Shown here piece after piece: positions 1-64,000 of a DNA stretch of 64,000 nucleotides. The first letter of the stretch is position 1. Each line of letters begins with the position of its first letter. The DNA is from an uncultured bacterium (GTDB lineage: Bacteria > Electryoneota > Tariuqbacteria > Tariuqbacterales > Tariuqbacteraceae): positions 2,843 through 66,842 of the forward strand of contig CAYQZD010000003.1 in the NCBI GenBank assembly GCA_964421875.1. Direction: 5' to 3'. The notes beneath the pieces were generated by a model. The model had not been told where the DNA came from, ran no database searches, and worked only from the letters and a program-made list of their open reading frames with translations. The position numbers and the translations under genes were made by a program.

Positions 1-743
1 CAATCGCCATTCCCCCTTTCGCTCCCCACTTCTCCACGCCATTTCTAAGTTCGGTTGCGGTAAGTTCCTGGATGACATTGTCAAAGGTGAGGACGATGTC
101 GGCGCCGGGGATTGGCTCCACACGCTTGAGCCAGTGTCCGGGAAGTTTCCTTCCCATTGCGTCCAGGAGGACATTTTCCCAGCCGGGAACTGAGGCGAAA
201 TCGCTATCGTGAAGTTTTTCAATACCGGCGATACCGTTGCCGTCAGGGTCGGTGAATCCCACAACTTTTGGAGTATTCCGCCCGAAAGGGTAGAATCTTC
301 GGGGTTCGGATTTTTGCAGCAGACCGGGGATATTACAGTATTTTTGAGCCCTGGTCTCATCGATCTGTCTCAGCAGATAGACAAAACCGGCGCTGGAGTT
401 CATCTTGTGGAGAAAATAATGCGAAGGTCTTCCTGATAAGTTCGCCAGACTCCGCGCCAGTCCGGTTTTATCATCCACCTCATCAGGATAGACACCGAAA
501 GACTGGCTTCGCGGTATGTCCAACGCCAGGATTTCGCTTCTGCGGTCGAAGATTTTACCCCGGGGCAGTTTCAATTCCTGCTGGCGGACATATTGTTTCT
601 CCGCGAGTTTGTCGTAGTGGCTGTGGAGCACAATCTGAATTTGGAAAAGCCTGCCGATGAGCGCTGCCGCGCCAAGACAAATCAAGACAGAGATGAACGA
701 CAGCCTTCTGCGTAAAGTGTTATTTCTTTTCGTTTCCATCATT
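1..743 (-). CDS. ftsI: Penicillin-binding protein FtsI-type (peptidoglycan transpeptidase), N-terminal part only; the 3' end lies beyond the left window edge
   Basis: Absent from the ORF track because it has no stop in the window. My minus-strand translation from ATG 743/740 gives MMETKRNNTLRRRLSFISVLICLGAAALIGRLFQIQIV..LPRGKIFDRRSEILALD..FYPFGR, i.e. a TM anchor plus PBP dimerisation-domain motifs. It follows mraZ-rsmH-ftsL in canonical dcw order and overlaps the ftsL end by 24 nt. Confidence 0.8.
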
Positions 744-1112
744 GACACCGGAATCAATTTTCAAGGGCTCCAATTCACGGAAGAATTCAGGCGGTAAATC
801 AGCCAGTTCGATGTTCGTTACATTCGCCTTACTGGTAAGGGGCTTGAGGTTTATCTTTTTTGCCAGACCTGCTATCCTGGGGAATGATGATAGTTTCTTC
901 AGCGCGATTTTTGCTTCCGCCAATTCTACTTGCGTCTTTGCGATTTTCGCTTCCTGTTCACGAATCCTTTTAGCGGCTTCATCGATTTTAACTTCCCTGT
1001 GAACGAAAGCTAAAGCAATGAGGCAAAGAAGCGCTGTAATAGTCACCGCCTTCGCGGTGGAAAAGGGTTTCATTTTCCAGGATACATTATCTCGTCGGTG
1101 GCGCTTCATCAC
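720..1112 (-). CDS. ftsL: FtsL-like cell division protein
   Basis: 130 aa with one TM (ITALLCLIALAFV) followed by a coiled coil (EAAKRIREQEAKIAKTQVELAEAK). Lies between rsmH and ftsI with 4-nt and 24-nt overlaps. Called from architecture and position only. Confidence 0.6.
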   Translation of the reverse strand: MMKRHRRDNVSWKMKPFSTAKAVTITALLCLIALAFVHREVKIDEAAKRIREQEAKIAKTQVELAEAKIALKKLSSFPRIAGLAKKINLKPLTSKANVTNIELADLPPEFFRELEPLKIDSGVNDGNEKK

Positions 1113-2014
1113 ACACTCTCTCCTGCTCTAAGGCGGGCGCTTCGAGCCCGGGGATTGCGCTGTAATTCCTCTTCCGATGGTCGTAGCGGCCGCTTTGTCA
1201 GGATTTTAAAGCGGGCTTGGTGTCCGCAGGAGCAGACCGGGATTCCGGGCGGGCAGATACAGTCTTTCGACTCCCTGTTGAGAAATTCCTTGACGCGGCG
1301 GTCTTCCAGGGAATGATAGGAGATTATCACCAGCCGGCCTCCGGGAGAAAGGACATCAGCAATAGAATTCAGAAATTTTTCGAGGTTTTCCATTTCGCGG
1401 TTCACATATATTCTGAAGGCTTGAAAAACCCTTGCCAGCGATTTTTCCCGACGGTTTGCCGGCGTCATTTTTTCTACGATTTCGGCTAATTCCACCGTCG
1501 AACCGGGTTTCCTTTCCTTCAAGGCCCGGGCTATCCTTTTCGCTCCGGGCTGTTCGCCGTATTCGCCGATGATGCGTGCGATTTCGCTCTCAGGCAGTTC
1601 TTCGATTGCTTTTGCCGCGGTGACAGGATTACGGTCCCTGTCGAACCGCATATCCAGCGGTCCCTGAAAACGGTGCGATAATCCTCTCCCCGGGCTGTCC
1701 AACGCAAAACTCGACAATCCCAGGTCGAGCAGAGCGCCGTTAATCGCGGGGATTCGCAACTGTAGGAGTATATTCTTGATGTCGGCGAAATTGGCTTGTA
1801 AAAGAATCAGGTCGGAGTGGTCTTTGAGTCGGTTGGATATGGTTTCCAGTGCGCTTTTATCGATATCGACAGCTATCAACCGTCCGTGGCGGAGACGTTC
1901 AAGGATTTGTTCGGAATGTCCCAGGAGGCCTCCGGTGCCGTCGAAGTAAATCCCTTCGGGAAGGACCTGCAGAAATTCAAGGGCTTCATCAAGCATAACC
2001 GGTTGATGCAGCAA
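1109..2014 (-). CDS. rsmH: 16S rRNA (cytosine1402-N4)-methyltransferase RsmH/MraW
   Basis: 301 aa. N-terminus MLHQPVMLDEALEFL, SAM-binding DGTGGLLGHS, SYHSLEDRRVK, and C-terminal RPSEEELQRNPRARSARLR. Follows mraZ. Confidence 0.95.
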   Translation of the reverse strand: MLHQPVMLDEALEFLQVLPEGIYFDGTGGLLGHSEQILERLRHGRLIAVDIDKSALETISNRLKDHSDLILLQANFADIKNILLQLRIPAINGALLDLGLSSFALDSPGRGLSHRFQGPLDMRFDRDRNPVTAAKAIEELPESEIARIIGEYGEQPGAKRIARALKERKPGSTVELAEIVEKMTPANRREKSLARVFQAFRIYVNREMENLEKFLNSIADVLSPGGRLVIISYHSLEDRRVKEFLNRESKDCICPPGIPVCSCGHQARFKILTKRPLRPSEEELQRNPRARSARLRAGESV

Positions 2015-2125
2015 AACAACTACCTTACCTTAAAAATCATATTTTCATGTTAGCAGGTCTAAGTGAGACTCATCGTATCAACATTTATTATCAAACCGAC
2101 TGTGAAGGAGACTTTCTTCGATAGT

Positions 2126-2881
2126 TCAACTGTTTTTTCTGTCTTTATCAGTCGGCGGCGGCGGAAATCCACCGGGCGCATTTGGCGGCGGTCCCTGAGG
2201 AGCCGGAGGCGCGCCGCTGTCAAGGCCTGGGGCAGTTCCCGGGCTGTTTTGTTGAGTGCCGGGATATTGCCCGGGATTGTTAGGATAATATCCCGGAGGA
2301 TGTGGGGGAGGCTGCGGGTAGTAACCATATCCCGGATGATAGCCCCATACGGGATTCACCGGCGGGGGAGGCTGCTGGGGATTCTGTGGTTGAGGATTTT
2401 GCTGTCCGCTTTGAGGATAGACCGAGGAGAGGTCGGAATCCATTTGCTGGTATTTTTCGTCTTCATCCCCCACAAAATTGTCGCAGAAGTCCGGATTCCA
2501 GAGTTCTATGCGGTTATTATTGCCCATGATTTCCACCTCCTTTTCCAACAGGGCGTATTTCAGCAGGACCTTGGGAATCTGTATCCTTCCCTGTTTATCG
2601 AACTGGACTTCGCGGGTGTGCCGGTTACGCCAGATGGTATATTTCCGGAAGTCTTCCTGATTGGAGTTGAACACCGGCCAATAGCGGCGAACCTGCTGGT
2701 GCCAGAAGTTGCAGGGATAGAGATGGAGACAGCGTTCCGTGCCCTTGGTAATGACAAATGTGTCATTAGCCTCTTTGGGCAGCAGTTTTCGAAACCGAGC
2801 GGGGATATTGACGCGATCCTTCGAATCCAGCGCATAAATATAATCCCCAACAAACAGTATTTGTCCTTGCTCATCAGCCAT
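2126..2881 (-). CDS. mraZ: Transcriptional regulator MraZ with a ~100-aa P/Q/G-rich C-terminal extension
   Basis: Two SpoVT/AbrB-type half domains with DxxxR motifs (LDSKDRVNIPARFRK; FDKQGRIQIPKVLLK) in the first ~150 aa. First gene of the dcw cluster. The tail reads QPQNPQQPPPPVNPVWGYHPGYGYYPQPPPHPPGYYPNNPGQYPG... Confidence 0.9.
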   Translation of the reverse strand: MADEQGQILFVGDYIYALDSKDRVNIPARFRKLLPKEANDTFVITKGTERCLHLYPCNFWHQQVRRYWPVFNSNQEDFRKYTIWRNRHTREVQFDKQGRIQIPKVLLKYALLEKEVEIMGNNNRIELWNPDFCDNFVGDEDEKYQQMDSDLSSVYPQSGQQNPQPQNPQQPPPPVNPVWGYHPGYGYYPQPPPHPPGYYPNNPGQYPGTQQNSPGTAPGLDSGAPPAPQGPPPNAPGGFPPPPTDKDRKNS

Positions 2882-2906
2882 AATATGGTCTCAATGTTGT
2901 CTGATG

Positions 2907-2969
2907 TCCCACATTTACCCGATTTTACCCACCACAAACCATTATAACGATTTCCCGGCAATTTGTCAA
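2907..2969 (-). promoter_or_regulatory. dcw-cluster promoter with three MraZ-box-like repeats
   Basis: Minus strand: TTGACA (2969-2964), 17 nt, TATAAT (2946-2941). This is a perfect sigma70 consensus about 60 nt upstream of the mraZ ATG (2881). Directly downstream lie GTGGGT / TCGGGT / GTGGGA (2932-2927, 2922-2917, 2912-2907) with the GGG cores exactly 10 bp apart, as in described MraZ operators. Confidence 0.7.
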
Positions 2970-3110
2970 GTAAAAAATGAATTTTTTTTAGTTTAGGGAG
3001 GATTTTTTTGTTTAAGGTGGTCAAAAAGGCAGGGTTTAGCGGTATAAACCGCTACTTATGGTGTTTATCATGTTTATCACCAATCCATAATAACAGCCAT
3101 ACCTATCAAT

Positions 3111-3173
3111 TCTCTGTATCCGGGTCTCGGGTCTCGGTTTTCGGTTTTCAGTTTTCGGTCTTCGGTCATCTGT
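3111..3173. repeat. 7-nt tandem array A (TYTCNGT units)
   Basis: tctctgt atccggg tctcggg tctcggt tttcggt tttcagt tttcggt cttcggt catctgt, all in phase. The right end overlaps the pcm stop (3173-3175). Confidence 0.85.
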
Positions 3174-3892
3174 CAATCTTCCGGATGAACCATCGGCACG
3201 AACCTGACCGGCAGTAAATCCCGGCGCGTGATTCCTCTTTCGGTCTTAGTGTAGAGACGAAGCATTTGGAAATACTCACCTTCCGGAACTATCAAACTTC
3301 CTCCCGTTTTAAGTTGGTCGAGCAGAGTCTGCGGAACTTCCGGGGGAGCGGCTGTAAGTATAACGCGGTCGAATTTGATGGTGGTGTCCGGCCAGCCTAA
3401 ATACCCGTCGCCAGCCAGCACCCGCACATTATCATATCCCAGGCGCATCAACCGCAAAGTTGCGGTTTCCGCGAGTTCGGGGACGATTTCGATGGAACAG
3501 ACCAGTGAGCAAAGCTCCGCCAGCACCGCCGCCTGGTAGCCGGAGCCGGCGCCGATTTCCAATACCGTTTCTCCGCCTTTCAGCTTCAACGCCTGGGTCA
3601 TAAAAGCGACGATGTAGGGCTGGGAAATGGTCTGGCTGTAACCGATGGGAAGGGGATGGTCGGCGTAGGCTTGGCTCAGGTATCTCTGCGGAACAAACTT
3701 GTGCCTGGGGACTTTGGCCATCACTTCAAGCACCGCAGGGTCGTAGATGCCGCGGCTTTTAAGCTGGTTCGCGACCATCTCCAGGCGTTTCTGCCGGTAA
3801 TGCTCCTCACTGCGGTTTTCATCCTGGGAGCAGGCAGAGAACGCTAAGCAGGTTGTCAGAATCAGGCAAAAGTATATTTTTCGATGAAACAC
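3173..3892 (-). CDS. pcm: Protein-L-isoaspartate O-methyltransferase with N-terminal signal peptide
   Basis: GYSQTISQPYIVAFM and SAM motif VLEIGAGSGYQAAVLAEL. N-terminus MFHRKIYFCLILTTCLAFSACSQD looks like a signal peptide with a possible lipobox Cys. Confidence 0.9.
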   Translation of the reverse strand: MFHRKIYFCLILTTCLAFSACSQDENRSEEHYRQKRLEMVANQLKSRGIYDPAVLEVMAKVPRHKFVPQRYLSQAYADHPLPIGYSQTISQPYIVAFMTQALKLKGGETVLEIGAGSGYQAAVLAELCSLVCSIEIVPELAETATLRLMRLGYDNVRVLAGDGYLGWPDTTIKFDRVILTAAPPEVPQTLLDQLKTGGSLIVPEGEYFQMLRLYTKTERGITRRDLLPVRFVPMVHPED

Positions 3893-3899
3893 TGTTGAA

Positions 3900-3934
3900 G
3901 TCTCGAGTCTCGTGTCTCAAGGCTCGGATTTGAG
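3900..3934. repeat. 7-nt tandem array Q (GKCTCNN units)
   Basis: gtctcga gtctcgt gtctcaa ggctcgg atttgag. Starts 8 nt upstream of the pcm start. Confidence 0.7.
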
Positions 3935-3960
3935 TGGTTATTAGCTAAGATATTTGACTA

Positions 3961-5880
3961 TCAACCGGTTCTCGCCAACATCCGCTCAATCCGAGATTTA
4001 ATTCTCAGCCCGGAAAGAGGTTTGTCCATCCGGTTTTTGACAATTCCGATTATTTTATCTACTGAACCGATATCACCGTTCAGGCTGTCGATTACATCCT
4101 GCGCCGCCTGGTCGATTTCCTCGTCGGAAGCGCCGGCGCTTTCAAGCGACGAAAACGCTTCCTCCCAGTTCCCGTCTTCACTACCCATTTTCAACAACTC
4201 TATCCCCACTTCCTTCGATAACTTCTTCTTACCGACAAGTTCCAGAAACTGTTCAATCTCTTCAGCAGAGAATCCACTGCTGTTCAACCGGGCGATATGA
4301 GGAATATCCTGTACTGTCAGCCGAGCCATTGTTTTTGCTGATTGCGGATAACGCTCCGCCGCTTTTTCGAAAGGTTCGAGGTATTTTGAATGCACCAAAT
4401 TCCAGGCGGTTTCTTCAGGAACACCGAGATTAGTGAACCGCTCGGTCTTTACCCAGGGTGTCTGCGGCAGTCCGGCGGATACTTTTTCAATCATCTCGTC
4501 GGTGACGGAGGTAGGGGGAGAATCGGTGTCGGGATACATCCGGTCGGGACCGGGTAAAATCCGTTCGAAGTCGGATACGCCGAAGGGCCGGTATTGGCGG
4601 GTTTCGTTTATCACGCCCTTGAGGATTTCCTGACAGCGGATGATTATCTCATTCATCGCGGTATCGACATCCTGAGGCAGCCCCCAGGACAGCGCGATAA
4701 CATCTTTGGAACCAGCCTCAAACAGTCCCAGAACCTTCTCCCGGTCTCTATCGGAAAGCGACATCGCATCATCCGGATCGGTGTGAGCGATATTGGGCAT
4801 CCGGTCGAGACAGGCGATTACCCGCACCCGGGCGGCGGCTTCCGAAGCGAAATTCCAGCCGGGATTCAGCTTGAAGGCGAATACTCCTTTGAGGTTCTTA
4901 AGCATAACACCCTTGACCTTAGAATTAGGTCCAAAGTTCTCTTTCAAGACAGGGGATTCGATTTCCTCCGCTTCAGCCGTTATGTCCTTCACCTCGTATC
5001 TAACATCCGCTTCCGTCTTAATTCCCCTGCGGGCAGTTTCGTCCCGCAATTCCAGCAGATGCTTCTGGCGCAGGGCTTCGAAGCCGGTGAGTCTGGGGAT
5101 ATATGACAGCCTGGGCACACCCTTGATTTCCACTCTATCGCCGCCCTCGACGGAAACGTTGACGTCCTGGCGGGCGGAGCCTGCGCCGCGTCGGACTTTA
5201 CCGGTGAGCCGGAGTAATGCGCCTAATACTCCGCCTACTTCCGCAGCTTCCAGCGGGTCGCGCATATCGGGCGCTGTGACCACCTCTATCAGCGGCATCG
5301 AGAGCCGGTCGGTGAGGAAAGTGATGCGGTGGCCGACGTCGGATACTTCGCGGCAGGCGTCCTCCTCCAGCGCCAATTGGACGATGCGGATTTTACGGTC
5401 TTTATAGGGAATCCATCCGTCCACACCCACGATAGTGGTGCGCTGGAAACCGGTGGGGATGCTGCCGTCCAGGTACTGCTTGCGGATGATGTGGATTTCG
5501 CCCACGATTTTGCAGTTGAGCAGGAGGGCGATTTCCAAGGCGATGTCCAGCGCTTCCCGATTGATAGGGAAAGGCGGGGTGTCGTCCATCTCATAGGTGC
5601 AGACCGATTCCTTGTTCAGACGGTAGATTATGTCCTTCTTAGTTTTGAACTCCATTAAGGCGGTGCCGTCATATTCTCCCAATTCCGAAAGCGTAGGGCG
5701 CATATGGCGCAAAACTTCGGACTGGTATTCATCGGAGTATTTCCCTGCGGGACAGCGGCAAAACAGCTTTTTATCGGTTTTTATCTGATGGTGAATTTCC
5801 AGACCGCAGCGGAAGCCCAGCGCGTGAAAGTCAACCCCTTCGAGCCCTCCGGCGCGGTTGAATGTGAATCTTTGCTTCAT
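3961..5880 (-). CDS. gatE: GatE-like Glu-tRNA(Gln) amidotransferase subunit E homolog (archaeal type)
   Basis: 639 aa. GLEIHHQIKTDKKLFCRCP, MRPTLSELGEYDG, YEMDDTPPFPINREALDIALEIALLLNCK and IRKQYLDGSIPTGFQRT match GatE rather than GatB, which has RKNYFYPDxPKxYQISQ. The length and a C-terminal GatB/YqeY-like tail also fit GatE. Confidence 0.75.
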   Translation of the reverse strand: MKQRFTFNRAGGLEGVDFHALGFRCGLEIHHQIKTDKKLFCRCPAGKYSDEYQSEVLRHMRPTLSELGEYDGTALMEFKTKKDIIYRLNKESVCTYEMDDTPPFPINREALDIALEIALLLNCKIVGEIHIIRKQYLDGSIPTGFQRTTIVGVDGWIPYKDRKIRIVQLALEEDACREVSDVGHRITFLTDRLSMPLIEVVTAPDMRDPLEAAEVGGVLGALLRLTGKVRRGAGSARQDVNVSVEGGDRVEIKGVPRLSYIPRLTGFEALRQKHLLELRDETARRGIKTEADVRYEVKDITAEAEEIESPVLKENFGPNSKVKGVMLKNLKGVFAFKLNPGWNFASEAAARVRVIACLDRMPNIAHTDPDDAMSLSDRDREKVLGLFEAGSKDVIALSWGLPQDVDTAMNEIIIRCQEILKGVINETRQYRPFGVSDFERILPGPDRMYPDTDSPPTSVTDEMIEKVSAGLPQTPWVKTERFTNLGVPEETAWNLVHSKYLEPFEKAAERYPQSAKTMARLTVQDIPHIARLNSSGFSAEEIEQFLELVGKKKLSKEVGIELLKMGSEDGNWEEAFSSLESAGASDEEIDQAAQDVIDSLNGDIGSVDKIIGIVKNRMDKPLSGLRIKSRIERMLARTG

Positions 5881-5892
5881 TATTAAAAAAGT

Positions 5893-5932
5893 AAGTTTAC
5901 AAGTTGGAAAGTTAGCAAGTTTTCAAGTTAGA
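5893..5932. repeat. 8-nt tandem array L (AAGTTNNN)
   Basis: AAGTT recurs at 5893, 5901, 5909, 5917 and 5925. Lies immediately upstream of the gatE-like start. Confidence 0.7.
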
Positions 5933-5934
5933 TT

Positions 5935-5957
5935 GTAGGGTGGGTTCTTAACCCACC
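5935..5957 (+). repeat. PU1 hairpin GTAGGGTGGGTTCTTAACCCACC
   Basis: GTAGG head plus 8-bp stem GGTGGGTT/AACCCACC with loop CTT. Copy 1 of 7. Confidence 0.9.
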
Positions 5958-6070
5958 AAATAATTATGCGCAATCTGTGTCATCTGTGGTTAAGAAAACG
6001 AGCAGCCGAATACCATCGCTATTCTCACTTCGAGTTCCGATGACTTCAGAAGAGACCATCGATAGATGGT

Positions 6071-7123
6071 TTACGTTTGTATCGACGTCTTCGAACCGCT
6101 CATCATTATCGCGATGGGCCGTAGCGGCTCAATATTCTCAAAGACTATAACCAGCGTAGAGGTCAAGGGGACGGCTATCACCATTCCGATTATACCCCAT
6201 ACCCAGCCCCAGAAGATGAGGCTGAGAATAACTACCAGCGGAGACAGGTTCAATCCCCTCCCCATCAGGAATGGTTCCAAGAAATTCCCGAAGAACATCT
6301 GCACCGACACCAGACATACTAATAATCCAGGCACCCTCCAGGAATAGCCGTACTCCACGAAACATATCAATATCGGGAAAGCGGTGGCGATGATGGAGCC
6401 GATGTTGGGGATAAAATTCAGCGTAAATATCAGCAGTCCGGCGAATACGGCGAAGTCAACACCAAACAGGAGGATGAATCCTACACTGACCGCCGCAGTC
6501 ATCGCGCTGATGAAAATTTTTGTGAGCAGGTAGGTTCTTACCTTGGACTGAATAACGCCCAGTATTAACGAGACCCTCAAAGCTCTTTCCGTATTGAAGG
6601 CCTGATTTAGTTTATCCGTAGTCAACGATTGCCCGGAAAAGATGAAAATCATAAATATCAGCACCAACAGCACATAGCCGAGGAAAGTGAAAAACGAGCC
6701 CAGCGAAGTGGAAATGGTGGAGGTCAATGAGATATTTCCCAGACTTTTCCCTATGTCGGTGCCGGAAAGATATTGAGTGAACTGCTCCAGCGGCATATTG
6801 AGGCGTTCCAGGGTAGTTTCCAGCGTCTGCCTTAAGCTGAGTTCATAGCGGGGAAACTCATCCACAAACATATTTACATTGGCGTAAACAACCAGCCCCA
6901 AAAGATAGAAGGTGAAAAAGACCACCAGCAAAATGACGGTGAGCGAGACCGGCAGGGGCGCTTTCCTGCGCGCCGCAAAATCCACCACCGGCTTCAACAC
7001 TTCGTAAAGCAGCAGGGCGAAAGCCAGGGGGATGAAAATGGTCTTGAGCGCCTTCAACACCAACACCAATAGCACCGCGCAGATGAAGGCGAGCAGAGCC
7101 GCGATTATGCGGGTCTCTTTCAT
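6071..7123 (-). CDS. AI-2E family transporter (PerM/UPF0118)
   Basis: 350 aa polytopic membrane protein. FIPNIGSIIATAFPILI and GLNLSPLVVILSLIFWGWVWGIIGMVIAVPL are typical of the family. Confidence 0.85.
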   Translation of the reverse strand: MKETRIIAALLAFICAVLLVLVLKALKTIFIPLAFALLLYEVLKPVVDFAARRKAPLPVSLTVILLVVFFTFYLLGLVVYANVNMFVDEFPRYELSLRQTLETTLERLNMPLEQFTQYLSGTDIGKSLGNISLTSTISTSLGSFFTFLGYVLLVLIFMIFIFSGQSLTTDKLNQAFNTERALRVSLILGVIQSKVRTYLLTKIFISAMTAAVSVGFILLFGVDFAVFAGLLIFTLNFIPNIGSIIATAFPILICFVEYGYSWRVPGLLVCLVSVQMFFGNFLEPFLMGRGLNLSPLVVILSLIFWGWVWGIIGMVIAVPLTSTLVIVFENIEPLRPIAIMMSGSKTSIQT

Positions 7124-7267
7124 TATTTTACCTGACTATCTCGTTAAAATAAACTGATACGCTCCTACCTGCCTCGCAGAATATAAAAAAAAAGCATGAT
7201 AGGAATGGGCGGCGTTACTTCACGGTAAAGGTACGAAAAAGTAGGGGTAGATTCAAAAATCAGAGGG

Positions 7268-8107
7268 CTAAATCTCAACGCCGAAAACACCTTTAAGGGC
7301 GAATCCGGCGACGATTGAAAGAACGAAGAAGACCACAATCCAGTGAACTCCGATTCCCAGAACTCTTAACTGCCGCGGAGGATACTTGACACTCACGCTG
7401 ATAACGGGCGAACCTGAAGGCAGCGGTTTTTCCCCCGGCAGGAACAAGGCGTCTGATAGAGAGTTCGCCGCGCTTCTCCGGAAGGATGTTTTTGATACTT
7501 TATCCGAACCTACCACAATCTCCTTCTTCACCTCTCCCCCACTCCAGAAAATGGTCACAAAGCGCTTTCCCGGCGACTCAGCGCGCAGCCGCCACGATAC
7601 TTCCCCCGCAGCAATAGCGCGGACCGGCGGAGTTTCCACCGCAAAGCCTCCCTCGCTGATAGCGGTTAACTCTAAATCCTCCAGGATATCCATTTGATTG
7701 AATTCAGCGGTGAGGATGGCGGTTTCGCCGGGATTCAAAGGGCGGTCGTTGTAGCGCAGATTGAGATGCACCATTATCAATATCACCGGAATCATCAACA
7801 CAATCAGCGGCGCCACGGCGAAACGCATATACTTCAAATTCGCCAGCAATATCCGCCCGATGGAACCGGTCACCACCTTAAAATCGTGCTTGTATATCCA
7901 GACTTCGAGGAAGTAACCCCGCACTTTGGCTTTAGAACGGCGGATTCCCTCCTGATTCGAAACATATTTGAAAATGAAGACCATCACCGCGCCGGTGATG
8001 AACGAAACCACTCCCAACCCCCAAAGAGGATTGATTTTAGCGAAGGGCGCCAGGACGATGTCGAACACCTTCCCTAGCGCCAAGTTTAAAAACCAGATTA
8101 TACTCAT
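7268..8107 (-). CDS. Hypothetical membrane protein
   Basis: 279 aa. N-terminal TMs, an amphipathic basic segment (GIRRSKAKVRGYFLEVWIYKHD), a soluble middle domain and a C-terminal TM. No family recognised. Confidence 0.6.
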   Translation of the reverse strand: MSIIWFLNLALGKVFDIVLAPFAKINPLWGLGVVSFITGAVMVFIFKYVSNQEGIRRSKAKVRGYFLEVWIYKHDFKVVTGSIGRILLANLKYMRFAVAPLIVLMIPVILIMVHLNLRYNDRPLNPGETAILTAEFNQMDILEDLELTAISEGGFAVETPPVRAIAAGEVSWRLRAESPGKRFVTIFWSGGEVKKEIVVGSDKVSKTSFRRSAANSLSDALFLPGEKPLPSGSPVISVSVKYPPRQLRVLGIGVHWIVVFFVLSIVAGFALKGVFGVEI

Positions 8108-8113
8108 CGTAAC

Positions 8114-8305
8114 CTACGAAATGTATCCCAGGCCTTGCAGGCGTTTCTTGACTTCCTCGTCGGATTCGGCTTCATCAAGAATGGTAACTTCCTTTTCAAT
8201 CAAATGCTGCACGAATTCGTCCATCGAAGAATAGCCGGCTTGTTCCGACAAAGTCTTCAGTTTTTCCGCGATGTCGGAATCGAGCTTTATTTTGAGTTTT
8301 GCCAT
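8114..8305 (-). CDS. Small hypothetical protein, ribbon-helix-helix-like
   Basis: 63 aa. The pattern of a beta strand (KLKIKLDSD) followed by two helices resembles CopG/Arc RHH. Lies 6 nt upstream of the 7268-8107 gene. Weak call. Confidence 0.45.
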   Translation of the reverse strand: MAKLKIKLDSDIAEKLKTLSEQAGYSSMDEFVQHLIEKEVTILDEAESDEEVKKRLQGLGYIS

Positions 8306-8407
8306 CAGGTTACCTTTTAAATTTGTGTTTATTTCGTACTATCAAGCTATTCTAGCTTCTCCGGCGGGACAACCAATCCAATCATCAGCCTTTTATCACC
8401 TATCATC

Positions 8408-8512
8408 TGTTACTGTTCTCCGTTCTCTGTTCTCCGTTCTCTGTTCTCCGTTCTCCGTTCTCCGTTCTCTGTCTTCGGTTCTCGGTTTTCGGTCTTCGGC
8501 GCTCGGTGCTCA
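8408..8512. repeat. 7-nt tandem array B (GTTCTCY grading to GTYTTCG), 15 units
   Basis: A G opens every unit at 8415, 8422, ... 8506 without a phase slip. The array ends 1 nt before the stop codon (8514-8516) of the AP-family lipoprotein gene. Confidence 0.9.
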
Positions 8513-8513
8513 T

Positions 8514-10499
8514 CTACTGAAATATCGGTTCCCCCACCATATCGTCCGGGATGTCAATCCCGAACTCAGTAAGTATGGTGGCGGTCAAATCGTAGAGCGC
8601 GGGGGCTTCTTTGTCGATATGGCGGTTGGACAGCAGCACACCGGGCACCCATTGATTGTCCACACAGTGGTCGCCGCTCCAGCGGTCCTGGTTATCGGAA
8701 TAGATATGACGCGGAAATTTACCCAGCACCGTATCCCAGGAAGCCCGGTAGCCGGTGTTATAGCCCACTATGAGGTCGGGAGCGTTGGGAACGTCGGCGC
8801 CGCGGTAAGCTTCCTCCCTCTTCCAGACCCGGGAGATGGGATGCTGTCCGGTGCGGGGGTCGATAGCGGCGGTGAGTTTTTCTACCAGCTCTTCCTTGAG
8901 TTCCTCGGCTTCCGCCCGGGAGACATTACCGCCGCTTTCGCGGCCCCTTATATTGAGATAAAGGCTGTTGATGCCCAATCCATAAGCTTTGGTCTTGCGC
9001 CAGTTCACCCCGGGGAAAAATTCCCTACCGCGCCCTGAAGTGTCCTTCAGCGAAATATAACCATTATCCAGCAGCCAGGTGTTGAGGTCGAAGCAGTACC
9101 TGAAGGGCGCGAAACCGTGGTCGGACATTATCAGCAGTAAATCTTCGGGATTCATTTCGCTCAGCACACGCCCTAAAACCTCATCCATCGTCCGATAAAA
9201 CTCCATCAAACGCCAGCCGTATTTGTGCTCCAGCTCGCTTTGATAAAGCGGGTGTTCCCGGTCGAAGGTGGACCATAGGCTGTGGCTGTTCTGGTCCAAG
9301 GTGGAAAAGTAGAAGAGATAGAAACCGTCTTTAAAATTGCGCCAGGTGTAATCGAATTCCCGCAAACGGTCTTCCAGCACCAACTCCGCCTGTTGAATGA
9401 ACTCGTCATAAGTGAGATACCCGGCGGAGAGGGCTTTGGTGTCCTCCGGGATACCAAGGGTGTAAAAGTAACCCAGGTTTTGATAAAGCTCCTTCGTGTA
9501 TTCCGGCGGAGTGGACAGCGGCAAAGCGGGATCTGCGGGATTCAGGTTCACCGGACTGCAGTAAAGTTCCAGGTGCGGTTTTGTCCTCCGCAGGTAAAAG
9601 CGCACAATACCGGAAGCGGAGGCGATGGATTTCAACAATTCGAATTTCACTTCCACCCAATCGCTCCATTCGCCCGGCTTAAGGATGAAATCGCTCTCCC
9701 CCGTTTTGATGCGGGCGATATCTTCATAGGGATCGATGTAAATCGACACCGGCGCAACCGCGGTCGGTTCCTCTTTAAGCAGCGAGTTGGGGGGACCTTC
9801 GATCGCAGTTTCCACCATCCCCTCCTCGATTTTCACCATCGCAACCTCGCCGCCGGCGATATCATCCTGATAAAGCGAGGAATCGTCGGTGAAAAAGGTG
9901 AAAATACCATAGGAGCCGAGGATATCGGGGGTGCCCATCCCGGAAAAGGTCTTAGCTTCAGTCTCAGCCGGGGGAAAATTCGCCGGGATTTTAAACAACA
10001 CCGAGGGTATCCCCTGCTCCTCCAATATCTGCCAGAAAGCTTTGCCTTTGCGGTAAAGCACCGCTTCACCGCCCTTCAGGGGGATGCGGTATTTGCCCAG
10101 TTTCAGGATATTCGAGGGGGGCGTCATTCCGCTGGTGGATAAATAAGGGATGCGGGATTGAGGTTCGCGGTGGATAAAGTCATAGATTCCGTGCCCGCCG
10201 GGATTCATTCCGGTGATGAAATTAGACCAAGCCACCGGGCTTTGCGGAGGAACGCTGGTGGTCAATTCCTTGAAAGAGCCTTCAGCCGCCAGCCGGCTGA
10301 AGTTGGGCATCACGCCGCGCTCCATAAAATTGGTCAAGAGTTTGGGGTCCATCCCGTCGATGCCCAGCACAATCACCCGCTTCCCCACTGGTTTGAAATC
10401 CCCTCCGCCGCAGGAAATCAGGAAGAGCGTTAAAAGAAATAGCGGGGTGATTAACCACCCCTCGAGAAATAGTCGGTGTTTATTTCGAAATCTTATCAT
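8514..10499 (-). CDS. Alkaline phosphatase superfamily protein (nucleotide pyrophosphatase/phosphodiesterase-like), lipoprotein
   Basis: 661 aa. VIVLGIDGMDPKLL metal-site motif, SDHGF, WSGDHCVD. N-terminal lipobox LFLISCGGG. Paralog of the upstream gene, with a 20-nt overlap. Confidence 0.8.
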   Translation of the reverse strand: MIRFRNKHRLFLEGWLITPLFLLTLFLISCGGGDFKPVGKRVIVLGIDGMDPKLLTNFMERGVMPNFSRLAAEGSFKELTTSVPPQSPVAWSNFITGMNPGGHGIYDFIHREPQSRIPYLSTSGMTPPSNILKLGKYRIPLKGGEAVLYRKGKAFWQILEEQGIPSVLFKIPANFPPAETEAKTFSGMGTPDILGSYGIFTFFTDDSSLYQDDIAGGEVAMVKIEEGMVETAIEGPPNSLLKEEPTAVAPVSIYIDPYEDIARIKTGESDFILKPGEWSDWVEVKFELLKSIASASGIVRFYLRRTKPHLELYCSPVNLNPADPALPLSTPPEYTKELYQNLGYFYTLGIPEDTKALSAGYLTYDEFIQQAELVLEDRLREFDYTWRNFKDGFYLFYFSTLDQNSHSLWSTFDREHPLYQSELEHKYGWRLMEFYRTMDEVLGRVLSEMNPEDLLLIMSDHGFAPFRYCFDLNTWLLDNGYISLKDTSGRGREFFPGVNWRKTKAYGLGINSLYLNIRGRESGGNVSRAEAEELKEELVEKLTAAIDPRTGQHPISRVWKREEAYRGADVPNAPDLIVGYNTGYRASWDTVLGKFPRHIYSDNQDRWSGDHCVDNQWVPGVLLSNRHIDKEAPALYDLTATILTEFGIDIPDDMVGEPIFQ

Positions 10500-12642
10500 C
10501 TTGTTCGTCCGTTATAGTCGTATCCATTGATTCATTTCCCCCCTGCAAAGTCTGCGCTCGCATCAAAGGACGGCCCTCCATATAGGAGGGCGTTTCGACG
10601 CCCAATATATCGAGGACAGCGGGGCCTATATCCATCAGGTGCGGATTGTCGAGGTCGATTTTCTTATTCGAAAAAAATATCCCCGGCGCTTGCGTGGGTT
10701 CCACCGCATGGTCGCCGCTCCAGCGCTTGATATTGTCGCTGAAAACCGGGCCTGTGGGGTCGCCGGTGACCGAGTTCCAGGAGATACGGTAACCGGGATT
10801 GAAGCCGAACATCAGGTCGGGCCCGTTGACAGCGTAGGGTCCTGAACCGGTTTCGGCGATGTCATAGACGCGGTTAATGGCGGTTTCACCGCTATCCGGA
10901 TCCTTCAAGCCTGATAATTTCTCTATTAACTCGCGTTTGAGGGATTCGTATTCTTCCCCCGGCTCCACTATCCCTTTCCCTTCGCGCCCCTTGAGGTTGA
11001 TGAAAAAGCCGCCCAGCCCTACGCCATAAGCCTTAGTCCGGCTCCAATCGACATCCAGGAAAAAGTCGCCTCCTTCGGCGCCGTCTTTTAAAAACAGATA
11101 CCCGTTTTCCCTGAGCCAGGCGTTAACGCTGAAACAGCGCCGGAAGGACTTGAAACCGTGGTCGGAGATGACCATTAAAACCTCGTCTTCACCCATTTTC
11201 TCCCGGGTTCTCCCCAATAAATCGTCCACCTTCCGGTACATCTCTTCGACAGGATCGAAATCGACGCCGGGCGGTTGAACCGCATTAGCGGGGTGGTCCG
11301 GCTCCAAACAGCGCCAGAACATATGCTGGATGCGGTCGGAAGTGTCGAACACGCAGACTACCAGTCCCGTCCTGTTCATCTTCAAAGCGTGGAAAAACAT
11401 CTTTTCCCGCTCAAGGTGGTTCATCCAGGTCTGACGAAGGAAAGATTCGTCGTCGATGACACCTTCGTTCAGCGCCCAGGTGTCTTCAGCCAGCCCTAAA
11501 GTGGCGAAGGAACCCTGCAGTTTAGCCAGATATGCCGAGTAATAGACGGGATGTGAAACCGGCAGGGAAGGCTTTTCCGGATCGATATTGATGGGGGACA
11601 TATAGAGTACGAGTTCCGGTTCCAGCCGGGTTAGAAAGAAGCGGGTGACGCCGGAGGCTTTCATTCCGGGTCCGGGGCTGAAGACAACTTTAATCCAGTC
11701 GGTGTATTCACCTTGATTCAGCTTCAGGATTTTCCCGTTCAGTTTCAGCCTGACCGAATCGTTGCCCTTGTATATGGCAAGCGGTATCTTCATCTCTTGC
11801 GGCGGATCGGTGAGGGAATTTAGGGGCCCTGGGATATAGGTCTCGATAGAATCGTTGTTCCACTTCACGGCTATACGCTGGCCGCCGGTGTGCTCCATAA
11901 CCGCGTCTGCGGTGGAATAGCAGGTGAAGGTCCCCTGCGTTCCTTTGAGGTCGGGGACGCACATCCCGGAGATTGAGAGACCGTAAAACTTTTCCGGGGG
12001 GAAGGTGATGGGAACTCGGAGGACAGTGGAAAAAACTCCTTTTTCGCCCAGGACTTTCCAGAAGGGCTTACTCTTTCGCAGCAGCCTCACCACCGGCTTG
12101 CCTTTGGGAAGACGCAGTTTTCCGATTTTCCAATACCCCGAAGCTCCCCCAATGATGGAAGACGAGAGGATGGGCGCGTAGGTCTTCAAGTCGCGGTTCA
12201 GGAAGTCGAAAATGTTATGTTTCGAGGGATTGACGCCGGTCTGGAACGAGGACCAGGCTACGGGTGAAACCGAGGGGAAGGTAGTCCCCAAGCGGTGAAA
12301 ACACCCCTCATCCGCCAGGCGTTGGAATTGGGGCATCTTGCCCTGAGAAATGAATTTTTCCGTCAGGTCAGGATCTAAGCCGTCCAATCCCAGTATCACA
12401 ACCCTGCGGGCGCGGGGATTTTTAGGCCCCCCCCCTACTCTGATTCTGTGATAAATGAACCACACAGGCCAAACCAGCAGAAACAGTGGGGCGATAAGAA
12501 TGACTAAAAAGATGATGAGGAAGGAGTAAAGGAAAGCGAAGCCCGCACCGGGCCCAATATAGGCATAGGCGGCGTTAGACACGCCTAAGATAAACAATAG
12601 GGAGGCAAGAACCACCGCCCATCTACGATTGATACTACTCAA
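10480..12642 (-). CDS. Alkaline phosphatase superfamily protein (nucleotide pyrophosphatase/phosphodiesterase-like), membrane anchored
   Basis: 720 aa. Two N-terminal TMs, VVILGLDGLDPDLTEKF, SDHGFKSF, WSGDHAVEP. Collinear similarity to 8514-10499. Confidence 0.8.
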   Translation of the reverse strand: MSSINRRWAVVLASLLFILGVSNAAYAYIGPGAGFAFLYSFLIIFLVILIAPLFLLVWPVWFIYHRIRVGGGPKNPRARRVVILGLDGLDPDLTEKFISQGKMPQFQRLADEGCFHRLGTTFPSVSPVAWSSFQTGVNPSKHNIFDFLNRDLKTYAPILSSSIIGGASGYWKIGKLRLPKGKPVVRLLRKSKPFWKVLGEKGVFSTVLRVPITFPPEKFYGLSISGMCVPDLKGTQGTFTCYSTADAVMEHTGGQRIAVKWNNDSIETYIPGPLNSLTDPPQEMKIPLAIYKGNDSVRLKLNGKILKLNQGEYTDWIKVVFSPGPGMKASGVTRFFLTRLEPELVLYMSPINIDPEKPSLPVSHPVYYSAYLAKLQGSFATLGLAEDTWALNEGVIDDESFLRQTWMNHLEREKMFFHALKMNRTGLVVCVFDTSDRIQHMFWRCLEPDHPANAVQPPGVDFDPVEEMYRKVDDLLGRTREKMGEDEVLMVISDHGFKSFRRCFSVNAWLRENGYLFLKDGAEGGDFFLDVDWSRTKAYGVGLGGFFINLKGREGKGIVEPGEEYESLKRELIEKLSGLKDPDSGETAINRVYDIAETGSGPYAVNGPDLMFGFNPGYRISWNSVTGDPTGPVFSDNIKRWSGDHAVEPTQAPGIFFSNKKIDLDNPHLMDIGPAVLDILGVETPSYMEGRPLMRAQTLQGGNESMDTTITDEQDDKISK

Positions 12643-12722
12643 GTCTTTCAGCGCTGTTAAAAATGATAATCGATACTATTACTATATAATAGGTAAACCA
12701 ATATAATTATACCTGAACTCTT

Positions 12723-14531
12723 TTATTTCTGTTCCCCGTTATCCTCATCCATCGGAAACAAAAGCTCATCATCCTCGTAAACCTCAACTTTCCCCTGGCT
12801 TGGGGCGAGTTGGCGGGTTTTTCCTTCCATCACAACTTTAGTCTTGGCCGTGACCCGCTCTTTGACTACTATCATCTTTTTCTCTTTCCCTGCAGAGCGC
12901 ATTTTGCGGCGGAGTCTGATGCTCTCCACCTCTTTGTCTTTGACAATCCTCCTTAGAGGTTCAATAGAAGTGAGAAGCCTTTTATAACTTTCAACTTTCG
13001 ACTGAGGCAGGGACTTCAATCCTTGAGTCTTCTTCAGCATAGTGGTGAATTTCAGCAGCATCTGCTGCACGTTCTGCGGAAAGACTTCATTGACAATGTC
13101 CTCACCGAAAAGCTGAACCATTTTCGACAGGTTTTTCCTGGCTTCAACGATGAAATCGGAGTTTTCTTTGATTTTCTTCTCTAAGAAATCCTGCATCCCC
13201 ACACAGATAGTGGCGGTAATACCATCTTCATCGGCTCCCAGTTCATCGACGGAAACCTGTTCACCGGCGTTGATTTCGCCGCCCATTATCTTGTCCGCAA
13301 TGATTCTTTTTCCTGAGACCTTGGCGCCGGTTATCTGCTTGGCGATAACACTTTCACTGGCAGACACATCACCGCCTTCGATTTCGCTTTTGGCGATAAT
13401 GTTGCGGTTGGAAGCGAGGGTCACGTTTTTAACAATACCGCTTACCACTATGTCGTCTGTAGCCAGAATAGTGGAGTTCTCGCCTACATCGCCTTCGATG
13501 TGTATTTCACCGGAGGAGACGATTCTGGAACCCATCTTAAGCTTGCCCTTAATTTCCACCGATTCTCTGGTGGTGATGTCGATGGTTTCATCGGTAGCTT
13601 CGATTACCAGCATAGGATCGATGCGGACGGCTATTTTCGAGGGGATGATTTTTTCGCCGGCGGGAGTCATAAACGAGCGTTCTTCACGCCTGATTACCAC
13701 CAACCCTTCGAGGTCAGCGTAGAGGGTGTTGCCGTCGCCGCTGGCGTGGACGTTTTTACCGGCTTCTATGATGATTTTCAGACCTTTACCCGGAGGAATT
13801 TTTCGTCCCTTAACTGTTATACCTTCACTTTTTCCGTCCGATGGCGGAGTCATAGTGCATAAGATATCGCCCCGGCCGGCTTTTCGAGAACTGATATATT
13901 CCTCAATATTATCCATGGATGGCTGGGCAGCGAAATAAAACTCCACTTCCGCGTCTCTGCCTGCATCGGGGAAGTTACCCTGGGCGAGTCTGACGCCGTA
14001 CAAGGGCGCCCGTTTCTTATAGATCTCCTTAATCGCTTCGGTTACGGCTTCCCGGTCGATAAAATCCTCGACCACGCCTTCGTGTTTCAAGTAATTGATC
14101 AGACGGTCCTCGGTGATTTCATTCTCGAATTCGTCAAGCATATACAGTTCCGCGTAACAAACCATTTCATTGTAAGGTATTCCCCTCGGCGAAAGGGCGG
14201 ACTTGAAACTGAACTTAGGACGTCCCTTGTCGAGCGTGACTCTTTCCAGCTTGACTCTGGTCAACACCCCGCCCGCGGTGATTTCCTTATCCACCAATTC
14301 TTTATAGCGGATACTATAGGAAGGGAGGTCGTATCTACTGACAATCGCTTCCTTGACCTGCTGTAACCTCTGGGAGAGAATCTCCTCCGAAACATCCTCG
14401 ACTCTCCAGAAAAGCTCTACCAGCCAAGTATGATAGGAATGGGAGACAACCCTAACATCCTTCAGACCAAGCTGTTTCGGCTTTTTACCGCTCTCTATGT
14501 CTCTATTTCTTTTCAGAGGCATGGTCAACAA
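12723..14531 (-). CDS. FapA/DUF342 family protein
   Basis: 602 aa. Beta-helix-like repeats (GDVGENSTILATDDIVVSGIVKNVTLASNRNIIAKSEIEGGDVSASESVIAKQITGAKVSG) followed by a C-terminal coiled coil, as in DUF342. Confidence 0.65.
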   Translation of the reverse strand: MLTMPLKRNRDIESGKKPKQLGLKDVRVVSHSYHTWLVELFWRVEDVSEEILSQRLQQVKEAIVSRYDLPSYSIRYKELVDKEITAGGVLTRVKLERVTLDKGRPKFSFKSALSPRGIPYNEMVCYAELYMLDEFENEITEDRLINYLKHEGVVEDFIDREAVTEAIKEIYKKRAPLYGVRLAQGNFPDAGRDAEVEFYFAAQPSMDNIEEYISSRKAGRGDILCTMTPPSDGKSEGITVKGRKIPPGKGLKIIIEAGKNVHASGDGNTLYADLEGLVVIRREERSFMTPAGEKIIPSKIAVRIDPMLVIEATDETIDITTRESVEIKGKLKMGSRIVSSGEIHIEGDVGENSTILATDDIVVSGIVKNVTLASNRNIIAKSEIEGGDVSASESVIAKQITGAKVSGKRIIADKIMGGEINAGEQVSVDELGADEDGITATICVGMQDFLEKKIKENSDFIVEARKNLSKMVQLFGEDIVNEVFPQNVQQMLLKFTTMLKKTQGLKSLPQSKVESYKRLLTSIEPLRRIVKDKEVESIRLRRKMRSAGKEKKMIVVKERVTAKTKVVMEGKTRQLAPSQGKVEVYEDDELLFPMDEDNGEQK

Positions 14532-14644
14532 CCTTCTAAGTGACAGAATAATATTGCGGCAAAAACATCAATCGCAAGGCTAACTCGGATCTATCTGTAA
14601 AGTATTCAACAGAATACCTGTACTGAGTGAAAGCACAATGGGAA

Positions 14645-15847
14645 TCACTCCCGATTCTCTTCATCATTGCCTCTTTTAGTCACCATATCCGACATAAATT
14701 CGTATTGCTCCGTAAGCAGTCTGGCTAAGAAATCGTACTGTTTCTTCACAAATATCATCACAAATCCCATAAAGGCGAAGATGATGACGGTTTCGCCCAA
14801 AATTAATCCGGCGTCGAGCAGGGTTGTATGCTTGAGGATGAAACCGTTAATCCCCAGGCATATCGCCACCAGGTGAATAACCTGAACTGTCTGACGCTTA
14901 CCGAACCCCATATCCGCCAGACGGTGGTGAAAATGGTCCTTCCCCGTGAAATGAAGCCATTGACTGACACTTCTTACCTTACCCATACGGATACGCATAA
15001 TCGTGGTCATTGTCATATCGAAAATCGGTATCGATAAAATAATGATAGGAACAATCACAGCCACGTAATTGTCCACCGCCCAGTCGCCGGTGAGAGCGAT
15101 GCCGGCCAGGATAAAGCCTAAAAAGGTCGAACCGGTATCCCCCAGAAAAATCAGAGCCGATTTACCCTTCCGAAAATTATAGGGCAGAAAACCGAGGCAG
15201 GCTCCGCAAAGCACCGCAGAAAGGAACATAAAGAAGGGCTGGCCGGTCCTGAAGGCTATTATGGCAAAGAAAAACGAATTAATAGAGGAAAGCCCCACAC
15301 AAAGCCCGTCCATCCCGTCGAGGAAATTCATAGCGTTAGCAAGGCCGATGAACCAAATATAAGTGAGGAAAATTTCAAGCCCGTTCCCCCACCAGGTATC
15401 GGGGAGGAAACTCATCCTGGCTCCCGCCCATATAGCGACGGAGGCGGCGGCGAGCTGCACCAGAATCCTGACTTTTGCCGAGACGTTGTATTTATCGTCG
15501 AGCAGACCGATTCTCACCAGCATCGCGCCGCCGATAGAAACTCCTTTCTGCGCCAGTGAAAAGTCGAAATTGTAAATTGTAACCACTGCGAATGAGACGA
15601 AAATTGCCAGCCCTCCCCACAACGGCGTAGGACGGGAATGCACCTTACGCGCCGAAGGTGAGTCCAGAACCTTGAGCAGTTTTGCCACCTTGATAACGAT
15701 AGGAGTAAGGAAGTAGGACAGCGAGGCGGAAAAGACCAAGAGGTAAAAGGGCCTCAACGCCCAGTTGGTGACAAAATAGCTTCTCAAGGGAGGCAGAAAC
15801 ATTACCAGTGAAACAATCCCGGCGATAATTACAAGCGGCTTTTTCAA
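14645..15847 (-). CDS. Polyprenyl-phosphate N-acetylhexosamine-1-phosphate transferase (MraY/WecA family)
   Basis: 400 aa polytopic. NAMNFLDGMDGL, LGDTGSTFLGF and DKYNV motifs. Confidence 0.9.
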   Translation of the reverse strand: MKKPLVIIAGIVSLVMFLPPLRSYFVTNWALRPFYLLVFSASLSYFLTPIVIKVAKLLKVLDSPSARKVHSRPTPLWGGLAIFVSFAVVTIYNFDFSLAQKGVSIGGAMLVRIGLLDDKYNVSAKVRILVQLAAASVAIWAGARMSFLPDTWWGNGLEIFLTYIWFIGLANAMNFLDGMDGLCVGLSSINSFFFAIIAFRTGQPFFMFLSAVLCGACLGFLPYNFRKGKSALIFLGDTGSTFLGFILAGIALTGDWAVDNYVAVIVPIIILSIPIFDMTMTTIMRIRMGKVRSVSQWLHFTGKDHFHHRLADMGFGKRQTVQVIHLVAICLGINGFILKHTTLLDAGLILGETVIIFAFMGFVMIFVKKQYDFLARLLTEQYEFMSDMVTKRGNDEENRE

Positions 15848-15879
15848 GGTCGTTCTCGTTGATTGCTCTTTATTTCTGT

Positions 15880-16917
15880 TTACAGACTACTTCCAATCTT
15901 TTTTAAAGCCCTGCACACATTCTCCACCTCTTCATCGTTCAAATCGGGATAGCAGGGAATCGAGACCGCGGTCCTATGAATTTCTTCCGTCCCTAAAAAT
16001 CCTTCCAAACCGAGGTAACGGTGAATCGGATTGAACACCGGACACGCGGCGGTCACTCCCTCGTCTCGGAAACAGTTAATCACCTCCGGAATTTCATCGC
16101 AAAATATCAGATATCTAAAATATATATCACCTTCCGGTCGGTGAACTCTGCGAAATCCGGTCTCATCGACCGCTCTGTTATACCGTTCCGCAATGAACTG
16201 CCGCCGCTTGATGAAATCCGGCAGTTTTCCCAACTGAACTCTCGCTATCGCCGCCTGAATTTCGGTCATCTTATAGTTGAAGCGGGGATAGTATTGAGCT
16301 TTATGGTCGTAATCTCTCAAGTCGCGCATCCACGCCAGCAGCTCCCCACTATCAGACGCCACCGCACCGCCCTCGCCGGCGCAGAGAACCTTGGTGGCAT
16401 AGAATGAAAACACCGAAATTTCCCCGATGGTTCCCGTCAATTTTGAACCAATACGCGCGCCAATAGACTGCGCGCAGTCCTCCACCACTCGAATTTCCAA
16501 CTCCTTGATTTTATCCGCGGGAGCCGGCGTTCCAAACATATGGGGGAGGATAACGGTATCTGCAGCGCTGCTGATTCTCCGCTTCAAATCGGTAACATCG
16601 ATGTTGCCGGAGACCGGGTCAACATCGCAGACAGAGGGTTCTGCGCCGCAATAGTTGACCGCATTCAGCAATGCGTTGCATACATAAGAGGGAATATGCA
16701 CCCGCGAATCCCCCTTAACACCCAAAGCCAACAGCGCCAGATGCAGACCCGCGGTGCCGCTGGAAACCGCCGCCGCTCCCTTAACTCCTAAGAACCGGGC
16801 GAGTTCACGTTCCAACGCTTCAACTTCGGAGCCCTGGGACACAAATCCAGACATAATCACTTTCTGCGCAGCGGCCGCCTCTTCTGGACCAATCGAAGGT
16901 CTGGAGTGGGGAATCAT
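15880..16917 (-). CDS. DegT/DnrJ/EryC1/StrS family sugar aminotransferase
   Basis: 345 aa. SGTAGLHLALLALG, VVEDCAQSIGA, FSFYATKVLCAGEGG (PLP lysine context). Confidence 0.9.
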   Translation of the reverse strand: MIPHSRPSIGPEEAAAAQKVIMSGFVSQGSEVEALERELARFLGVKGAAAVSSGTAGLHLALLALGVKGDSRVHIPSYVCNALLNAVNYCGAEPSVCDVDPVSGNIDVTDLKRRISSAADTVILPHMFGTPAPADKIKELEIRVVEDCAQSIGARIGSKLTGTIGEISVFSFYATKVLCAGEGGAVASDSGELLAWMRDLRDYDHKAQYYPRFNYKMTEIQAAIARVQLGKLPDFIKRRQFIAERYNRAVDETGFRRVHRPEGDIYFRYLIFCDEIPEVINCFRDEGVTAACPVFNPIHRYLGLEGFLGTEEIHRTAVSIPCYPDLNDEEVENVCRALKKIGSSL

Positions 16918-17546
16918 GGGATATTTAGAAACAGCCTGGTGGATTCAAAACCTTCGGCATAGCGCACCCTGGCCTGCAGCCCTCGGAACACCGCCGATGA
17001 ATTCGCCATATCGAGTATTGAAGTTCCGTAGATGTTGGTCTTCAGCATCTGGGAACCGTGAGCCTTCAAGGTCATCATTTTCCGCTCCAAAACATCCTCG
17101 ATATTGACGAAGACATTGGGTTGAAACGAAGGAAGGGTGGTTGGGGTTTCATAAAAGAGCAGGTTGCCAGTGTTGCGGGCGGCGGATTTCACTATAAGGG
17201 AAAGGATACGGTGGTCCTGGTGCGTGTCGTCCCCGCAGCAACAGAAAACTACCTCCGGCTTGACCTTTTTGAAAATATCTTCCACTTTTCCTATGGTTTC
17301 AGCGTCCACCCGCAGTTGTGTATCGCGGAATCCCCCCCAGAAAATTTCCTTGATTCCCATTATCACGCCGGATTCGGTCTGTTCCCGCCTCCGAGTTTCC
17401 GGTTCTCCCCCAACATCCCCTTGTGTCATCAACATCAAATAAACATTGTGCCCCTTGTTGGCGTATTTGATGAGGGTTCCAGCGACACCGAATTCAAGGT
17501 CGTCAGGATGGGGACCCATACAGAGAATGTTCATTAACAGGCTCAC
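16914..17546 (-). CDS. PIG-L/LmbE family deacetylase
   Basis: 210 aa. GPHPDDLEFGVAGTL and HQDH motifs. 4-nt overlap with the DegT gene. Confidence 0.9.
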   Translation of the reverse strand: MSLLMNILCMGPHPDDLEFGVAGTLIKYANKGHNVYLMLMTQGDVGGEPETRRREQTESGVIMGIKEIFWGGFRDTQLRVDAETIGKVEDIFKKVKPEVVFCCCGDDTHQDHRILSLIVKSAARNTGNLLFYETPTTLPSFQPNVFVNIEDVLERKMMTLKAHGSQMLKTNIYGTSILDMANSSAVFRGLQARVRYAEGFESTRLFLNIP

Positions 17547-17650
17547 GGATGTATTTGTTGTTTAGTAACAGTTTACATATATGAAGTTAGCATCAACACG
17601 CTGTTATTCCAGCTTGTCTGGAATCTGACAGCAGGAAAATTCTAAGTTCA

Positions 17651-17683
17651 GATTCCCGACGCGCTTCGCTTGCGGGAATGACA
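17651..17683 (-). repeat. ATTC/GAAT-clamped hairpin unit (inverted orientation)
   Basis: gattcccgacgcgcttcgcttgcgggaatgaca is the reverse complement of TGTCATTCCCGCAAGCGAAGCGCGTCGGGAATC. A second small unit, ATTCCAGcttgtCTGGAAT, lies at 17606-17624. Confidence 0.75.
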
Positions 17684-17782
17684 AAATAGCAAAGCGCTTC
17701 ATAAACCTAAAGTAATAGGTTGTCGATAACGATTATCTCAAAGCTCAACAGACATATGAGATTATGTCCGCCGCAGGCTGAC

Positions 17783-18466
17783 CTACCTTGCGTTCCGAAG
17801 GATTTCGATGGAACCGGAGCCTTCATTCATATAGAGATCGGCAACGGACAGATTGGGCTCAAAACCGCCGAAAAGCTGTTTCCTGACCGGTTCCGTATAA
17901 TCGTGAAACACTATTTCAATAGCTTCCTCGCGCCAGATAGAGAGGTCCATATAGTCCCTCCCCCCCGCTCCGGCGAGGTAGGTGTCGCAATCGAAATATT
18001 TACAGAGGGCGGCTAGCCTGCGGTCAGGCTGTTCCGGCATATCGGGGAGGGCTGATGCGATTTCAATTCGGGTGGCAACCCCCAACTGCCGTGCTATTCT
18101 TTCAATCAACGCGATGTTGAGGGGCGCAAGATAAATCCATTCTTCGCTTAATACCGCTTCAGTCAGCTCGAAAAATTCTGAAAAGTATGACGCTCTTGCG
18201 TAACAGGTACGGAGAGTCTGGAGGTGCTTTTTTTTCCAGGGAACGTTGCCTGCGATGGCGACATCTTTGATACTCTCCCCGAACTTGTGACTAACGGGTA
18301 CGGTAATAAACTGCACTCCGTTGGGCCCTTTCACCCGGTTGCGGTTAATCCACTCGTTCTTCTTATATTGAACCGTATCCAGTAAAACGAAGATATCCGC
18401 CCGGTCCATTTTATCGAAATAACCGGTGTATGCCAGGTACTGCGGTTGATGCGCTGCTAATATCAT
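17783..18466 (-). CDS. WbqC family protein
   Basis: 227 aa. MILAAHQPQYLAYTGYFDKMDRADIFVLLDTVQYKKNEW is the typical WbqC N-terminus. Confidence 0.85.
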   Translation of the reverse strand: MILAAHQPQYLAYTGYFDKMDRADIFVLLDTVQYKKNEWINRNRVKGPNGVQFITVPVSHKFGESIKDVAIAGNVPWKKKHLQTLRTCYARASYFSEFFELTEAVLSEEWIYLAPLNIALIERIARQLGVATRIEIASALPDMPEQPDRRLAALCKYFDCDTYLAGAGGRDYMDLSIWREEAIEIVFHDYTEPVRKQLFGGFEPNLSVADLYMNEGSGSIEILRNAR

Positions 18467-19972
18467 TTAAGAATCGATTTCCTCCGTTTGCAGCCCGGCC
18501 GAGTTGACGAATATGGGATTGCTGGCGATAACCGGAAGCCCCTTGTACAACACCCAGAGGCGGTAATAAGTATTGCCGCCCGGAGGAATGTCCTTCAAAG
18601 CCATATCGAAGGAATCGTCGAAAGGGATATTGGCGACCTGGCGGCCGTTCCTGATGACGAAGACCTCGAAATTCTCCTTGTCTTCAGCTACTGTGAAACC
18701 GAAATGCAGATTAACCAAACCGGATGAGTTCAGAGTTTCACCGGAGATTTTCTCCGCTCCCTCACCGTTGTCAATACTCCAGTGGTCCATCCATATCATA
18801 TTTGGTCCCCAGATTTGCGCGGCGTAGCATCTGCCCTTCTTCAAGGCCTCCATAATAGATTCTTTGGATTTGTTTTCCGCCCAGACGTAGGTGCAGGCTT
18901 CGCGGATGAAGTTGGCGGGGAGATTACCCTCAAAATCGACCTCAGCCACCGCCCAAACCGGTTTTGACCTTTCGCCGTTGCAATACTGATACAGGGTGCG
19001 GTCCCACAAACCGCCGGGAACTCCCGCCACTTTCCAACCCTCGGCGAAGATGGCAAATCCCGTGTAATTCCGGGTGGTCATAAGCAAATTGGCGTAGGGA
19101 TGGGTGATGCAGTTTATCCAGCCAATCTGCCCGGAAAACTCAGCTTCGGGATGGGCGTAATAGATAAGCCCTCCATTTGAAATCACATGGTTGATGACGG
19201 CTTGAGCCGCCTCCCCGCAATGACCGCTCTCATACTGAGAAAGGACTTTCTTCCTGAAGGGATAATCATTGAACAGCAGAATGACAGCTCCTATGATTAG
19301 TATAATCCCGATGAAACGGTAAGGGTGCTTACCAACCTTCATCGTCTGGCTGGAAAATGCGATTTTTTTCTTCACCACAAAGAAAAATAGGAATATACCC
19401 ACAACGATGACAACTCCGGCTCCAATCACCCGGTCTGTGCGTTCATACAGTTCTTCCCTATATTTATTGGCCAATGTGCCGGGCATATTTTCATATACCT
19501 CCGGATTTTCCACTCCGAATACCAGCATATGCTGATGCCAATTATGCAGTTTCAGACTCTTGTCCAGAGGATGACCGCTCCAGTAATATGAGGGACCGAC
19601 TTCGGTTCCGGGGATGATTGTGATGCCGGGATTAGCGCCGTTGAGACTGTCCATCAACTGGATGTATTGTTCGACGCCGAAGGTGGTGACTGAGGGGTAG
19701 GCGACCCGCTTCTTGAGGATTTTCCGCAGAGGCCGGAGACCAAATTCCACCTCCTTCTGCAGATGGTCGCAGAAAACAACGGCGTCCATACGGTTGTCGA
19801 TAGAAAGCTGAACCATTTGTTCCGGAGGGAGCATACCGCCGGAAACATTGGAATCGTAGTGCAGACCAACGGCGTAACGTTGATAAGGGGAAGACTGGCT
19901 GAAACCGGAGGCGGCGAAAATCATCAGCAGCGCAGGAATAAACATCAGTGATAAATGGGAATTTTGCTTCAT
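18467..19972 (-). CDS. Membrane protein with PHP-like metallophosphoesterase N-domain (weak call)
   Basis: The ATG at 19972 gives a signal peptide (MKQNSHLSLMFIPALLMIFAASGFS); the 29 extra codons of the track ORF (to 20059) look non-coding. GLHYDSNVSGG..AVVFCDH resembles a PHP motif. Two central TMs. Its stop abuts the WbqC start. Confidence 0.55.
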   Translation of the reverse strand: MKQNSHLSLMFIPALLMIFAASGFSQSSPYQRYAVGLHYDSNVSGGMLPPEQMVQLSIDNRMDAVVFCDHLQKEVEFGLRPLRKILKKRVAYPSVTTFGVEQYIQLMDSLNGANPGITIIPGTEVGPSYYWSGHPLDKSLKLHNWHQHMLVFGVENPEVYENMPGTLANKYREELYERTDRVIGAGVVIVVGIFLFFFVVKKKIAFSSQTMKVGKHPYRFIGIILIIGAVILLFNDYPFRKKVLSQYESGHCGEAAQAVINHVISNGGLIYYAHPEAEFSGQIGWINCITHPYANLLMTTRNYTGFAIFAEGWKVAGVPGGLWDRTLYQYCNGERSKPVWAVAEVDFEGNLPANFIREACTYVWAENKSKESIMEALKKGRCYAAQIWGPNMIWMDHWSIDNGEGAEKISGETLNSSGLVNLHFGFTVAEDKENFEVFVIRNGRQVANIPFDDSFDMALKDIPPGGNTYYRLWVLYKGLPVIASNPIFVNSAGLQTEEIDS

Positions 19973-20105
19973 AATAATCCCCGCTAAATTTGTCGATGAT
20001 AGGTTAACGTATCTTAAAAAACCAATGGATTTTAAACTGCCCTTACGGCTATAAACCACTGTTATAACAATTATTCCAGCGCAATCGCACCAAACACCAT
20101 ACTCA

Positions 20106-20459
20106 TCACCAATCCCGGCGAATCATCCAAGCGACTGTCGGGGTGCGTTTCATCATCCTGTAGATTTTAGTCGGCGTCTGGGGATCAAAGGTTTTGGAAG
20201 TGAATCGTATCTCAGATATAGCCTCCAACACTATCTTTCTGAAATCGGATTCCGCAAGCAGGCCTAAGATACGATCGACTTCGAACCCGATGAGGTAGGC
20301 CTGCTGTTTCGCAATACCACGGATTTCTTCTATGATGTCCAGGGGAATCATCCTGGTCTCCACAGGAAGGACTTCATCGAAACGTGTGTGTTTAACCACA
20401 ATTATTCGTTTATCTTTAATAGCTTTTCGGACTCGCTGTCTGGTTAATGTAGTATCCAA
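20106..20459 (-). CDS. Hypothetical protein
   Basis: 117-aa ORF co-directional with the cluster. No family recognised. Confidence 0.45.
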   Translation of the reverse strand: MDTTLTRQRVRKAIKDKRIIVVKHTRFDEVLPVETRMIPLDIIEEIRGIAKQQAYLIGFEVDRILGLLAESDFRKIVLEAISEIRFTSKTFDPQTPTKIYRMMKRTPTVAWMIRRDW

Positions 20460-20549
20460 CCTATCTCCGGCGCTAAAAATTTGGTTCTTCTGGTAAGTTT
20501 GGTAACACTAAAGATGCGCGCATTTTGAAACATCCTAAAAAATACGCTT

Positions 20550-21695
20550 CTATAAAGATAACATTTCTTGATACAGATTGTCAATTTCATCGAGGGTTTT
20601 TTCCAGTGAAAAAATCTGAAGCCGGGAATTTGCCCCGGATACAATTTTTCCCCTCAACGCAACATTGTCCGCCAATTTGAGGACAGCCTCGGCGGCTGAT
20701 TGAGCCTGGCTCGGAGGGATTAACAGCCCGCTGACGCCGTCTTCGATGATTTCCGGCACGCCCCCAACATCCGTCGCTATGACGGGCAATCCGGCGGCCT
20801 GGGCTTCGAGAATCGACCTCCCCAGCCCCTCATTCGATGAGGTCAAGATATAGATATCCATCGCTGCTAATAAATCGGGAACATCCTCGCGGTGACCGGT
20901 GAACCTGAATTTTTCCGATAATCCCAGGGCTTCGACCCTCCGCCGGACAGAATCATATCTATCACCGGCGCCGACCATCAGGAAACGCAAGTCTTCCCTG
21001 CCCTTCAACAGCGCCGCGGTTTCGATTAAAAGCATCGGATTCTTGATGTCAGCCATCCGCCCCACCCATCCCACTACCACCGCATTATCCGTCAAACCCA
21101 ATTCGCTTCTGACCTCCGACCGTGATCTTGCGGAATTGCTGAATTTTTCGAGGTCGATTCCGGCGGGAATGACAATGAACTTATCCGGCGCGGCGATTCT
21201 CAGCCTGATATGGTCCTCCCTCCCCGGACCGGTGAGGTTGGTGATGCGGTCTGTGAAACGTGCGGCCCACCGTTCCATCCGGATAAAGGCGGAGGTCTTG
21301 ACTTTCCCGTAGTATCCGTAAAAGATATGACCGTGCGGCGAGTGGACAATCACCGGTGTCCGGTTCATCCGAGCCGCTATCCGGCCTATAATACCGCCTT
21401 TAGAGGAATTAGTATGGATAATCTGTGGTTTCTCCCGGCGGATTAGTTTCCTCAGCGATAATAGCGCTTTCAGATCCTGTTTCGGTTCTAATTCGCGGCG
21501 CAGCGAATCAAGCACAGTTACAGACACGCCGGTTCGAGCGGTATAGGTGGTCAAATCTTCGTGTGGCTCTACCGTCCTGCCGGTGATGATACCGGCGTCA
21601 TAGCCGCGGCTTTTCATCCCCTCAGCCCACTGCATCACCGCTTCAGCGGAGCCTCCGCGGTCGAGGCGGGTTATGATATAGAGGACTTTTATCAA
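20550..21695 (-). CDS. Glycosyltransferase family 4 (GT-B, group 1)
   Basis: 381 aa. N-terminal GGSAE and C-terminal LTSSNEGLGRSILEAQAAGLPVIATDVGGVPEII (EX7E region). Confidence 0.9.
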   Translation of the reverse strand: MIKVLYIITRLDRGGSAEAVMQWAEGMKSRGYDAGIITGRTVEPHEDLTTYTARTGVSVTVLDSLRRELEPKQDLKALLSLRKLIRREKPQIIHTNSSKGGIIGRIAARMNRTPVIVHSPHGHIFYGYYGKVKTSAFIRMERWAARFTDRITNLTGPGREDHIRLRIAAPDKFIVIPAGIDLEKFSNSARSRSEVRSELGLTDNAVVVGWVGRMADIKNPMLLIETAALLKGREDLRFLMVGAGDRYDSVRRRVEALGLSEKFRFTGHREDVPDLLAAMDIYILTSSNEGLGRSILEAQAAGLPVIATDVGGVPEIIEDGVSGLLIPPSQAQSAAEAVLKLADNVALRGKIVSGANSRLQIFSLEKTLDEIDNLYQEMLSL

Positions 21696-21707
21696 GACTA
21701 CACCATA

Positions 21708-22871
21708 TTAGAATCTGTAGAGTTCGGTGCACCGTTCGCAGGCGGGGTAGATTTTCTCGCTTCTGGTGATGCGGCGGAAACGTTTGTAGGCGGCGTCGTT
21801 CCAGATTTTGGTGAAAGGCTCCTGCTTGATATTACCCAAGGAATAGTTGAACAGATAACAGGCGCGGACCTCGCCGCTGGGCATAACATAGGCGGTCATC
21901 CAGGGTGAAAGGCAGCGAGGCCGGTAGGAATCGGGGATGAACTCGAAATCCGAGTAATAGCGGCGTATCTCCTCATCCGTGAGATTAGGGTAAAAATGGA
22001 CCGAAACTTTATGGGATTGACCTTCGATGCGCCGAATCTCCTTTATTAGCTTCTCGGAATCCATATCGGGCAGACTGTCCCAGAGGAAACCGGTCCAGTC
22101 GGTGCAGGAGACTCCGAAATGACGATTGAAGATTTCATCGTGAGCATGATACTTGTCATTTCCCAGGAAGATAAGATGATGGAAGGTGAGGGTAGCGGCC
22201 GCCGCTTCTTCCGCCACCGCAATAGTCTCGTCCATCCTCAGGTAGTTGGTCTCGAAAAGAGTGGAATTGATATTAACCACCGGACGCTTCTTACCGGATT
22301 GGCGCCGCAGGCGGTTTAGTTCTTTGATACCCTGAACCGCCCGTCGGAAAGTCCCCTTTCGTCCCCGAATTTCATCGTGGATATCCTCCGGCCCGTCCAG
22401 CGACCAGATGATTTCGTCCACCCCCGATTCGATGAAATAGGGAGCGAAGTGTTCCAGCATAACCCCGTTGGTTATCATATTGCAGCGCATACCGCGGGAT
22501 TTAATATGGCGCACCAGGTCGAACACCCCTTTGTACATCAAGGGCTCGCCGCCGAATAGCGTAATCGTCGGTTTCCAGCGGGACAGGTCGTCGACCAGCG
22601 ATTTCAGGTTATCCAGCGGAAGCTGTTCATATAACATCTCGCGGGTGTAATACTTCGAGGAACCGGATTCACCCCACTGGCTGCACATAGCGCACCGGAG
22701 ATTACAACGGTAGGTGATGAAAATCGAGACGGTTTCAGGGGGAGCGGCGCCGCCGGCGGCGAATTTATAAGCCAAGTAGCTTTTCAAGCGCTGGGTAAAA
22801 GCTGTGAAAGCGTATCCGGGCTGGGTTACAGCCTTGGAAAAGGCGCGCTTGATATTTCGCTTGGGAATCAA
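21708..22871 (-). CDS. Radical SAM protein with SPASM/twitch-like C-terminal Cys cluster
   Basis: 387 aa. CNLRCAMCSQW (CX3CX2C). C-terminal CLSPW..VRACYLF..YPACERCTELY. Confidence 0.85.
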   Translation of the reverse strand: MIPKRNIKRAFSKAVTQPGYAFTAFTQRLKSYLAYKFAAGGAAPPETVSIFITYRCNLRCAMCSQWGESGSSKYYTREMLYEQLPLDNLKSLVDDLSRWKPTITLFGGEPLMYKGVFDLVRHIKSRGMRCNMITNGVMLEHFAPYFIESGVDEIIWSLDGPEDIHDEIRGRKGTFRRAVQGIKELNRLRRQSGKKRPVVNINSTLFETNYLRMDETIAVAEEAAAATLTFHHLIFLGNDKYHAHDEIFNRHFGVSCTDWTGFLWDSLPDMDSEKLIKEIRRIEGQSHKVSVHFYPNLTDEEIRRYYSDFEFIPDSYRPRCLSPWMTAYVMPSGEVRACYLFNYSLGNIKQEPFTKIWNDAAYKRFRRITRSEKIYPACERCTELYRF

Positions 22872-22914
22872 ATTCTTTTATACATAGTTGGTTCCTGATG
22901 CAAAACTCTGAAAT

Positions 22915-22998
22915 TGTCATTGCGAGGAAGCGAAGCGACGAAGCAATCTATTTGTTATATAATAGTTTAAAGATTGCTTCACTTCGTTCGCGATGACA
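22915..22998. repeat. Inverted pair of PU5 units
   Basis: TGTCATTGCGAGGAAGCGAAGCGACGAAGCAATC (22915-22948), a 23-nt AT-rich spacer, then GATTGCTTCACTTCGTTCGCGATGACA (22972-22998). Confidence 0.85.
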
Positions 22999-23177
22999 GA
23001 TAAAGGACTTTTTCATCAGCGATTAGTTATAGCGAAAACCATTCGTGAGAACTTGTCTGTCATAACAACATAACAAGGGACAAAGAACTGCAATAATGGC
23101 ATACAGAATGGCAGATGTTGAACTTTAATGACTCTCTCTAATCTACGGTCGTCTTAAATAACTCTCGACGCTCGCAA

Positions 23178-23203
23178 TGTCATTCCCGCGAAAGCGGGAA
23201 TCC
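23178..23203 (+). repeat. ATTC/GAAT-clamped hairpin TGTCATTCCCGCGAAAGCGGGAATCC
   Basis: Stem ATTCCCGC/GCGGGAAT with loop GAAA. Its translation gives the ..PAFAGMT.. string in spurious ORF 23154-23408. Confidence 0.85.
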
Positions 23204-23308
23204 ATCTTATTGTATTTATGTAATATAATGTACTCCCGCTTTGATGGGAGTGACATACAATCGGACTTTCTTTCAGAAAAAAAATGTGATTACCGGTATT
23301 CAGATTAT

Positions 23309-23324
23309 TGGCACAGCGTTTGCA
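23309..23324 (+). promoter_or_regulatory. sigma54 (-24/-12) promoter upstream of hsp20
   Basis: TGGCAC-agcgt-TTGCA matches the TGGCAC-N5-TTGCW consensus with correct GG/GC spacing. It lies 84 nt upstream of the hsp20 ATG, and GGAGGA (23396-23401) sits upstream of the ATG at 23408. Confidence 0.6.
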
Positions 23325-23407
23325 GATACAATAAGGCGAAAACGATGAACATAATATGATTGAAAAATAACTAAAAATAACCTCAATATAATCTTGGAGG
23401 AAGAACA

Positions 23408-23854
23408 ATGAACTTAGTAAGATTCAATCCGGCGCGAGACCTCTGGCGGATGCGCGACGATATGGACCGCCTCTTCAACCTCTTTATGTCCCGCCCTATG
23501 GAGGGTGAAGATGTCGCCGAAGCGGACTGGAGTCCGCGGGTAGATATTTCCGAAAACGGTAACGGCTACATAGTCAAGGCGGAGCTTCCGGGGATGAGCA
23601 AAGATGACATCAAAATCACCCTGCAAGACGACGTCCTGACCATCCGAGGCAAGAAGAAAGATGAAAGAGAGTCGAAAGACAAGAGCGTGCATATGTGTGA
23701 ACGGCGCTATGGTAATTTCGTGCGCTCTTTCAGGCTTCCCACCGCGGTCGATAATAATAAAATCGACGCCGGTTTCAAGGATGGAGTGCTAAACCTCACG
23801 CTGCCCAAAGCCGAGGAAGCCAAACCGAAAGAGATCGAAATCAAGATGAACTAA
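23408..23854 (+). CDS. Hsp20/alpha-crystallin family small heat shock protein
   Basis: 148 aa. WSPRVDISENGNGYIVKAELPGMSKDDIKITLQDDVLTIRGKK..ERRYGNFVRSFRLP..GVLNLTLPK. Confidence 0.95.
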   Translation: MNLVRFNPARDLWRMRDDMDRLFNLFMSRPMEGEDVAEADWSPRVDISENGNGYIVKAELPGMSKDDIKITLQDDVLTIRGKKKDERESKDKSVHMCERRYGNFVRSFRLPTAVDNNKIDAGFKDGVLNLTLPKAEEAKPKEIEIKMN

Positions 23855-23941
23855 GAATCGCACCGCCGATATTATCGATAAGTCTCTGAGGATTAGGACT
23901 TAGTATCCTTAATTAAAGAAATGACAAGGAACTATTAAGAT

Positions 23942-23999
23942 GAGCCGGGCGACCCAAAAATTATATTTTGTTGGGGTTCAGCGCCGGCTCATTTCTTTC
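23942..23999 (+). terminator. Candidate intrinsic terminator after hsp20
   Basis: GAGCCGGGCG (23942-23951) pairs with CGCCGGCTC (23982-23990) around an inner ACCCAA/TTGGGGT helix and is followed by ATTTCTTTCT. The long loop makes this uncertain. Confidence 0.35.
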
Positions 24000-24069
24000 T
24001 ATCCAAGTGCGTCTCACAATCAAACGATAACACCGAATTCGTACGAACAACAAAATCTGAGGTTCAACT

Positions 24070-24258
24070 ATGCCACAATGGATTATGACAACGGGAGCGC
24101 TGATGGTGATTTTCGGATTGCTGGTCATCGCCTTTCCCTATCTCTTAGTAGTAATGGTCGCATCGTTTTTCATTATCACGGGACTGACAACATTGATATT
24201 CGGATGGCGGATGAAGAACCATGATCGTCAAAGCTATAGTTCCGGCTATCTCAGCTAA
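24070..24258 (+). CDS. Small two-TM membrane protein (hypothetical)
   Basis: 62 aa. Two clear hydrophobic helices (TTGALMVIFGLLVIAFPYLLVVMVASFFIITGLTTLIFGW). Weak GAGG upstream. Confidence 0.4.
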   Translation: MPQWIMTTGALMVIFGLLVIAFPYLLVVMVASFFIITGLTTLIFGWRMKNHDRQSYSSGYLS

Positions 24259-24277
24259 ACCGGGTTGTGCCGGAGAT

Positions 24278-25792
24278 TCACTTTATAATTCGATTCCTGC
24301 CGCTGTTCTTGGCGCGGTACAGTTTGGCGTCGGCGGATTTGACTAATTCCTCGGCGACACTGTATTTGCTTTTGCTTTCCAGTGCCGCTATTCCGCCGGA
24401 GATGGTGACTTGAATACTGGTCCCATCCACCTTGAAAGGGTGGTTCTCCACAATATTTCTGATTTTTTCCGCAACGATGAAGGCGTTGTCCTTCGTAGTC
24501 TCGGGCATTATCATCACAAACTCCTCCCCGCCGTATCTGGCCACAATATCCGACATCCGGGTATGCTTCTTGAGCATCGCTGCAATCTCCTGCAGAACCA
24601 AATCCCCGGCGGTGTGGCCATAAGTGTCGTTGACTTTCTTAAAGAAATCCACATCGAGCAACGCAACCGCCAGCGGTGTTTTATACCGGACTGAACGGAC
24701 AAATTCCACTGCGAGGTGTTCCTGGAAATAGCGGTGGTTAAAAATCTGAGTCAATCCATCGATTTCGGCTCTTTCCCGCAGTTCCTTGTTAGCGATTTTT
24801 AGCCGGTGCGCCAGCGTTTCCGCCTCGGCTTTTGCTTTCCTCAGTTCCCTCAGCATCTCCTCGTATGAAAGCTTAATTTCGTCCAGTTGGATGTTAATAG
24901 CGTGCAAAACCTTGGCGTAACTGGTGGATATGCCGGGCTTAAAATCGAATATCTCCGCAATCTCCTTGCCTTCGACGCCGATGCTCTCCAAAATTTCATG
25001 CACGGAATCTTCCGAGAAATCGAGTTTGCGCTTTGCCTCATCGATGCATAGTTCAAGGGACTCCTTCTTTGCCTGCGAGCTGAAGACCTCGACCATCAAA
25101 TGGGCGACATAAAGAGAGGAAATCAATATCGTGTCTCTTCCGGTAGAATCCACCGGCGGATCAGGGGTATGATGATATTGGATTGACTGTATTATTACAT
25201 CTTCGCACCGCCAATGTTTCGCTAATTTGGCGCCAACGCTGGCGTGGTCCCAGAGAAATGTGTTCAGCTCCAATTCTCGCAGACCGTTGTCGCTGGCCTG
25301 GGTTTCTTGCACCAGGCGGATGTATTCCTGGGGATAATGTTTGGCTAACGCCAACTGCCCGATGTTCATCATCAAACCGGTAAGGAAAGCGGTCTTTTCC
25401 AATCGGGGAGAAAAATGCCTGATGATGAGTTTTGCCGCCATCGCGGCGATGAAGGAGTTATCGACGAATTCCCTGAGATTCATCGGAGATTCGTTCTTCC
25501 CTTTAGCGTCTAAAAAAGAGAGGCTGAAAATGATATTCCTAACGGTATCATAACCCAGTGTCATCAGCGCCTGTTTAACCGAGGTGATGTCCCTGTTGAA
25601 ACCTACGTACTTGGAATTGACCGCCTTGAGAACGCGTCCGGTGAGTTCCGCATCCTTTTCCAAAAGAGCCGCAAACTGGGTGTCGGCGGTCCCCGGATCA
25701 GCCAGGCAGTCAACAATCCTGCCGGTGATCGCAGGCAGCACAGGGAGGTCTGCCGTCTCCGCTACCAGTTTATCAAGACTTATGGGTTTCAT
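24278..25792 (-). CDS. HDOD domain-containing diguanylate cyclase (GGDEF)
   Basis: 504 aa. N-terminal HDOD-like domain (LPVLPAITGRIVDCLADP..), a coiled coil, and a GGDEF domain with RYGGEEF and DVDFFKKVNDTYGH. Confidence 0.9.
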   Translation of the reverse strand: MKPISLDKLVAETADLPVLPAITGRIVDCLADPGTADTQFAALLEKDAELTGRVLKAVNSKYVGFNRDITSVKQALMTLGYDTVRNIIFSLSFLDAKGKNESPMNLREFVDNSFIAAMAAKLIIRHFSPRLEKTAFLTGLMMNIGQLALAKHYPQEYIRLVQETQASDNGLRELELNTFLWDHASVGAKLAKHWRCEDVIIQSIQYHHTPDPPVDSTGRDTILISSLYVAHLMVEVFSSQAKKESLELCIDEAKRKLDFSEDSVHEILESIGVEGKEIAEIFDFKPGISTSYAKVLHAINIQLDEIKLSYEEMLRELRKAKAEAETLAHRLKIANKELRERAEIDGLTQIFNHRYFQEHLAVEFVRSVRYKTPLAVALLDVDFFKKVNDTYGHTAGDLVLQEIAAMLKKHTRMSDIVARYGGEEFVMIMPETTKDNAFIVAEKIRNIVENHPFKVDGTSIQVTISGGIAALESKSKYSVAEELVKSADAKLYRAKNSGRNRIIK

Positions 25793-25876
25793 TTACTCTA
25801 CGCCCTGCAATTTCAATTCGAATTGAAGTCGTTGTCGTTCGGTGTGTTTGTTAATAACATCATTAGTAGAAAACAA

Positions 25877-26083
25877 TCATTCGCTGCTTCGTCTGATTCT
25901 TTTCCACATAAGTTGCGCGAAGTGATAACATATTATTAAAATCGTGTATGCGCCCAATGAAAAAGAAATTGTCAATTCGAGCCGGCCATATTCATAGATT
26001 CCAAGAATATCCGTGAGTCGCCAGGCCGCCAACCCTGCAATTAAATAGACACCAAAATGTTTATTGAATATCTTCTTTAACAT
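25877..26083 (-). CDS. Small hypothetical membrane protein
   Basis: The internal ATG at 26083 gives MLKKIFNKHFGVYLIAGLAAWRL.. with two TMs. No family recognised. Confidence 0.3.
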   Translation of the reverse strand: MLKKIFNKHFGVYLIAGLAAWRLTDILGIYEYGRLELTISFSLGAYTILIICYHFAQLMWKRIRRSSE

Positions 26084-26224
26084 GATTTGCCGGATTTTTA
26101 TTATTACCCGGATTCTGTGATATCCGATTGAAACATTCACCCAAAGGGTGAATTATCTGTGTCTCAGTTTAAAAACGTCTATTTTCGCAATAGGCGCTCT
26201 AATATGTGTTTTTACTGATTATGC

Positions 26225-26263
26225 ATCAGCGTAATCAGCGATAATCAGTGTTAATCAGCGATT
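26225..26263. repeat. 9-10-nt tandem array P (ATCAGCGNNN)
   Basis: ATCAG(C/T)G at 26225, 26234, 26244 and 26254. Lies downstream of the DegT (26340) stop. Confidence 0.65.
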
Positions 26264-26339
26264 CTAAAAATCTTCATACAGAATTAAGTTATTACTCGAA
26301 TGAACCGAAAAGCTTATCAATTCCCATCCTAAATCATCG

Positions 26340-27521
26340 CTACGGCTTGGAAACAATATCGACAATAAGGTCAAGGTCCCGCTGCGTCACAAAACTATGG
26401 GTGGGCATAGTAACCAGCCCTTCAGCTATTTCAATAGAATTGGGGAAAGCCTCGCGGGGATATCCCAGGTCGTAAATGTGATGATTGGGATGCATATACA
26501 TCCTGGCGGTGTCGATGCCTTTCTCCCACAGCCTGCGTTGAGAGCGCTCACGCTCATCAGCGTTCAGGAAAACAACCGGCAGATGGTTGAACACCGGTTC
26601 GGCGCCGGGAATGATTTCAGGGAGCAGGATATGTTCATTATCTTTCAGCGCTTCATAGAGGAACATTCCATTGGTCCTTCGCTGCGCGTTGATTCTATCC
26701 AGCTTTGATAATATAATTCTTCCCAATGCGGCTTGAACGGAAGTGAATCTGAGAGCGTCGAAGTGAGTATGCACCTCTTCCGATTTGAAGCCCTTGATGA
26801 AAGGAAACAATGGGCCATAGACTCCGGGGCGCATCGCCAACGCAAACGCCGCCAACATTACCGCCATTTTTATCCCGCCCTTGGAATCATCCAACTCAGC
26901 CCGCTCATTACGCGCCAATTGCGCCAGTTCGCGGTCTTTAAAGGCGGCGAAACCCCCGGTGTAGGTTGAGATATTTTTACCCTTGCAAAGGCTGAAAATC
27001 GCGCTCGGAGCGAAAGTCCCCGCCAATTTTCCCTCCAATTTCGCTCCGGGAGCTTGGGCGCAGTCCTCGACGACGAAAATATCGTCTCCGGTTAATTCTT
27101 CAATTCCATCGATTCGCATCGGAAAACCGAACATATGCACGGGTAAAACGGCGAGGGTTTTGTCCGATAATTCCCCCTTGAGCGATTGGGGGTCCATATT
27201 GAATGTACTGCGGGAAATATCGCAAACCCTGGTTTTTAAACCGATTTGGTCGAAAGCCAGCTTTAAAGTTGGGACAGTATAGGCGGGATAGATGACCTCG
27301 TCACGGTCGGGGCGGAGCTTCCGCATCGCTTTCAAGATAAGGTAGAGCGCGGTGGTGCCTTTGTTGACCAGAACGGTTTCCGCAAGGCCCAGCCATTGGG
27401 AGATGTCCTGTTCGAAGCGCTCGATCTCGTTCCGGCGGTAAATGCCCGCCGTCGCCCTAACTACTTCCGGGACTGTGATGGGCACTGCGGTGGTGGCGAT
27501 TTTTCGGAAAAAAGGATTCAA
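26340..27521 (-). CDS. DegT/DnrJ/EryC1/StrS family aminotransferase
   Basis: 393 aa. VVEDCAQAPGA, FSLCKGKNISTYTGG, and a C-terminus typical of the family. Confidence 0.85.
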   Translation of the reverse strand: MNPFFRKIATTAVPITVPEVVRATAGIYRRNEIERFEQDISQWLGLAETVLVNKGTTALYLILKAMRKLRPDRDEVIYPAYTVPTLKLAFDQIGLKTRVCDISRSTFNMDPQSLKGELSDKTLAVLPVHMFGFPMRIDGIEELTGDDIFVVEDCAQAPGAKLEGKLAGTFAPSAIFSLCKGKNISTYTGGFAAFKDRELAQLARNERAELDDSKGGIKMAVMLAAFALAMRPGVYGPLFPFIKGFKSEEVHTHFDALRFTSVQAALGRIILSKLDRINAQRRTNGMFLYEALKDNEHILLPEIIPGAEPVFNHLPVVFLNADERERSQRRLWEKGIDTARMYMHPNHHIYDLGYPREAFPNSIEIAEGLVTMPTHSFVTQRDLDLIVDIVSKP

Positions 27522-27553
27522 AATATTGACTGACTAAATTAGATATAACTTGA

Positions 27554-28186
27554 TTATTTCTGAAATCTCACTCCTAAAGCCAACCCCATATCAAGGATGC
27601 CGTAATATGAATTGAGGTTTCTTTTATGCCTTACATGCTGCCATCTCTCTTCTTCTATTTCAACCTCGACACCGCTGACTCCCAGCTTCTTAAACTGAAG
27701 GAATACGGTGGATTTAGGTGATAAATAGATATCTGCCCCAAAAGTGAAATACTGCGCCAGCCCTTCAATGGTTTTCGGCTCACTGCCCGAAGCGCTGGCG
27801 CTTTTGTATTTTAACTTACCCTCATATTTATAGTATCCCGCGCCGATGCCGAAAAACACCTTGAATTTCTTCGTTCCTGTTCTAAAAAGAATCTCGCCTT
27901 CTAGAGGATAACCTTCAATCTTGTAGTCTTCTTCATAATAGTCGGAACTATTGTCCAAATTCTCCTCCTTATAATAATCATTCCCAATCCCGTAGCCCGC
28001 TGATAATCCATATATTACATTATCTCCGGCTTCGAGATACAGGTGTACTAAGAGGTTTTGAGGAACAGCATCGAATTCTTGCACAATCCCCGAACCGAGG
28101 CTGAACCCCAAAGTCTGGGAAGCAGCCGGAATAACGGAGGTAAAAAACCAGGCGGTGAAAGCGAATACTGTTATCAAAAATTTCAT
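27554..28186 (-). CDS. Outer-membrane beta-barrel protein (hypothetical)
   Basis: 210 aa. Signal peptide MKFLITVFAFTAWFFTSVIPAASQ, alternating aromatic/glycine beta-strand pattern, C-terminal LALGVRFQK. Confidence 0.6.
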   Translation of the reverse strand: MKFLITVFAFTAWFFTSVIPAASQTLGFSLGSGIVQEFDAVPQNLLVHLYLEAGDNVIYGLSAGYGIGNDYYKEENLDNSSDYYEEDYKIEGYPLEGEILFRTGTKKFKVFFGIGAGYYKYEGKLKYKSASASGSEPKTIEGLAQYFTFGADIYLSPKSTVFLQFKKLGVSGVEVEIEEERWQHVRHKRNLNSYYGILDMGLALGVRFQK

Positions 28187-28422
28187 CTCACTCCTCCTGG
28201 CGTCGATTCAACTTTGCTCTTTCATTGAACTACAGTATTTGACTTGGATGCTGGTTATATAAATTTATAATCTAATTCATTTTAACAAATTAGGCAATAA
28301 TCGAAACGATTTTTTTAAATTAATCCTGAAAATAAAGGCAAAATTGTAGGCAGGAGTGCCAACTCGGCAAAATATTTGTGTGTAGCGGAGCTGTGGTGGA
28401 TACCCTCGAAGGCGAGATTCTT

Positions 28423-29094
28423 TCATCGCTTCTGCGCTTCTATGACAATAATCGGGGATAATTTTGACCAGGGCAGGATTAATCCTGCCGCTTGTTTCAC
28501 ATCGAAACCGGCGCGGTCCAGCATCCCTCGGATTTCCGGCAGCGTATAGGGATTGAGGGGGAGGGTGCCGATACTGGGGTCGTAGTCTCGGACTTTCATA
28601 TAGGCGCGTTTGACAAAGGGATTATCGCGGTTGCGGATGTCGAAGAAGAGACTGCCGCCGGGGTGGAGAATATCCCCGATTTGTGTCAGCGATTCAGCCA
28701 CATCGGCGCTTGTTGGAAGATTGTAGAAAGTATTGACGCAGACTGCGAAATCGAGGGAGCCGAGCTTGAAGGGAAGTCGCCGGGCATCGCCTTTAATCAA
28801 AAAAGCGGTCTTTTCAAGGCGGGGGAAATAAGCCTCTTTTGCAGTCTTCAGCATCTTATCGCTGTTATCGAAGAGCGCCGCCTTGAGCCGCCCCCCGCCG
28901 AGGATGTTTTCCAGCAGGTAACCTTCACCGCAGCCGATATCGACCACTATCCCCTCCCTCCCTCTAAGCAATCCCCGCACCTTTTCCCGCACCATCAGGC
29001 GGAAGATGTCGGTAGTGGGGATTCCCCGCTCGTTTTTCCGGGCGAAAGCGCGGCGCAAGGCTTTCACGACATTCTGCGAAAACGAAGCCATCAT
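28423..29094 (-). CDS. Class I SAM-dependent methyltransferase
   Basis: 223 aa. Motif I VVDIGCGEGYLL. 4-nt overlap with the upstream GT4 gene. Confidence 0.85.
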   Translation of the reverse strand: MMASFSQNVVKALRRAFARKNERGIPTTDIFRLMVREKVRGLLRGREGIVVDIGCGEGYLLENILGGGRLKAALFDNSDKMLKTAKEAYFPRLEKTAFLIKGDARRLPFKLGSLDFAVCVNTFYNLPTSADVAESLTQIGDILHPGGSLFFDIRNRDNPFVKRAYMKVRDYDPSIGTLPLNPYTLPEIRGMLDRAGFDVKQAAGLILPWSKLSPIIVIEAQKR

Positions 29095-30239
29095 CGCTCC
29101 ACCATCGACACTACCTCAGCCCTCCCCGCCCAGTCCATCTCCCGTTCCACTCGCTGACGCCCGTATTCACCGATTTCTCTCCGCAAAGTCGGGTTGGAAA
29201 GCAGCTTGTCCGCCGCCGCCGTAAACTCCGCGACAGAATCAGGATCGATGAGGAAACCGCTCTTGCCGTCCTCCACCGCCTCCACCGCGCCCCCGGATTT
29301 CCCGCCAATAACCGGCTTGCCGCAGGCGGAAGCTTCGACGAAGGAAATGCCGAACCCTTCGATGGAGTCGGTAGTATCGAAAATCTCCCGGTTGGGCATT
29401 ACATAGATGTCGCAAAGACGGTAATAATCGGGTAACTCTTCATCGGGAACGAAACCGGCAAATCCGACCGCATCGGAAACGCCAAGGACTTCCGACAGGG
29501 ATTGCAGACGCTCCCTGTCCGGTCCCTTCCCTACAATAAGGTAGAAGGTTTGCGGATGTTTCTTGAGTAATTCCGATAGGGATTTTATCACCAGGTCATG
29601 CCCTTTACGTTCCGAAACGCGAGCCACGGTGAGGAGAATGTTCTTCCCCTCGGGATTCCATTTCGCTATTAGTGATTCAGGGGCGGCGCCCGGAGTGAAA
29701 ACCGATGGGTCCACTCCGGGCAGGACAATGGGTACTTTTGCTTGCGGAAAACCGTAATCCAAAAATTCTTGGCGGCAAAACTCCGAATTAGCCACAATCT
29801 GCCGCGCGCCTTTCAACAAGGTTCTTGCCCAGAAGGTGGTGAAACGCCCTTTCATATAGACCGGCAGGGTTTCGCCGCCATAAACCCACAGGATATAGGG
29901 TACGCCGAAAAAAACTTTCATCAGCCAGCCGATGGTGCCGGAAATCCAGATTTGCCCCGCGTGAATCATACGCACCCCCCGAAACATCACCAGCCACTTC
30001 ACCCAGATCATTTGGGTGAGGGCGTTTAGGGTTTTCGCCAGCCTCCCTGTTCCGCTAAACTTGGGATGACGAATGACTTTGGAGGATTCGCCGCGGTCGA
30101 AATCGGCGCCTCCCTTGACTGCAGGAGTGAGTATCCAGTGAGTTTCAGAGTCCAGTCGTTTCCATACCTGGTGATACACCGTTGATATACCGGATACCAC
30201 CGGAGGATAATCGTTGGTAATCAGGATGGTTCTGGGCAT
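29091..30239 (-). CDS. Glycosyltransferase family 4 (GT-B)
   Basis: 382 aa. C-terminal EGFGISFVEASACGKPVIGGKSGGAVEAVEDGKSG. Confidence 0.9.
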   Translation of the reverse strand: MPRTILITNDYPPVVSGISTVYHQVWKRLDSETHWILTPAVKGGADFDRGESSKVIRHPKFSGTGRLAKTLNALTQMIWVKWLVMFRGVRMIHAGQIWISGTIGWLMKVFFGVPYILWVYGGETLPVYMKGRFTTFWARTLLKGARQIVANSEFCRQEFLDYGFPQAKVPIVLPGVDPSVFTPGAAPESLIAKWNPEGKNILLTVARVSERKGHDLVIKSLSELLKKHPQTFYLIVGKGPDRERLQSLSEVLGVSDAVGFAGFVPDEELPDYYRLCDIYVMPNREIFDTTDSIEGFGISFVEASACGKPVIGGKSGGAVEAVEDGKSGFLIDPDSVAEFTAAADKLLSNPTLRREIGEYGRQRVEREMDWAGRAEVVSMVER

Positions 30240-30334
30240 AATCCAAGTGTCTTTTTGGTAGGGGTGTTCAAATTGTCACTTCTGACGGGTATATCACCCT
30301 TTGTGTCGCAGAGTCCCCGCAACACATCAGCTCA

Positions 30335-30404
30335 GTAGGGGCGAAGCATTCTTAATTTATCAACAAAATTATTAAAGATTTATGCTGGAATGCTTCGCCC
30401 CTAC
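30335..30404. repeat. Perfect 17-bp inverted repeat GTAGGGGCGAAGCATTC / GAATGCTTCGCCCCTAC with a 36-nt AT-rich loop
   Basis: Arms at 30335-30351 and 30388-30404 are exact reverse complements. GTAGG-headed. Confidence 0.9.
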
Positions 30405-30487
30405 AAAAACAAACTTGCCATTCAAGTTAGCGCATATCCCCCTATCTACCTTTAGAAAAGGAAGAAACCAGGCGGGATATCCCCCTT

Positions 30488-31369
30488 TCACGCATCCAAT
30501 TTTAATAAAGGCTCGATAACCTTCGAAAGGACTTCGGTAGTTTTTCCCCCTTTGGCGCCGGCGGAAATCAGCGGAGTTCCCTTATCGCCGGAACTGACGA
30601 ATTCCGGATCGACGGGCACTGCGCCCAGGAAGGGGACTTTAAGCTCGGCAGCCATTTTCTCTCCGCCGCCGCTGCTGAAAATATCGGTCGCCTGGCCGCA
30701 GTGCGGACAAACAAAACCGCTCATATTCTCAATCACACCTAAGATAGGAAGGTCTAATTTGCGGCAGAACTGAATGGAACGGCGCACATCTTCGATGGCG
30801 AGTTCCTGTGGAGTGGTGACAATCACCGCGCCCCTGGCGCTGGGGATAAGCTGGGCTATCGACAGCGGTTCATCGCCGGTGCCGGGAGGTGAATCCACAA
30901 TAAGGTAATCCAGTTCCCCCCACTCCACATCGCGCAGGAACTGCTTAATCACACCGTATTTCATCGGTCCCCGCCAGATAACAGCGTCGTCCTTGTTTTT
31001 AACAAGAAAACCGATGGACATCACTTTCAGATTGGAATCATAGCGCACCGGGAGCAGGGAGTTTTCCGTGGCGGCGACCGGCGCGCCGTTGAGTCCCAGC
31101 AGCCGGGGGATGCTGGGACCGTGAACATCGATATCCATCAGTCCGGTCCGCTTCCCGGCTTGACTCAGCGCCGCGGCGAGGTTGACCGCCACAGTGCTTT
31201 TTCCCACGCCGCCCTTCCCGGACAAAACCATTATAGTATGCTTGATTTGACAGAGGCGCTGGTTTAATAACTGCCTTTCCTGGAATTCTTTATCGTCTTC
31301 GCCCTCCATTTGTTTCTTCGCGGGGCATTCGCCGTCTTCGCAAGAGCTGCATTCTTTCTCTTCGTTCAT
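30488..31369 (-). CDS. Mrp/NBP35/ApbC family Fe-S cluster carrier ATPase
   Basis: 293 aa. Deviant Walker A VLSGKGGVGKSTVAVNLA, CPHCG motif, Cys-rich N-terminus. Confidence 0.9.
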   Translation of the reverse strand: MNEEKECSSCEDGECPAKKQMEGEDDKEFQERQLLNQRLCQIKHTIMVLSGKGGVGKSTVAVNLAAALSQAGKRTGLMDIDVHGPSIPRLLGLNGAPVAATENSLLPVRYDSNLKVMSIGFLVKNKDDAVIWRGPMKYGVIKQFLRDVEWGELDYLIVDSPPGTGDEPLSIAQLIPSARGAVIVTTPQELAIEDVRRSIQFCRKLDLPILGVIENMSGFVCPHCGQATDIFSSGGGEKMAAELKVPFLGAVPVDPEFVSSGDKGTPLISAGAKGGKTTEVLSKVIEPLLKLDA

Positions 31370-31399
31370 TATATCTCTACTTTCTGATTTTGATTTATT

Positions 31400-31497
31400 G
31401 GTAACGCTTTACTAATGTGAAGAGTAAGCGTCATTCTGGCCGCGAAGCGAGCCAGAATCCTTCTTCTCCGGAGGGATTCCGGCTGCGCCGGAATGAC
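31400..31497 (+). repeat. Module B, long form
   Basis: GGTAACGCTTTACTAATGTGAAGAGTAAGC + GTCATTCTGGCCGCGAAGCGAGCCAGAATCC + TTCTTCTCCGGAGG + GATTCCGGCTGCGCCGGAATGAC. Begins 30 nt from the Mrp start codon. Confidence 0.9.
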
Positions 31498-31510
31498 AAT
31501 TAGGCTATCT

Positions 31511-32158
31511 TTATACTCTCAAATTCACCTTTTTGATTCCGCCTTTAAAACGCCGCATACCGCCCCCCTCGCTGACCGCCCGCAATACTAACGAAAAATC
31601 CATCACCTTCACCCCTGAAACCAAAGTCACCGATGTGTTACGAAAAGGTTCCACAATCATCGGAGCGGAAGCCCCCAAAATCACGGTTTCCCGGCAGTTA
31701 CAACAAGCGGCGAGCAACCCGTCTATAGTGTCGTTCACAATGGAAGTGGCGGTGATTATCGCGGCGTCGCATCCCGGCAGCAGTGAATGCGCTTGCTCCG
31801 CCGGTAGCATCCCCGGACTGGCGTTCCCCTCGATTTCGAAAATGAGCAGCCGTTTCACCCGGGACTTCAGATCCGGAACCAGCGGCTCGAAATGCCCCAC
31901 CATCCCCACCGTGTCCTCCGGTTTCAAGGTAACCAAACGCCGGGTGTCGCCCGGTGTGAAATCCGGCTTCAGGGTGAGGGCGAGGGCGTTCGCAGTTGCT
32001 AATCCCACCGCCCGCTGAATCTGAACCGGCGATTCCAGCATCGCCAGCAGCTCTCCCGCCGCACTACCTGCAAGAGAAATCCGCCCCGGAAAATAGCGGC
32101 ATCCACGCGGAATAATATCCAAAAATGTGTATGCCAGTCCTATCTCACCGCTATCCAA
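31511..32158 (-). CDS. DUF364/DUF4213 family protein (putative chelation/Rossmann-like); 5' end uncertain
   Basis: The track ORF starts at TTG 32158. The family-like N-terminus (..VSDVRIGLTYTAVKLDSGEIGLAYTF) continues in frame upstream into the heptamer array, with no ATG/GTG/TTG there. Confidence 0.7.
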   Translation of the reverse strand: MDSGEIGLAYTFLDIIPRGCRYFPGRISLAGSAAGELLAMLESPVQIQRAVGLATANALALTLKPDFTPGDTRRLVTLKPEDTVGMVGHFEPLVPDLKSRVKRLLIFEIEGNASPGMLPAEQAHSLLPGCDAAIITATSIVNDTIDGLLAACCNCRETVILGASAPMIVEPFRNTSVTLVSGVKVMDFSLVLRAVSEGGGMRRFKGGIKKVNLRV

Positions 32159-32256
32159 CTTAACTGCAGTGTAAGTGAGGCCGATGCGAACATCGGAGAC
32201 CGTTTCGTTCTCAGCGGCGGCGGAAAAAGCCTCGACAAGGCTTCGCTTTATGTTAT

Positions 32257-32340
32257 ATTCAGGATTCAGGATTCTGGATTCTGGATTCTGGATTCTGGAT
32301 TCTGGATTCAGTATTCAGTATTCAGTATTCAGTATTCTTC
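32257..32340. repeat. 7-nt tandem array C, 12 units (2x ATTCAGG, 4x ATTCTGG, 5x ATTCAGT, 1x ATTCTTC)
   Basis: Perfect 7-nt phase from 32257. Ends at the nucleotide before the OPT stop codon (32341-32343) and runs into the open frame of the DUF364 gene. Confidence 0.95.
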
Positions 32341-34362
32341 CTATTCTTCCGCTTTGGCGCGGGTAGCGTCCCAATAGATATAGATACCCAGCAGGATAAA
32401 TACTATCAGCCCCAGCCAGTTGCCCGCCTGCCCGATATTTTTCAAATCGGGAACTAAGGTCATTTGGAACTTGTCCTCGAAGAACTTGAACAAGGCTCCT
32501 ACCACGCCGATGATGGCTCCCCCCGCGATGAGTCCGGAAGCGATAAGGATGCCCTTTTCGTGGCGGGACTTGGCGAGTTTCTCCTTCTTGGAGGATTTTT
32601 TCACCAGCCAGGCGACGATCGCCCCGGCCATTATCGGTGAATTGAGTTCTATGGGGAGGTACATCCCCAATGCGAACGCCAGCGCGCTCACGCCTAACAT
32701 CTCAACAATAATAGCGAAGATTACTCCCAGTCCGTAGAGGAACCAGGGCGCCTGCCCCCCGCCCATCAATCCGTCGATGACCGCCGCCATCGCGTTAGCC
32801 TGCGGAGCCGGCAGAGGATTGGGATGCGCCGGCGAAGGGGAATAGCCATAAACGTGAGCCAGCAGGATTATGACCGCCGTTACGGTTATCGAGGCGGCGA
32901 CACAACCCCAGATGTTAGACCACTCGATCGACTTGGGGGTTGAACCCAGCCAGTAACCGATTTTGAACTGAGTGACCAGACTCCCCGCCATCGACAAAGC
33001 GGTGCAGACCACCCCCCCGATTAATATAGTGGCGAGCATACCCTCCTTGCCGCTCATCCCAAGCTGAGACAGCAACACTGCGGACACAATCAAGGTCATC
33101 AGCGTCATCCCGGAAATAGGAGTCACACTAATCATCGCCACCGCCCAGGCGGATACGGAGATGAAGAGGAAGGCGATAACCAAGGTTAATAGAATCGACA
33201 CTATGGACAATCCGGTGGCGCCTTCCATCCCGCTGAGCACCACAAATCGGAAATAGACCCAAATGAGGAGGGTGACAGCGATAATCATACCGATAACCAG
33301 CGACATTGGGATGTCGCGATCGACGCGGCTTTGCCCGGCGGATTCGTCGCGGTCGCGTTTGCGGAACACTTCCTTCAGCGCCTGAGAAAAAGCGCTGACG
33401 ATGACCTTCGACATCTTTAAAATAGAAATGACCCCGGCGGCGAAAATGCCCCCGATACCCACATAGCGGGCGTAATGGTAGAAAACGTCCTCTGCGGGCA
33501 TTTCAGCTATCGGCGAAGGTCCTGGTGGTATAATCGTTCCCGCAGGAAGAAAACTGCCTAAATAAGCGAACAACGGCGTCAGCACAAAAAACGACATCAC
33601 CGACCCGGCTAAGATGATGGAAGCGTACCGCACGCCGATAAGATATCCCAGCCCCATAATAGCGGCGGAGGTGTTGAGGCTGAATACCAGCTTCACCTTA
33701 AGCGTGAAGAAGTCGAAAAGGCTTATCATCGAAGTGGAGAAACTCTCCGCCCAGGCGCGCATCGAAATGGAGAGGAAATCGTAAACCGCGCCGATACCGA
33801 TAGCGTATGCTAAGATTTTCGCCTGCTTGCCACCCTTTTCCCCCACCACCAGCACTTCGGTGATGGCAGTGCCTTCGGGGAAAGGAAGTTTGCCGTGCTG
33901 GTCGGAGACAAAGTAGCGCCTGAAGGGAATCAGAAACAACACCCCTAATATCGCGCCCAATAATGGAACCAGAAAAATCTGGAAAAAGTTGGTGTCGAGA
34001 TCTAACACGAAAATCGCCGGCATCACGAACACCGACCCGCCCGCTACAATCCCGGAAGTCGCCCCCACCGCTAAAATATTGATATTCTCCAACAGGGTGC
34101 TCTTGCGCGCCAGCATCGCGGAAAATCCCACAGCGAGAATGGAGATGGGGATGGCGCTTTCGATGCCCTGCCCTAATTTCAACGCAATATATGACGCCGC
34201 ACCGGAAAACAAAAGGGTCATTACCAGCCCGAATAGCACCGAGCGGACTGTGACTTCAAGGAAGCCTTTCTCCTTGCTGATGACGGGAACATACTTTTCC
34301 CCCGGCTTCAATTCCCGGTAAGCGTTTTCGGGGAGCCGCATCTTATTCGAATTATCAGCCAT
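32341..34362 (-). CDS. OPT family oligopeptide transporter
   Basis: 673 aa polytopic. N-terminus RLPENAYRELKPGEKYVPVI and the overall topology are typical of bacterial OPT proteins. Confidence 0.85.
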   Translation of the reverse strand: MADNSNKMRLPENAYRELKPGEKYVPVISKEKGFLEVTVRSVLFGLVMTLLFSGAASYIALKLGQGIESAIPISILAVGFSAMLARKSTLLENINILAVGATSGIVAGGSVFVMPAIFVLDLDTNFFQIFLVPLLGAILGVLFLIPFRRYFVSDQHGKLPFPEGTAITEVLVVGEKGGKQAKILAYAIGIGAVYDFLSISMRAWAESFSTSMISLFDFFTLKVKLVFSLNTSAAIMGLGYLIGVRYASIILAGSVMSFFVLTPLFAYLGSFLPAGTIIPPGPSPIAEMPAEDVFYHYARYVGIGGIFAAGVISILKMSKVIVSAFSQALKEVFRKRDRDESAGQSRVDRDIPMSLVIGMIIAVTLLIWVYFRFVVLSGMEGATGLSIVSILLTLVIAFLFISVSAWAVAMISVTPISGMTLMTLIVSAVLLSQLGMSGKEGMLATILIGGVVCTALSMAGSLVTQFKIGYWLGSTPKSIEWSNIWGCVAASITVTAVIILLAHVYGYSPSPAHPNPLPAPQANAMAAVIDGLMGGGQAPWFLYGLGVIFAIIVEMLGVSALAFALGMYLPIELNSPIMAGAIVAWLVKKSSKKEKLAKSRHEKGILIASGLIAGGAIIGVVGALFKFFEDKFQMTLVPDLKNIGQAGNWLGLIVFILLGIYIYWDATRAKAEE

Positions 34363-34403
34363 TTAATCGTTCCTTTGTATGTCGATTATATTTTAAATAT
34401 AGT

Positions 34404-34438
34404 AGCCGGCAGTCGGCAATCGGTAATCGGCTGTCGGC
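34404..34438. repeat. 7-nt tandem array N (NNTCGGC)
   Basis: agccggc agtcggc aatcggt aatcggc tgtcggc. Lies about 40 nt upstream of the OPT start. Confidence 0.75.
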
Positions 34439-34440
34439 TT

Positions 34441-34463
34441 GTAGGGCGGAATCTGATTCCGCC
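34441..34463 (+). repeat. GTAGG-headed hairpin
   Basis: GTAGGGCGGAATctgATTCCGCC, with 8-bp stem GGCGGAAT/ATTCCGCC. Confidence 0.85.
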
Positions 34464-34523
34464 GGTTGTCTCTAATCGAAGAGACTGCATAATCCCCGCA
34501 CGCTTCAGCGCTCACGACGAAAG

Positions 34524-34546
34524 GTAGGCGGGGGGTTCATCCCCCC
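34524..34546 (+). repeat. GTAGG-headed hairpin
   Basis: GTAGGCGGGGGGttcatCCCCCC. A sister copy is at 56810-56832. Confidence 0.8.
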
Positions 34547-34641
34547 GTATCATTTTTCCGCGTTCCCAATCTCATACGAGGGAAAATATGCAATGGTGCG
34601 ATAGAGTCCCTGCACTCTGTCGCATTAATTTGTGAGTTTCC

Positions 34642-34673
34642 CTCATTCCCACACTCCCGCGTGGGAACGCATA
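34642..34673 (+). repeat. PU4 hairpin (CTCATTCCCACACTCCCGCGTGGGAACGCATA)
   Basis: Stem TTCCCAC(A/G)C/GCGTGGGAA. Copy 1 of 9, all in the same orientation. Confidence 0.9.
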
Positions 34674-34846
34674 TCAAGGATTGTTAGAAGCATATCTTTA
34701 TAATTTATGGTACATTTTTCACAAAATCAATTTACAGAAACAGACTGGTGAATTTAGAGGAGATTAGCGCGGATTGATGGGGGGGTAGTTCGGTTTCCAA
34801 TTAGACCAGGATGATAAATCAATCACTTATGTATCGTCAATTCATC

Positions 34847-36868
34847 CTATTTCAGCAAGACAATCTTCCTGACGGATGAGCCTCCATCCGTGCTTAGCTG
34901 ACAAAAATAGAGGCCGGAGCTTAAACCGCTGAGGCCGATGACTTGATGATAAAATCCTGAGGGAATATATTCATCAATAACAGTACCCACACACCTTCCC
35001 TGAAGATTGAACAAGTGAAGCGCCACCCTGGTACGCCTTGCGATAGAGAATTCAATCGACACGCTTTCATTACAGGGATTGGGATAGATATCGGGTATGG
35101 GGAAAGCTTCTGCAGGTTCGTTCCTAAAAATTGGAATAACCGGAACTTGAGGATTGGGACAGCCGGGGGTGGGGTCAACAAGCTCGCTCCAGTGGAAAGC
35201 TCCATCGGGTATCCTCCCGTAGGATACATCCACTTTCTGCGGCAGGAAAGAAACCCCGTTGAAGAGCCGAAATTCGCCCTGCTCCATTCCGAACAGGCCG
35301 ATTTCCTCGCCCTCTGTGCCGTCTAATCTAAAATTCGCGTGCAATCCCGAATCGTTGGTGTCTTTGTCCGCCCAGATTAACACATACTGATTTGGGCCAA
35401 CCATAGTATCCGGGCAGGTCCATTTGCGGGGATGAGAGTAATTATCCGTCAAAAACATCCCCTCAAGATTCACCGCGCTAGCGCCCCTGTTCCAAATCTC
35501 AATCCAGTCGTCGAAATCTCCCTGAGGGTCGGGCAAGGTGGTCTGGTTCCGCGCCATAAACTCGTTTATCACCAGAGGAAAATTATCAGAATAGGAATTC
35601 AGTTGTGAAAACACGATACCGCACCGGTCCCTGACCCAGCGTTTCAATCCAAAAATATACTTTCCACCAGGATCGGCAACGATATCCTCTTCAAGGTTGA
35701 ATTCGAACTGGGTGTCGGTGTACATTTTCAGAGTGTCATCATACACATGCCGCCTGATCAGGCTCGAAAAATGGTCGATTTGTTTGTTCATCATTAAAGG
35801 CGTGAAGTCGGTATTCAGCCTGGCTTCGATATACACTTTATTAATATCACGGAACAATGGAACCTGGAAAATTCTGTGTACCAGAACGCGGTTGGCACGT
35901 GAATGAAAAATGTCGATGTTTATCAGATTCTCCGCGTAGTGGAATCCCCAGATATTCCGCCCGAAAGACTCGTTCCAATCCCAGGGAATATGGACGAAAC
36001 GACCATCATCCTCTTGATGGTAGATGAAATAATTATGCCCCATATGAAAGTAGGAATCCAGATCCACAAACAGGGTATTCATCGCCAGAAATTGAAGGAA
36101 ATCCAGACAATCGAAGTGAGTCTGAAGGGAGTCGGCAAACAGACTATCAGGGGTGTGGTTCAACATATAACAGAAATCGATCAAATCACCCCAATAATCC
36201 TCTTCTTCATTGTTTTCAAGTTGATAACGGAGTCGATATTCATTGGTATCGGTTCCCAGCCAGGTAAGCCAGCCGCTGGGATCGCCCTGGAAAAGATTCC
36301 CGTCTTCCCCCTGACCGAATCGGTCTTCGATGAAGGATTTATTCACTTGCTCGACACAAAGATAAAGACCCCAATACCGGGCGTTGATATAAAGCCGGGC
36401 GTAACTACAACGCATACAGTCAATATGTTTGCGGAACAAATCTAAGGTGAGTTTTTCCCGCAGCATCGTCGGGTCGTTGAAATTGTTATTCAGATTGAGC
36501 TTTTTTAAGCCGTGAAAGGTCTGATTCTCGAGGTATTCATTGAAACTGAATCTGAAAGGTTTTTTGCGGCCGGGATACCACCTGCAGGAGGAAAAACCCT
36601 TGAATTTAATCCCGACACTGTCATAATACTCGATCCCATAATATAATTCGCCGGGATAGTATTCGTTGGTGTTATAGTAATGATAGCGAAGAGAGTCGTA
36701 CCAATTGTCATCGGAGAAATAGAGGTAGTAATTGTGAACGCGGGTATCATCGAAGACAACTTCGGCGGAATCCTGCGCTGAAACGGCGCTGAGTGAAAGC
36801 AGCGTCATTCCCAAAATGAATGTAGCTGACACTACCCTGGGAAGCATCTCATTCTCCCATCGGCGCAT
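34847..36868 (-). CDS. CotH-like protein with lamin-tail domain and T9SS C-terminal sorting domain
   Basis: 673 aa. Signal peptide. CotH core (YARLYINARYWGLYLCVEQVNKSFIEDRFG). LTD (VINEFMARNQTTLPDPQGDFDDWIEIWN). C-terminus ..YPNPCNESVSIEF..LSSGLYFCQL..KIVLLK. Confidence 0.8.
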   Translation of the reverse strand: MRRWENEMLPRVVSATFILGMTLLSLSAVSAQDSAEVVFDDTRVHNYYLYFSDDNWYDSLRYHYYNTNEYYPGELYYGIEYYDSVGIKFKGFSSCRWYPGRKKPFRFSFNEYLENQTFHGLKKLNLNNNFNDPTMLREKLTLDLFRKHIDCMRCSYARLYINARYWGLYLCVEQVNKSFIEDRFGQGEDGNLFQGDPSGWLTWLGTDTNEYRLRYQLENNEEEDYWGDLIDFCYMLNHTPDSLFADSLQTHFDCLDFLQFLAMNTLFVDLDSYFHMGHNYFIYHQEDDGRFVHIPWDWNESFGRNIWGFHYAENLINIDIFHSRANRVLVHRIFQVPLFRDINKVYIEARLNTDFTPLMMNKQIDHFSSLIRRHVYDDTLKMYTDTQFEFNLEEDIVADPGGKYIFGLKRWVRDRCGIVFSQLNSYSDNFPLVINEFMARNQTTLPDPQGDFDDWIEIWNRGASAVNLEGMFLTDNYSHPRKWTCPDTMVGPNQYVLIWADKDTNDSGLHANFRLDGTEGEEIGLFGMEQGEFRLFNGVSFLPQKVDVSYGRIPDGAFHWSELVDPTPGCPNPQVPVIPIFRNEPAEAFPIPDIYPNPCNESVSIEFSIARRTRVALHLFNLQGRCVGTVIDEYIPSGFYHQVIGLSGLSSGLYFCQLSTDGGSSVRKIVLLK

Positions 36869-37107
36869 AAGCGCTGATTCTTCATTTATGAATTAGGGTA
36901 AGGCAGCCTCGCAGGTCGAGGTTTTAATTATAGTGGCGCAAGGCGGCGAGAATAATCATCTGTGATGGTTCACGTGATCTTAAGGAATCCTTATACAACG
37001 TTTCCTAATAATATACAATTTTCTATCGTAATACACAAACGCTTATGGCTTAATATAGAGTGTTATCAATTGCGGTGTCATTCCGAGCGAAGCGAAGAAA
37101 CTCGCCC

Positions 37108-37139
37108 CTCATTCCCACCCTCCTGCGTGGAAATGCATA
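37108..37139 (+). repeat. PU4 hairpin, diverged copy, preceded by a PU5-like unit (37075-37106)
   Basis: CTCATTCCCACCCTCCTGCGTGGAAATGCATA. Upstream is GTGTCATTCCGAGCGAAGCGAAGAAACTCGCC. Confidence 0.8.
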
Positions 37140-37152
37140 TAAAAGATGCCTG

Positions 37153-37620
37153 TTATGAAGGATTATCAGCAAAAACTTGGTAAATCTCCTCTCCGGATTC
37201 CGCCTCCCTGATCGCATCGCGGTTCCTTTCAACGTTCAACACCTTGACGATTTCTGAGAGGCGGCGCACGTGAGCGGACATCGTTTCGCAGGGTATCAAC
37301 AGCAGGAAAATGAGGTCTGAAGGTGTGCGGTCCTCGGCGCCAAAATCCAAAGCCGGATGCGCTCTGGCGAAAGCCGCCATCTCGGCGCCGATTCCGGAGA
37401 TGCAGGCGTGGGGAACAGCCACGCCATGCTCCATTCCCGTTCCCAGAATTTGTTCCCGCTCCATGATTTCGTTTACAACCGCTTCATGCAGCTCTTCCTT
37501 CAGGACGCCGGTCTCAACCAGAACTGCCACCAGTTCTCGGATAGCGTCGAACCGATCCCGGACGCTGAGGTCGAGGATTATCGCATCTCTATTAAGTATT
37601 TCCGTAATAGCCATTTTCAA
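37153..37620 (-). CDS. ptsN: PTS EIIA type-2 (PtsN/EIIA-Ntr-like) regulatory protein
   Basis: 155 aa. GTGMEHGVAVPHA with the phospho-acceptor His context. Starts 3 nt after the antiporter stop. Confidence 0.8.
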   Translation of the reverse strand: MKMAITEILNRDAIILDLSVRDRFDAIRELVAVLVETGVLKEELHEAVVNEIMEREQILGTGMEHGVAVPHACISGIGAEMAAFARAHPALDFGAEDRTPSDLIFLLLIPCETMSAHVRRLSEIVKVLNVERNRDAIREAESGEEIYQVFADNPS

Positions 37621-37623
37621 CCG

Positions 37624-39198
37624 CTAAATATTCTCAATTCTTCTTTTACAATACAGGCTTAAAACCTCCCGTTGGTCCAGAATTCCCACCAATTTCCCGC
37701 TCTCGTCCTCAACCACTGGAATACTGTCCATATTCAAATCATTGAACTTATCCATAGCCTCCTCCAATGAAGCCCCGGGACCGATGCGAGCCTCCCGGTA
37801 GCGGACGAAGTCCTTGGCGATCATTATCCGCGTCAGATTGGGGTCGTAGATTACTTCCCGAATTTCAGGGTAGGAAATCAATCCTTCATAGTTGTTTTCT
37901 TCGCGGGTCACCGGGAAATAGTGCTGCCTGGAACCGGCGATGAAAGAGAGAATTTCCGGAAAGGTGGCGGCGATGGAGATCGTGCGCACATTTTTCCGCA
38001 TCAAGTGGCTCACCCTGACATCCTCAAGATTCCGGGGATAGGGGGTAGCGAGCAGTCCGACCCTGGTCGATAAATTCCTGAAAAGCCGCCTCAGCGAAAG
38101 GTGATAAAGGCTTTCCGAGGGACGGTCAAGCAGCGCAAGAACCTTCACCTCACCCGCCCGAACCACCGATATCTTCGCCAATGGGGCTCCAAGCAGTTCA
38201 AAAACCACTATGGTGGAGACAATCACAGTCTCAACTTCCGAACCGATATCCGGAAGCCTTTTAACCGCAAGCATCGCCAAACCGATTGCCACCCCCGCCT
38301 GCGATAACATTCCCCAGGATATTTCCTTAGCGGAAACCGAGAAATTCCCGGTGAACCTGGCGGCGAAGCGGATACCGCCAATTTTCCCTGCGGCGCGGCT
38401 AAACAGATAGACTACACTCACTAATCCCACAGCCGCAAGTCGGTCGACCTGAAGTTTAGCTCCCGCAACGGCAAAGAAGAGCACGTACAAAGGCCAACCC
38501 ACCCGGTCCAGCTCCCCAATGATCTCTTTAGCGAATTCCGATGTGTTTCGCACCGAAACTCCCATCACCAGAAAAACCAGCATAAAGGGCAGGTTAAAAC
38601 GATTACAGACCCCATAAGCCGCCGCTACAATACCAAGAAAGAGAATCAGCCGCTCAGGACCGGAAACCTTCTGCTCCAGATAGCTCACAACTACTCCGCC
38701 GAAAGCGGCAATTCCGATTGACAGTAGTAATGTGAGCCCGCTCCCGCCCAGTTCGGACAAAGTTCCAACAGGTGTCGCAGCGGGTGAAATCAAAACCAGC
38801 GCAAATTCGAAAGCGATAATGCAGACTACATTGTTGATACCCACCAGTGTTATCAGAGAATCGGTGACCGGGCCTTCAGCGTCATATTCCTTCAAGACCA
38901 GGAGGGTAGTGGCGGGAGCGGTGGCGATGGCGAGGATTCCCAGGAGTAGAGCTAAGGAAGGGTTACTGCTAAATACCCAGACCGCGAGGAAAACCAGCGT
39001 AAAGGTCAATCCAATATCGCCGATTATCAGCGGCGTCAGCCTTCTACCTTGCTTGCCCAAGCGCTTGAAGCTGAAATTGGTGCCGATGTCGAACATTATC
39101 AGCGCCAGGGCAAACTCGGTGAGGGGGAGGAGGGTCCTCACTGCTCCCATATCGACAAGGTTTAGCAGGTGCGGTCCCATCAACATCCCCCCCACCAA
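37624..39198 (-). CDS. CPA2-type cation/proton antiporter with C-terminal CBS pair; 5' end uncertain (may extend to about 39327)
   Basis: The track ORF starts at TTG 39198. The in-frame upstream sequence encodes the expected first TM (EIGLDLGLLFLAAVAAGRIARLLKIPRVAGYLVGG). There is no ATG/GTG/TTG back to the in-frame TAA at 39340-39342. C-terminal CBS repeats (..MDSIPVVEDESGKLVGILDQ). Confidence 0.8.
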   Translation of the reverse strand: MVGGMLMGPHLLNLVDMGAVRTLLPLTEFALALIMFDIGTNFSFKRLGKQGRRLTPLIIGDIGLTFTLVFLAVWVFSSNPSLALLLGILAIATAPATTLLVLKEYDAEGPVTDSLITLVGINNVVCIIAFEFALVLISPAATPVGTLSELGGSGLTLLLSIGIAAFGGVVVSYLEQKVSGPERLILFLGIVAAAYGVCNRFNLPFMLVFLVMGVSVRNTSEFAKEIIGELDRVGWPLYVLFFAVAGAKLQVDRLAAVGLVSVVYLFSRAAGKIGGIRFAARFTGNFSVSAKEISWGMLSQAGVAIGLAMLAVKRLPDIGSEVETVIVSTIVVFELLGAPLAKISVVRAGEVKVLALLDRPSESLYHLSLRRLFRNLSTRVGLLATPYPRNLEDVRVSHLMRKNVRTISIAATFPEILSFIAGSRQHYFPVTREENNYEGLISYPEIREVIYDPNLTRIMIAKDFVRYREARIGPGASLEEAMDKFNDLNMDSIPVVEDESGKLVGILDQREVLSLYCKRRIENI

Positions 39199-39321
39199 AT
39201 ATCCTGCAACACGCGGAATTTTCAGCAGCCGGGCGATTCTACCAGCCGCTACTGCCGCTAAAAAAAGAAGTCCCAGGTCAAGTCCTATTTCCTGGGTAGT
39301 ATGCGTAGAAACCTCGATTGT

Positions 39322-39384
39322 GTGAATGGTGTATAGTGATTAGTGTCTGATGATTGGTGCTTAGTGTTTGGTGTATGGTGTCAC
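39322..39384. repeat. 7-nt tandem array K (GTGNNTR), 9 units; inverse complement of the CACCAAN arrays
   Basis: GTG/ATG at 39322, 39329, ... 39378 in exact 7-nt phase. Overlaps the in-frame region upstream of the antiporter TTG start. A degenerate second block lies at 39461-39512. Confidence 0.9.
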
Positions 39385-39432
39385 TTTACTGATTTGAGGT
39401 GCAAGTGTCATTCTGGCTGCGCCGGAATGACG
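39377..39432 (+). repeat. Module B, short form (its two hairpins fused into one hybrid)
   Basis: GGTGTCACTTTACTGATTTGAGGTGCAAGT + GTCATTCTGGCTGCGCCGGAATGACG. The left half matches the first hairpin of the long form and the right half matches the inverted second hairpin. Confidence 0.85.
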
Positions 39433-39638
39433 ATATGGGTAGTTGCTCTATAAAGATAAAGTGATACGGTGTATGGTTATTAGTGTATAGCAAATGGTGG
39501 TTAGTCGATGTGAAAATAGAATTCTCTTCTGAAAATATAGAGACAGAACGATTATGTCAATTTTAACCGCTCACATTTTCGCGCCTTTGGTGTTTTTTCG
39601 TGAACTTCGTGTTTTTAAAAACAGACTGATATTCAAGT

Positions 39639-39664
39639 GGCACAGGGTCTCCGCGCCCTGCGCC
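39639..39664 (+). repeat. GC-rich hairpin GGCACAGGGTCTCCGCGCCCTGCGCC
   Basis: Stem GGC(A/G)CAGGG/CCCTGCGCC. A sister copy is at 41025-41050 and a partial copy at 54075-54090. Confidence 0.8.
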
Positions 39665-39685
39665 CAACCTCACATTAAAACCGCC

Positions 39686-40918
39686 CTAAACTTCCTCATC
39701 CTTTTTCTTCTTATAGAACGATTTGCCGGTCTCGGATTCAAGTTCGGAGTGTTCTTCGGGGATGAAAGCGGTCATCGAGCGCAGCAAAGTCACCACCTCT
39801 TTCACCGCCGCCACCGTGCGCTCAACCTGCTCCGGAGTGTTGAGCTTGGAAAAGGAGAACCTGATAGCCCCGTGTGCCTGCTCGTGCTTCAAACCGATGG
39901 AGGTTAAAACCACCGAGGGCGTGAGCGATTTGGAAGAACAGGCGCTGCCGGAAGAAACGTAAATCCCCCGCTGGGACAGGTGCATCAGTATGGCTTCCCC
40001 CTCGATATAACTGAAAGTGACATCCACATTGGTTGGAAGCCTCCGTTCTCCGCGGGGACCGTTGAGTTTGGTGTGGGGAATCGTCAAAAGTTCGTCGAGC
40101 ATCCGGTCGCGCATCGCAATCATCTTAGCGTTGTTCGCATCGTATTCGGCGAAAGCGATATCTGCGGCTTTGGCGAAACCGATAATAGCGGGAACGTTTT
40201 CCGTTCCGGGACGGAGGTTGTTCTCCTGAGGCGCGCCCTCCATCAGCTTGCGCAGTTTCACCCCTTTGCGCCGGTAAAGCAGTCCGATGCCCTTGGGACC
40301 GTGAAACTTGTGAGCGTTCAATGACATCAGATGAATGTTATCGTCAATCACATTAAGGGGAACCTTGGTAAAACTCTGGGCAGCGTCGGTATGGAATGGA
40401 ATACCCTTTTCGGCGCAAATCTTCCCGATTTCAGGTATATACTGGATAGTGCCGATTTCATGGTTGCCGTGAATGATGGAGACCAGGGTAGTGTCGGGCC
40501 GGATAGCGCGAGCCAGGTCGTCAGGGTCCACAAAACCATAGCTGTCAACCGGCAAAAACTCGACTTCGAAGCCTTCCTCCTGCAGACGCTTCATCGGATT
40601 GATGACCGCGTTATGCTCCACCTTGGAGGTGATAATGTGCTTCCCCTTACTCAGGTTCTGATACGCCGCGCCGAAAATGGCGAAGTTGTTGGCTTCGGTG
40701 GCGCTGGATGTGAAAATAATCTCATCGTCGTCCCCAGCGCCGATATGTTTTGCTAGACGGTGCCGGGCGTCGTTGATGGCGTTTTCAGCATCGAGCCCTA
40801 ATTTATGCAGTGAAGCGGGATTCCCGTAGTTTTCGATGAAATAGGGTTTCATCGCCTCAAATACTTCGGGCAGAAGGGGGGTGGTGTCATTATTATCAAG
40901 ATATATGGCGTTGCTCAT
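39686..40918 (-). CDS. nifS: Cysteine desulfurase (NifS/IscS family, class V aminotransferase)
   Basis: 410 aa. IYLDNNDTTPLLPEV, SLNAHKFHGPKG (PLP Lys), SSGSACSS (active-site Cys loop). Confidence 0.9.
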   Translation of the reverse strand: MSNAIYLDNNDTTPLLPEVFEAMKPYFIENYGNPASLHKLGLDAENAINDARHRLAKHIGAGDDDEIIFTSSATEANNFAIFGAAYQNLSKGKHIITSKVEHNAVINPMKRLQEEGFEVEFLPVDSYGFVDPDDLARAIRPDTTLVSIIHGNHEIGTIQYIPEIGKICAEKGIPFHTDAAQSFTKVPLNVIDDNIHLMSLNAHKFHGPKGIGLLYRRKGVKLRKLMEGAPQENNLRPGTENVPAIIGFAKAADIAFAEYDANNAKMIAMRDRMLDELLTIPHTKLNGPRGERRLPTNVDVTFSYIEGEAILMHLSQRGIYVSSGSACSSKSLTPSVVLTSIGLKHEQAHGAIRFSFSKLNTPEQVERTVAAVKEVVTLLRSMTAFIPEEHSELESETGKSFYKKKKDEEV

Positions 40919-41024
40919 CTTATCTCCAATTGAAAGAAAATTTCAATAAAAAAGACTAAATAGTTATATAATTCTTCTGCTTCTAACATCAGCAAATATT
41001 GCACCAAGCGGCAGTATTCATCGT

Positions 41025-41050
41025 GGCGCAGGGTTTCCACACCCTGCGCC
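41025..41050 (+). repeat. GC-rich hairpin GGCGCAGGGTTTCCACACCCTGCGCC
   Basis: Perfect 10-bp stem GGCGCAGGGT/ACCCTGCGCC. Confidence 0.85.
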
Positions 41051-41085
41051 ATATACTGTATCTCTAAGATATGGTAACACTTTCC

Positions 41086-41117
41086 CTCATTCCCACGCTC
41101 CAGCGTGGGAATGCATA
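41086..41117 (+). repeat. PU4 hairpin
   Basis: CTCATTCCCACGCTCCAGCGTGGGAATGCATA, followed by a PU9-like unit (about 41140-41172). Confidence 0.9.
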
Positions 41118-41192
41118 CCGCCCGAAATTATAAGCGTTATATCTGGTCTTTAGCGAAGCGGAAAACTGACATCCTCCTTGCGTATCGCAGAA

Positions 41193-41903
41193 TCACTTCC
41201 GCCGCTTCACCTGTTTGAAGCGGCGGGAAACGGCGTCCTTTGGTTTGAAAAACGCGCCCGGCGGCGCGCCGAAAGCATTGCTTTCATCAACAACAGAGAA
41301 CTTACGATTTTTATAGGCCTCGTCCGTCTCCCGCTCTTTCGCATTCTCCCGCTCCGCTTCTCGTTCCTTTTTATCCCTGAGGGAAAAGCGGCAGCCGCAG
41401 TAGGTCTGCCGGTAGATTCCCAGCTTTTTCGTCAGCTCAACCGAACGCTTGAAACCATCCTGCTTCTTGAAATTGCTGGGAAGGTATTCGACTTCGAATT
41501 CGTCTGCCAATTCCGCGCCGACCCGATTGATAAAGTCCGCGTCCTTGTGAGGACTGACAGTCAAAGTAGTGGCGAAAATGTCGAATCCGCGCTCACCTGC
41601 GGTTTCAGCGGCGCGCCGCATCCGGTATTCAATGCATTTCAAACAGCGCCGCCCCCGTTCAGGCTCCTTCTCCAATCCCTTAGCCAACGCGAGGAAAGCG
41701 TTGGGAAGGTACTCATCCTCGATAAGCTCGATACCCTGGATTTCCGCCAAACGCCTGCTCGACGCCAAACGCTTAAAATACTCCCCTTGTGGTTCGATAC
41801 AGGAGTTGCTGAAAAACCCGGTAACTTCGAATTCTTCACCTGTTCGTTCAAACGCCACAGTCTGGTCCGGCGCGCAGCAAATATGGAGCAGGAGCTTCTT
41901 CAT
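41193..41903 (-). CDS. queH: Epoxyqueuosine reductase QueH (DUF208)
   Basis: 236 aa. LLLHICCAPD, CLKCIEYRM and YCGC motifs. Lys/Glu-rich C-terminal tail. Confidence 0.85.
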   Translation of the reverse strand: MKKLLLHICCAPDQTVAFERTGEEFEVTGFFSNSCIEPQGEYFKRLASSRRLAEIQGIELIEDEYLPNAFLALAKGLEKEPERGRRCLKCIEYRMRRAAETAGERGFDIFATTLTVSPHKDADFINRVGAELADEFEVEYLPSNFKKQDGFKRSVELTKKLGIYRQTYCGCRFSLRDKKEREAERENAKERETDEAYKNRKFSVVDESNAFGAPPGAFFKPKDAVSRRFKQVKRRK

Positions 41904-41915
41904 CTAATCACAGTC

Positions 41916-42878
41916 TTACCCTTCCCTCCTCACGAATCCGCGCAGCTTGGGCGCGAAAACCGCCAGAAAAATTACACATACAGCGGCAATTCCGGAATAA
42001 GCGAACAATATATAGTTCTCTTCCGGAGTCTTAGCCGCCTCCAGCATCTGCTCCCGGCTCCCCCCGGTGAATATCCGAATTGTCACCCTCCAGGGGAGGA
42101 ATCTGGGAGTGCTGTCGTACATTTCCCCCCAAGCGCCGCCTTCAGGGGCGCCCAGCGTATAAAAATTCTCCCCCGTATTGTCATAGAATTTCAACTCCGC
42201 GCTATGCCCGTAAGGCGGAAAATGGGAAGCAAATTCTGAGGGATGACTACGCTGATAACGGCTGATAATATCCGGCAAAACCGCTTTCAGCCGTTCCGGG
42301 GCAACTGTCAACAGATAGAGGCTCCCCTCCCGCTTCAGCCAGTGGAACATCAACTCCCGCCCTTCCACCTCAACCGGAGACAACAGGAACCATTGCGTGG
42401 TATCCCAATAGGCGCGGTTAAAAGGAAGCGTGTCCTTAATCGCAAGGGCGGTTTCAACGATGTTTTGATGCGCTTCGACAGTGGGTGTATCGTTGAACAG
42501 GTTAGCGGCAGCGCCGTCAGGACTGATTCTGTCCACCGCGATAATTTCCGGACACCGCTTGACGATGCGGGCGGCTTCGCTTGACTTCACCGGAAGGCTC
42601 GCCGCCCCCAGTTCCTCCAGCGGATATGTGAAACGCTCCAAGAACACCGTAGTCAGGTGATGCTGCAGTTGGAAACGGTCATCCTCGAACTGCTGACTGA
42701 AATAAAGACCGAGAAAATTCATCCCCAAATATGCGCCTATAGTCATTCTCAAAAGCGCCCACAACGGAATGAACACCAGCGCGATTATAGCGATTTTCCT
42801 GAACAGCCGGTTCACGCCGGCTTTCTTATCTTCCCTGCCAGGGATTGCTCCGGGCAGGTTTGGATCCTCTTCGTTCAT
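41916..42878 (-). CDS. Hypothetical two-TM protein with extracytoplasmic sensor-like domain (paralog A)
   Basis: 320 aa. An N-terminal TM and a C-terminal TM bracket a ~230-aa domain. Collinear with 43484-44410 (FYDNTGENFYTLG / FYDQAGELFHTLG; RFLPWRVTIRI / PYLPWEVEIVI; LRGFVRREG / LLGFRKKG). Confidence 0.65.
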   Translation of the reverse strand: MNEEDPNLPGAIPGREDKKAGVNRLFRKIAIIALVFIPLWALLRMTIGAYLGMNFLGLYFSQQFEDDRFQLQHHLTTVFLERFTYPLEELGAASLPVKSSEAARIVKRCPEIIAVDRISPDGAAANLFNDTPTVEAHQNIVETALAIKDTLPFNRAYWDTTQWFLLSPVEVEGRELMFHWLKREGSLYLLTVAPERLKAVLPDIISRYQRSHPSEFASHFPPYGHSAELKFYDNTGENFYTLGAPEGGAWGEMYDSTPRFLPWRVTIRIFTGGSREQMLEAAKTPEENYILFAYSGIAAVCVIFLAVFAPKLRGFVRREG

Positions 42879-42907
42879 TTGACAAAACTCTCAAATTAGG
42901 TTATTAT
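42879..42907 (+). promoter_or_regulatory. Near-consensus sigma70 promoter on the plus strand, pointing into the repeat chain
   Basis: TTGACA (42879-42884), 17 nt, TATTAT (42902-42907). Abuts the divergent start codon of paralog A. No plus-strand gene lies downstream, only hairpin units. Could be a chance match. Confidence 0.3.
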
Positions 42908-42908
42908 C

Positions 42909-42940
42909 CTCGTTCCCACACTCCCTCGTGGGAACGCATA
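42909..42940 (+). repeat. PU4 hairpin
   Basis: CTCGTTCCCACACTCCCTCGTGGGAACGCATA. Confidence 0.9.
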
Positions 42941-42966
42941 ATACTATTGTCATTGCGAGCGAAATT

Positions 42967-43028
42967 GTAGAGTGGGTTCTTAACCCACCAATTTACAAAT
43001 CCTTCCCCCTAACCGTAATCCCTCTTAA
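42967..43028 (+). repeat. PU1 + degenerate PU2 (start of duplicated block U1)
   Basis: GTAGAGTGGGTTCTTAACCCACCAATTTACAAATCCTTCCCCCTAACCGTAATCCCTCTTAAG. Confidence 0.9.
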
Positions 43029-43043
43029 GTCAACAAGTTCCCC

Positions 43044-43085
43044 GCAAATCGAATATCACAAATCAAAAATCGAAAATCGAAAATC
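43044..43085. repeat. 7-nt tandem array E1 (NAAAATC)
   Basis: gcaaatc gaatatc acaaatc aaaaatc gaaaatc gaaaatc. Confidence 0.85.
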
Positions 43086-43118
43086 ATAGCCACTATAGCC
43101 ACCATAGCCAGTGAATCC
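43085..43118 (+). repeat. ATAGCC nonamer block + AGTGAATCC
   Basis: CATAGCCACTATAGCCACCATAGCCAGTGAATCC. Confidence 0.85.
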
Positions 43119-43126
43119 TTCTTCAC

Positions 43127-43189
43127 TAAACCCTATACCCTAAATCCTTTATCCTTTACCCTAAACCCTATACCCTAAACCCTAAGTAA
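43127..43189. repeat. 7-nt tandem array F (TWWAYCC), 9 units
   Basis: taaaccc tataccc taaatcc tttatcc tttaccc taaaccc tataccc taaaccc taagtaa. Confidence 0.9.
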
Positions 43190-43190
43190 C

Positions 43191-43228
43191 GTGCCCGCCT
43201 CCTCCCCGCGCCCGGCGGAATTTCTTCC
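43191..43228 (+). repeat. Unit M1 GTGCCCGCC..CCCGGCGGAATTTCTTCC
   Basis: A sister copy is at 45089-45126. Both lie directly upstream of a PU1 copy. Confidence 0.8.
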
Positions 43229-43235
43229 TTGAACC

Positions 43236-43297
43236 GTAGGGTGGGTTCTTAACCCACCAATTTACAAATCCTTCCCCCTAACCGGAATCCCTCTTAA
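43236..43297 (+). repeat. PU1 + degenerate PU2 (start of duplicated block U2)
   Basis: GTAGGGTGGGTTCTTAACCCACCAATTTACAAATCCTTCCCCCTAACCGGAATCCCTCTTAAG. Near-identical to 42967-43028. Confidence 0.9.
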
Positions 43298-43311
43298 GCA
43301 ACAAGTTCCCC

Positions 43312-43353
43312 GCAAATCAAATATCACAAATCAAAAATCAAAAATCGAAAATC
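43312..43353. repeat. 7-nt tandem array E2 (NAAAATC)
   Basis: gcaaatc aaatatc acaaatc aaaaatc aaaaatc gaaaatc. Confidence 0.85.
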
Positions 43354-43406
43354 ATAGCCATAACAGCCGTAACCTGTCAGCCTTCCGGCTGATAGCCAGT
43401 GAATTC
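43353..43406 (+). repeat. ATAGCC nonamer block + AGTGAATTC (with an inserted hairpin)
   Basis: CATAGCCATAACAGCCGTAACCTGTCAGCCTTCCGGCTGATAGCCAGTGAATTC. Confidence 0.8.
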
Positions 43407-43410
43407 TCTT

Positions 43411-43483
43411 CACCAGCCCCCAGCACACCAAGCACCCAGCACCTATCCCCAACCACCAATCACCAAACACCTGTAAACCGCCA
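43411..43483. repeat. 7-nt tandem array G (NCACCAA), about 10 units
   Basis: caccagc ccccagc acaccaa gcaccca gcaccta tccccaa ccaccaa tcaccaa acacctg taaaccg. Ends at the stop codon (43484-43486) of paralog B. Confidence 0.9.
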
Positions 43484-44410
43484 TCACCCTTTCTTCCTGA
43501 ATCCCAGCAAGTAAGGCGTCAGGACAGGCAGAAGCGCGACACATACGATTATCGAGAAGAAATAAATCCACACCTCATAAGGATACTCCATCGTCTTGAG
43601 GAAATCCGTAGTGTAGAGTTCCCTTTCGCTGGATTCGTCGCCGATGACTATCTCCACCTCCCAGGGCAGATATGGCGCCGGTTGCCTGGTCTGAGCCCTC
43701 CAATCCGTAGGCAGTCCCTTTCCCAATGTGTGAAAAAGCTCCCCCGCCTGGTCGTAAAAATTCACCACTCCGGGAAAGGTGGGATAACGCCCGAATAAAT
43801 TGCCGAACAACGGCATTTCAAATTCAAACCGCTTAAGCAAACCGGGCAGCGACTCCTTCATCTTAACCGGGTCGAACACCGCGACGAGGCAGTCCTTCTC
43901 CCGCTGAGCAAAACCTGCGGTGAAGGCGCGGTTGTCCACCGATATTCCCGCGAAAGCGATTCGCAGTGTCGAGTCCCAGGCAACGTGTTCCATCGCCAGC
44001 GAATCCTTCACCTTCAACATTTCAGCCGCCAACTTATCCCGAAATCCCGGAGATAACTCGAATTCGGCTATAGGAACCACCTGCTTCTTCCCTGATATTC
44101 GATACAGCGCCGCGATTTCCGGATACTCGCGGCGCAGATTTGCAGCCGAAGCCTTATCCGCCGGCAGATTCAGCCGGTTCAAGCGCGCCATCGGCTCCGT
44201 CAAACGCCGCTCCAGTATGCAGCGAACGAAGGTCATCGCATTCATACTATCTTTCATCAGCAAGCTCTGCTCGTTGAAAAGCCACGTTTTCCCACCCCCA
44301 AAAGCGAACACGAGTAACAACGCCGATAAAACGATAGGCAGGATGACCAGAAGAGCGAGGATTACCCCCCTTAGTAAACCCGCACGATGCTTTTCATAAG
44401 CTGCGGACAT
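43484..44410 (-). CDS. Hypothetical two-TM protein with extracytoplasmic sensor-like domain (paralog B)
   Basis: 308 aa. Same architecture and shared motifs as 41916-42878. Confidence 0.65.
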   Translation of the reverse strand: MSAAYEKHRAGLLRGVILALLVILPIVLSALLLVFAFGGGKTWLFNEQSLLMKDSMNAMTFVRCILERRLTEPMARLNRLNLPADKASAANLRREYPEIAALYRISGKKQVVPIAEFELSPGFRDKLAAEMLKVKDSLAMEHVAWDSTLRIAFAGISVDNRAFTAGFAQREKDCLVAVFDPVKMKESLPGLLKRFEFEMPLFGNLFGRYPTFPGVVNFYDQAGELFHTLGKGLPTDWRAQTRQPAPYLPWEVEIVIGDESSERELYTTDFLKTMEYPYEVWIYFFSIIVCVALLPVLTPYLLGFRKKG

Positions 44411-44433
44411 AGCTCCTCCTTATAGCCTTTGTG

Positions 44434-44593
44434 CTGTCGAGTCTCCGCAGTCTGTCCGAGAATATGTCATGCTGAGCGAAGCGAAGCATCTGCATTTTTG
44501 TAACTTATTTATAAATAAGAGATTCTTCATCCGACGGTTGGCGGATTCAGTATGACATTTTGAATTGTCAGACAGACTGTCTGCACTCGATAG
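44434..44593. repeat. MITE-like element with about 40-nt imperfect terminal inverted repeats
   Basis: The left arm CTGTCGAGTCTCCGCAGTCTGTCCGAGAATATGTCAT (44434-44470) pairs imperfectly with the right arm ATGACATTTTGAATTGTCAGACAGACTGTCTGCACTCGATAG (44552-44593). A PU5-like unit lies inside. Confidence 0.6.
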
Positions 44594-44651
44594 TATATTA
44601 TTGTTTTATAGGTATATACAGTAGGGTTCGGAGACCCTGCGACTCGAATTG

Positions 44652-45047
44652 CTAAAGAATTTCCTTCCGCCTCGTAGTATTCAGGGTATCCTGCAGCGAT
44701 TCATTCTGGTATGTTATGAAATGGATGGTGTGATTCGAGTCGTTCCTGACAGCGTGCGCCGCGCCGGGGGAGATTTGGATGACCAGCGATTCCTCCGTCC
44801 CTACCCGCTTTTCGCGGAACTCTCCCCCCTCCTCCCAGTGAACAGCGTATTCGCCGCCAAAGATGAAAATCCATTCCACCGCCTCAGTGTGTAAATGGTT
44901 CCCCCGCACCGCCCCCGGCTCAATAGTGCCGAGATGCAGGTGCCCGAATTCCGCCGGGAAATCCGGCAAACCTTCGAAGGGATTGACCACCCACCCGCGT
45001 TGGTCTCGGCGGATTTTATCGGACAAGTTGTGAAATATTAGAGACAT
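44652..45047 (-). CDS. Cupin domain protein
   Basis: 131 aa. GAVRGNHLHTEAVEWIFIFGGE..ISPGAAHAVRN, i.e. the two cupin motifs. Confidence 0.7.
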   Translation of the reverse strand: MSLIFHNLSDKIRRDQRGWVVNPFEGLPDFPAEFGHLHLGTIEPGAVRGNHLHTEAVEWIFIFGGEYAVHWEEGGEFREKRVGTEESLVIQISPGAAHAVRNDSNHTIHFITYQNESLQDTLNTTRRKEIL

Positions 45048-45088
45048 ATATTATAAACTAGATATCTGGTAATACTTAATCCATTGAT

Positions 45089-45126
45089 GTGCCCGCCGGG
45101 TCCCCACACCCGGCGGAATTTCTCCC
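45089..45126 (+). repeat. Unit M1
   Basis: GTGCCCGCCGGGTCCCCACACCCGGCGGAATTTCTCCC. Confidence 0.8.
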
Positions 45127-45133
45127 ATAAACC

Positions 45134-45189
45134 GTAGGGTGGGTTCTTAACCCACCAATTTACAAGTCATTCCGGCGCAGCCGGAATCC
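45134..45189 (+). repeat. PU1 + PU2 composite
   Basis: GTAGGGTGGGTTCTTAACCCACCAATTTACAA + GTCATTCCGGCGCAGCCGGAATCC. Confidence 0.95.
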
Positions 45190-45195
45190 CTCCTC

Positions 45196-45221
45196 GTAGG
45201 GGCGGATCCCCGTATCCGCCC
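45196..45221 (+). repeat. GTAGG-headed hairpin
   Basis: GTAGGGGCGGATccccgtATCCGCCC, with 7-bp stem GGCGGAT/ATCCGCC. Confidence 0.85.
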
Positions 45222-45252
45222 TCTCCCTAAACGCCCCTACCGGCGGCAGGTG

Positions 45253-45280
45253 CCCGGCGGGTCTGAATGATCCGCCCTAC
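45253..45280 (-). repeat. PU7 (GTAGG-headed on the minus strand)
   Basis: The plus strand reads CCCGGCGGGTCTGAATGATCCGCCCTAC. Sister copies are at 45948-45976 and 54365-54392. Confidence 0.85.
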
Positions 45281-45281
45281 C

Positions 45282-45314
45282 CATAGCCATAATAGCCGTA
45301 ATAGCCAGTGAATT
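45282..45314 (+). repeat. ATAGCC nonamer block + AGTGAATT
   Basis: CATAGCCATAATAGCCGTAATAGCCAGTGAATT. Confidence 0.9.
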
Positions 45315-45400
45315 TTCCCTCCAAACCAAGCGATTGCTTCGCTTCGTTCGCAATGACAAGATTCAGCGGAATAAGATTCCGCCATACATAGCTGCTTTAA

Positions 45401-45805
45401 TCAATCAGTCTTTGGTATTTCAAAAGCCTCCAATTCCTTTCCACATCCGCAGGTCTTCTGATACCAGTAAATATTCGCGCCGCAAGTCTTGCATAACCAT
45501 TTCTGCGCCTGCGCCTCCAGCCACTTATCAACGCCATATTTTCTGATATATTCCAAATTAGGCGCCATAGTCCAATGATGCGGCCATTCATCGCGCATGA
45601 AATCGCGCAGTTCCTTACAGGGATAATCTGCGCAGTAACAACAGAAATCCAACCCCTTCTCTTTCACGCAATTCCTGAATTTACATCTAATTATGTATTC
45701 ATCGATGTCGTCGCTGCGGCAGCCCCCGCAGTCCGATGCGCCGCAGGCGGAACAATAGAGCCCGCAAGGACCATACTGCTTTGGTTTCAGCCTGAATTCC
45801 GTCAT
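45401..45805 (-). CDS. DUF3795-like Cys-rich protein
   Basis: The ATG at 45805 (MTEFRLKPKQYGPCGLYCSACGASDCGGCRS..CCYCADYPC..) fits the DUF3795 Cys pattern. The track ORF's extra 18 codons are not needed. Confidence 0.65.
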   Translation of the reverse strand: MTEFRLKPKQYGPCGLYCSACGASDCGGCRSDDIDEYIIRCKFRNCVKEKGLDFCCYCADYPCKELRDFMRDEWPHHWTMAPNLEYIRKYGVDKWLEAQAQKWLCKTCGANIYWYQKTCGCGKELEAFEIPKTD

Positions 45806-45916
45806 ATTAAATAAAGTTATCTGGCAACCGTGGATACTATGGTAGAATCCGTAGCTCAATATATGGGCTAATCCTATGTCTTTTGCGGTTAGCCTTTCTT
45901 AGCTATATCTCTTGTT

Positions 45917-45941
45917 GTAGGTCGGCTTATTCAAAGCCGAC
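45917..45941 (+). repeat. PU6 hairpin GTAGGTCGGCTTATTCAAAGCCGAC
   Basis: GTAGG head, stem GTCGGCTT/AAGCCGAC. Copy 1 of 3. Confidence 0.9.
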
Positions 45942-45947
45942 AAACAT

Positions 45948-45976
45948 CCCCGGCGGGTCTGAATAGCCCACCCTAC
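45948..45976 (-). repeat. PU7
   Basis: The plus strand reads CCCCGGCGGGTCTGAATAGCCCACCCTAC. Confidence 0.8.
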
Positions 45977-46010
45977 AAATAGCCATAATAGCCGGAATAG
46001 CCAGTGAATT
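45977..46010 (+). repeat. ATAGCC nonamer block + AGTGAATT
   Basis: AAATAGCCATAATAGCCGGAATAGCCAGTGAATT. Confidence 0.9.
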
Positions 46011-46015
46011 CACAT

Positions 46016-46050
46016 TACCAACCACCATCCACCAAACACCAAACACCAAG
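46016..46050. repeat. 7-nt tandem array H (CACCAAN)
   Basis: taccaac caccatc caccaaa caccaaa caccaag. Ends 3 nt before the transglutaminase-like gene's stop (46054-46056). Confidence 0.85.
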
Positions 46051-46053
46051 CGC

Positions 46054-47628
46054 CTACCACCAGACCTGATTGCCGTTTTCAACGGTGAAAATTCGTTCCT
46101 CCTTATCGGAACCTTCCGCTGTCAGCCAGTACAGGAGTCCTGCAGGGACTCCGTGAAACACAAGCGGCTCAGCCCCGGCGACCGACTTTCCCAGCGACAC
46201 CCAGCTATCCCGCCAATAGAACAGTTCATACTCCTGTCCGGGTGTGAAAAACACCTTTTCGATTCCATCCGTTGAGATTACCTGTTTTCTGCGGGTGGTG
46301 GAGATTAATCTAACCGATATGGTCTTATCGCCTTTAGGCTGCAGTTCCCGGATACTGGAGTCCGTATGAAGGATGAAGGGATTGGCAAACGGCGCTATTT
46401 CTCCCTCGATATAGAGCACCGGCAGATAGGCTATATCCAACCCCATATCGGAAAAGACAACCTCTCCGTCGACAATCTTCCCCCAGTGAATCGCCTTCCA
46501 TTCCCCGGAATTGAATACACATAAATATCCTATATTTGCCGAGTCGGAAACATCTCTTGCCAAAGGGATGGTCACATCACAAACATCGACATAGTCCGCG
46601 GTGACATCGATATAGCTTTTGCCGGAAATATACTTGGGCGTCTTCTCCTGCTTCCTCTCCTGAAAGGCGAGATTTTCCTTTTGTTCGGAGAACATCTTGC
46701 GATAGACCTTTGCCAGTTTATTCGCCAGATGATATTTACTCGGATTTCTTTCCGCCCCCATGAATGGAATGACCCTGCCATCAGGGGTGACAATCGCATT
46801 CCACGCGTGATTGTTGCCGGTATTCGCCCAGTAAGGCGTGTAGTCGCTGGTGACCGCCAAGCCGTTAGCCCGCATGGCGTAGATGGTTAAATTTGTCATA
46901 TCCTCGCACCGTCCCATACGGTTTTCCAGCATTTCCGATAATCCCTGATCGACCGGATGATAATAGAAGCGCGAGTCGAATGAAAACCAGGACTTGATAT
47001 CGTCGTTGATAATACAAGCGGCTTCGATAGGGTCGGAAGAATCGCTCATCCTGCTTTCAATATCTTCATATTTATGCCAAAAGAAATCACGCCAGGGTTC
47101 CAGCGGTTCATTGCTCCCGCGATAGGGAAGAACATACTCGCAGAAACTGCTAAAAGAATGCCCCTCCGCCCACGGTTTTTCTTGCCAGGCTTTGAAAGCG
47201 TAGTCTATCTGCGTGACCAGAAAATCTAAGCTGATGGTCTGATAATCATATATCTTTTCCTTCTTCCTGAAGTCAAGTTCACCATACTGAACTTCCAATG
47301 AGTCGCAGTGTGCCTTCATCGTACTAAAATCCGGGTAGTCCAGGACATTGAAATCGATATGTGTTCCTGCGCTGTCAATCAGGTCATAAGTTACATAACA
47401 GTGATTCTTAATGTTGGCGATTAGGTAGAATAATGCCTCCAGTTTCAGCGAATCGCCTTCAAGAGTATAGTGGGATATCGCTTTTTCCAGTTCTATACGG
47501 TTTTCTCCTGCCGCCTCGATTACTTCGGTAACTACCGGCGGATAAACCGCTGTCTCCCCGCCGAATGCGCAAAGTAGAGGCAGCAGCATTGCAAGAAAGA
47601 CCAAAACTAATATGTGTCTATTATTCAT
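46054..47628 (-). CDS. Transglutaminase-like domain protein (secreted)
   Basis: The ATG at 47628 gives a signal peptide (MNNRHILVLVFLAMLLPLLCAFG). Cys-His-Asp core context MGRCEDMTNLTIYAMRANG..NNHAWNAIV. The track ORF's first 20 codons are repeat-derived. Confidence 0.75.
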   Translation of the reverse strand: MNNRHILVLVFLAMLLPLLCAFGGETAVYPPVVTEVIEAAGENRIELEKAISHYTLEGDSLKLEALFYLIANIKNHCYVTYDLIDSAGTHIDFNVLDYPDFSTMKAHCDSLEVQYGELDFRKKEKIYDYQTISLDFLVTQIDYAFKAWQEKPWAEGHSFSSFCEYVLPYRGSNEPLEPWRDFFWHKYEDIESRMSDSSDPIEAACIINDDIKSWFSFDSRFYYHPVDQGLSEMLENRMGRCEDMTNLTIYAMRANGLAVTSDYTPYWANTGNNHAWNAIVTPDGRVIPFMGAERNPSKYHLANKLAKVYRKMFSEQKENLAFQERKQEKTPKYISGKSYIDVTADYVDVCDVTIPLARDVSDSANIGYLCVFNSGEWKAIHWGKIVDGEVVFSDMGLDIAYLPVLYIEGEIAPFANPFILHTDSSIRELQPKGDKTISVRLISTTRRKQVISTDGIEKVFFTPGQEYELFYWRDSWVSLGKSVAGAEPLVFHGVPAGLLYWLTAEGSDKEERIFTVENGNQVWW

Positions 47629-47645
47629 TTTTTGATTCTTTACCT

Positions 47646-47734
47646 TGAAAATAGCGGCAGCGTAAATACGCGAGCCGTGAATTTTCATTCTAAGTTGTGC
47701 GAGGTCGCGATAGAGACCCTCGCATGAGGGTTTA
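47646..47734 (-). repeat. 92-nt structured element, copy 1
   Basis: Minus strand: TAAACCCTCATGCGAGGGTCTCTATCGCGACCTCGCACAACTTAGAATGAAAATTCACGGCTCGCGTATTTACGCTGCCGCTATTTTCA. Ends about 15 nt upstream of ATG 47628. Confidence 0.9.
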
Positions 47735-47825
47735 CCTTGAAAATAGCGGCAGCGTAAATACGCGAGCTGTGAATTTTCATTCTAAGTTGTGCGATGGTTC
47801 GCGAAGAGAATCCATCGAATGATGG
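47733..47825 (-). repeat. 92-nt structured element, copy 2 (tandem, period 92)
   Basis: The first 61 nt (47733-47793) are identical to copy 1 except for one base. The distal third carries co-varying substitutions (GATGG/CCATC/GATGG in place of GAGG/CCCTC/GAGGG). Confidence 0.9.
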
Positions 47826-47885
47826 TTTGTGTTTCGATTGGGGTATGCGCAATCTTCTAACCCTATGTTTCACCATTTCACCGTT

Positions 47886-50144
47886 TCACCGTTTCAACGC
47901 CTCCAACACCTTTTCCGGCGTAATAGGCAGACTGCGGATGCGAACCCCGATGGCGTCATAGACAGCATTGGCGATGGCGGCGGCGGTGGGAACCATCGGC
48001 ATCTCCCCCACACCCTTAGCCCCGAAAGGCCCTTCAGGGTCGATAGTCTCGACGAAAACTTTCTCAATTTCGGGAACGTCCAGCGGGGTCAGCATCTTGT
48101 AATCGGCGAAATTGGGGTTTTGGACTGCGCCTTCCTTCAATTGAATGTTCTCCAACAGCGCGTAGCCCACGCCCTGCGCCACGCCGCCTTCGACCTGCCC
48201 CTCCAGCGTCATCGGATTAATCACCCGCCCCACATCGTGAGCCGCCACGATTTTCAACACCTTGACCTGCCCTGTCTCCAAATCCACCTCCACTTCAGCC
48301 GACTGCGCCCCGAAACCGTAAGTGGCGGAAATATTCCCGTCCCAATGCTTGTCCTGCATCACCGTGGGCGGGTCGTAGAAATATTTCCCCACCACCACAT
48401 CGCCCCCCTCCCGAAAATGCCGCGCCCGAACCACTTTGCCATATGGCAGCGTCTTCGAAGGGTCGGATTTCATATAGACCTTGCCGTCCTTAATATCGAG
48501 GTTCTCCACCGGCTCCCCGGTCATCTTAGAAGCGGCTTCCAAAATCTGCCGCTTGGCGTCCAAAGCCGCCTTCACTACCGCGTTACCGGCGATAAAGGTG
48601 GTGCGGGAAGCGTGCACCCCCACATCCCAGGGGGAAGTGTCCGTGTCCTGCCAATCCAGAGTCACATTCTCCACCGGAACCGCTAAAGTCTCCGCCGCCA
48701 TCTGAGTCAACACCGCATCAGAACCCTGACCGATTTCCGTGGAACCGGAAATCACTGTAACATGCCCGAAATCATCCACCTTGACCATACACCCGCACCC
48801 GTCGGAACGGTAAATCCGCGCCCCCCCCCCCACATGAAGGCCGGCGGCGACTCCGGTTCCCCGGGCGATAGGCCCCTTACGCGCCCGCTTCTCGTTCAGT
48901 CTGATGCGCGCTGAGGCTTCTTCTATGCACTCCTTCAGCCCGCAGGAGGTGAACACCATCTTCTGCGGGGTGACATCGCCGGGGCGATTAGCGTTCATTA
49001 TGCGGAATTTCAGCCGGTCCATCCCCAACATCTCCGCTAATTCGTCCATCTGAGATTCCACCGCCAAAGTCGCCTCAGGATTGCCAAATCCCCGCATCGC
49101 CGAACCATAAGGATTGTTAGTGTAAACTATGTCCGCCTCGAATAAAATGTGCGGCACGCGGTAGAGCGAAGACACCGTCTGCATCGAAATAATCGGCGTA
49201 ACATTCCCCCAGGAATTGTAAGCCCCGTTGTCCCCCATAATGTAAGCTTGCCGCGCGGTCAGTTTCCCCTCCTTATCGACCCCGGTCTTCATATCGATAA
49301 CCATCGGCGGACGCGGCGGAGAATAGCGGAATTCCTCCTCCCGCGAATACTCCATCTTCACCGGCTTACCGGCGGCTTTCGCCAGCAAGGCGGCGATGAT
49401 TTCGTAGGGATAAAGGTCCAGCTTGGAGCCGAAACCGCCGCCGATAGCGGTCTGAATCACCCGAACCTGGCTCCCCTTAATCCCCAAAACATCCGCCATA
49501 TCCTTCTGGTACAAAAACGGCACCTGAGTCATCGAATACATCGTCAGCCTGCCGTCAAATCCCCATTCCGCCGCGCAGGCGCAGCTCCCCAAACAGCAAT
49601 GCGCCTGGAAAGGCAGTTCGAAACGCCCTTCGGCGACATACTCCGCCTCGCCGAAACCCCGCTCCACATCGCCGTAATCGTAACTGTAGCGGACCGACAA
49701 ATTCCCGGAGCTGCCCTCGTGAATCTGAGGCGCCCCCGGCTTAACCGCCTCGAAAGGATCGAACACCGCAGGCAGCTCTTTGTACTCGACCTTAATCAGC
49801 GAAGCCGCTTTCCGCGCCGCAATCTCATTGTCTGCCGCCAACGCCGCAATCTCGTCCCCCCGGCACTTCACCCGACCGAACTTCAGCGGATAATTATCCT
49901 TTCCGTAGCCGAATGGGATTTTCGGAGTGTCGTCAGCGGTAATAATCACCTTGACTCCCGGAACTTTGCGCGCCTGCTCAAGATCGATAGATAAAATCTC
50001 CGCATGAGCGAAATCGCTGCGCTTTATCGCGCCGAATAGCATCCCCGGCAGCGTCAAGTCGTGAGCGTAAACCGCGGCGCCGGCAGCTTTAGCCGGAGCG
50101 TCCGGTTTGGGGACGCGCTTGCCAATGTGGGTAAAATCAGTCAT
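47886..50144 (-). CDS. Molybdopterin-binding large subunit of a xanthine dehydrogenase/aldehyde oxidoreductase/CoxL family enzyme
   Basis: 752 aa. N-terminus IGKRVPKPDAPAKAAGAAVYAHDLTLPGMLFGAIKRS, GGGFGSK, and a C-terminal GAKGVGE motif. Confidence 0.9.
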   Translation of the reverse strand: MTDFTHIGKRVPKPDAPAKAAGAAVYAHDLTLPGMLFGAIKRSDFAHAEILSIDLEQARKVPGVKVIITADDTPKIPFGYGKDNYPLKFGRVKCRGDEIAALAADNEIAARKAASLIKVEYKELPAVFDPFEAVKPGAPQIHEGSSGNLSVRYSYDYGDVERGFGEAEYVAEGRFELPFQAHCCLGSCACAAEWGFDGRLTMYSMTQVPFLYQKDMADVLGIKGSQVRVIQTAIGGGFGSKLDLYPYEIIAALLAKAAGKPVKMEYSREEEFRYSPPRPPMVIDMKTGVDKEGKLTARQAYIMGDNGAYNSWGNVTPIISMQTVSSLYRVPHILFEADIVYTNNPYGSAMRGFGNPEATLAVESQMDELAEMLGMDRLKFRIMNANRPGDVTPQKMVFTSCGLKECIEEASARIRLNEKRARKGPIARGTGVAAGLHVGGGARIYRSDGCGCMVKVDDFGHVTVISGSTEIGQGSDAVLTQMAAETLAVPVENVTLDWQDTDTSPWDVGVHASRTTFIAGNAVVKAALDAKRQILEAASKMTGEPVENLDIKDGKVYMKSDPSKTLPYGKVVRARHFREGGDVVVGKYFYDPPTVMQDKHWDGNISATYGFGAQSAEVEVDLETGQVKVLKIVAAHDVGRVINPMTLEGQVEGGVAQGVGYALLENIQLKEGAVQNPNFADYKMLTPLDVPEIEKVFVETIDPEGPFGAKGVGEMPMVPTAAAIANAVYDAIGVRIRSLPITPEKVLEALKR

Positions 50145-50188
50145 TAGCTAAAATCAATAATTATGTATGATAATATCTTTCTTAAACT

Positions 50189-50213
50189 GTAGGTCGGCTT
50201 ATTCAAAGCCGAC
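50189..50213 (+). repeat. PU6 hairpin
   Basis: GTAGGTCGGCTTATTCAAAGCCGAC, identical to the copy at 45917. Confidence 0.9.
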
Positions 50214-50232
50214 ATAATGCGTTGATTCAGGC

Positions 50233-50290
50233 GTATGATGGGTTCTTAACCCACCAATTTACAAATCTTTCCGTCACTGCCGGAATCCCT
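50233..50290 (+). repeat. PU1 + degenerate PU2
   Basis: GTATGATGGGTTCTTAACCCACCAATTTACAAATCTTTCCGTCACTGCCGGAATCCCT. Confidence 0.85.
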
Positions 50291-50294
50291 CTTC

Positions 50295-50320
50295 GTAGGG
50301 GCGAACGGCAGTTCGCCCCT
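50295..50320 (+). repeat. GTAGG-headed hairpin
   Basis: GTAGGGGCGAACggcaGTTCGCCCCT, with a 9-bp stem. Confidence 0.9.
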
Positions 50321-50422
50321 ATCGGTAACTGGTAACCGGTAATAGCCGTGACAGCCTGTGAATCCATCTTCACTAAACACCAAGCATCAAATACCGTTTA
50401 ACTGTTCAAACGTTTCACTATC

Positions 50423-51421
50423 TCACCATTCCGCATCACCGTAAAACAATCCGGCGACATCGCCTGTAATAACTCGAATCCTCCCTACCTCCGTCCCGGA
50501 CAGTTTCTTTTTCCAATTCACCGCGGCGGCGCGGCTGTCGAGCTTCACGTTCTGATATTCCCCCTGCCGCCATTCGGCGGGATTGGAGGATTCGCTGTGA
50601 GCCCTGATTTCCCCTTCAATCTGTGGTGTGTATTCGAGGTTCAGCCGCTGGAAAAGGTCTTTATAACCTTCCACCGGCGCCGCAGAAATATCCTCGTGCC
50701 GAAGGAAAACCCAGTCCGGATGCTTGTCCCGGTATTTATCCACAATGTAATAGAAACACTTCCAGGCTAAAGCCGCGCTCTCCACCAAATCGGGCTCACC
50801 CGAAGCGAATTCCTCAATCTCCCCCCTGAACGGTTCAAGGTAATCCCGCATTAACAATGGCTGGCTGAGAAAAGTGGAATGCCGGAAATTCCATCCCAGC
50901 CGCTTCAAACTGCTGACGAATGCGGAGGGATGGCGTATCATCACCACTACCCTCATATCGAAGCGCGAAGCCAGCCATTCCGCCCCCAGCAGCGCGATAG
51001 GATCCTTAACCAGCGGACAAGATTTATCCGCGTAGTGTTTAACAAAATCTACATAGTTCTCCAGCGCCGCAATCTCCGGCGCCAGATATTCCCTGGGAAG
51101 TCTGCCCGCTTCAAGTCCCAGCATTTTCACCGCAGAGGCGATGTCGAACCGAAAATTCAGTATGTTGCGAATATGCGGGTAGAATTTCTCTTCATTCTCC
51201 CGGGTCACATAAGCGAACCAGGGAAAATCCGGATTGCCTATCCCCGGCTCCCCTTCGGGATTGAAAGGCTCATGGATATATCCCGTGCCCGGCGCTAATT
51301 CCAGCATCTTCCCCACCCAGGTCGTCCCGGAACGGTGAGCCCCCGTCACTAAGATGGGCCGCTTATCGAATGCGTGATTAATCCATCCTCCTCGTTCCCA
51401 CGCTCCAGCGTGGAAACGCAT
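50423..51421 (-). CDS. Sulfotransferase family protein
   Basis: 332 aa. PAPS 5'-phosphosulfate loop ILVTGAHRSGTTWVGKML. The only canonical in-frame start (ATG 51421) lies inside a PU4 repeat copy. Confidence 0.75.
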   Translation of the reverse strand: MRFHAGAWERGGWINHAFDKRPILVTGAHRSGTTWVGKMLELAPGTGYIHEPFNPEGEPGIGNPDFPWFAYVTRENEEKFYPHIRNILNFRFDIASAVKMLGLEAGRLPREYLAPEIAALENYVDFVKHYADKSCPLVKDPIALLGAEWLASRFDMRVVVMIRHPSAFVSSLKRLGWNFRHSTFLSQPLLMRDYLEPFRGEIEEFASGEPDLVESAALAWKCFYYIVDKYRDKHPDWVFLRHEDISAAPVEGYKDLFQRLNLEYTPQIEGEIRAHSESSNPAEWRQGEYQNVKLDSRAAAVNWKKKLSGTEVGRIRVITGDVAGLFYGDAEW

Positions 51422-51422
51422 A
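51391..51422 (+). repeat. PU4 hairpin overlapping the 5' end of the sulfotransferase ORF
   Basis: CTCGTTCCCACGCTCCAGCGTGGAAACGCATA. Its reverse complement supplies ATGCGTTTCCAC.. = MRFHAGAWERG. Confidence 0.9.
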
Positions 51423-51561
51423 CCACTAATGTCGCCCTAAATAAACCGTAGGGTGGGATTAGCGATTAACTAACTATATTTACATTGATTATGTCATTCT
51501 GAACAAAGTGAAGGGTCTGCGCGTTGAATAATGAAAAAAAACCTTCATCTCGTTCACAGTC

Positions 51562-51586
51562 GAAGGTCGGCTTATTTAAAGCCGAC
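51562..51586 (+). repeat. PU6 hairpin, variant
   Basis: GAAGGTCGGCTTATTTAAAGCCGAC. Confidence 0.85.
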
Positions 51587-51628
51587 ATTATACGTTATAT
51601 CAGTCTTAAGTTTCAAACCATCACCAAC

Positions 51629-51706
51629 TGTCATAGCGAACGAAGTGAAGCAATCGGGTAATACACAGCGTTAAGTCAGATATTTTACAAAGTTGATACC
51701 TGAATC
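51629..51706 (+). repeat. Module C (PU5 + PU9), diverged copy
   Basis: TGTCATAGCGAACGAAGTGAAGCAATCGGGTAATACACAGCGTTAAGTCAGATATTTTACAAAGTTGATACCTGAATC. Confidence 0.85.
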
Positions 51707-51802
51707 CAATTGTGTCGCAGAGTCCCCGCACTCTGCGACATTGCCCCCTCCCGATACATAATATCCTCTAACCTGGTAAAAAAAGATATAACCTTATAAC
51801 TT

Positions 51803-51844
51803 TCACCATTCATCCTTCAGCATTCAGCATTCAGCTTTACCCTA
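51803..51844. repeat. 7-nt tandem array M (CANCNTT)
   Basis: caccatt catcctt cagcatt cagcatt cagcatt cagcttt. Overlaps the pgeF stop (51837-51839). Confidence 0.85.
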
Positions 51845-52577
51845 TCGTTATCAACGCCAAATCCGGCGCAAAATCCTCCCCCATCCTCCGGTAAGATGGA
51901 TATCCTTCACCGCAGGCGGAACATTCCGGAACAACCTCAATCTTCTCCGCTTCCAATCCCGCCGCCGCCAGTTTCATCACCGCGATGCGCTTCAAATCCA
52001 GGTGCGTCCCTCCGGCATCGACATAGCTTATCAACCCCCTCGGCAGAGGCTTGAACGCAGCCACTCTATCCGCTTCAACCGTGTAACAGCAGGCGCCGAT
52101 ACCAACCCCTATCAGCGCGCTTAACTCACTCGGCGGGGTAGTCGAGCAGCTTATTACCGTATCAATCAGATTTTCCAGCACCCCCCCAGCCAGCCCCTTC
52201 CACCCCGTATGAGTGATACCGACAACGCTTTGTGCATCATCCCAGACGAACACCGGCAGGCAGTCGGCGGTAGTAACCGCTAAGATAAGCCCCGGCGCAG
52301 TCGTGACCAGCCCGTCGGTCGCCGGGAAAGCCTCCTCCAGGTTGAAAGCCCCCCTCCCCCGGTCCTCGAATGTCACCCGCCTCACCCGATTGCCGTGACC
52401 CAGCGCCGGCGCAGTAAGGTTCTCCAAACTTAAATCGAGCTTATCAAGGAACCGTTTCCGATTTTTTATCGTTTCCCGCGCAGAGCCGCGCGCGTAAGTC
52501 ATATTGCCCTCGGCGAGTCCGCTCTGGGCGATGATAATTTCACCGCTTCCGGCGCGGTTTTGGATTCTGCGAAACAA
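51837..52577 (-). CDS. pgeF: PgeF/YfiH (DUF152) laccase-domain / purine nucleoside phosphorylase family protein
   Basis: 246 aa. TTADCLPVFVWD..GITHTGWKG..CSAC motifs. Confidence 0.85.
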   Translation of the reverse strand: MFRRIQNRAGSGEIIIAQSGLAEGNMTYARGSARETIKNRKRFLDKLDLSLENLTAPALGHGNRVRRVTFEDRGRGAFNLEEAFPATDGLVTTAPGLILAVTTADCLPVFVWDDAQSVVGITHTGWKGLAGGVLENLIDTVISCSTTPPSELSALIGVGIGACCYTVEADRVAAFKPLPRGLISYVDAGGTHLDLKRIAVMKLAAAGLEAEKIEVVPECSACGEGYPSYRRMGEDFAPDLALITIG

Positions 52578-52582
52578 AGTAA

Positions 52583-53050
52583 TCAGCCCAGAGGCTCCGC
52601 CGCGGCTTTCACCGCCTCAATTATCTTAGCGTAGCCGGTGCAGCGGCATAGATTCCCCGATAATCCGGCTTTGATTTCCGCTTCCGTAGGATGAGGATTG
52701 GCCTCCAACAAAGCTATAGCGGACATAATCATCCCCGGCGTGCAAAAACCGCACTGAACCGCACCCTTATCCACAAAAGCCCGCTGCAAAGGATGAAGTT
52801 GAGTCCCCTTCGCCAATCCTTCGATAGTGATGATATCGCAGCCATCGACTGAAACCGCAGGCGTCAGGCAAGATAGCTTCGCCTTGCCGTCGATAATCAC
52901 AGTGCAAGCGCCGCAGTCCCCCTCGCCGCACCCGCGCTTGACGCCGCTTAAACCCAACACATCCCGCAAAAGCTTCAACAGCATCATCTGAGGCGCTATT
53001 TGAAGCGTATGCTTCTCCCCGTTGACAGTGATATTGATGGGTACTTTCAT
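52583..53050 (-). CDS. (2Fe-2S)-binding small subunit of a CoxS/XdhC-type molybdoenzyme
   Basis: 155 aa. CGEGDCGACTV, CGFCTPG, CRCTGY. Confidence 0.95.
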   Translation of the reverse strand: MKVPINITVNGEKHTLQIAPQMMLLKLLRDVLGLSGVKRGCGEGDCGACTVIIDGKAKLSCLTPAVSVDGCDIITIEGLAKGTQLHPLQRAFVDKGAVQCGFCTPGMIMSAIALLEANPHPTEAEIKAGLSGNLCRCTGYAKIIEAVKAAAEPLG

Positions 53051-53904
53051 CTCCGCGCCTCCTCCATTGCTTGAGGTACAGCCCTGCGGGTCAAAACCTT
53101 CACCATCTCCCGCCGGTACTCCGCGGTAGTCCGCACATCGTCAATAGGACGGCATGACTCCGCCGCCGCGTCAGCGGCGCGGGTGACACTATCCTCGTCT
53201 CCGGCGATGCCGGTCAGGATTTCCTCGGCGCTAATTGCCCGCATCGGAACCGGCGCCACTGCCCCCAACACAATTCGCGCTTTACCCACCTTCCCCCCCT
53301 CAATCCTTACCAATGCCGCCACCCCCACCTGCGCGATTTCCATCGCATTCCGACGGCCTAATTTCAAGTAAACCGCCCCGCTCCCGGATTCTGGAACAGG
53401 AACGATAATGTCGCTGAGGATTTCTCCCGGACGAAGAACCGTCTCACCGGGACCTGTGAAAAAATCGGCGGCGGCGACCCGACGCTTCCCCTCCCCCGAG
53501 GACAGCTCGAATTCAGCCTCCAGGCAAATCAAACCGGGCAGAAGGTCGCCCGCAGGAGAAGCGTTACAAATGTTCCCGCCGATGGTCCCCATATTCCGAA
53601 TCTGAGGACCCGCCATCGTCAAGGCGGATTGGGGCAGAATCGGTACCTTTTTCCACAGCGGTTCCGAAACTGTTATGTCAGCGTGCGTAGCCAGCGGCCC
53701 AATATGGATTGCGCCGGAAACCGCCTCAATACGCCCCAAATCCGGTATCCGTTTCAAGTCCACCATAGCCTCAACCGCCAACAGCCCCTTCTTCAGCCGC
53801 GGAACCATATCGGTCCCCCCGGCGAACACTTTCGCGCCGGGGCGGTCAAGCAGTTCGATGGCTTCTTCGATACTCTCAGGTCGATAATAATTGAATTGCT
53901 GCAT
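53047..53904 (-). CDS. FAD-binding medium subunit (CoxM/XdhB-type)
   Basis: 285 aa. FAGGTDMVPRLK, GTIGGNICNASPAGD, C-terminal RTTAEYR. Confidence 0.9.
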   Translation of the reverse strand: MQQFNYYRPESIEEAIELLDRPGAKVFAGGTDMVPRLKKGLLAVEAMVDLKRIPDLGRIEAVSGAIHIGPLATHADITVSEPLWKKVPILPQSALTMAGPQIRNMGTIGGNICNASPAGDLLPGLICLEAEFELSSGEGKRRVAAADFFTGPGETVLRPGEILSDIIVPVPESGSGAVYLKLGRRNAMEIAQVGVAALVRIEGGKVGKARIVLGAVAPVPMRAISAEEILTGIAGDEDSVTRAADAAAESCRPIDDVRTTAEYRREMVKVLTRRAVPQAMEEARR

Positions 53905-53951
53905 AGTTCCTGTAATATAATGAATCTTTAAACATATCTTCTATCGTTCCC

Positions 53952-53983
53952 CTCGATCCCACGCTCCCGCGTGGGAATGCATA
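53952..53983 (+). repeat. PU4 hairpin
   Basis: CTCGATCCCACGCTCCCGCGTGGGAATGCATA. Confidence 0.9.
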
Positions 53984-53994
53984 ACAATATTAAT

Positions 53995-54068
53995 TGTCAT
54001 TGCGAACGAAGTGAATCAATCGAGTTATTCTGCATTAAGTCAGGTCTTTAGCGAAGCGGAGACCTGAC
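53995..54068 (+). repeat. Module C (PU5 + PU9)
   Basis: TGTCATTGCGAACGAAGTGAATCAATCGAGTTATTCTGCATTAAGTCAGGTCTTTAGCGAAGCGGAGACCTGAC. The PU9 stem is GTCAGGTCT/AGACCTGAC. Confidence 0.9.
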
Positions 54069-54121
54069 TTCTGTGGCGCAGGATCGCCCTAAATTGTCCG
54101 AGAATTAATGTATTTAGAGTC

Positions 54122-54176
54122 GTGGGGTGGGTTCTTAACCCACCAATTTACAAGTCATTCCGGCGCAGCCGGAATC
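54122..54176 (+). repeat. PU1 + PU2 composite
   Basis: GTGGGGTGGGTTCTTAACCCACCAATTTACAA + GTCATTCCGGCGCAGCCGGAATC. Confidence 0.95.
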
Positions 54177-54364
54177 TTTCTTTCCCCCCTTAGAATAAGA
54201 GGGGCAGGGGAGATTTACTCGTTGCACGCTCCCGCATAAGAATGTATAAACCTCCAACAATCGGTAAAGTGCGTGAATGAACAATCATCTGTGCTGTCGA
54301 GTCTCCGCTTTAGACATCAAACCATAGTAAACCTCGTGCCGCAAAATCCCCCACTCTGCGACAT

Positions 54365-54392
54365 CCCGGCGCGTCTGAATGGCCCGCCCTAC
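54365..54392 (-). repeat. PU7
   Basis: The plus strand reads CCCGGCGCGTCTGAATGGCCCGCCCTAC. Confidence 0.8.
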
Positions 54393-54430
54393 ATACTAAC
54401 GAAATATCCGTAATAGCCTGCGTATCTTTT

Positions 54431-54465
54431 TCACCAACCACCAAACACCAAACACCATTTCCACC
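54431..54465. repeat. 7-nt tandem array I (NCACCAA)
   Basis: tcaccaa ccaccaa acaccaa acaccat ttccacc. Confidence 0.85.
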
Positions 54466-54551
54466 ATCGAAAATTGGAACTTTTAATTTGAATATATTAA
54501 TTTCAGATATATGAGCGAGTATAAAGCGAATTTAAACCGAAAAGGAGCGTT

Positions 54552-55085
54552 ATGTCCAAAGTCAATCCCGAAATCGAATCGCTGAAACTGGCGCTTAAAA
54601 CCGAAGAGGACGGACGAAAAATGTACCTGAAGTCGGTGGAGAAAGTCACCAATCCTTTAGCGAAGTCCACACTTGCTAAACTCGCGGAAGAGGAGCTTCA
54701 TCACATCGAAGCGATAAAGGAGTTTTATGATAAACTATCCTCCCAAACCGGCGGCGATCCCGAAGTGGACTATGACAAAGTAGTGAACTATGAACTCCGC
54801 AGAAAAACCATCTTTGAAGCCGCCCGCAATCGGATGGAAGCCACTGTCGAGGAAGACCCTGACTCCATCAACGCCTATCACGCCGCGATGAAATTCGAAG
54901 AGGACGGAGCAAATATGTACAAAGAACTTGAGGCTAATACCGACAACGCCAAAGCTAAAGCCCTCTACGCCTTCCTTTTCGAACAGGAGAGCGAACATTA
55001 CCGCCTGCTCTCGGAAACCCTGCTCTACCTGGAAAATCCCGCAATGTGGTTCGACGAGCAGGAAAAATGGAGTTTCGAGGGATAA
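54552..55085 (+). CDS. Ferritin-like/rubrerythrin-family diiron protein (no rubredoxin domain)
   Basis: 177 aa. Two E..EExH half-sites (ALKTEEDGRKMY..EEELHHIEA; AMKFEEDGANMY..EQESEHYRL). Confidence 0.75.
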   Translation: MSKVNPEIESLKLALKTEEDGRKMYLKSVEKVTNPLAKSTLAKLAEEELHHIEAIKEFYDKLSSQTGGDPEVDYDKVVNYELRRKTIFEAARNRMEATVEEDPDSINAYHAAMKFEEDGANMYKELEANTDNAKAKALYAFLFEQESEHYRLLSETLLYLENPAMWFDEQEKWSFEG

Positions 55086-55097
55086 TCCCCCCTTCAC

Positions 55098-56642
55098 CTA
55101 CCGCCCAGCCTTGAAATCGGCGATTATTTTCCGTATCGAATCCTCGCTGATTCCTTCGCCGTAAGAATTGTTCGCGGTAGTTTCCCCCGGCTCGGAATCA
55201 TCCCTCACCGGGCGGTAGCGAAACTGCTCGTCGTAACGCCAGCGAACAGATTGAGCTTCGTCCGGCGTTTGGAGACCCTCCCCGGCTTGGAGGGGAGTCG
55301 TTTCCAACGCCAAACGCTTGAAATTCAAGAGGTGCATCGGAGTTACATTATCCCCGGTTATCGATCCGCCCCAGGTGCCGCACCCCAAAGTCAACGCCGG
55401 AGGCAAAGCAGTGGTCAATCCCACCGCGCCGTGAGTCGCAGGAGTGTTCACCAAAACCCGCATTACCGGTTTTTCCAGCGCGAAACGCTCCACCACATTA
55501 TCATCCCTGCTATGCAGAGCCATCGTGTGCCCCAGACCGCCGTGACGGATGATTTTTAAGCACATCTCACACCCCTCCTCCCATCCGTCCACCACATAAT
55601 AGCATATCACCGGCGACAGCTTTTCTATCGAAAGCGGGTAATCCTCCCCCACTCCGCCGATTTCCACAACTAACATCTTCGTATCCTCCGGAACGCTGAA
55701 TCCCGCAATCTCCGCAATCTTAGCCGAGGACTGCCCCACAATTCGCGGATTCACCTTCAATCCCGGCAGTATCATCGCCTTTTCCAACAACGAAATCTCC
55801 TCCGGGGAACAAAAGTGCGAGCCCGTCGATTTCAACAGCGCTCTGACTTCAGAGTCTAAGCTCCGGTCCACCACTATCGATTGCTCAGAGGAGCAAACTG
55901 TCCCGTAGTCGAAACATTTGGAAACTGTGATGTCGTTCACCGCTTTCACCGGGTCGGCGGTCTTTTCGATGAAGGCGGGGACATTGCCCGGTCCTACGCC
56001 GTAAGCAGGTTTGCCCGAACTGTAAGCGGCTTTAACCAGTGCAGTCCCCCCGGTGGCGAGCACCACGCCCACTTTGGGGAGGCTCATCAGCTCGTTGGTT
56101 CCGGCGAGTTCAGGCACGGTCATACAGAGGACAGAATCCTCCGGCGCGCCACCCTCCATCGCCGCCCGCTGCATAACCGCCGCCGTCTCCCGAATACAGT
56201 TCACCGCCGCAGGATGAGGCGACAAAACCACGCTGTTCCGCGCCTTCAAAGCGATGATGGCTTTGTAGAGCGCAGTGGAAGTGGGATTGGTGGAAGGGAT
56301 AATCGCCGCCACCACCCCCATCGGCTCCGCCACCCGACGCACCGGGCACGGATCGTCTAAAAAGCCCACCGTCTTCATATCCTTGATATAAGCCCAGAGA
56401 TTGGCGGTGGCAAGGTGATTCTTCGCCAGTTTGTCCTCCCATCGCCCGAATCCGGTCTCCTCCGACGCCATCTTCGCCAGCCGCTCCGAAGCTTCAAAAC
56501 CCGCGCGCGCCATACTCTCAGCAATGCGGTCCACAGCATCCTGACTGAAACCGCGCAGTTCCTGAGCAGCGGCGAAGGCTTGGTCGGTGAGAGTCCGCGC
56601 TTCCTGAATAGACAGTAGGTCGTTATCGGTAAGCTGGCTCAT
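55098..56642 (-). CDS. Acetylating aldehyde dehydrogenase (EutE/PduP/AdhE-N-like)
   Basis: 514 aa. The N-terminus and the GYGTVCSSEQS-like catalytic Cys context (FDYGTVCSSEQSIVV) resemble CoA-acylating ALDHs. About 60-aa C-terminal extension. Confidence 0.8.
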   Translation of the reverse strand: MSQLTDNDLLSIQEARTLTDQAFAAAQELRGFSQDAVDRIAESMARAGFEASERLAKMASEETGFGRWEDKLAKNHLATANLWAYIKDMKTVGFLDDPCPVRRVAEPMGVVAAIIPSTNPTSTALYKAIIALKARNSVVLSPHPAAVNCIRETAAVMQRAAMEGGAPEDSVLCMTVPELAGTNELMSLPKVGVVLATGGTALVKAAYSSGKPAYGVGPGNVPAFIEKTADPVKAVNDITVSKCFDYGTVCSSEQSIVVDRSLDSEVRALLKSTGSHFCSPEEISLLEKAMILPGLKVNPRIVGQSSAKIAEIAGFSVPEDTKMLVVEIGGVGEDYPLSIEKLSPVICYYVVDGWEEGCEMCLKIIRHGGLGHTMALHSRDDNVVERFALEKPVMRVLVNTPATHGAVGLTTALPPALTLGCGTWGGSITGDNVTPMHLLNFKRLALETTPLQAGEGLQTPDEAQSVRWRYDEQFRYRPVRDDSEPGETTANNSYGEGISEDSIRKIIADFKAGR

Positions 56643-56699
56643 TACATAAGCTGTATGATTTTAATAATATGTTAAGATAGAGGCAGCGTTCAAAAATAA

Positions 56700-56768
56700 T
56701 GTCATTGCGAACGAAGTGAAGCAATCGGGTAATATTCCGAGTTAAGTCAGGTCTTAAGCGAAGCGTTT
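56700..56768 (+). repeat. Module C (PU5 + PU9)
   Basis: TGTCATTGCGAACGAAGTGAAGCAATCGGGTAATATTCCGAGTTAAGTCAGGTCTTAAGCGAAGCG. Confidence 0.9.
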
Positions 56769-56769
56769 C

Positions 56770-56801
56770 CTCGTTCCCACGCTCCAGCGTGGGAATGCAT
56801 A
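56770..56801 (+). repeat. PU4 hairpin
   Basis: CTCGTTCCCACGCTCCAGCGTGGGAATGCATA. Confidence 0.95.
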
Positions 56802-56809
56802 CAGACGTA

Positions 56810-56832
56810 GTAGGCGGGGGATTCATCCCCCC
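56810..56832 (+). repeat. GTAGG-headed hairpin
   Basis: GTAGGCGGGGGattcatCCCCCC. Confidence 0.8.
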
Positions 56833-56859
56833 ACAGAATTTGTTGGGGGACAAGCATCT

Positions 56860-56943
56860 GTCTTCGGGCTTTGGTCTTCGGTTCTCCGTTCTCCGTTATC
56901 TGTTCTCAGTTCTCAGTTCTCAGTTATCTGTTCTCCGTTATCT
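56860..56943. repeat. 7-nt tandem array D (GTTCTCN / GTTATCT), 12 units
   Basis: gtcttcg ggctttg gtcttcg gttctcc gttctcc gttatct gttctca x3 gttatct gttctcc gttatct. The last unit overlaps the aminotransferase stop (56942-56944). Confidence 0.95.
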
Positions 56944-58030
56944 ACAATTCCCTCAACGCCCGCCGAATATTCTCCAGCCCCTCTTTAAGTATCCCGCCCG
57001 GAATCCCATACCCCAGCCTGAAACCCCGGGGATATTCGAAAAAACGCCCCGGCATCACCAGCGTCCTATACCCTTCAAACAGCAGCCGCTGCAGTTTCTC
57101 CGCTTTGTCAGAGCTCTCGGTCAATAGAAACGCGCTCACACCGCCGTCAGGCTTGACCCAGTCCAGCTCCGCGGTGGAATTCACAAACTCCTCCACCACC
57201 GGCAGGTTTTCCCGCATCAACTCCTCCGCAGCCCCGGCGAAACTCTCGAACAGCGCCTCCTCACCCAACACTCGAGCCGCGATATGTTCCGTGAACGAGG
57301 GCGTAGTACCCACCGCCAAATCGAACGCGTCCCGCAAAACATTCGCCGCCGCACCCGGCGCAAAAATCCACCCCGCACGAAGCGGTCCTAATCCGAAAGC
57401 CTTGGTCAGACTGGAAGTCACTAAAATATTGTCCGCCAGCAGAAATGAGGTCTTAGGCCCCTTGCCAAAATAGAACTCCAGATAAACCTCATCCACCAAC
57501 AGCCATCCACCAAGCTCCCCCATAATCTGCGCCATCGCCCTTAAATCTTCATCGGGGATAAGTACGCCACTGGGATTGTGAAGGTTGGTCAATACCGCCA
57601 TCCGCGTTTCGCCGCTCAGCAATGACTGAAACTCGTCCAAGTCGATGCGCCACCCGTTTTCCCGGCGGCGAGGGACATACTTGACCTCAGCTCCCGACAG
57701 CTTGAGCGCGTTGGGGAGAGGATCGTAAACCGGAGTCTCCACGATAACTTCATCGCCGGGCGATAGTAAGGCTATGAAAAGTAAAAAGTTAGCCCCGCTG
57801 GTGCCGATAGAGGAAACGATGTTATCCTGAGGCACCCCGTACCGGAGACTAAGCGCCGCTAAATACTCCTCAAGTCCGTAACCGTGATGAACCGAAACCG
57901 GCTCCTCCCCCGGCGAAGTGTCAAGGTCGCTGAATTTCCCCGTGTAGTGCAGTCCCGACATACCCAGGTTCAGCCGGGGCATCTCCACCTTCTTTATCCA
58001 CTTCAAATAAGGAGACTCGAAATCCCTCAT
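56942..58030 (-). CDS. Pyridoxal phosphate-dependent aminotransferase (class I/II)
   Basis: 362 aa. NLHNPSG and SSLTKAFGLGPLRAGW (PLP Lys). Confidence 0.85.
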   Translation of the reverse strand: MRDFESPYLKWIKKVEMPRLNLGMSGLHYTGKFSDLDTSPGEEPVSVHHGYGLEEYLAALSLRYGVPQDNIVSSIGTSGANFLLFIALLSPGDEVIVETPVYDPLPNALKLSGAEVKYVPRRRENGWRIDLDEFQSLLSGETRMAVLTNLHNPSGVLIPDEDLRAMAQIMGELGGWLLVDEVYLEFYFGKGPKTSFLLADNILVTSSLTKAFGLGPLRAGWIFAPGAAANVLRDAFDLAVGTTPSFTEHIAARVLGEEALFESFAGAAEELMRENLPVVEEFVNSTAELDWVKPDGGVSAFLLTESSDKAEKLQRLLFEGYRTLVMPGRFFEYPRGFRLGYGIPGGILKEGLENIRRALREL

Positions 58031-58905
58031 CTCTTCCTCCCCACCGCGATTTTCAAAGCTTTCGGCAGCACCTTGATTTTAAGCGTGTTCTCCTGCCCCA
58101 TTAAATCGCCGTCCACATGAACCGGACCCAAAGGTTCGCTTATAATCGTAACTTTCTTTATCTTGAGGATAGTGGTTGCAGGAACCCGTTTGATTCTGCC
58201 CGTGAAAAGCTTGGGCAGGTGGTAAAGAATCAGCAGAGGACTCATCCGCTTGATGATACACAAATCCAGATAACCGTCCATCGGGTCGGCGTCGGGAGCC
58301 ACCCGCACTCCCCCGCCGTATTGCGCCAGGTTGGCGGCGGTGATGAGGATGGGTTCGACGTCGATTTCACCCTCTTCTATCACAATCTTCATTTTGGGAG
58401 GTCTGTAGCCGAGAAAAGACCTGATGGAGGAGACAATGTAAGAAAGAAGCCCTCGGCGGGGGCCGGCATTGAAAAGCCTGGTGATATGAGCATCCATCCC
58501 CGCGCCGCAGGTCACCAGAAATATCCGCCCGTTCACTTCCCCCAAATCCATCCAATCGAATTCCGGCTCCAAAAGCATGGGAACTGCTTTCTTACGGGAT
58601 AGCGGGATACCGAAATGACGGGCAAAACCGTTGCCCGAACCGGCAGGGACCACACCCAGAGCCGTATCAGAACCTAAAAGACCCCGGGCCACATCGTTGA
58701 TAGTGCCGTCGCCGCCAACCGCTATCACCATATCCAGCTTCTCCTCCGCAGCCTTACGGGCGTACTTCTCCCCGTCCCCCACTTTCCAGGTAGAAATAAT
58801 CTCAAAATCGTGTCCGCTGGGACCCCAGCTCTGCTGAATATAGCGGACTACTGCTTCCCAGTTCTTGATACCGGAAAATGGATTGACAATAAAAAGGACT
58901 TTCAA
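58027..58905 (-). CDS. Diacylglycerol/lipid kinase family protein (YegS/BmrU-like)
   Basis: 292 aa. TTG start. VIAVGGDGTINDV, PAGSGNGFA. Confidence 0.85.
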   Translation of the reverse strand: MKVLFIVNPFSGIKNWEAVVRYIQQSWGPSGHDFEIISTWKVGDGEKYARKAAEEKLDMVIAVGGDGTINDVARGLLGSDTALGVVPAGSGNGFARHFGIPLSRKKAVPMLLEPEFDWMDLGEVNGRIFLVTCGAGMDAHITRLFNAGPRRGLLSYIVSSIRSFLGYRPPKMKIVIEEGEIDVEPILITAANLAQYGGGVRVAPDADPMDGYLDLCIIKRMSPLLILYHLPKLFTGRIKRVPATTILKIKKVTIISEPLGPVHVDGDLMGQENTLKIKVLPKALKIAVGRKR

Positions 58906-58955
58906 TTGCGTTCTGAATTATGGAGGTTGATTGTAGGTTTAATATACATTCATTC

Positions 58956-59044
58956 TGAAAATAGTGGCAGCGCTAATACGCGAGCCGTAAATTTTCATCT
59001 TAAATTGCGCAAGGTCGCGATAGAGACCCTCGAATGAGGGTTTA
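58956..59044 (-). repeat. 92-nt structured element, copy 3
   Basis: Minus strand: TAAACCCTCATTCGAGGGTCTCTATCGCGACCTTGCGCAATTTAAGATGAAAATTTACGGCTCGCGTATTAGCGCTGCCACTATTTTCA. Lies about 50 nt upstream of the lipid-kinase TTG start. Confidence 0.9.
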
Positions 59045-59100
59045 ATATAATATTACTGCAATTAATTTCAACTGTGATAGGCAAAAACATCGCGGCTTCC

Positions 59101-59132
59101 CTCGTTCCCACGCTCCAGCGTGGGAATGCATA
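59101..59132 (+). repeat. PU4 hairpin
   Basis: CTCGTTCCCACGCTCCAGCGTGGGAATGCATA, identical to the copy at 56770. Confidence 0.95.
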
Positions 59133-59206
59133 CCATCTCCGATAACGGCTATAACGTTGCGCTATGCCTTTAGCGAAGCGGAGACCTGACAGTGTTCTCG
59201 TTTCCC

Positions 59207-59238
59207 CTCGTTCCCACGCTCCCGCGTGCGAATGCATA
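59207..59238 (+). repeat. PU4 hairpin
   Basis: CTCGTTCCCACGCTCCCGCGTGCGAATGCATA, preceded by a PU9 unit (about 59168-59190). Confidence 0.9.
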
Positions 59239-59264
59239 CTAGGGAATCTGTCATTGCGCACAAA

Positions 59265-59318
59265 AGAGTGGGTTCTTAACCCACCAATTTACAAGTCATT
59301 CCGGCGTAACCGGAATCC
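59265..59318 (+). repeat. PU1 + PU2 composite
   Basis: AGAGTGGGTTCTTAACCCACCAATTTACAA + GTCATTCCGGCGTAACCGGAATCC. Confidence 0.95.
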
Positions 59319-59376
59319 TTCTTCCTAGTGAGCTTTCAAATGAACGCCCGCTGCAACGGGATGAACCTCCCGCCTA

Positions 59377-60198
59377 CTACCTATCACACCTTTGGCACCG
59401 AGGACAATAAAAAGAACTCCTACCCCCCGAAACCATCCGCTGAATCTCTGCACCGCAAACCGGACACTCCTCCCCCGCCTTGCCGTAAACCCGGAGAAAG
59501 TCCTGGAATCCCCCCGAATCCATATCCGGTCGTTTGTAATCAGAGATGGTGGTGCCGCAGCATTCGATCGCTTCCCCCAATACCGCCCGAATCTCCGATA
59601 CTAAACCTTCAAGCCGCTCCCGTGATAAAACCTGACACCCGGTCGAAGGATGAATCCCGGCTCGATAAAGTATCTCTGAGACGTAGATATTCCCTAACCC
59701 CGCTATCACCGACTGGTCCAGCAGCAGCTCCTTAATCGCCCGCCTGCGTCTAACGAACGCATCGGCTAAGTAATCGGCGCTGAATTCCGAATTCAGCGGT
59801 TCCGCGCCCAGTCTTTCTATCGCAGGGATAACAGCCCCGGAACCGTAATACCTGAGACGACCGAAACGACGGACATCATCCATCGCCAAACCGAACCGCT
59901 CGAACTCGAAACGTGCCACAGTGTGTTTGCCCGAAGCGGTTCCCTTCTCCACGAGTCTGAATACGCCGGTCATCCCCAGATGAGCTAAAATAATTCCCTC
60001 GGAAAGCCGGAACAGCAGATACTTACCCCGCCGCTCAACCGCTTCGATTCGCTTCCCCGATACCGACCTTACAAACTCCGCCGAACTTTGTCCCCGCAAA
60101 TAACTCTCCCGCAGTACCGAACAACCTGTGATGATTCTGCCCTTCAGTGCAGGCGCCAACTCCCGGCGCACCGTTTCAACTTCAGGAAGTTCCGGCAT
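59377..60198 (-). CDS. mutM: Formamidopyrimidine-DNA glycosylase
   Basis: The ATG at 60198 gives MPELPEVETVRREL (catalytic Pro2). C-terminal zinc finger CPVCGAEIQRMVSGGRSSFYCPRCQ. The ATG overlaps the upstream TGA (TGATG). Confidence 0.95.
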   Translation of the reverse strand: MPELPEVETVRRELAPALKGRIITGCSVLRESYLRGQSSAEFVRSVSGKRIEAVERRGKYLLFRLSEGIILAHLGMTGVFRLVEKGTASGKHTVARFEFERFGLAMDDVRRFGRLRYYGSGAVIPAIERLGAEPLNSEFSADYLADAFVRRRRAIKELLLDQSVIAGLGNIYVSEILYRAGIHPSTGCQVLSRERLEGLVSEIRAVLGEAIECCGTTISDYKRPDMDSGGFQDFLRVYGKAGEECPVCGAEIQRMVSGGRSSFYCPRCQRCDR

Positions 60199-61622
60199 CA
60201 CCCGACCGGATTGATGGTCATCAAACGAAGCTCGCTCATCTCCTCCATCGCATAGCGCACTCCCTCCCGACCAAAACCGGAATTTTTAACCCCGCCATAG
60301 GGCATATGGTCCACCCGAAAAGTCGGAATATCGCCCACTATGACTCCGCCAACCTCAAGCGTTTCGAAGGCGCGCCAGGCTTTGTTCAAATCCGAAGTGA
60401 ACACCCCCGCCTGCAAACCGTAATCCGAATCGTTCACCTCCGCCAAAGCATCCTCGAACTCGCGGTACTTGGAAACAACTACCACCGGGGCGAAAATCTC
60501 CGAGCTGTACGCCGGCTGGGAACGGGGAACTCCCGCAAGCGCCGTCGCAGGGAACATCCGCCCCTCCCTTTCGCCGCCCAGCAACATCTCCGCTCCTGCC
60601 TCGACCGCGCTCTTCACCCAGGATTCAGCCTTCTCCGCTGAAGCAAGGTCTATCATCGGACCCAAACGCGTCTCCTCGTCCAAAGGGTTCCCCGGCTTCA
60701 AAGCTTTTGCTTCTTCCAAAAATGCCGCTAAAAACCGGTCGTAAATATCCTCCTGAAGGATTATACGTTGTATCGAAATGCAAATCTGCCCGGCGTAGGA
60801 ATATGCGCCAGTGATGCAACGCTCCACCGCGTAATCAAGCGTTCCCGGGTCGTCCACAATCACCGCAGCGTTGCCCCCCAGTTCCAGGGTAACCTTCATC
60901 CTGCCGCAAAGCGATTTCAAACGCCAGCCCACCTTCGGAGAGCCGGTGAACGTCAGCTTCTTCAAACGAAAATCCCTCAGAATCTTCTCCGCAGCCGCGC
61001 CCCGGCAGGGAATCACGGATACAGCCTCCTCTGGCCAGCCCGATTCTAAAATAACCTCCCCCAATTTCAAAGCCGTGAACGGCGCGCTGGACGACGGCTT
61101 GACAATGACAGGATTACCCACCGCAATCGCGGGCGCAACTTTGTGCGCCACTAAGTTCAACGGAAAATTGAAGGGAGAAATCGCCAGCGTCGGACCGACA
61201 GGGAAACGCCGGGTGAATCCCCACCTTCCGGCGGTGGGAGGAATCGTGTCCAGCGGGATGACTTCGCCGCCGAAACGCTTGCTCTCTTCCGAGGCGATGC
61301 TGAAGGTGTTGACGGCGCGGGAAACTTCGCCCCGGGCGTCTTTTATGGGCTTACCCGCTTCCAGAGCGATAGTCTCGGCGAATTCCTCCAAACGGTTGGC
61401 GATTCCCATCGTTATCCGACCTAAAATCTGGGAACGGTCGGCGGAACTCAAACGGCGCGTCTTTTCAAAACCCTGAACCGCCTTGTCCACCGCTAACTTG
61501 AGGTCATCCTCGCCCCCCGATGAAACCTCAGCCACTATGGAACCGTCGTAAGGATTATCCACCGAAATCGTCCCGGCGCCGTTAATCCACTCCCCCCCGA
61601 TAAGAAGCTGATATTTTTTCAT
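60198..61622 (-). CDS. NAD(P)-dependent aldehyde dehydrogenase family protein
   Basis: 474 aa. FTGSPKVG, TLELGGNA, YAGQICIS (catalytic Cys), EIFAPV. Confidence 0.9.
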   Translation of the reverse strand: MKKYQLLIGGEWINGAGTISVDNPYDGSIVAEVSSGGEDDLKLAVDKAVQGFEKTRRLSSADRSQILGRITMGIANRLEEFAETIALEAGKPIKDARGEVSRAVNTFSIASEESKRFGGEVIPLDTIPPTAGRWGFTRRFPVGPTLAISPFNFPLNLVAHKVAPAIAVGNPVIVKPSSSAPFTALKLGEVILESGWPEEAVSVIPCRGAAAEKILRDFRLKKLTFTGSPKVGWRLKSLCGRMKVTLELGGNAAVIVDDPGTLDYAVERCITGAYSYAGQICISIQRIILQEDIYDRFLAAFLEEAKALKPGNPLDEETRLGPMIDLASAEKAESWVKSAVEAGAEMLLGGEREGRMFPATALAGVPRSQPAYSSEIFAPVVVVSKYREFEDALAEVNDSDYGLQAGVFTSDLNKAWRAFETLEVGGVIVGDIPTFRVDHMPYGGVKNSGFGREGVRYAMEEMSELRLMTINPVG

Positions 61623-61645
61623 TTCCGCTTTCTCTATATGATAAA

Positions 61646-61743
61646 GGTAACACTTTACTGATATGAAGCGTATTCGTCATTCTGGCTGCGAAGCAAGCCA
61701 GAATCTTTCTTTCCCGGAAGGATTCCGGCTGCACCGGAATGAC
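61646..61743 (+). repeat. Module B, long form
   Basis: GGTAACACTTTACTGATATGAAGCGTATTC + GTCATTCTGGCTGCGAAGCAAGCCAGAATC + TTTCTTTCCCGGAAG + GATTCCGGCTGCACCGGAATGAC. Begins 23 nt from the ALDH start codon. A PU9 unit follows (about 61766-61797). Confidence 0.9.
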
Positions 61744-61888
61744 TATCTTGCTTGAAGTTCGCGTTATGTCAGGTCTTTAGCGCCCCGGAAACCTGACATT
61801 TACCCAGCCGCAAACCCTGATTTCTTAAAACCGCCCGGGCCTGCAAGCTTAAGCCCTAAGTATAAATCAACTTTTTTACTCCAAAAAC

Positions 61889-61917
61889 TTGACAAATGTT
61901 CAGCGATTTCTTAGATT
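61889..61917 (+). promoter_or_regulatory. Possible sigma70 promoter on the plus strand (antisense to the gene direction)
   Basis: TTGACA, 17 nt (aatgttcagcgatttct), TAGATT. Downstream is a GC hairpin GGGGGC..GCCCCC and the 3' end of speB on the other strand. No ORF follows. Confidence 0.25.
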
Positions 61918-62046
61918 ACCTAAGAGGGGGCTTTTACAACTCCGGCAGCGCCCCCGGGGGGAGTACATACTCTTCCTCTCTAAGTCTTAATCATCATTAT
62001 CATCATCAAAGACCGGCGTTCAAACCGATTCCGGAGTAATTGCGGA

Positions 62047-62910
62047 TTAAAAGCGCTGTTTTCCCGCCGTCAGCAGCATCAGTTCCCTGGCGGCGGAAGC
62101 CGCAGTCACCGCCGATACTCCGGCGGGATCGGCGGGAGGGCAGAGCTCCACCATATCGAAACCGATCAAATCGATGCCGCGCAGGGCGGTCACGCATTCC
62201 AAAAATTCCCGATAGGTTATCCCCCCCGGTTCCGGGGCTCCGGTTCCGGGAATCAGCGAAGGATCGAAGACATCCAGGTCGAGTGAAATATAGACCGGAC
62301 TGCCCTTTAACCAATCGTCAGCCAGCGCCTTAATCTGCGGATGAGCCGCATTCATCAACAGACCGCGCTCATGCACTTCGGCAAACTCCTCCCTGGTCCC
62401 GGAACGAACACCGACAAGTCTTAAATTTTCCCAGCCAACCGCTTCAGCCGTCCTCCGGGAAGCGCAGGCATGATTGTCAGGACTCCCCTGGTACTCTTCC
62501 CGAAGGTCGGTGTGAGCGTCGAAAATCAAGACCTTCAATCCGGGATAGGTCTTCACTGCCGCCTGAACCAGAAAGGGCGTGATGGAATGTTCCCCTCCGA
62601 AAAACATCAATCTGCCTCCGCCGGTGAACAATTCATCCGCAGCTTCGATTATTCGCGTAAACGGAGAGGCCTTCGGCAGGATTAAGTCCCCCCTATCGAA
62701 GATGGTTATATCATCGAGGCTGGCATCCAGAAAAGGGCTGAAGGTCTCAATCAAGTCCGAAGCCGCGCGAATTTCACGCGGCGCCCGGTCCGCGCCTTTC
62801 CTGCCGGTGGAAGTGCCGTCGTAGGGGATACCCGCGATAACGATATCGGGATTTACCGCCTCCTGAACGCTCCCTAAGAATGGAGGGACAGGCTTATTCA
62901 TATGAATCAT
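62047..62910 (-). CDS. speB: Agmatinase/arginase family protein
   Basis: GGEHSIT, FDAHTDL, SLDLDVFDP (Mn-binding motifs). Start moved to ATG 62910 (or 62901) because the track ORF's first codons overlap the upstream terminator hairpin. Confidence 0.85.
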   Translation of the reverse strand: MIHMNKPVPPFLGSVQEAVNPDIVIAGIPYDGTSTGRKGADRAPREIRAASDLIETFSPFLDASLDDITIFDRGDLILPKASPFTRIIEAADELFTGGGRLMFFGGEHSITPFLVQAAVKTYPGLKVLIFDAHTDLREEYQGSPDNHACASRRTAEAVGWENLRLVGVRSGTREEFAEVHERGLLMNAAHPQIKALADDWLKGSPVYISLDLDVFDPSLIPGTGAPEPGGITYREFLECVTALRGIDLIGFDMVELCPPADPAGVSAVTAASAARELMLLTAGKQRF

Positions 62911-62922
62911 CTGAAAACACCC

Positions 62923-62954
62923 AAAAAAAGCCGCCGACACTTTCGGCCGGCGGC
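62923..62954 (-). terminator. Rho-independent terminator of the upstream T9SS-cargo gene
   Basis: Minus strand: GCCGCCG-gccgaaagtgt-CGGCGGC followed by TTTTTTT (plus-strand A-run 62923-62929; stems 62930-62936 / 62948-62954). Confidence 0.7.
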
Positions 62955-63039
62955 TTCATATATCTCATCCAAATACAAATTTTCTTTCATAATAGTCCTG
63001 GCGGTGAAGACCACCTCCGATCGATGACACCTTCATACG

Positions 63040-64000
63040 CTACTTCAGCAGCAACATTTTACTGGTCAGCGTCGCGCCCTCAGCTTCAAGGCGGGCGAAG
63101 TAAAGCCCTGACGACAATCCGGCGCCGTCGAAGTATGCAGTGTGAATTCCCGCCTCTCTGATTCCTTCTACCAGCTCAGTCACCAGTTGTCCGGCTGAAT
63201 TGTAAACTTTCAAGCTGATTTCCGCCCTATGGGGCAGCGCAAAGTCGATACTGGTCGAGGGATTGAAAGGATTGGGATAGTTGGAACTCAAGGCGAAATC
63301 AGCGGGAACCTTATCGCCGGTGAATCCGGGAGCCACTCCCACGAAGCCGAGCCAACCCAGCATATACTCCAGCGCGGTTTCACGAGGTACAGTCCCTGCA
63401 AGACCGGTGACCGTTTCCAACGGGAAGGAGAGGTAGATGAGCTTATAAGCGCCCTCATAGTAAACGCCGCAAGTGTAGGTTGTGCTGTAATATCGGTAAG
63501 CTTCGCTTGAACCTCCGGCCGGTTCGATAGCGTCCAGGTCTCGGTAGTTGCCGCCTCCGGTGCCGCCGATAAAGAACAATGTGTCAGCCCCTGAAGTGAA
63601 GGGTGCGCCGTCCACGCCATAGGCTTTAATAGCGCTGGTGGGCACAGTCCCGGTAACGAAATTGGCTTTAAGATAGTTGGTATAGAAGCTTTCGGAACCG
63701 ATGGCGGAACCGGCGTTTTTACTGGAAAACAATAAGCTGCCGCCTCCGTCCATGAAGCCGGCGAGGGCGGTCCTTTCATCCGCAGCCAGAGTGATAGTAT
63801 CATTCCCGGTTTCCCAAATCACCACGCCGTACCGGTTGAGTTCATCGGCGGTGATGGAGGATTCGGTCTGGTCCCATATATCGGCGAAAACATCCAGACA
63901 ATCGAGGGAAGTTTGATAGAAAGTTTGATAATGTTCCCCGCCGTCATCATCGACTAAAAGAATTTCCGGCCTCCCCAGTTCCAACTGGAATGAGGCTTGA
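63040..64000 (-). CDS. Secreted protein with T9SS type-A C-terminal sorting domain; 5' end beyond the right window edge
   Basis: The frame stays open to the window end. C-terminus NYPNPFNPSTSIDFALPHRAEISLKVYNSAGQLV..LSSGLYFARLEAEGATLTSKMLLLK is a textbook T9SS CTD. Confidence 0.8.
   Translation of the reverse strand, partial: QASFQLELGRPEILLVDDDGGEHYQTFYQTSLDCLDVFADIWDQTESSITADELNRYGVVIWETGNDTITLAADERTALAGFMDGGGSLLFSSKNAGSAIGSESFYTNYLKANFVTGTVPTSAIKAYGVDGAPFTSGADTLFFIGGTGGGNYRDLDAIEPAGGSSEAYRYYSTTYTCGVYYEGAYKLIYLSFPLETVTGLAGTVPRETALEYMLGWLGFVGVAPGFTGDKVPADFALSSNYPNPFNPSTSIDFALPHRAEISLKVYNSAGQLVTELVEGIREAGIHTAYFDGAGLSSGLYFARLEAEGATLTSKMLLLK

Follow-up and report, generated by a model that had tools for sequence, protein, structure and literature searches.

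Heptanucleotide repeat arrays anchored at stop codons in an uncultured bacterium of the phylum Electryoneota

The Phosphodiest-family gene located near the beginning of the 64-kb stretch of DNA analysed here (the window, 64,000 nt in full) encodes a protein of 661 aa, for which an exact-sequence look-up matched no record, and its stop codon is followed directly by a tandem array of heptanucleotides. On the minus strand, the TAG is succeeded by ATGAGCA CCGAGCG CCGAAGA CCGAAAA CCGAGAA CCGAAGA CAGAGAA (CGGAGAA/CAGAGAA)x7 with zero indels (TRF scores 97-115), then by ~100 nt of spacer and a conserved gene of 63 aa (8114-8305). The two genes belong to a conserved cluster, the gap between them being 17-76 nt in the four relatives in which both are adjacent. 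At this junction, the spacer is array-free in the 80%-identical L006 (17 nt), L022 (26 nt), L024 (52 nt) and L023 (76 nt), where L numbers designate the loci retrieved from relatives. The more distant L001 has an array at the same place, the units of which are unlike those of the window, implying independent gains. In the preliminary description of this DNA the arrays were taken for the first nucleotides of 3' UTRs. The focal array, however, is probably not a terminal 3' UTR, since it lies within a conserved cluster of such closely spaced genes, and an intercistronic spacer is more likely.

About 15 arrays of period 7 without indels were found in the window, and periods 5, 6 and 8 are nearly empty (Table 1). 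Scanning by period gave 16 runs at 7 and 0, 2 and 2 runs at 5, 6 and 8, respectively; under a stricter score cut-off, 10 runs (521 nt) were retained at period 7, one at period 8 and none at periods 4-6 and 9-12. The TRF indel rate is 0% for nearly all period-7 rows. Every locus listed earlier (3111/3121, 8408, 56860, 43411, 46016, 54431, 39322, 32257, 51803, 43046/43314, 43126, 34407) is present and phase-pure, but the claimed length of 5-15 heptamers applies only in part, as some arrays have just 2.3-4 copies; copy numbers run from 2 to 15, and no particular length is favoured. Periods of 14, 21 and 28 nt are superimposed on the unit, and identical variants stand in blocks. The arrays take up 7.8% (789 nt) of the non-coding DNA of a window that is 84% coding, and only 8 of the 789 nt lie inside ORFs, in agreement with the view that they are kept out of coding sequence rather than being equally frequent in genes. 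Their neighbours are housekeeping genes according to Pfam, and the names given to these genes previously agree with the domains detected (PCMT, Phosphodiest, OPT, Transglut_core, Aminotran_1_2 and Cu-oxidase_4, the last corresponding to "pgeF"); no Pfam match was obtained for the 308-aa gene termed "paralog B". Array copies are identical across independent assemblies from separate samples (L009-L012; L024/L025), which rules out an assembly artefact. No copy-number polymorphism was seen between assemblies, four of one species and two of another, which may represent the same strains.

Table 1. Repeat arrays and box copies mapped in the window (~, approximate; a dot marks a feature to which no strand was assigned).
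Feature	Position	Strand	Context
Array TGACAGA TGACCGA AGACCGA AAACTGA AAACCGA...	3121-3175	-	First unit holds TGA (3173-3175) of PCMT (pcm) gene
Short array GAGACAC GAGACTC GAGACTT	3899-3925	-	6 nt upstream of pcm start; ~35 nt past stop of GatB_N-domain gene
Focal array, ~15 units, CCGAAGA grading to CGGAGAA/CAGAGAA	8408-8513	-	Begins at first base after TAG (8514-8516)
12-unit array GAAGAAT, ACTGAATx4, CCAGAATx5, CCTGAATx2	32257-32340	-	Directly past OPT TAG (32341-32343)
Short array CCGACAG CCGATTA CCGATTG CCGACTG	34407-34439	-	44 nt upstream of OPT start; away from stops
Degenerate array, GTGNNTR (+ strand) / CACCAAA-like (gene strand)	39322-39381	.	Upstream of Na/H-exchanger gene
GATTTTY array, second copy in duplicated composite	43046-43086	-	
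Further box copies	43085-43116, about 43355-43404, 45283-45313; variants 50351-50363, 54413-54425	-	
TTTAGGG-type array	43126-43185	-	Directly 5' of second box copy; sole G-quadruplex (G4)-capable array
GATTTTY array	43314-43354	-	3' of box + 9-mers; in tandemly duplicated composite
TTGGTGN-type array	43411-43483	-	Past stop (43484-43486) of 308-aa gene; box TTCACTGGCTAT directly after
Box TTCACTGGCTAT + GGCTATNNN 9-mers	45978-46009	-	
TTGGTGT array	46017-46056	-	At TAG (46054-46056) of transglutaminase-like gene; between stop and box
Octamer array GAAACGGT x3.8	47867-47896	-	At stop (47886-47888) of molybdopterin-oxidoreductase gene
Short GGTTACC-type array	50324-50342	-	3' of variant box
TTGGTGT/TTTAGTG run, 2-3 units	about 50365-50390	-	5' of variant box
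GCTGAAT array	51802-51836	-	1 nt past TAA (51837-51839) of Cu-oxidase_4 gene
TTGGTGN array	54432-54457	-	5' of variant box; in 650-nt spacer of divergent genes, away from stops
12-unit array AGATAAC, GGAGAAC, TGAGAAC, then CCGAAGA	56855-56943	-	At aminotransferase TAG (56942-56944)

Six arrays begin -3 to +3 nt from a stop codon (3173, 8514, 32341, 46054, 51837, 56942). The stop at 43484 had been counted as a seventh, but there the clear core of the array starts ~12 nt downstream and the gap is bridged only by degenerate units. The preference for stops was confirmed when the distances of array edges from stop and start codons were compared with a null model of uniform placement within the same spacers, simulated for 47 non-redundant arrays from 240 kb of pooled flanks of the clade. 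With a stop-side gap of -12 to +6 nt allowed, 14 array edges abut stops where 4.2 are expected (P about 1e-5, simulation), and the start-codon side is unenriched (4 observed, 4.2 expected). In several cases the stop, or the last codons plus the stop, serves as the first unit, as in the array at 3121 (TGAC[AC]GA) and those of L001 (AAAATGA), L004 (AAACTGA, then GAACAGA) and L009 (GCTAACA). The octamer array at 47867 mirrors this behaviour at period 8, its first unit being made of the gene's last two codons and the beginning of its TGA stop, and the AG of the aminotransferase TAG is in phase with the first unit of the array at 56855. No gradual fading of the arrays into coding sequence was observed, the in-phase consensus matches upstream of the core amounting to 2.8, 2.1 and 2.0 out of 7. 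As noted earlier, not all unit types carry a stop triplet; stops in all three frames are provided by only 7 of the 16 stop-abutting arrays, and a general role of the arrays as three-frame stop suppliers was rejected for this reason.

The window comes from a clade related to Ca. Tariuqbacter (phylum Electryoneota, FCB group), the nearest named relative being Ca. Tariuqbacter arcticus with 67% amino-acid identity, and one of its proteins carries Por_Secre_tail, a secretion-system C-terminal sorting domain. A genome scan yielded one clade member on a 2.5-kb contig, and a metagenome scan with a clade-specific protein yielded 7 loci. Across this clade the arrays are real features, restricted to non-coding DNA and anchored at stops, which are gained and lost among relatives while the ancestral flanks are kept. 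Junctions of relatives that lack a given array are tight (-1 to 26 nt), and the median co-directional spacer, taken from gene tables, is ~20-24 nt in the array-poor L022 and L024 compared with 127 nt in the window. Array load differs between close lineages, with none in 15 kb of L027 and seven in 17 kb of L018; the outgroups have zero arrays. The arrays, being missing from the corresponding junctions of close relatives, must be dispensable.

Two junctions are particularly informative about how the arrays are gained. At the stop of the transglutaminase-like gene, the relatives L026 and L027 read TAG-NCGCTTG-CTGAATTA, and the window reads TAG-GCGCTTG, followed by five GTGNTTG-like units and GAATT...; the GCGCTTG common to both relatives indicates that unit 1 of the array at 46017 is ancestral sequence, and the C-terminus of the encoded protein, QVWW directly before the stop, is ancestral as well. 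At the OPT-DUF364 junction, the two genes overlap as TGATG in L004 (88% identical), and the window has an 84-nt array that reaches into the 5'-terminal part of DUF364, its last units aligning with the ancestral codons 3-5 (CGA ATT CTG). Such natural before-and-after pairs, in which arrays arise in place from stop-codon bases at otherwise tight operon junctions, favour a mutational origin filtered by selection.

The arrays had been characterized as STRR-like and as lying outside the cyanobacteria. Tandem intergenic heptamers are indeed present in this non-cyanobacterium, but the phenomenon is not new, having been published for Xanthomonas, Beggiatoaceae and Bacteroidetes, and the canonical STRR units are absent. 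These units, known as STRR1-3, are CCCCAGT, TTGGTCA and CAACAGT, and no tandem dimer of any of them was found on either strand of the window or of all the relatives' loci retrieved. In Calothrix PCC 7601, the STRR of heterocystous cyanobacteria comprise three heptanucleotides (Mazel et al. 1990, cited in PMC4692102). They resemble the arrays described here in being tandem, intergenic and dispersed in many arrays with several unit families per genome; they differ in their cyanobacterial host, and stop anchoring is no part of their definition.

The GGGAATC/GGGGAYT SSRs of Xanthomonas and Nostoc (Rehm et al. 2015, PMC4692102) are likewise genome-spread, strongly non-coding tandem heptamers (2 to 26 units), located mostly 0-50 bp past the stop on the coding strand and in some cases overlapping the stop, a placement which is also found here. 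The G-rich strand is the sense strand in both, length and sequence differ between close relatives, and there is no tie to surface or virulence genes. However, those genomes have one dominant G4-forming unit with four units preferred, whereas the window arrays are of many unit types, mostly not G4-capable, without a preferred copy number, and belong to a different phylum, their lineage being related to the FCB-group Electryoneota. The TAACTGA units described from marine members of the Beggiatoaceae, from some cyanobacteria and from five Bacteroidetes (MacGregor 2015, PMC4679880) are intergenic heptamer direct repeats as well, and they reach into the FCB group. The long arrays of Bacteroidetes also contain heptamers of other kinds, the repeats are missing from close relatives in which gene order is conserved, and one set of seven lies directly downstream of a stop. 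In contrast to the stop-biased arrays of the window, they consist of a single unit, forward-oriented, usually in 2-6 copies and mostly 1-43 nt upstream of starts; no TAACTGA dimer or tandem was found here. Identity with the canonical STRR, TAACTGA or GGGAATC units was rejected.

More generally, long SSRs (LSSR, units of 5-11 nt) have been summarised as over-long, intergenic and phylogenetically sporadic tandem repeats in which heptamers are the most abundant, heptamers being the commonest long class in many bacteria (Mrazek, Guo & Shah 2007, as cited and summarised in PMC4679880 and PMC4692102). The window arrays are over-long, head-to-tail and heptamer-dominated too, with units that are not a multiple of 3 outside coding DNA. 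LSSR is, however, a descriptive class without a positional rule, to which the ortholog pairs add stop-anchored birth as a detail and not as a new class. The literature consulted contained no description of these repeats in the present lineage and no paper establishing a role for stop-adjacent heptamer arrays. The arrays extend a published phenomenon to an uncultivated FCB-group lineage and are not new in kind, the stop anchoring being the same as that already published for Xanthomonas and Nostoc.

The reading that we rank best, and to which we give about an even chance, is that the stop codon seeds tandem duplication and slippage in place. The arrays would be non-coding heptanucleotide microsatellites of the long SSR class, which the cyanobacterial STRR resemble. 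Birth would occur by tandem duplication of a 7-nt (occasionally 8-nt) seed at a gene's 3' boundary, and growth by replication slippage and duplication of multi-unit blocks. Both slippage as the generator and neutrality are what we infer; polymerase slippage has been proposed for the heptamer excess in general (Mrazek 2007, as cited in PMC4679880 and PMC4692102). A 7-nt indel would be lethal inside genes, and within a junction it would do harm in the part used for ribosome binding or as promoter; with ancestral co-directional junctions of only ~20 nt the sole neutral spot would be at or just past the stop, so that arrays would start at stops, often in phase. There, a stop-containing unit would keep the protein unchanged. 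The arrays would then persist at the beginning of the 3' UTR or of intercistronic RNA, with selection acting only against harmful sequence, and a dedicated function would not be needed. This origin is supported by the higher-order periods and blocks of identical variants, which are typical of slippage and block duplication, by the enrichment at stops but not at starts, by the first units that contain the stop, by the short spacers of the array-poor relatives and by the uneven array load of close lineages; it predicts that stop-abutting arrays should be found chiefly at junctions whose ancestral spacer was short. On the other hand, the gene-side edges of the arrays are sharp instead of decaying, a conserved box is physically associated with several arrays, the independent assemblies (probably of the same strains) show no differences in copy number, and in-place birth gives no account of why the period should be 7.

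A further difficulty for purely local seeds, which do not predict recurrence, is that identical unit classes are found at unrelated loci and in different genomes (10 pairs against 1.1 +/- 1.0 expected). The GA-rich core GARA[AC], a pattern picked post hoc, occurs in 9 of the 47 consensus units where 2.9 are expected. On the sense strand, the stop-abutting arrays contain 36% A, 29% G, 20% T and 16% C, and purines exceed 50% in 14 of 16, a bias that points to an RNA-level or transcription-linked constraint. Predicted folding of the sense RNAs is weak (-0.5 to -12 kcal/mol), and most arrays are unstructured. Weak CCG/CGG ladders in the focal array and the one at 56855 (sense z -2.2 and -3.0; focal antisense -3.7) were treated as a side effect of the two blocks of variant units. 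No match to the Rfam 15 covariance models was obtained over the whole window at the gathering threshold.

These properties would suit a functional RNA element, namely a transcribed, unstructured and multivalent platform to which a protein of the cold-shock-domain, S1 or CsrA type would bind, covering ~7 nt of single-stranded RNA. From just past the stop, the element would control the steps after termination, for instance re-initiation on the next cistron, mRNA decay or Rho exclusion. In addition to the purine-rich, C-poor sense strand, the recurring units with their GA-rich core and the weak structure, unrelated phyla share the stop-proximal, coding-strand placement (PMC4692102), binding by S1, Csp or CsrA was proposed by MacGregor for the TAACTGA repeats (PMC4679880), and expression of Nostoc recF and recO is affected by heptamer repeats (bioRxiv 10.1101/2022.06.06.494920). 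We nevertheless consider such an element unlikely. A single genome has at least six unrelated unit types, for which either several binders or one of very broad tolerance would be needed; close relatives are array-free at the orthologous junctions, one 83%-identical lineage being wholly without arrays; copy number varies from 2 to 15 without a preferred length; and some arrays are in reverse orientation, as is the TTGGTG-family array at 39322, or lie upstream of starts.

The second alternative concerns the dispersed box (TTCACTGGCTAT and the accompanying 9-mers), which is conserved across genera and forms inverted, MITE-like pairs of roughly 85 bp in L001 and L007. All six box copies of the window lie on the gene strand, each immediately preceded on its 5' side by a heptamer run. 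Every TTGGTGN or TTAGGGT array has a box as its 3' neighbour, and a diverged copy of the box comes after each of the two GA-rich arrays at 3121 and 8408 (GAGAATTGATAGGTATGGCTGTTATTATGG at 3121). The three loose unit families proposed earlier are partly one thing, given this association with the box. In L006, an intergenic element containing the box is flanked by inverted octamer arrays. The arrays might accordingly be variable-number repeats at the edge of a small mobile mosaic element with a terminal-inverted-repeat-like box, or be made at its insertion site, stop adjacency resulting from insertion just downstream of genes. This would account for TTTGGTG, TTTAGGG and TTTAGTG recurring at several loci, and at the transglutaminase-like locus the array is placed precisely from the stop to the site where the box is inserted. 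An origin of this kind seems rather improbable, though, as there is no box near the arrays at 32257, 51802, 56855, 34407 and 3899 or near most arrays of relatives, only about half of the clade's box copies adjoin an array, no target-site duplications were found at box ends by inspection, and the units at the OPT junction match the ancestral local sequence. The arrays themselves fail as REP/BIME or MITE elements, being direct repeats of weak folding, and it is the neighbouring sequences, GTAG-headed hairpins and inverted box pairs, that fit. The unit of the short array at 3899 also occurs in L007, at a non-orthologous site.

A wider form of the RNA-based reading would have stop-anchored heptamer arrays as a convergent functional device of several phyla (cyanobacteria, Xanthomonas, Beggiatoaceae, Bacteroidota, Electryoneota), an unstructured, purine-rich and Rho-refractory platform read in 7-nt register by an abundant single-strand-binding protein that governs ribosome and mRNA fate just past termination. 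It is an improbable proposition; were it true, the rapid turnover of arrays would serve to tune intercistronic coupling.

Rho prefers C-rich, G-poor, unstructured RNA. By complementarity, the antisense strand of the stop-abutting arrays has about 36% T, 29% C, 20% A and 16% G, and the arrays could act as directional transcription insulators, the G>C purine-rich sense RNA resisting Rho loading and leaving operons intact, and the C-rich, pyrimidine-rich antisense RNA loading Rho and blocking antisense transcripts from the 3' end of the gene. Promoter and terminator consensus scans gave no excess over shuffles, and intrinsic terminators are not over-represented in the spacers (20 against 18 expected). 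This function is nonetheless very improbable: the bias partly mirrors the strand skew of the whole window, whose gene strand is G-rich throughout, C exceeds G on the sense strand in 4 of the 16 arrays, and we know of no relation between a 7-nt period and Rho.

Phase variation in pathogens is driven by SSRs, and the arrays could conceivably be contingency loci, that is, hypermutable switches of neighbour spacing or expression, or else form a DNA-level structure (G4 or triplex). G4-type heptamer repeats have been described from Xanthomonas and Nostoc (PMC4692102), but a G4 of the GGGNATC type (a G-tract of at least 3 per unit, four units folding) fits only the TTTAGGG array at 43126-43185 and neither the focal array nor the others, which excludes it as a general property, and since the neighbours are housekeeping genes, copy numbers are identical in independent assemblies (possibly of the same strains) and the arrays lie past stops rather than in promoters or ORFs, we regard both variants as extremely unlikely. 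For annotation, the arrays call for some caution, because they can erase start codons or supply stops, as happened at the DUF364 gene.

The TAG codon of the 661-aa Phosphodiest-family gene occupies positions 8514-8516 of the minus strand, which is the gene strand, and from the very next base there extends a run of about 15 heptamers without a single indel (8408-8513: ATGAGCA CCGAGCG CCGAAGA CCGAAAA CCGAGAA CCGAAGA CAGAGAA, followed by an alternation of CGGAGAA and CAGAGAA), in agreement with the phase-perfect array reported in the preliminary description. A self-match scan of the window detected 16 period-7 runs versus 0, 2 and 2 at periods 5, 6 and 8, respectively, and a stricter score retained 10 runs of period 7 and none at periods 4-6 and 9-12; TRF gave 0% indels in almost all period-7 rows. 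Every locus previously listed as an array of 5-15 units is present, several, however, with just 2-4 units, and the gene names proposed there fit the Pfam assignments (PCMT, Phosphodiest, OPT, Transglut_core, Cu-oxidase_4, Aminotran_1_2). The arrays total 789 nt, or 7.8% of the non-coding DNA of the window, and only 8 nt of these fall in ORFs, although 84% of the window is coding. Since identical arrays occur in independent assemblies from differing samples and pipelines (L009-L012 and L024/L025; L numbers denote the comparison loci taken from public assemblies), the arrays are not assembly artefacts.

Among named organisms, the closest relative is Candidatus Tariuqbacter arcticus (phylum Ca. 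Electryoneota, FCB group), represented by a MAG, with a focal protein that is 67% identical. Protein searches delimited a clade of homologues at 61-80% identity, separated by a clear gap from the next match at 54%. The flanks of these homologues, together with those of homologues of other window genes, were taken from public assemblies for comparison. Most clade loci carry period-7 arrays, from 7 in 17 kb (L018) to 0-1 in some, and none were found in two outgroup loci (Aminicenantes and Acidobacteriota). Loci L027-L031 (15 kb; transglutaminase-like protein 83% identical; labelled Zixibacteria in one source) hold no heptamer arrays, versus three in 18 kb of the equally close L026, and array load therefore differs sharply among near relatives.

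Of the seven window arrays said to be anchored at stop codons, six begin -3 to +3 nt from the stop (3173, 8514, 32341, 46054, 51837 and 56942), while the clear core of the seventh (stop at 43484) lies 12 nt downstream. Placement was evaluated on 47 non-redundant arrays pooled from 240 kb, with present-day spacer as the available space and a generous hit window (array edge within -12 to +6 nt). Abutting edges numbered 14 at stops versus 4.2 expected (simulation P ~1e-5), whereas starts yielded 4 versus 4.2. In several arrays of the window, L001, L004 and L009, the stop codon lies in phase inside the first unit (see table). The octamer array at 47867-47896 (GAAACGGT x3.8) begins within the final two codons of the gene for the molybdopterin oxidoreductase and takes in its TGA; hence, stop anchoring is not strictly bound to period 7.

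Orthologous junctions with and without arrays were also compared. In two relatives (83-84% identity) the stop of the transglutaminase-like gene is followed by array-free sequence, TAG-NCGCTTG-CTGAATTATTTT, while the window reads TAG-GCGCTTG-(GTGTTTG GTGTTTG GTGGATG GTGGTTG GTAATGT)-GAATT and then the dispersed box element described below. Both flanks are kept, unit 1 is ancestral sequence, and the C-terminus QVWW* is likewise ancestral. The OPT and DUF364 genes overlap as TGATG in an 88%-identical relative (L004), and in the window an 84-nt array stands between them, the first unit of which (GAAGAAT) repeats the last OPT codons and the final units of which align with the ancestral DUF364 codons 3-5 (CGA ATT CTG), the DUF364 ATG being lost. 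At the focal junction, four relatives have 17, 26, 52 and 76 array-free nt before a conserved 63-aa gene; arrays are found only in the window and in the more distant L001, and their differing units point to independent gains. At the stop of a methyltransferase gene, L004 carries an array and the window does not. Arrays are therefore gained and lost on the time-scale of genus-level divergence. The median co-directional spacer, computed from gene tables, is ~20-24 nt in the array-poor L022 and L024 and 127 nt in the window.

We consider it about an even chance that the arrays are microsatellites that arose in place, with selection acting as a filter. At the 3' boundary of a gene, a 7-nt seed would duplicate in tandem, which should be neutral even with a stop in the seed, because the ORF stays unchanged; a duplication of this kind in coding sequence, or where the ribosome binds within a 20-nt junction, would not be. 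Lengthening by slippage and block duplication would give the 14-, 21- and 28-nt super-periods. Such an origin accounts for the stop anchoring and its phase relation to the stop codon, the locus-to-locus unit differences, the retention of ancestral flanks, the fast turnover and the octamer case. Alone, it explains neither the recurrence of unit classes, nor the bias of the sense strand, nor the number 7. The existence of the arrays, their distribution in the clade, their confinement to non-coding DNA, the enrichment at stops, the turnover and the ancestral flanks are directly observed, whereas slippage as the generator, neutrality and transcription of the arrays are inferred.

Regarding the unit classes, 10 pairs of arrays share an identical consensus (rotation and either strand allowed) versus 1.1 ± 1.0 expected, including inter-genome pairs at non-orthologous sites (CCCTAAA, GAGACTC, GCTGAAT, GCGAGTT), and a GA-rich core, a pattern picked post hoc, is present in 9 of the 47 consensus units versus 2.9 expected. 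The sense strand of the 16 stop-abutting arrays comprises A 36%, G 29%, T 20% and C 16%, with purines above 50% in 14 and G exceeding C in 12 of them; G is itself abundant on the window's gene strand. Three-frame stops occur in only 7 of these 16 arrays. A true RNA-level function, the arrays, presumably transcribed, serving as a protein-binding platform, is possible but unlikely. The sense RNAs are weakly structured (-0.5 to -12 kcal/mol), and the two halves of the focal array RNA pair marginally, as a ladder of CCG:CGG helices of 3 bp. The long GA-rich arrays at 8408-8513 and 56855-56943 consist of CCGAAGA-type and CGGAGAA-type blocks in mutually reversed order. Their variable triplets (CCG/CGG), like those of 32257-32340 (CAG/CTG), are mutually reverse-complementary, hence the weak periodic 3-bp ladders on folding (z -2.2 to -3.7).

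It is somewhat less likely still that the arrays originate as a part of the box or at its margin. This element (TTCACTGGCTAT, then 9-nt repeats NNNGGCTAT; consensus TTCACTGG(C/A)(T/A)AT, then 2-3 repeats of NNNGGCTAT at 9-nt spacing) occurs six times in the window, always on the gene strand, solo rather than paired and with a heptamer run (TTGGTGN or TTTAGGG) immediately 5'; the GA-rich arrays 3121 and 8408 have diverged copies on their 3' side. The box is kept in other genera of the clade, and in L001 and L007 it forms ~85-bp inverted pairs resembling a miniature inverted-repeat element. A role as directional Rho insulators is very improbable. DNA structure or phase variation deserves the least credence, a G4 motif fitting a single array (43126-43185, TTTAGGG units).

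Box copies, REP-like hairpins and stop-containing first units
Feature	Locus	Position	First units
Box	window (-)	43085-43116	
Box	window (-)	~43355-43404	
Box	window (-)	45283-45313	
Box	window (-)	45978-46009	
Box	window (-)	50351-50363	
Box	window (-)	54413-54425	
Box	L001	241-325	
Box	L001	2471-2484	
Box	L004	2976-3005	
Box	L006	~16415-16450	
Box	L007	14669-14753	
Box	L015	1620-1650	
REP-like hairpin	window (-)	43230-43262	
REP-like hairpin	window (-)	45180-45245	
REP-like hairpin	window (-)	45930-45955	
REP-like hairpin	window (-)	50295-50330	
REP-like hairpin	window (-)	56810-56840	
Stop in first unit	window, pcm		TGACAGA TGACCGA
Stop in first unit	L001		AAAATGA AGAATGG AAAATGA
Stop in first unit	L004		AAACTGA GAACAGA
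Stop in first unit	L009		GCTAACA GCTAACA

According to Mrazek (2007), as cited in PMC4679880 and PMC4692102, heptamers are the most abundant class of long simple-sequence repeats in many bacteria, with polymerase slippage put forward as the cause. Rehm et al. (2015, PMC4692102) found those of Xanthomonas and Nostoc to be intergenic and transcribed and to lie mostly 0-50 bp past the stop on the coding strand, some overlapping it; they differ from one close relative to another, and no function is known for them. In Beggiatoaceae, cyanobacteria and five Bacteroidetes, MacGregor (2015, PMC4679880) described heptamer repeats, TAACTGA among them, the same junction being repeat-free in close relatives, as is the case for close relatives of the window. 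The preliminary framing as STRR-like arrays outside cyanobacteria, STRR being the heptanucleotide repeats of heterocystous cyanobacteria, is therefore already covered by these reports; no canonical STRR, TAACTGA or GGGAATC unit is present here, so the arrays belong to the general long simple-sequence-repeat class and not to the named families. While the observation itself is real, its interpretation was right in part: this is a known but unexplained kind of repeat, to which the window adds a new host lineage, many unit types within a single genome, stop anchoring at base level and ortholog pairs displaying birth in place.

The window spacers are mosaics of further small repeats, Rfam gave no match within the window, and a scan showed no enrichment of consensus terminators. 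Many contain REP-like hairpins ending in CCTAC (on the other strand, GTAGG plus palindrome), e.g. TAGGGGCGAACTGCCGTTCGCCCCTAC and GGTGGGTTAAGAACCCACCCTAC; the GTAG-headed hairpins suggest elements of the REP/REPIN type, in which case the genome may also encode a REP-associated tyrosine transposase. In L006, a 446-nt spacer with one box copy and two hairpins separates the GatB_N-domain gene from pcm and is flanked by inverted octamer arrays, (AAGTCNNC)x5 and (GACTTGNN)x5, at 16330-16385 and 16675-16715; it resembles a composite element that ends in tandem repeats.

At 32158-32340 (-), the DUF364 frame stays open upstream into the array of heptamers (..PESRIQNPESRILNPEYNIKR..) and contains no ATG, GTG or TTG before 32158, 41 codons into the ortholog. 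Protein-level conservation persists upstream of that point, and the stretch includes a terminator-like hairpin, AAGCCTTGTCGAGGCTTTTT; either a non-canonical start is in use or the protein is truncated.

The product of 3961-5880 (-), 639 aa long and conserved among relatives (577-644 aa), matches the 277-position GatB_N catalytic profile over residues 25-465, which implies a large insertion, as in archaeal GatE; in a bacterium this would be unusual.

In one relative (L009, 5469-9948 and 12012-13448; also L010-L014), four paralogues of ~480-500 aa, each a DNA methyltransferase domain (N6_N4_Mtase) fused to a restriction-endonuclease-like domain (NA-iREase1), are interspersed between consecutive genes of the phosphodiesterase cluster. 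The junction corresponding to the site of the focal array is filled by one of them, and the GCTAACA array of L009 lies between the stop of the upstream gene and the first paralogue.

Follow-up and report, generated by a model that had tools for sequence, protein, structure and literature searches.

In REPIN theory the mobile unit is an inverted doublet, and head-to-tail dimers are rare among described REP families. BIMEs are defined by an alternating orientation of their PUs. Published REPs include the GTAG and CGTC superfamilies, the latter with no known dedicated transposase, and REPs are located mostly downstream of ORFs, where a function at the RNA level has been argued (PMC3733652). The REPe family of Pseudomonas fluorescens (consensus in Table S10 of PMC3390384) is associated with RAYT genes. 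Transposition of IS200/IS605 elements prefers the lagging-strand template (PMC3333891), and in SBW25 tandem REP arrays of one replichore have the opposite orientation to those of the other, and REPINs are inserted within or beside REPINs (PMC3116915).

The window analyzed here, 64,000 nucleotides in length, belongs to a Zixibacteria-related bacterium of the FCB group. In its second half, the inter-gene spaces are crowded with about 15 families of small REP-kind hairpin repeats and with 7-base tandem arrays. This mosaic is a real and unusually rich case of a phenomenon already known, from a bacterial lineage that has been little studied, and its vocabulary is not new: the tags, the stem and loop sizes and the CCA/CCC tails match those of the GTAG and CGTC superfamilies (PMC3733652), and one family corresponds to Pseudomonas REPe (PMC3390384).

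Hairpin families and tandem arrays

Perfect hairpins (stem of 7 or more, loop of 3-12) occur at 5.2 per kb in the intergenic DNA of 30-64 kb, at 1.8 per kb in that of 1-30 kb, and at 0.6-0.8 per kb in coding DNA; the intergenic count is 32, compared with 2.6 ± 1.5 in shuffled gaps. The hairpin units are real, of published types, intergenic and strongly over-represented. A sequence-only reading had described the gaps as chains drawn from a small vocabulary of hairpins, and the gaps that it named do contain the units assigned to them. In 30240-62046, 46% of intergenic bases belong to catalogued units or arrays (21-81% in individual gaps), so that its statement that little unique sequence is left was too strong for several gaps; the first 30 kb, described as almost free of units, has 9% of its intergenic bases covered by catalogued repeats, which makes that description roughly right only, and of the dcw cluster placed there only the first genes are present, at the left edge (mraZ, rsmH, ftsL; synteny with sister contig L239). 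The peptide strings HAGAWERG, PTLERGNE, LRFARND and PAFAGMT are indeed encoded by the units, on the minus strand.

Four groups of families make up the repeats: GTAG-tagged, CGTC/TGTC-tagged, REPe-like, and a G/H/J hairpin superfamily. PU1 belongs to the GTAG-tagged REPs, as do at least four other families, and perfect GTAG-tagged hairpins number 11 on the plus and 1 on the minus strand (0.6 expected). A search with PU1 gave 7 matches in the window, all on the plus strand (0 expected). One stands alone at 5935-5959, outside the 30-62 kb to which the family had been assigned, and the others are joined to a AATTTACAA linker (42967-42998, 43236-43267, 45134-45165, 50233-50264, 54122-54153 and 59265-59294). 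Further GTAG REPs on the plus strand are GTAGGGCGGAATCTGATTCCGCC (34441-34465), family F (34524-34547, 56810-56832; a reverse copy at 59358-59377 is on the minus strand), family E (50189-50214, and 51564-51587 with a mutated tag) and a family D variant (50293-50321). Unit K (54365-54392, plus) is a GTAG REP when read on the minus strand; it also forms the doublets D(+)...K, with GTAG on minus for K and the tags outward (45196-45280), and E(+)...K (45917-45976), the latter pairing recurring in sister contig L236:2736-2813.

The CGTC/TGTC-tagged REPs comprise PU2, C2, M1 and a dRS3-like unit; there are 9 perfect hairpins with a C/TGTC tag. PU2 (CGTC-type, GTC-ATTCCGGC-GCAG-CCGGAAT-CCC) lies on the plus strand at 45166-45192, 54154-54176, 59295-59321 and, degraded, 50266-50291, with homologues whose hairpin is eroded at 42999-43029 and 43268-43298 (both plus). 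Inverted C2(+)/PU2(-) pairs are found at 31430-31497, with CGTC tags outward, and at 61676-61743, and a CGTC-type hairpin GTCATTCTGGC..GCCGGAATGAC at 39407-39431. M1, a TGTC-tagged CGTC-type REP, occurs on the plus strand at 37076-37103, 51629-51656, 53995-54022 and 56700-56727, as variants at 44465-44492 and 51492-51519 and as fragments at 42948-42963 and 59249-59264, and on the minus strand at 45331-45358. Besides the solitary PU1, the first 30 kb contains an M1 inverted pair, TGTC tags outward (22915/22972; 22915-22998), CGTC-like units at 17606-17683 (two hairpins) and 23179 (the dRS3-like CGTC REP TGTCATTCCCGCGAAAGCGGGAATCC, 23178-23206, plus), and heptamer arrays at 3121, 3899 and 8413.

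PU4, which is CCTC-tagged, is the REPe consensus of P. fluorescens, a family with cognate RAYT transposases. Its consensus matches the window 6 times at 3 or fewer mismatches (0 expected), and 6 perfect hairpins carry the CCTC tag. By blastn-short there are 9 good copies, at 34641-34673, 37107-37139, 41085-41117, 42908-42940, 51390-51422 (overlapping the listed start of ORF 50423-51421), 53951-53983, 56769-56801, 59100-59132 and 59206-59238, and one degenerate copy within a nested insert (54218-54248), all on the plus strand.

Of the remaining hairpins, all plus unless stated, unit I (GTCAGGTC..GACCTGAC) is found at 41137-41170, 54035-54068 and 61764-61797, degraded at 51671-51703, truncated at 56742-56765 and as a 3' half at 59168-59190. 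G, a TGTC-tagged palindrome, lies at 51711-51740, and G-type hairpins at 34596-34625, 30302-30321 (half), 44432-44461 (degraded) and, as two copies in the nested insert, 54290-54363; H is at 39638-39665 (loop CTCCGC) and 41024-41051 (TTCCAC), J at 45089-45123 (CCCCAC) and 43191-43225 (degraded), and a reverse G/H-type hairpin at 44621-44643 (minus). G/H/J copies have the loop YYCCRC in common and differ in their complementary stems, with double changes in 7/11 pairs, a covariation signal that is overstated because the set was selected for pairing. G2 occurs at 47696-47734, 47788-47826 and 59006-59044, and a REPIN-like long hairpin, GTAGGGGCGAAGCATTC...GAATGCTTCGCCCCTAC, at 30336-30424 (no strand assigned).

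The 7-nt arrays are a separate, presumably slippage-type component, and 8 of 18 abut stop codons (1.3 expected). They end 5 nt from the stop of 3173-3892 (3121-3167), 2 nt from that of 8514-10499 (8413-8511), 3 nt from that of 32341-34362 (32257-32337), 11 nt from that of 43484-44410 (43411-43472) and 1 nt from that of 51837-52577 (51802-51835), touch the stop of 56942-58030 (56881-56943) or run into that of 46054-47688 (46017-46062); an 8-nt array runs into the stop codon of 47886-50144 (47867-47896). Other 7-nt arrays are at 3899-3926, 34407-34431, 39322-39505 (two, G/T-rich, either side of the CGTC hairpin), 43045-43086 and 43314-43354 (AAATCAA), 43126-43185 (CTAAACC), 50323-50342 and, in a divergent gap with no adjoining stop codon, 54432-54457. 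ATAGCC nonamers followed by an AGTGAAT hairpin, all plus, occur at 43086-43128, 43354-43412 (nonamers with a small hairpin inserted), 45283-45320, 45979-46016 and, with a TGTGAAT hairpin, 50340-50378; a nonamer remnant is at 54403-54431.

Composite order and polarity

The units behave as modules of larger composites, as had been proposed. A backbone of more than 100 nt with conserved linkers is common to the composites, and reads [J, E or M1] - PU1 - AATTTACAA - PU2 - variable middle - ATAGCC nonamers - AGTGAAT hairpin - 7-nt array. Self-matches extend over 116-190 nt, a 134-nt block is duplicated inside gap 42879-43483 (94% identity), and gap 53905-54551 carries a nested insert of 160 nt. The order, scored against shuffles within gaps, is non-random: recurring adjacencies account for 37 of 76, compared with 19.4 ± 4.3, a value reached in 0 of 5000 shuffles. 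It largely reflects a composite backbone that was block-copied and then altered by nested insertion, deletion and erosion. Units are also found solo or recombined (PU1 alone at 5935, PU4 with M1/I, E with K or PU1), and most units in the window are singletons arranged head-to-tail.

Polarity is strongly uniform, with 75 units on the plus and 8 on the minus strand; the plus strand has the majority in 15 gaps, two are tied, and none has a minus majority. The earlier observation that every PU1 and PU4 copy has the same polarity holds for all 7 and 9 copies, respectively. The term BIME-like does not apply in its strict meaning, since the orientation of the units does not alternate. Gene direction and presumed replication direction are confounded within the window, and replication direction is inferred from a GC skew that coding-strand bias alone could yield.

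Sister genomes and spread across phyla

Over 13.4 kb, coding DNA of the window and of sister contig L239 shares 72% identity, and none of the intergenic DNA can be aligned. Units of the sister genome are nevertheless 93-100% identical to those of the window (against L239, G 30/30, PU4 31/32 and N9 28/30) and lie at non-orthologous sites, which points to turnover or homogenization. In L239, G is located between two phosphodiesterase genes whose window counterparts overlap, and neither array 8413-8511 nor the PU1 at 5935 has a counterpart at the orthologous sites. Units thus turn over between sister genomes while their sequence stays almost identical. G is also exact in 29 JGI contigs.

For PU4, M1 and the dRS3-like unit, DNA matches bore out the suggestion that such strings recur in unrelated phyla; it failed for PU1, PU2, E and I, which gave 0 matches in the cross-phylum searches and look lineage-restricted. 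PU4 is found in at least 7 phyla with its asymmetric flanks unchanged, usually in the outer position of a palindromic dimer of two hairpins. M1 matches 112 IMG/VR contigs, where it is arranged in head-to-head CGTC dimers that carry a CCAG tail, and the dRS3-like unit has at least 120 matches in many phyla or viral contigs.

Origin of the mosaic

We consider it probable that the gaps consist of clustered non-autonomous REP-type palindromic repeats, spread by RAYT, among which 7- and 9-nt tandem arrays have been amplified locally. Single units and doublets would move in the form of single-stranded DNA hairpins, with at least one RAYT-type HUH Y1 transposase, encoded elsewhere in the genome, cutting and rejoining them in trans, and new copies would settle in or beside existing hairpins. 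The uniform polarity may result from strand-specific transposition at the replication fork, with the whole window presumably on one replichore and its genes co-oriented; selection against disruption of promoters and 3' ends may make the pattern more pronounced. Pfam searches of about 56 ORFs, and tblastn, detected no transposase or Y1/RAYT gene in the window, as the sequence-only reading had noted, and no Y1/RAYT gene was found in the sister contigs or 29 lineage contigs.

Selection at the transcript level, with mobility secondary, could instead keep unit polarity and order, an account that we regard as rather unlikely. Nearly all units lie between co-directional genes, which together with the stop-codon arrays and the published downstream location of REPs (PMC3733652) speaks in its favor. 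Likewise, each of five independent stem substitutions in PU4 yields G.U pairing in the mRNA-sense strand, on which 7 of 9 copies fold better; in the consensus PU4, however, the wobble pair falls on the opposite strand, and all five changes are G>A on the plus strand, as expected from its mutational skew. A simple link of polarity to gene 3' ends does not hold: in the divergent gap 53905-54551 no 3' end lies upstream, and still the chain is complete and of plus polarity, and single PU4 copies in other phyla follow gene direction in 12 cases and oppose it in 8. Lineage contigs show no single polarity with respect to genes (about 6 opposite, 3-4 same), and N9 and two PU4 copies there have the sense opposite to that of the genes. 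Furthermore, no Rfam match was obtained, and terminator-like sites are not in excess (27 vs 22.6 ± 5.7).

The shared backbone with its linkers, the long self-matches and the 134-nt duplicate would also suit one MITE-like family of 150-300 nt, moved whole by a conventional DDE transposase, with the units as conserved sub-segments, and an IS1 transposase does lie near a PU4 in L236. We find this improbable: the composites do not end alike (J, E or M1 at one end and tandem arrays at the other), terminal inverted repeats and target-site duplications were not seen in the composites, the window has no transposase, and units occur solo, in other combinations and, in other phyla, without the remainder of the backbone. 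An artefact of assembly or binning, in which collapsed or chimeric repeats link unrelated contigs, is very improbable indeed. Short-read contigs of this organism do break at repeats, so the long scaffold must have spanned many of them; however, independent Logan contigs from three SRA runs, although they break inside repeats, are 100% identical across gap edges and gene-to-gap junctions, including PU4-M1-I at 53905-54062, which rules out assembly chimeras at least at the edges of the gaps. Synteny of gene order with sister contigs extends over 16 kb, and the same unit types are present in finished Pseudomonas and Scytonema genomes.

Composition and order of the intergenic mosaics

The units were catalogued with blastn-short from 15 seed units. 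At up to three mismatches the window holds six matches to the consensus of the REPe-like hairpin PU4 and seven to that of the GTAG-tagged hairpin PU1, all on the plus strand and with none expected by chance; the blastn-short catalogue contains nine good copies of PU4 and a degenerate one. Comparison of the window with itself places the repeated segments almost entirely between genes, and perfect hairpins (stem at least 7, loop 3–12) occur at 5.2 per kb in the intergenic DNA of 30–64 kb, 1.8 per kb in that of the first 30 kb and 0.6–0.8 per kb in coding DNA. There are 32 perfect intergenic hairpins, compared with 2.6 ± 1.5 in shuffled gaps. Units and tandem arrays account for 46% of the intergenic bases in 30240–62046 (21–81% per gap). 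The description of these gaps in the sequence-only reading, as having little unique sequence, is apt for gaps such as 42879–43483 (81% covered) and overstated for others; the first 30 kb, called almost free of units, is indeed sparser, with catalogued units and arrays covering 9% of its intergenic bases, but not empty.

Seventy-five of 83 oriented copies lie on the plus strand and 8 on the minus strand, or 61 and 7 when the near-palindromic copies of the related hairpins G, G2, H and J are left aside. Fifteen gaps have a plus majority, two are tied and none has a minus majority, and the minus copies are mostly partners in inverted pairs, formed by the CGTC/TGTC-tagged hairpins C2 and PU2 (31430/31471, 61676/61717) or M1 (22915/22972). 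Full chain and polarity are retained in the divergent gap 53905–54551, between a minus-strand gene and a plus-strand rubrerythrin gene. The order of the units is non-random, as had been proposed: 37 of 76 ordered adjacencies are seen at least twice, against 19.4 ± 4.3 in within-gap shuffles (0/5000), and the signal persists (31 against 15.7, 0/5000) when the duplicated half of gap 42879–43483 is dropped. The main adjacencies are PU1 followed by PU2 (six times), ATAGCC nonamers by the AGTGAAT hairpin (four), this hairpin by a 7-nt array (four) and PU4 by M1 (three); M1 followed by unit I, the GTAG-type unit K by nonamers, J by PU1 and C2 by minus-strand PU2 also recur.

Seven composite stretches align along a common backbone, which runs from a J, E or M1 fragment through PU1, the linker AATTTACAA, PU2 and a variable middle to the nonamers, the AGTGAAT hairpin and a 7-nt array. 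The linker joins PU1 to PU2 in 7/7 copies, and other conserved linkers are present as well; they are unrelated to the S/L/s/l/r motifs of E. coli. PU2 is eroded in two backbone copies, the copy at 54100 holds a 160-nt nested insert that includes a degenerate PU4 and two G hairpins, and gap 42879–43483 contains the backbone twice, with 134 nt at 94% identity. The alignment and this block duplicate bear out the earlier suggestion that larger composites are made up of the units as modules. Spread is not confined to the composite, however, because some units stand by themselves or in different combinations (PU1 alone at 5935, PU4 with M1 and I, and the GTAG-tagged unit E with K or PU1).

For eight of the 18 arrays, the distance from the array end to the upstream gene's stop codon is no more than 15 nt, where 1.3 such arrays would be expected (0/10000), and the heptamer differs array by array. 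Two arrays, 46017–46062 (period 7) and 47867–47896 (period 8), overrun the stop codons of the genes 46054–47688 and 47886–50144, respectively, so that the last residues of both products are encoded by repeat DNA; their C-termini could vary by slippage, and we regard the 7-nt arrays as a slippage-prone component. The array 43126–43185 reads (CCCTAAA/CCCTATA)n, as in the plant-type telomere repeat, which is probably a coincidence given that the arrays use many heptamers. Cyanobacteria reportedly carry STRR heptamer repeats together with small dispersed repeats that are nested. The window arrays resemble STRRs in being intergenic with period 7, in a unit that varies by locus, and in lying beside small hairpin repeats nested in larger elements; the heptamers themselves we take to differ in sequence from the published cyanobacterial ones. 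In the TAACTGA repeats of Beggiatoaceae, one heptamer is used, in sets placed just upstream of start codons (PMC4679880), whereas the window arrays use many heptamers and adjoin stop codons.

Unit families and known repeat systems

A GTAG REP is defined by a 6–13 bp stem-loop that has unpaired GTAG (or GTRG) on one of its ends, and a CGTC REP by a CGTC, TGTC or CCTC tag, an 8–9 bp stem starting with AT, a 4–5 nt loop and a CCA-like tail (Di Nocera et al. 2013, PMC3733652). In PU1, D, E, F and the hairpin at 34441, GTAG stands directly before a 6–11 bp stem; perfect GTAG-tagged hairpins number 11 on the plus strand and 1 on the minus strand, where 0.6 are expected, and comprise at least five stem families. 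On this basis we assign the five units to the GTAG-tagged superfamily of PMC3733652. Unit K is of the GTAG kind read on the opposite strand, and forms with D or E doublets in which GTAG faces outward (45196–45280, 45917–45976); the long hairpin 30336–30424 is similar.

PU2 (GTC-ATTCCGGC-GCAG-CCGGAAT-CCC), C2, M1 and the unit at 23178 have CGTC/TGTC tags, stems beginning with AT and CCC/CCA tails, and are classified by these features in the CGTC superfamily, which has Neisseria dRS3 among its members. M1 shares the tag and the AT start of this type but has a 12-nt loop, and in IMG/VR contigs it forms classical CGTC head-to-head dimers with a CCAG tail. CGTC REPs are mostly head-to-head dimers. 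The pairs at 22915/22972, 31430/31471 and 61676/61717 are dimers of this type, yet M1 (n = 7) and PU2 (n = 4) also stand as plus-strand singletons.

PU4, in reverse complement, agrees with the REPe consensus given for P. fluorescens A506 and SS101 (Table S10, PMC3390384), a family with which RAYT genes, i.e., Y1 transposase genes linked to REP elements, are reported to be associated (PMC3390384). The match comes from the supplementary table only; a full-text literature search for the PU4 sequence returned no relevant paper. PU4 has the REPe hairpin form, GCATTCCCACGC-loop-GCGTGGGAACGA, and its exact stem is found at many Pseudomonas loci. The inverted double-hairpin dimer of REPe (outer TTCCCACGC, inner GGACGC; 70–130 nt) has no equivalent in the window, where PU4 is a singleton in 9/9 copies, all followed by GCATA and devoid of a GGACGC hairpin.

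G, H and J have a common loop, YYCCRC, and differing complementary stems of 9–11 bp, with 7/11 pairs changed on both sides and 95.5% of cells paired; as the copies were selected for pairing, these values document sub-family structure more than unbiased covariation. Unit I, the nonamers, the AGTGAAT hairpin and 17 period-7 tandem arrays complete the vocabulary. At two PU4-bearing loci elsewhere, L016 (Scytonema) and L044, PU4 is followed by hairpins with other stems and a common GC-TCTG-GC apex (e.g., GTAGGC-TCTG-CCTAC and GTCGGC-TCTG-CCGAC), which suggests a loop-defined superfamily that would span GTAG-tagged units.

The units share with the REPs of PMC3733652 the 4-nt tag, the 6–13 bp stem, the short loop, compensatory sub-families, several families per genome and a location mostly downstream of ORFs; as in that study, the CGTC types, with their AT start and CCA-like tail, hardly differ between distant taxa, while GTAG types are more lineage-specific. 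They differ in that the window copies are mostly same-polarity singletons arranged head-to-tail, which is rare there, in that the chains draw on at least 15 families and repeat their order, and in the host, which is Zixibacteria-related and apparently not among the eight phyla to which the abstract of that paper refers. With the BIMEs of E. coli (Gilson et al. 1991; PMC3333891) the mosaics have in common an extragenic position, conserved short linkers and REP/PU hairpins, here evident from the GTAG and CGTC tags and the hairpin excess; for BIMEs, as for the window, amplification by a Y1 transposase has been proposed (Ton-Hoang et al. 2012, PMC3333891). BIME units, however, alternate in orientation and are of three closely related types (Y, Z1, Z2), whereas the window has uniform polarity and unrelated families, and because the alternation that defines a BIME is absent, the window, earlier labelled "BIME-like", is not a BIME. 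REPIN-RAYT systems (PMC3116915, PMC3390384) are approached through the REPe consensus of PU4 and through inverted doublets (E-K, D-K, 30336–30424, C2-PU2 and the M1 pair), although most units are singletons; vertical inheritance and lineage specificity are reported for such systems, whereas at least seven phyla have PU4 in common. In the intergenic mosaics of Neisseria, as described in PMC3733652, CGTC-1/dRS3 is interleaved with other repeat families, as in the window, whose unit at 23178 is dRS3-like; compared by that description, the bounding of units by inverted dRS3 repeats seen in Neisseria is absent here.

Every component belongs to a known kind, whether GTAG or CGTC REP, REPe, REPIN-like doublet or heptamer array. 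What is unusual is how many families reside together, that they run head-to-tail with a single polarity and in an order that recurs, that arrays adjoin stop codons, that units are near-identical in genomes whose coding identity is 72%, and the host lineage. What is known of REPs and REPINs comes almost wholly from Proteobacteria, where the elements occur as inverted pairs. Here an uncultivated lineage of the FCB group has about 15 co-resident REP families chained head-to-tail, with units 93–100% identical between genomes; it offers natural tests of whether polarity tracks replication or transcription, and of the vertical inheritance of REP families, three units being common to phyla and viral contigs.

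Sister genomes and distribution across phyla

Syntenic contigs of sister genomes, L239/L240 (GatE 71% identical) and L236/L237 (67%), use the same vocabulary, in which E precedes a K-like partner and which also has CGTC pairs, GTAG hairpins on the reverse strand and heptamer arrays. Units are 30/30 (G, at three sites), 31/32 (PU4) and 28/30 (N9) identical to those of the window. Between the window and L239, identity in coding DNA is only 72% (over 13.4 kb), and the intergenic DNA does not align. Unit sites differ between window and sister genome: two adjacent paralogous type I phosphodiesterase genes (8514–12642, minus strand) overlap by 20 nt in the window and are 113 nt apart in L239, with a G unit in the spacer; the gap between GatE and PCMT is 68 nt in the window and 445 nt in L239; and L239 has no counterparts of PU1 at 5935 or of the array 8413–8511. 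Near-identity of units whose positions turn over points either to ongoing copying from conserved sources or to strong sequence constraint, and the units do not look like relics.

The GatE-PCMT gap of L239 (11735–12179) consists of a palindromic composite of about 400 nt, built around nonamers and an inverted CGTC-type pair and bounded by a (CAAGTCN)n array and, opposite, by the reverse complement of that array, (NGACTTG)n; the arrays may therefore serve as inverted ends there. In L236, three tRNA-like sequences were recognized by eye at 3540–4110, within a repeat-rich gap of 2.1 kb.

Beyond the lineage, the PU4 stem is found in GTDB representative genomes, in at least 118 stretches, the hosts among the matches listed being Pseudomonas, Methylococcales, Thiotrichales, Chromatiales, Beta- and Alphaproteobacteria, as well as Desulfobacterota, Planctomycetota, Chloroflexota, Cyanobacteria, Acidobacteriota and Campylobacterota, and in 61 IMG/VR contigs. 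Its asymmetric flanks, (A/C)TCG and, opposite, TGC, are conserved, and in other lineages it usually forms the outer part of palindromic dimers that have GGACGC hairpins inside. M1 matches 112 IMG/VR contigs and the dRS3-like unit at least 120; PU1, PU2, E and I have no matches in IMG/VR, and PU1 with its linker has none in the JGI metagenomes; PU1 has seven copies within the 64-kb window. The GTAG types thus look lineage-restricted and the CGTC types widespread, in agreement with the remark that CGTC elements are more alike one another than GTAG elements are (PMC3733652). Peptide strings of the HAGAWERG type, linked in the sequence-only reading to spurious hypothetical proteins of unrelated phyla, are encoded by units in the window; their recurrence across phyla holds for PU4 and the CGTC types. 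Such spurious "hypothetical proteins" arise from the units, which also break short-read assemblies of the lineage: G is exact in 29 further metagenome contigs, and these typically stop at G.

Origin of the mosaics and gene context

The best-supported reading is a REP-type system in which hairpins would move as single-stranded DNA by means of RAYT-type Y1 transposases encoded elsewhere, new hairpins would insert in or beside existing ones, and block duplication would then amplify them. It is favored because the units belong to tagged REP superfamilies, because PU4 matches REPe with its reported RAYT association, because IS200/IS605-type transposition favors the lagging-strand template (PMC3333891), and because in P. 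fluorescens SBW25 REPINs are inserted within or beside other REPINs and the tandem REP arrays point in opposite directions on the two replichores (PMC3116915). Polarity that stays uniform for 30 kb fits a process that is strand-specific and acts on one replichore. Single PU4 copies elsewhere show no bias relative to gene direction by crude ORF calls (12 versus 8). The reading has weak points: no RAYT was seen, CGTC REPs are without a known dedicated transposase (PMC3733652), the GC skew, negative all along the window, may reflect coding-strand bias only, and unit polarity relative to gene direction is mixed in the lineage contigs.

As in the sequence-only reading, no transposase, integrase or Y1 gene was found in the window, by Pfam on ~56 ORFs or by tblastn. 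No RAYT was found in the window or lineage contigs, and no Y1_Tnp across the fetched loci (HUH-motif prefilter, then Pfam). The tblastn query, an IS608 TnpA sequence (Pfam support E = 1e-42), retrieved one IS200 only, in the viral contig L153, where an IS200-type element (40–700; TnpA with Y1 motifs) lies ~85 nt from an M1 head-to-head dimer (781–858). As its end hairpins, CCACCCGC-TAAG/TATG-GCGGGTGG, are its own and unlike M1, the two are not a cognate pair and the element was rejected as the transposase of M1; the arrangement is consistent with IS insertion near REPs.

The main rival is a function of the units at the RNA level, to which their placement after genes and the retention of G·U pairs by PU4 substitutions on the mRNA-sense strand would point. 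All five PU4 substitutions are, however, G>A on the plus strand, as strand skew would give, and this mutational skew explains the PU4 folding bias. The strand asymmetry of folding energy is not decisive; over all copies, 30 fold better on the minus and 23 on the plus strand. Terminator-like sites (GC-rich hairpin with T-run) are not enriched (27 against 22.6 ± 5.7 in shuffles), so that intrinsic terminators were rejected, an Rfam scan of the 64 kb at gathering score gave 0 matches, and a tRNA scan of the window gave none. A single family of long MITEs is unlikely, since composite ends differ and neither terminal inverted repeats nor target-site duplications are visible. The possibility that the gaps are assembly chimeras, raised in the sequence-only reading, is excluded at gap edges: Logan contigs from three independently assembled sequencing runs match at 100% over 43395–44481, 47801–50215 and 51713–54062, thereby crossing the PU4-M1-I chain 53951–54062, and end within repeat units. 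The genome is contained in the samples SRR24302418, SRR24302423 and SRR8146443. A CRISPR array was also rejected, PU4 copies being 0.1–10 kb apart in separate gaps and no cas domains having been found.

The RAYT-type reading could be extended to a grammar, though we consider this improbable. The flank of one family would create the target at which another, as single-stranded DNA and with fixed polarity, inserts (e.g., PU2 always after the TTAC-containing linker of PU1), and mosaics would grow directionally from gene ends; the REPe-like and CGTC hairpins, near-identical across at least seven phyla and also present in viral contigs, would be a sign that REP/RAYT-like systems have spread between phyla, contrary to the view of vertical inheritance, and the heptamer arrays adjoining stop codons would form a distinct class of 3′-end elements.

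The window genes are ordinary housekeeping and envelope genes, 48/51 on the minus strand, and two of the proteins have T9SS sorting domains. A 639-aa protein with a GatB_N domain (3961–5880, minus strand) has homologues annotated as GatE, the archaeal-type Glu-tRNA(Gln) amidotransferase subunit E, here in a bacterial, FCB/Zixibacteria-like setting; its homologues in bacterial metagenomes number thousands. Among named sources, the nearest homologues are those of "candidate division Zixibacteria", at 65% identity, and "FCB group bacterium". The PU4 copy 51390–51422 overlaps the listed ATG of ORF 50423–51421, whose true start is probably further downstream. Sigma-70-like promoter matches are mildly enriched in 42500–62100 (24 against 15.3 ± 3.5), and several lie within AT-rich linkers of the mosaics.

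Follow-up and report, generated by a model that had tools for sequence, protein, structure and literature searches.

A 92-nt intergenic repeat with two mutually exclusive helices: a probable family of small modular interspersed repeats in a Tariuqbacter-like bacterium

Introduction

A precedent for modular interspersed repeats near genes is provided by the pneumococcal BOX repeats (PMC3049150, PMC10969869). The SPRITE repeats, also pneumococcal, are terminator-like, have A4/T4 ends, and are found near coding sequences (PMC3049150). The element described here resembles REP/BIME repeats in being a hairpin-forming extragenic repeat that builds mosaics in spacers and is linked to transcription termination, as well as in the proposal that such repeats are non-autonomous and are moved by a hairpin-recognising enzyme (RAYT in the case of REPs; PMC2817692).

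The element was noticed in a stretch of DNA of 64,000 nucleotides (the window) from an uncultured bacterium. An earlier note, made from the sequence of the window, described three copies of a 92-nt unit with three mutually complementary segments, and proposed that the unit is a riboregulator or attenuator, or else a mobile DNA module. The second of these proposals turned out to be the better supported. Its host is related to Ca. Tariuqbacter arcticus, which belongs to the FCB group. The closest relatives of the transglutaminase-like protein encoded next to the element (83-84% identity) were found in MAGs labelled Zixibacteria, and one of these contigs, JABMRZ010000172, belongs to Ca. Tariuqbacter arcticus bin.685, an organism placed by NCBI in Electryoneota, FCB group (PMC10439189).

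Copies of the element in the window

The genes of the window are ordinary chromosomal genes. Pfam scans of 18 window proteins revealed housekeeping domains only, with one protein lacking a match, and no transposase, recombinase or RAYT was found among them. Almost all of the genes are on the minus strand, so that orientation inside the window is uninformative, and the GC skew is of one sign throughout. The intergenic regions are dense in other repeats, including GTAG-headed REP-like palindromes, several other palindromic units, and many heptamer arrays.

The repeat finder returned a single family with three members, at 47646-47734, 47738-47826 and 58956-59044. The start-to-start spacing of the tandem pair was 92, and the identity to copy 1 was 72% and 89% for the other two members. 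The unit coordinates used below, 47639-47733, 47731-47828 and 58949-59043, take in the conserved edges. Copy 1 (47639..47733, minus strand), found by the repeat finder and scoring 112.8 bits with the covariance model (CM), reads AAACCCTCATGCGAGGGT...CACAACTTAGAATGAAAAT...TATTTTCAAGGTAAA on the minus strand, the orientation referred to as E+ (E- is the opposite one). Copy 2 (47731..47828, minus strand) stands in a head-to-tail tandem with copy 1. It carries a 5′ module of a different type (A-type, ACCATC/GATGG/CCATCG), and its 3′ 57 nt differ from those of copy 1 by one base; an AAA at the junction is common to both units. This pair, which comprises just two units with unlike 5′ thirds, was not reported by Tandem Repeats Finder. 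Copy 3 (58949..59043, minus strand; CM 97.8 bits) is a lone unit. A 42-nt core pattern gave two matches in the window at ≤3 mismatches, and none in 100 shuffles.

For these three copies, including the direct tandem with a period of 92, the coordinates and sequences given in the earlier note were exact and the repeat finder yielded the same family. Equally exact were the plus-strand segments of copy 1 (GCGAGG at 47699-47704, CCCTCGC at 47717-47723, and GAGGG at 47726-47730) and of copy 2 (GCGATGG at 47791-47797, CCATCG at 47812-47817, and GATGG at 47821-47825). The description of a tandem at one locus and a single unit at another accounts for the three full copies; a fourth, partial copy, consisting of the 5′ hairpin module and the third segment without the 3′ hairpin H3 (TAAACCATCTATCGATGGTCTCT...CATCG), has to be added at 6020..6072 (minus strand; 27.1 bits, E 0.005). 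It starts on the TAA stop codon of the gene at 6071-7123, which its TAAACC edge provides or overlaps. All four window copies are on the minus strand.

Copies 2 and 1 are followed by a transglutaminase-like gene (Transglut_core; 46054..47628, minus strand), whose ATG start at 47628 lies 10 nt from the end of copy 1. A 544-aa gene call starting at 47688, inside the element, is an artefact: an in-frame ATG of the element made the gene caller add 20 false codons to this gene, the true start of which is the ATG at 47628. Copy 3 is the last module of a 470-nt repeat stack separating fpg from a YegS-type lipid-kinase gene (DAGK_cat/YegS_C; 58027..58905, minus strand), and the distance from its end to the TTG start at 58905 is 43 nt. 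The placement of the copies upstream of two unrelated minus-strand genes was thus described correctly in the earlier note; it says little about orientation within the window, since nearly all genes there lie on the minus strand. The sequence before the tandem contains no promoter-like site. A sigma70-like TTGAAA-16-TATATT, which is a chance-level site, extends right up to the 5′ edge of copy 3.

Architecture and predicted folding of the unit

In the E+ orientation, the unit is about 92-98 nt long and begins with a hairpin, H1, of the form (T)AAACC[C/A]TC-loop-GA[G/T]GGT. H1 is followed by a TCGCGA linker and then by the third segment, CC[T/AT]CG, in effect a second, directly repeated version of the H1 5′ arm that can pair with the 3′ arm of H1 in place of the first. 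After the third segment come a conserved stretch, CACAACTTAG-ATGAAAAT, the hairpin H3, and the end CAARGTAAA, so that the 3′ part of the unit can be written as CACAACTTAGAATGAAAAT-(27/28 nt)-TATTTTCAARGTAAA.

All features of copy 1 are given on the minus strand. H1 (ACCCTC-ATGC-GAGGGT) occupies 47716..47731, with equivalents at 47811-47826 in copy 2 and 59026-59041 in copy 3. The third segment (CCTCGC), at 47699..47704, is complementary to the loop and 3′ arm of H1, with which it makes the alternative helix, and its equivalents are at 47792-47797 and 59009-59014. A conserved unpaired linker, ACAACTTAGAA, spans 47688..47698, and the invariant ATG after it (47686-47688) overlaps the 5′ foot of H3. 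A small ORF or leader peptide starting at this ATG was considered and rejected: its frame shifts with cores of 27 or 28 nt, and the ORF is not conserved. H3 (47646..47687; 47738-47779 in copy 2 and 58956-58997 in copy 3) consists of an invariant outer stem, TGAAAAT/ATTTTCA, with a variable GC-rich hairpin inside.

RNAalifold recovered H1 and the outer stem of H3, the 7 bp of which are Watson-Crick in 76/77 cells. The GC-rich core of H3, an imperfect hairpin of 27/28 nt, differs among copies in sequence and register. The predicted stability of H3 ranges from -9 to -18 kcal/mol in E+ and from -11 to -22 kcal/mol in E-, and folds of the whole unit were more stable in E- for eight of nine copies. 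The A-tract/hairpin/U-tract layout of H3 is, as predicted from these folds, that of a two-way intrinsic terminator with a short U run; the run is 4 nt only, and a consensus terminator scan gave no call on H3. The minimum-free-energy folds contain H1 and H3 and no antiterminator. In most copies, CGCGA of the linker is complementary to TCGCG in H3.

The edges of the unit are sharp. Conservation sets in abruptly at (T)AAACC and ends at GTAAA, with flanks that are unrelated among copies, and there is therefore no promoter within the unit. The bases preceding H1 are GT/AT/TT/TA/AC/GC + AAACC, with a T before AAACC in 7/10 copies, and the 3′ end of the unit is GTAAA. Most copies, though not all, are flanked by TAAA on both sides, and in tandems this motif is common to the neighbouring units. 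H1 begins at a distance of 2 nt from the 5′ edge, and 7 nt separate the end of H3 from the 3′ edge. No terminal inverted repeats were found, the only inverted repeats being the internal ones of H1 and H3. Inspection by eye also showed that the consensus motifs of an integron attC site, a sigma-54 promoter, and a Bacteroidetes-type promoter are absent.

Covariation of the three segments

Pairing statistics were taken from an alignment of 12 sequences. H1 is paired in 95% of its cells, and at its pair 6-15 six copies have C-G where three have A-U. For the alternative helix (columns 11-17 with 32-38), 85.5% of the cells are paired, compared with 43-51% in slid controls; pair 12-37 is C-G in six copies, A-U in one, and U-A in one, while pair 15-34 is G-C in six and U-A in three. 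The number of double changes observed in this helix was reached by 0/500 shuffles. The covariation of the two mutually exclusive helices, which had been claimed from the copies of the window, thus holds when more copies are included.

The 5′ module exists in two forms, a C-type (ACCCTC/GAGGG/CCTCG) and an A-type (ACCATC/GATGG/CCATCG), and each recurs in different species. Two mixed copies were found, each with one helix broken: the copy at locus L035 loses H1, and that at L026 loses the alternative helix. The joint change of all three segments in copy 2, as pointed out in the earlier note, does preserve both pairings; it is no private compensatory event, being a form that recurs in other species. 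Judged on the aligned sequences, the three-way covariation is real and reflects two old allelic forms of the 5′ module (CCCTC/GAGGG and CCATC/GATGG).

The alternative helix has eight G-U cells when read on the E+ strand, which is the strand of the downstream genes, versus two A-C cells, which favours the minus strand for this helix; the earlier note had remarked that the left helix of copy 3 needs a G-U pair only if that strand is the RNA. The strand bias in the middle of the H3 stem is opposite (1 vs 3). The strand asymmetry signals for an RNA strand are therefore mixed.

Distribution among related genomes

Searches for further copies point to a narrow range. Rfam 15 gave no match at gathering scores for the window and five loci, except for one tRNA, and a search of 47500-48000 at E≤10 gave nothing relevant, with a spurious lncRNA match only. 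A strict 20-base core pattern had no match in 185,579 species genomes; in metagenomes, it matched a single contig, L001 (JACKQG010133907), with two copies within 1.7 kb. A gapped pattern resting on two invariant octamers, ATGAAAAT-N22-36-ATTTTCAARGTAA, was run against the genome collection, and among the at least 104 matches listed, four Ca. Tariuqbacter contigs were shown to be real by nhmmer and about 100 were due to chance. These loci, L035, L048, L105 and L113 (=L026), belong to Ca. Tariuqbacter arcticus bin.685. Contigs carrying homologues of the two neighbouring genes provided two full copies and one variant (L136/L137, an ENA-assembled relative).

A covariance model (R1) applied to 262 kb of the window and related contigs detected no further copies, and the element is absent from about 60 kb of relatives at 67-69% amino acid identity (L144-L147). 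Pattern scans of IMG/VR gave chance matches within phage genes only, and a six-frame translation of the element, by which spurious ORFs annotated over further copies would have been caught, had no match in the protein database. Exact look-ups of window proteins returned only short Logan contigs that end in the repeat. Altogether, eight copies or fragments were found outside the window, in three related organisms, for a total of at least about 12 copies from four organisms. Where the element is present, its density is roughly one locus per 10-30 kb. By these searches, the family is narrowly distributed, and its range would be a single Tariuqbacter-like clade within the FCB group.

Units are arranged head-to-tail, as tandems or as fragments of tandems, in the window, L035, L105 and L026, and L136 contains a single inverted pair with 115 nt between the units. 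Variant units were also found in L105 and L136, with a first hairpin that differs or with an H3 split by other repeat families. Five short-read contigs (L001, L002, L026, L048 and L135) end within the element, which thus also breaks short-read assemblies of the clade.

Filled and empty sites

Filled and empty junctions were compared by eye. At the orthologous spot upstream of the transglutaminase-like gene, L023 reads ...AATCTAAACACAAGGAATCAAAAAATG and L024-L028 read ...AATCTAAACAAGAGGAATCAAAAATG, and the element is absent from all of them. The window reads ...AATCGAAACACAA, followed by two units (184 nt) and AGAATCAAAAAATG. Both flanks are conserved around this insertion, the protein of the relatives being 83-84% identical. 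The single filled-versus-empty comparison showed no clean target-site duplication, and no TAAA at the empty junction.

At the second locus, the fpg and lipid-kinase genes overlap in the more distant relatives L144 and L146, and copy 3 therefore sits in a newly added spacer. This spacer consists of 327 nt of other repeats, without the element, in an 85%-identical relative (L136), and of 470 nt of stacked repeats, with copy 3 as the last, in the window. Copies were thus added to intergenic spacers, singly or head-to-tail. They lie next to a stop or start codon, a tRNA gene, or members of other repeat families.

Orientation relative to genes

Read as E+, the element points the same way as the adjacent gene at eight loci (the window tandem, copy 3, window 6072, L001b, which precedes a phoU-like gene, L035, L105, L026 and L136a). 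At three loci, it is opposite: L001a lies 3 nt past a tRNA gene (confirmed by Rfam), L048 lies 26 nt past a stop codon, and L136b lies about 30 nt before an arginase gene. The split of 8 vs 3 does not depart significantly from a random one (two-sided binomial, about 0.23), and it excludes a cis-element of strictly fixed orientation. Random orientation relative to genes had been named in the earlier note as evidence against regulation, and the orientation found is partly of that kind.

At five loci, E+ ends 10-43 nt upstream of a start codon. Four loci, a small sample, abut a stop codon or the 3′ end of a tRNA (L136a, window 6072, L048 and L001a). The comparison of downstream functions suggested in the earlier note showed the genes to be unrelated: they encode the transglutaminase-like protein, the lipid kinase, a phoU-like protein, a 1662-aa secreted protein, and a thyX-like protein.

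Interpretation

The copies probably constitute a new family of small modular interspersed repeats that are non-coding and comparable to SPRITE/BOX and REP/BIME. Most likely, the element is selfish repeat DNA with a terminator-like hairpin, and no dedicated regulator of the two adjoining genes. This reading is favoured because of the insertion relative to relatives, the occurrence in both orientations, the tandems, the repeat mosaics, the narrow lineage, and the unrelated neighbours. Of the riboregulator or attenuator proposed in the earlier note, the helices stand; both orientations, the absence from the orthologous 5′ region, the new spacer, the tandems, and the mixing with other repeats speak against the rest. 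A role as RNA, when the element is transcribed, is possible.

The family would spread as DNA. A hairpin-recognising transposase supplied from elsewhere might be responsible, or else recombination or template switching at the TAAA edges. Once transcribed, H3 may serve as a modest or weak two-way intrinsic terminator, or as a stabiliser of RNA ends. Such a role fits the copies that are located right after the tRNA gene and stop codons. The weaker-folding orientation, E+, is the one found just before start codons, which also fits a terminator role, and selection may tolerate this orientation immediately upstream of genes. An efficient H3 would silence the genes at the five loci where E+ ends 10-43 nt before the start; H3 would therefore have to be weak in E+, or termination conditional. 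The three-way complementarity may be required by the element as single-stranded DNA while it spreads, or by read-through RNA in order to fold. This complementarity would then be a property of the family, and not a sensor specific to the transglutaminase-like and lipid-kinase genes.

Several observations run against the interpretation as selfish repeats. No transposase or recombinase is linked to the element. Terminal inverted repeats are lacking, as is a clean target-site duplication at the one empty site. The two exclusive helices are kept via changes at two positions, which goes beyond any obvious need of selfish DNA, and the G-U pairs of the alternative helix lean towards the strand on which the downstream genes lie (8 vs 2). 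The copy sample from which the interpretation is drawn comprises at least about a dozen.

The element adds to a repeat-rich genome architecture in the barely studied Tariuqbacteria/Electryoneota, in which REP-like palindromes, heptamer arrays and the 92-nt element are found together, and in which repeats have spaced out the genes of a once compact operon. Should the pairing of the three segments turn out to be functional, the family would represent a rare mobile element that carries an RNA or single-stranded-DNA switch.

Alternative explanations

The alternative that survives best, although it is unlikely, is that of a portable RNA switch or attenuator, in which the choice between H1 and the alternative helix decides the action of the H3 terminator and thereby downstream transcription. 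The choice made by the 3′ arm of H1 would free or sequester the TCGCGA linker, which is able to base-pair with a TCGCG on the 5′ side of H3. As mobile DNA, the cassette would have spread and then been recruited by several genes. The preservation of both helices with covariation (pairs 6-15, 15-34 and 12-37) is consistent with this mechanism, as is the complementarity of linker CGCGA and TCGCG in H3 in most copies. However, the alternative helices do not overlap the terminator stem, and the predicted folds contain no antiterminator. The eight G-U pairs tolerated on the E+ strand only, versus two A-C cells, favour the switch, but such a bias could also stem from strand-biased C-to-T mutation. 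The five loci at which E+ ends 10-43 nt before start codons, where a constitutive terminator would harm, favour it as well; yet the downstream genes are unrelated, the element is absent from the orthologous sites of relatives, three loci are reversed, and tandem duplication would be senseless for a sensor. There is also no evident ligand pocket or conserved leader peptide, the frame of ATGAAAAT shifting with the 27-/28-nt cores.

A transposable riboregulatory cassette is decidedly unlikely. It would be a mobile two-state RNA switch of about 92 nt joined to a terminator, possibly moved as single-stranded DNA by a hairpin-recognising transposase that makes use of the same three-way pairing. If this were true, transcription would be rewired wherever the cassette lands, in a little-known lineage of the FCB group.

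It is quite improbable that the element is a non-autonomous one moved, as single-stranded DNA, by an IS200/IS605- or RAYT-type Y1 transposase acting in trans, which would be a specific mechanism for the spread assumed in the small-repeat explanation. H1 and H3 would be the recognised subterminal hairpins, with the third segment joining the pairing at the DNA level, and TAAA would be a target or cleavage motif recreated by the 3′ end of the element, favouring head-to-tail tandems. The GTAG-headed palindromes of the window resemble the REPs listed with RAYTs (PMC2817692), which suggests that such an enzyme is present in the genome. No Y1 transposase was found, however, in the roughly 260 kb examined, that is, in the window or any of the fetched loci. 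The ends of IS200/IS605 elements usually carry similar hairpins, whereas the sequences of H1 and H3 are unrelated. The lack of terminal inverted repeats, together with a hairpin close to either edge (2 nt away at the 5′ end, 7 nt at the 3′ end), would suit this mechanism, as would the presence of all four window copies on one strand, but the head motif is not GT[AG]G. Similarly, the T before AAACC in 7/10 copies and the GTAAA end place TAAA on both sides of the unit, in common between neighbours in tandems, yet the empty site of the relatives lacks TAAA at the junction.

Very improbable, finally, are multicopy sRNA genes, each E+ unit of about 90 nt then providing a 5′ stem-loop, a single-stranded seed (CACAACUUAGAAUG) and a Rho-independent terminator, some of them in tandem like other tandem sRNA arrays: the 5′ hairpin, the conserved unpaired stretch and the terminal hairpin with its U run do fit, the unpaired linker is among the best-conserved parts, and copy 3 has the sigma70-like TTGAAA-16-TATATT at its 5′ edge, but an independent gene is unlikely because no promoter moves with the unit (the sequence before the AAACC edge is unrelated among copies, and no promoter-like site precedes the tandem), and copies border directly on stop and start codons, are in some cases truncated or joined to other repeats, and are absent from the orthologous sites of relatives.

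Relation to described repeat and RNA families

The interpretation as small interspersed repeats rests on likeness to several described groups, each of which differs from the element in some respect. Like SPRITE/BOX, the element is a small non-coding interspersed repeat limited to one species group, with a predicted stem-loop and A-run/T-run ends, and it lies very near coding sequences. It is clustered with, and inserted into, other repeat families, as these repeats are (BOX also being variable in unit number), and SPRITE/BOX are likewise thought to be selfish DNA able to terminate or affect neighbouring genes. Unlike them, the element occurs in a different phylum and shares no sequence similarity with them, combines two separate hairpins with a third segment, through which an alternative helix can form, and forms direct head-to-tail tandems of the whole unit. 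SPRITE repeats are enriched at the 3′ ends of genes, whereas the element, in the small sample of loci at hand, is located upstream of starts as often as downstream of stops.

REP-like GTAG palindromes co-occur with the element in the window. REP/BIME repeats differ in their length (20-40 nt, compared with about 92-98 nt), in the GT[AG]G head that the element lacks, and in their alternating orientation, in contrast to the head-to-tail tandems of the element, to which no RAYT is linked. With MITEs such as Correia, RUP and ERIC (PMC10969869, PMC3184786), the element has in common that it is short, non-coding, multi-copy and intergenic, that its presence or absence varies among relatives, and that it would fold stably on transcription with possible effects on neighbouring genes; it is unlike them in having no terminal inverted repeats, clear target-site duplication, or known parent insertion sequence. 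As in PATE, a non-autonomous element derived from IS200/IS605, there are no terminal inverted repeats, and a hairpin lies subterminally at either end.

Attenuators and riboswitch platforms resemble the element in having exclusive helices beside a terminator-like hairpin, in the placement in 5′ leaders (at several loci), and in covariation for both helices. The element differs from them in that it is not found at orthologous loci, has unrelated downstream genes, occurs in both orientations and in tandems, and has no match in Rfam. Moreover, its alternative helices share no strand with the terminator stem. The element therefore fails the defining features of MITEs, REPs, and riboswitches or attenuators, and shares no sequence with any described family. 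The family is probably a previously undescribed one. What sets it apart from ordinary small interspersed repeats is an unusual trait, the internally maintained complementarity of its three segments.

The element and its neighboring genes

The element, an intergenic repeat of about 92 nt with two hairpins, reaches into the annotated reading frame of the transglutaminase-like gene downstream of copies 2 and 1. The start codon annotated for the database protein of this gene (P0001, 544 aa) is the invariant ATG of the element at 47688 on the minus strand, and the homologues, mostly 524-525 aa in length, begin their alignment at the ATG at 47628. The 20-codon N-terminal extension of P0001 (47628-47688, minus strand) is a false one, caused by the element.

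At copy 3, the fpg and lipid-kinase genes are separated by 470 nt (58906-59376) made up of stacked repeats; in relatives at 67-69% amino acid identity, the two genes overlap (contigs L144, 9189-10879, and L146, 9210-10900). The accumulation of repeats appears to have split a formerly compact fpg/lipid-kinase operon. A sigma70-like site (TTGAAA-16-TATATT, 59044-59071, minus strand), with 10/12 matches, abuts the 5′ edge of copy 3, and the 900-nt region around this copy contains three such sites, compared with 1.1 expected from shuffles. The predicted site at 59044-59071 could direct transcription across copy 3 into the lipid-kinase gene.

In Ca. Tariuqbacter, two population variants (contigs L024, 14478-14560, and L026, 13900-14129) share a Por_Secre_tail protein gene, and diverge completely directly 3′ of its stop codon. 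There, one variant has a canonical terminator; the other has unlike sequence, and its contig terminates in a copy of the element.

Other repeats of the intergenic spacers

Heptamers (GTTCTCC, ATTCAGG, CTAAACC, AAATCAA, ACCAACC and others) form numerous tandem arrays in intergenic spacers of the window, at 8413-8511, 32257-32337, 43045-43185, 43314-43472, 46017-46062, and 56881-56943. The heptamer CTAAACC/AAACCCT is similar to the start of the element, AAACCCT, and adjoins the element at 3180-3400 of L136, a contig of an ENA-assembled relative, and beyond 4340 of the Ca. Tariuqbacter contig L105. The interval that separates copy 2 from the stop codon of the molybdopterin-binding dehydrogenase gene contains a tandem repeat with an 8-nt unit, GTTTCACC (3.8 units, 47867-47896).

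Another abundant palindromic intergenic repeat, CCTCGTTCCCACGCTCCAGCGTGGGAATGCATAC, has 10 window copies (34631-34674, 37097-37140, 41075-41118, 42898-42941, 51380-51423, 53941-53984, 56759-56802, 59090-59133, 59196-59239, and a weak one at 34548), and also occurs in L136 (3180-3630), where it lies within an element copy that is disrupted. Additional repeat families include TGTCATTGCGAACGAAGTGAAGCAATC and ATTCCGGCTGCGCCGGAATGAC.

A repeat finder also revealed seven window copies of a REP-like palindrome, GTAGGGTGGGTTCTTAACCCACC (AATTTACAA...), at 5921-5959, 42953-43029, 43222-43298, 45120-45196, 50219-50295, 54108-54184, and 59249-59325. The Haemophilus REPs (GTAGGGTGGGTCTTGACCCACC), which are catalogued alongside RAYT transposases (PMC2817692), are near-identical in form to this palindrome, and the likeness suggests that a RAYT-type enzyme is encoded elsewhere in the host genome.
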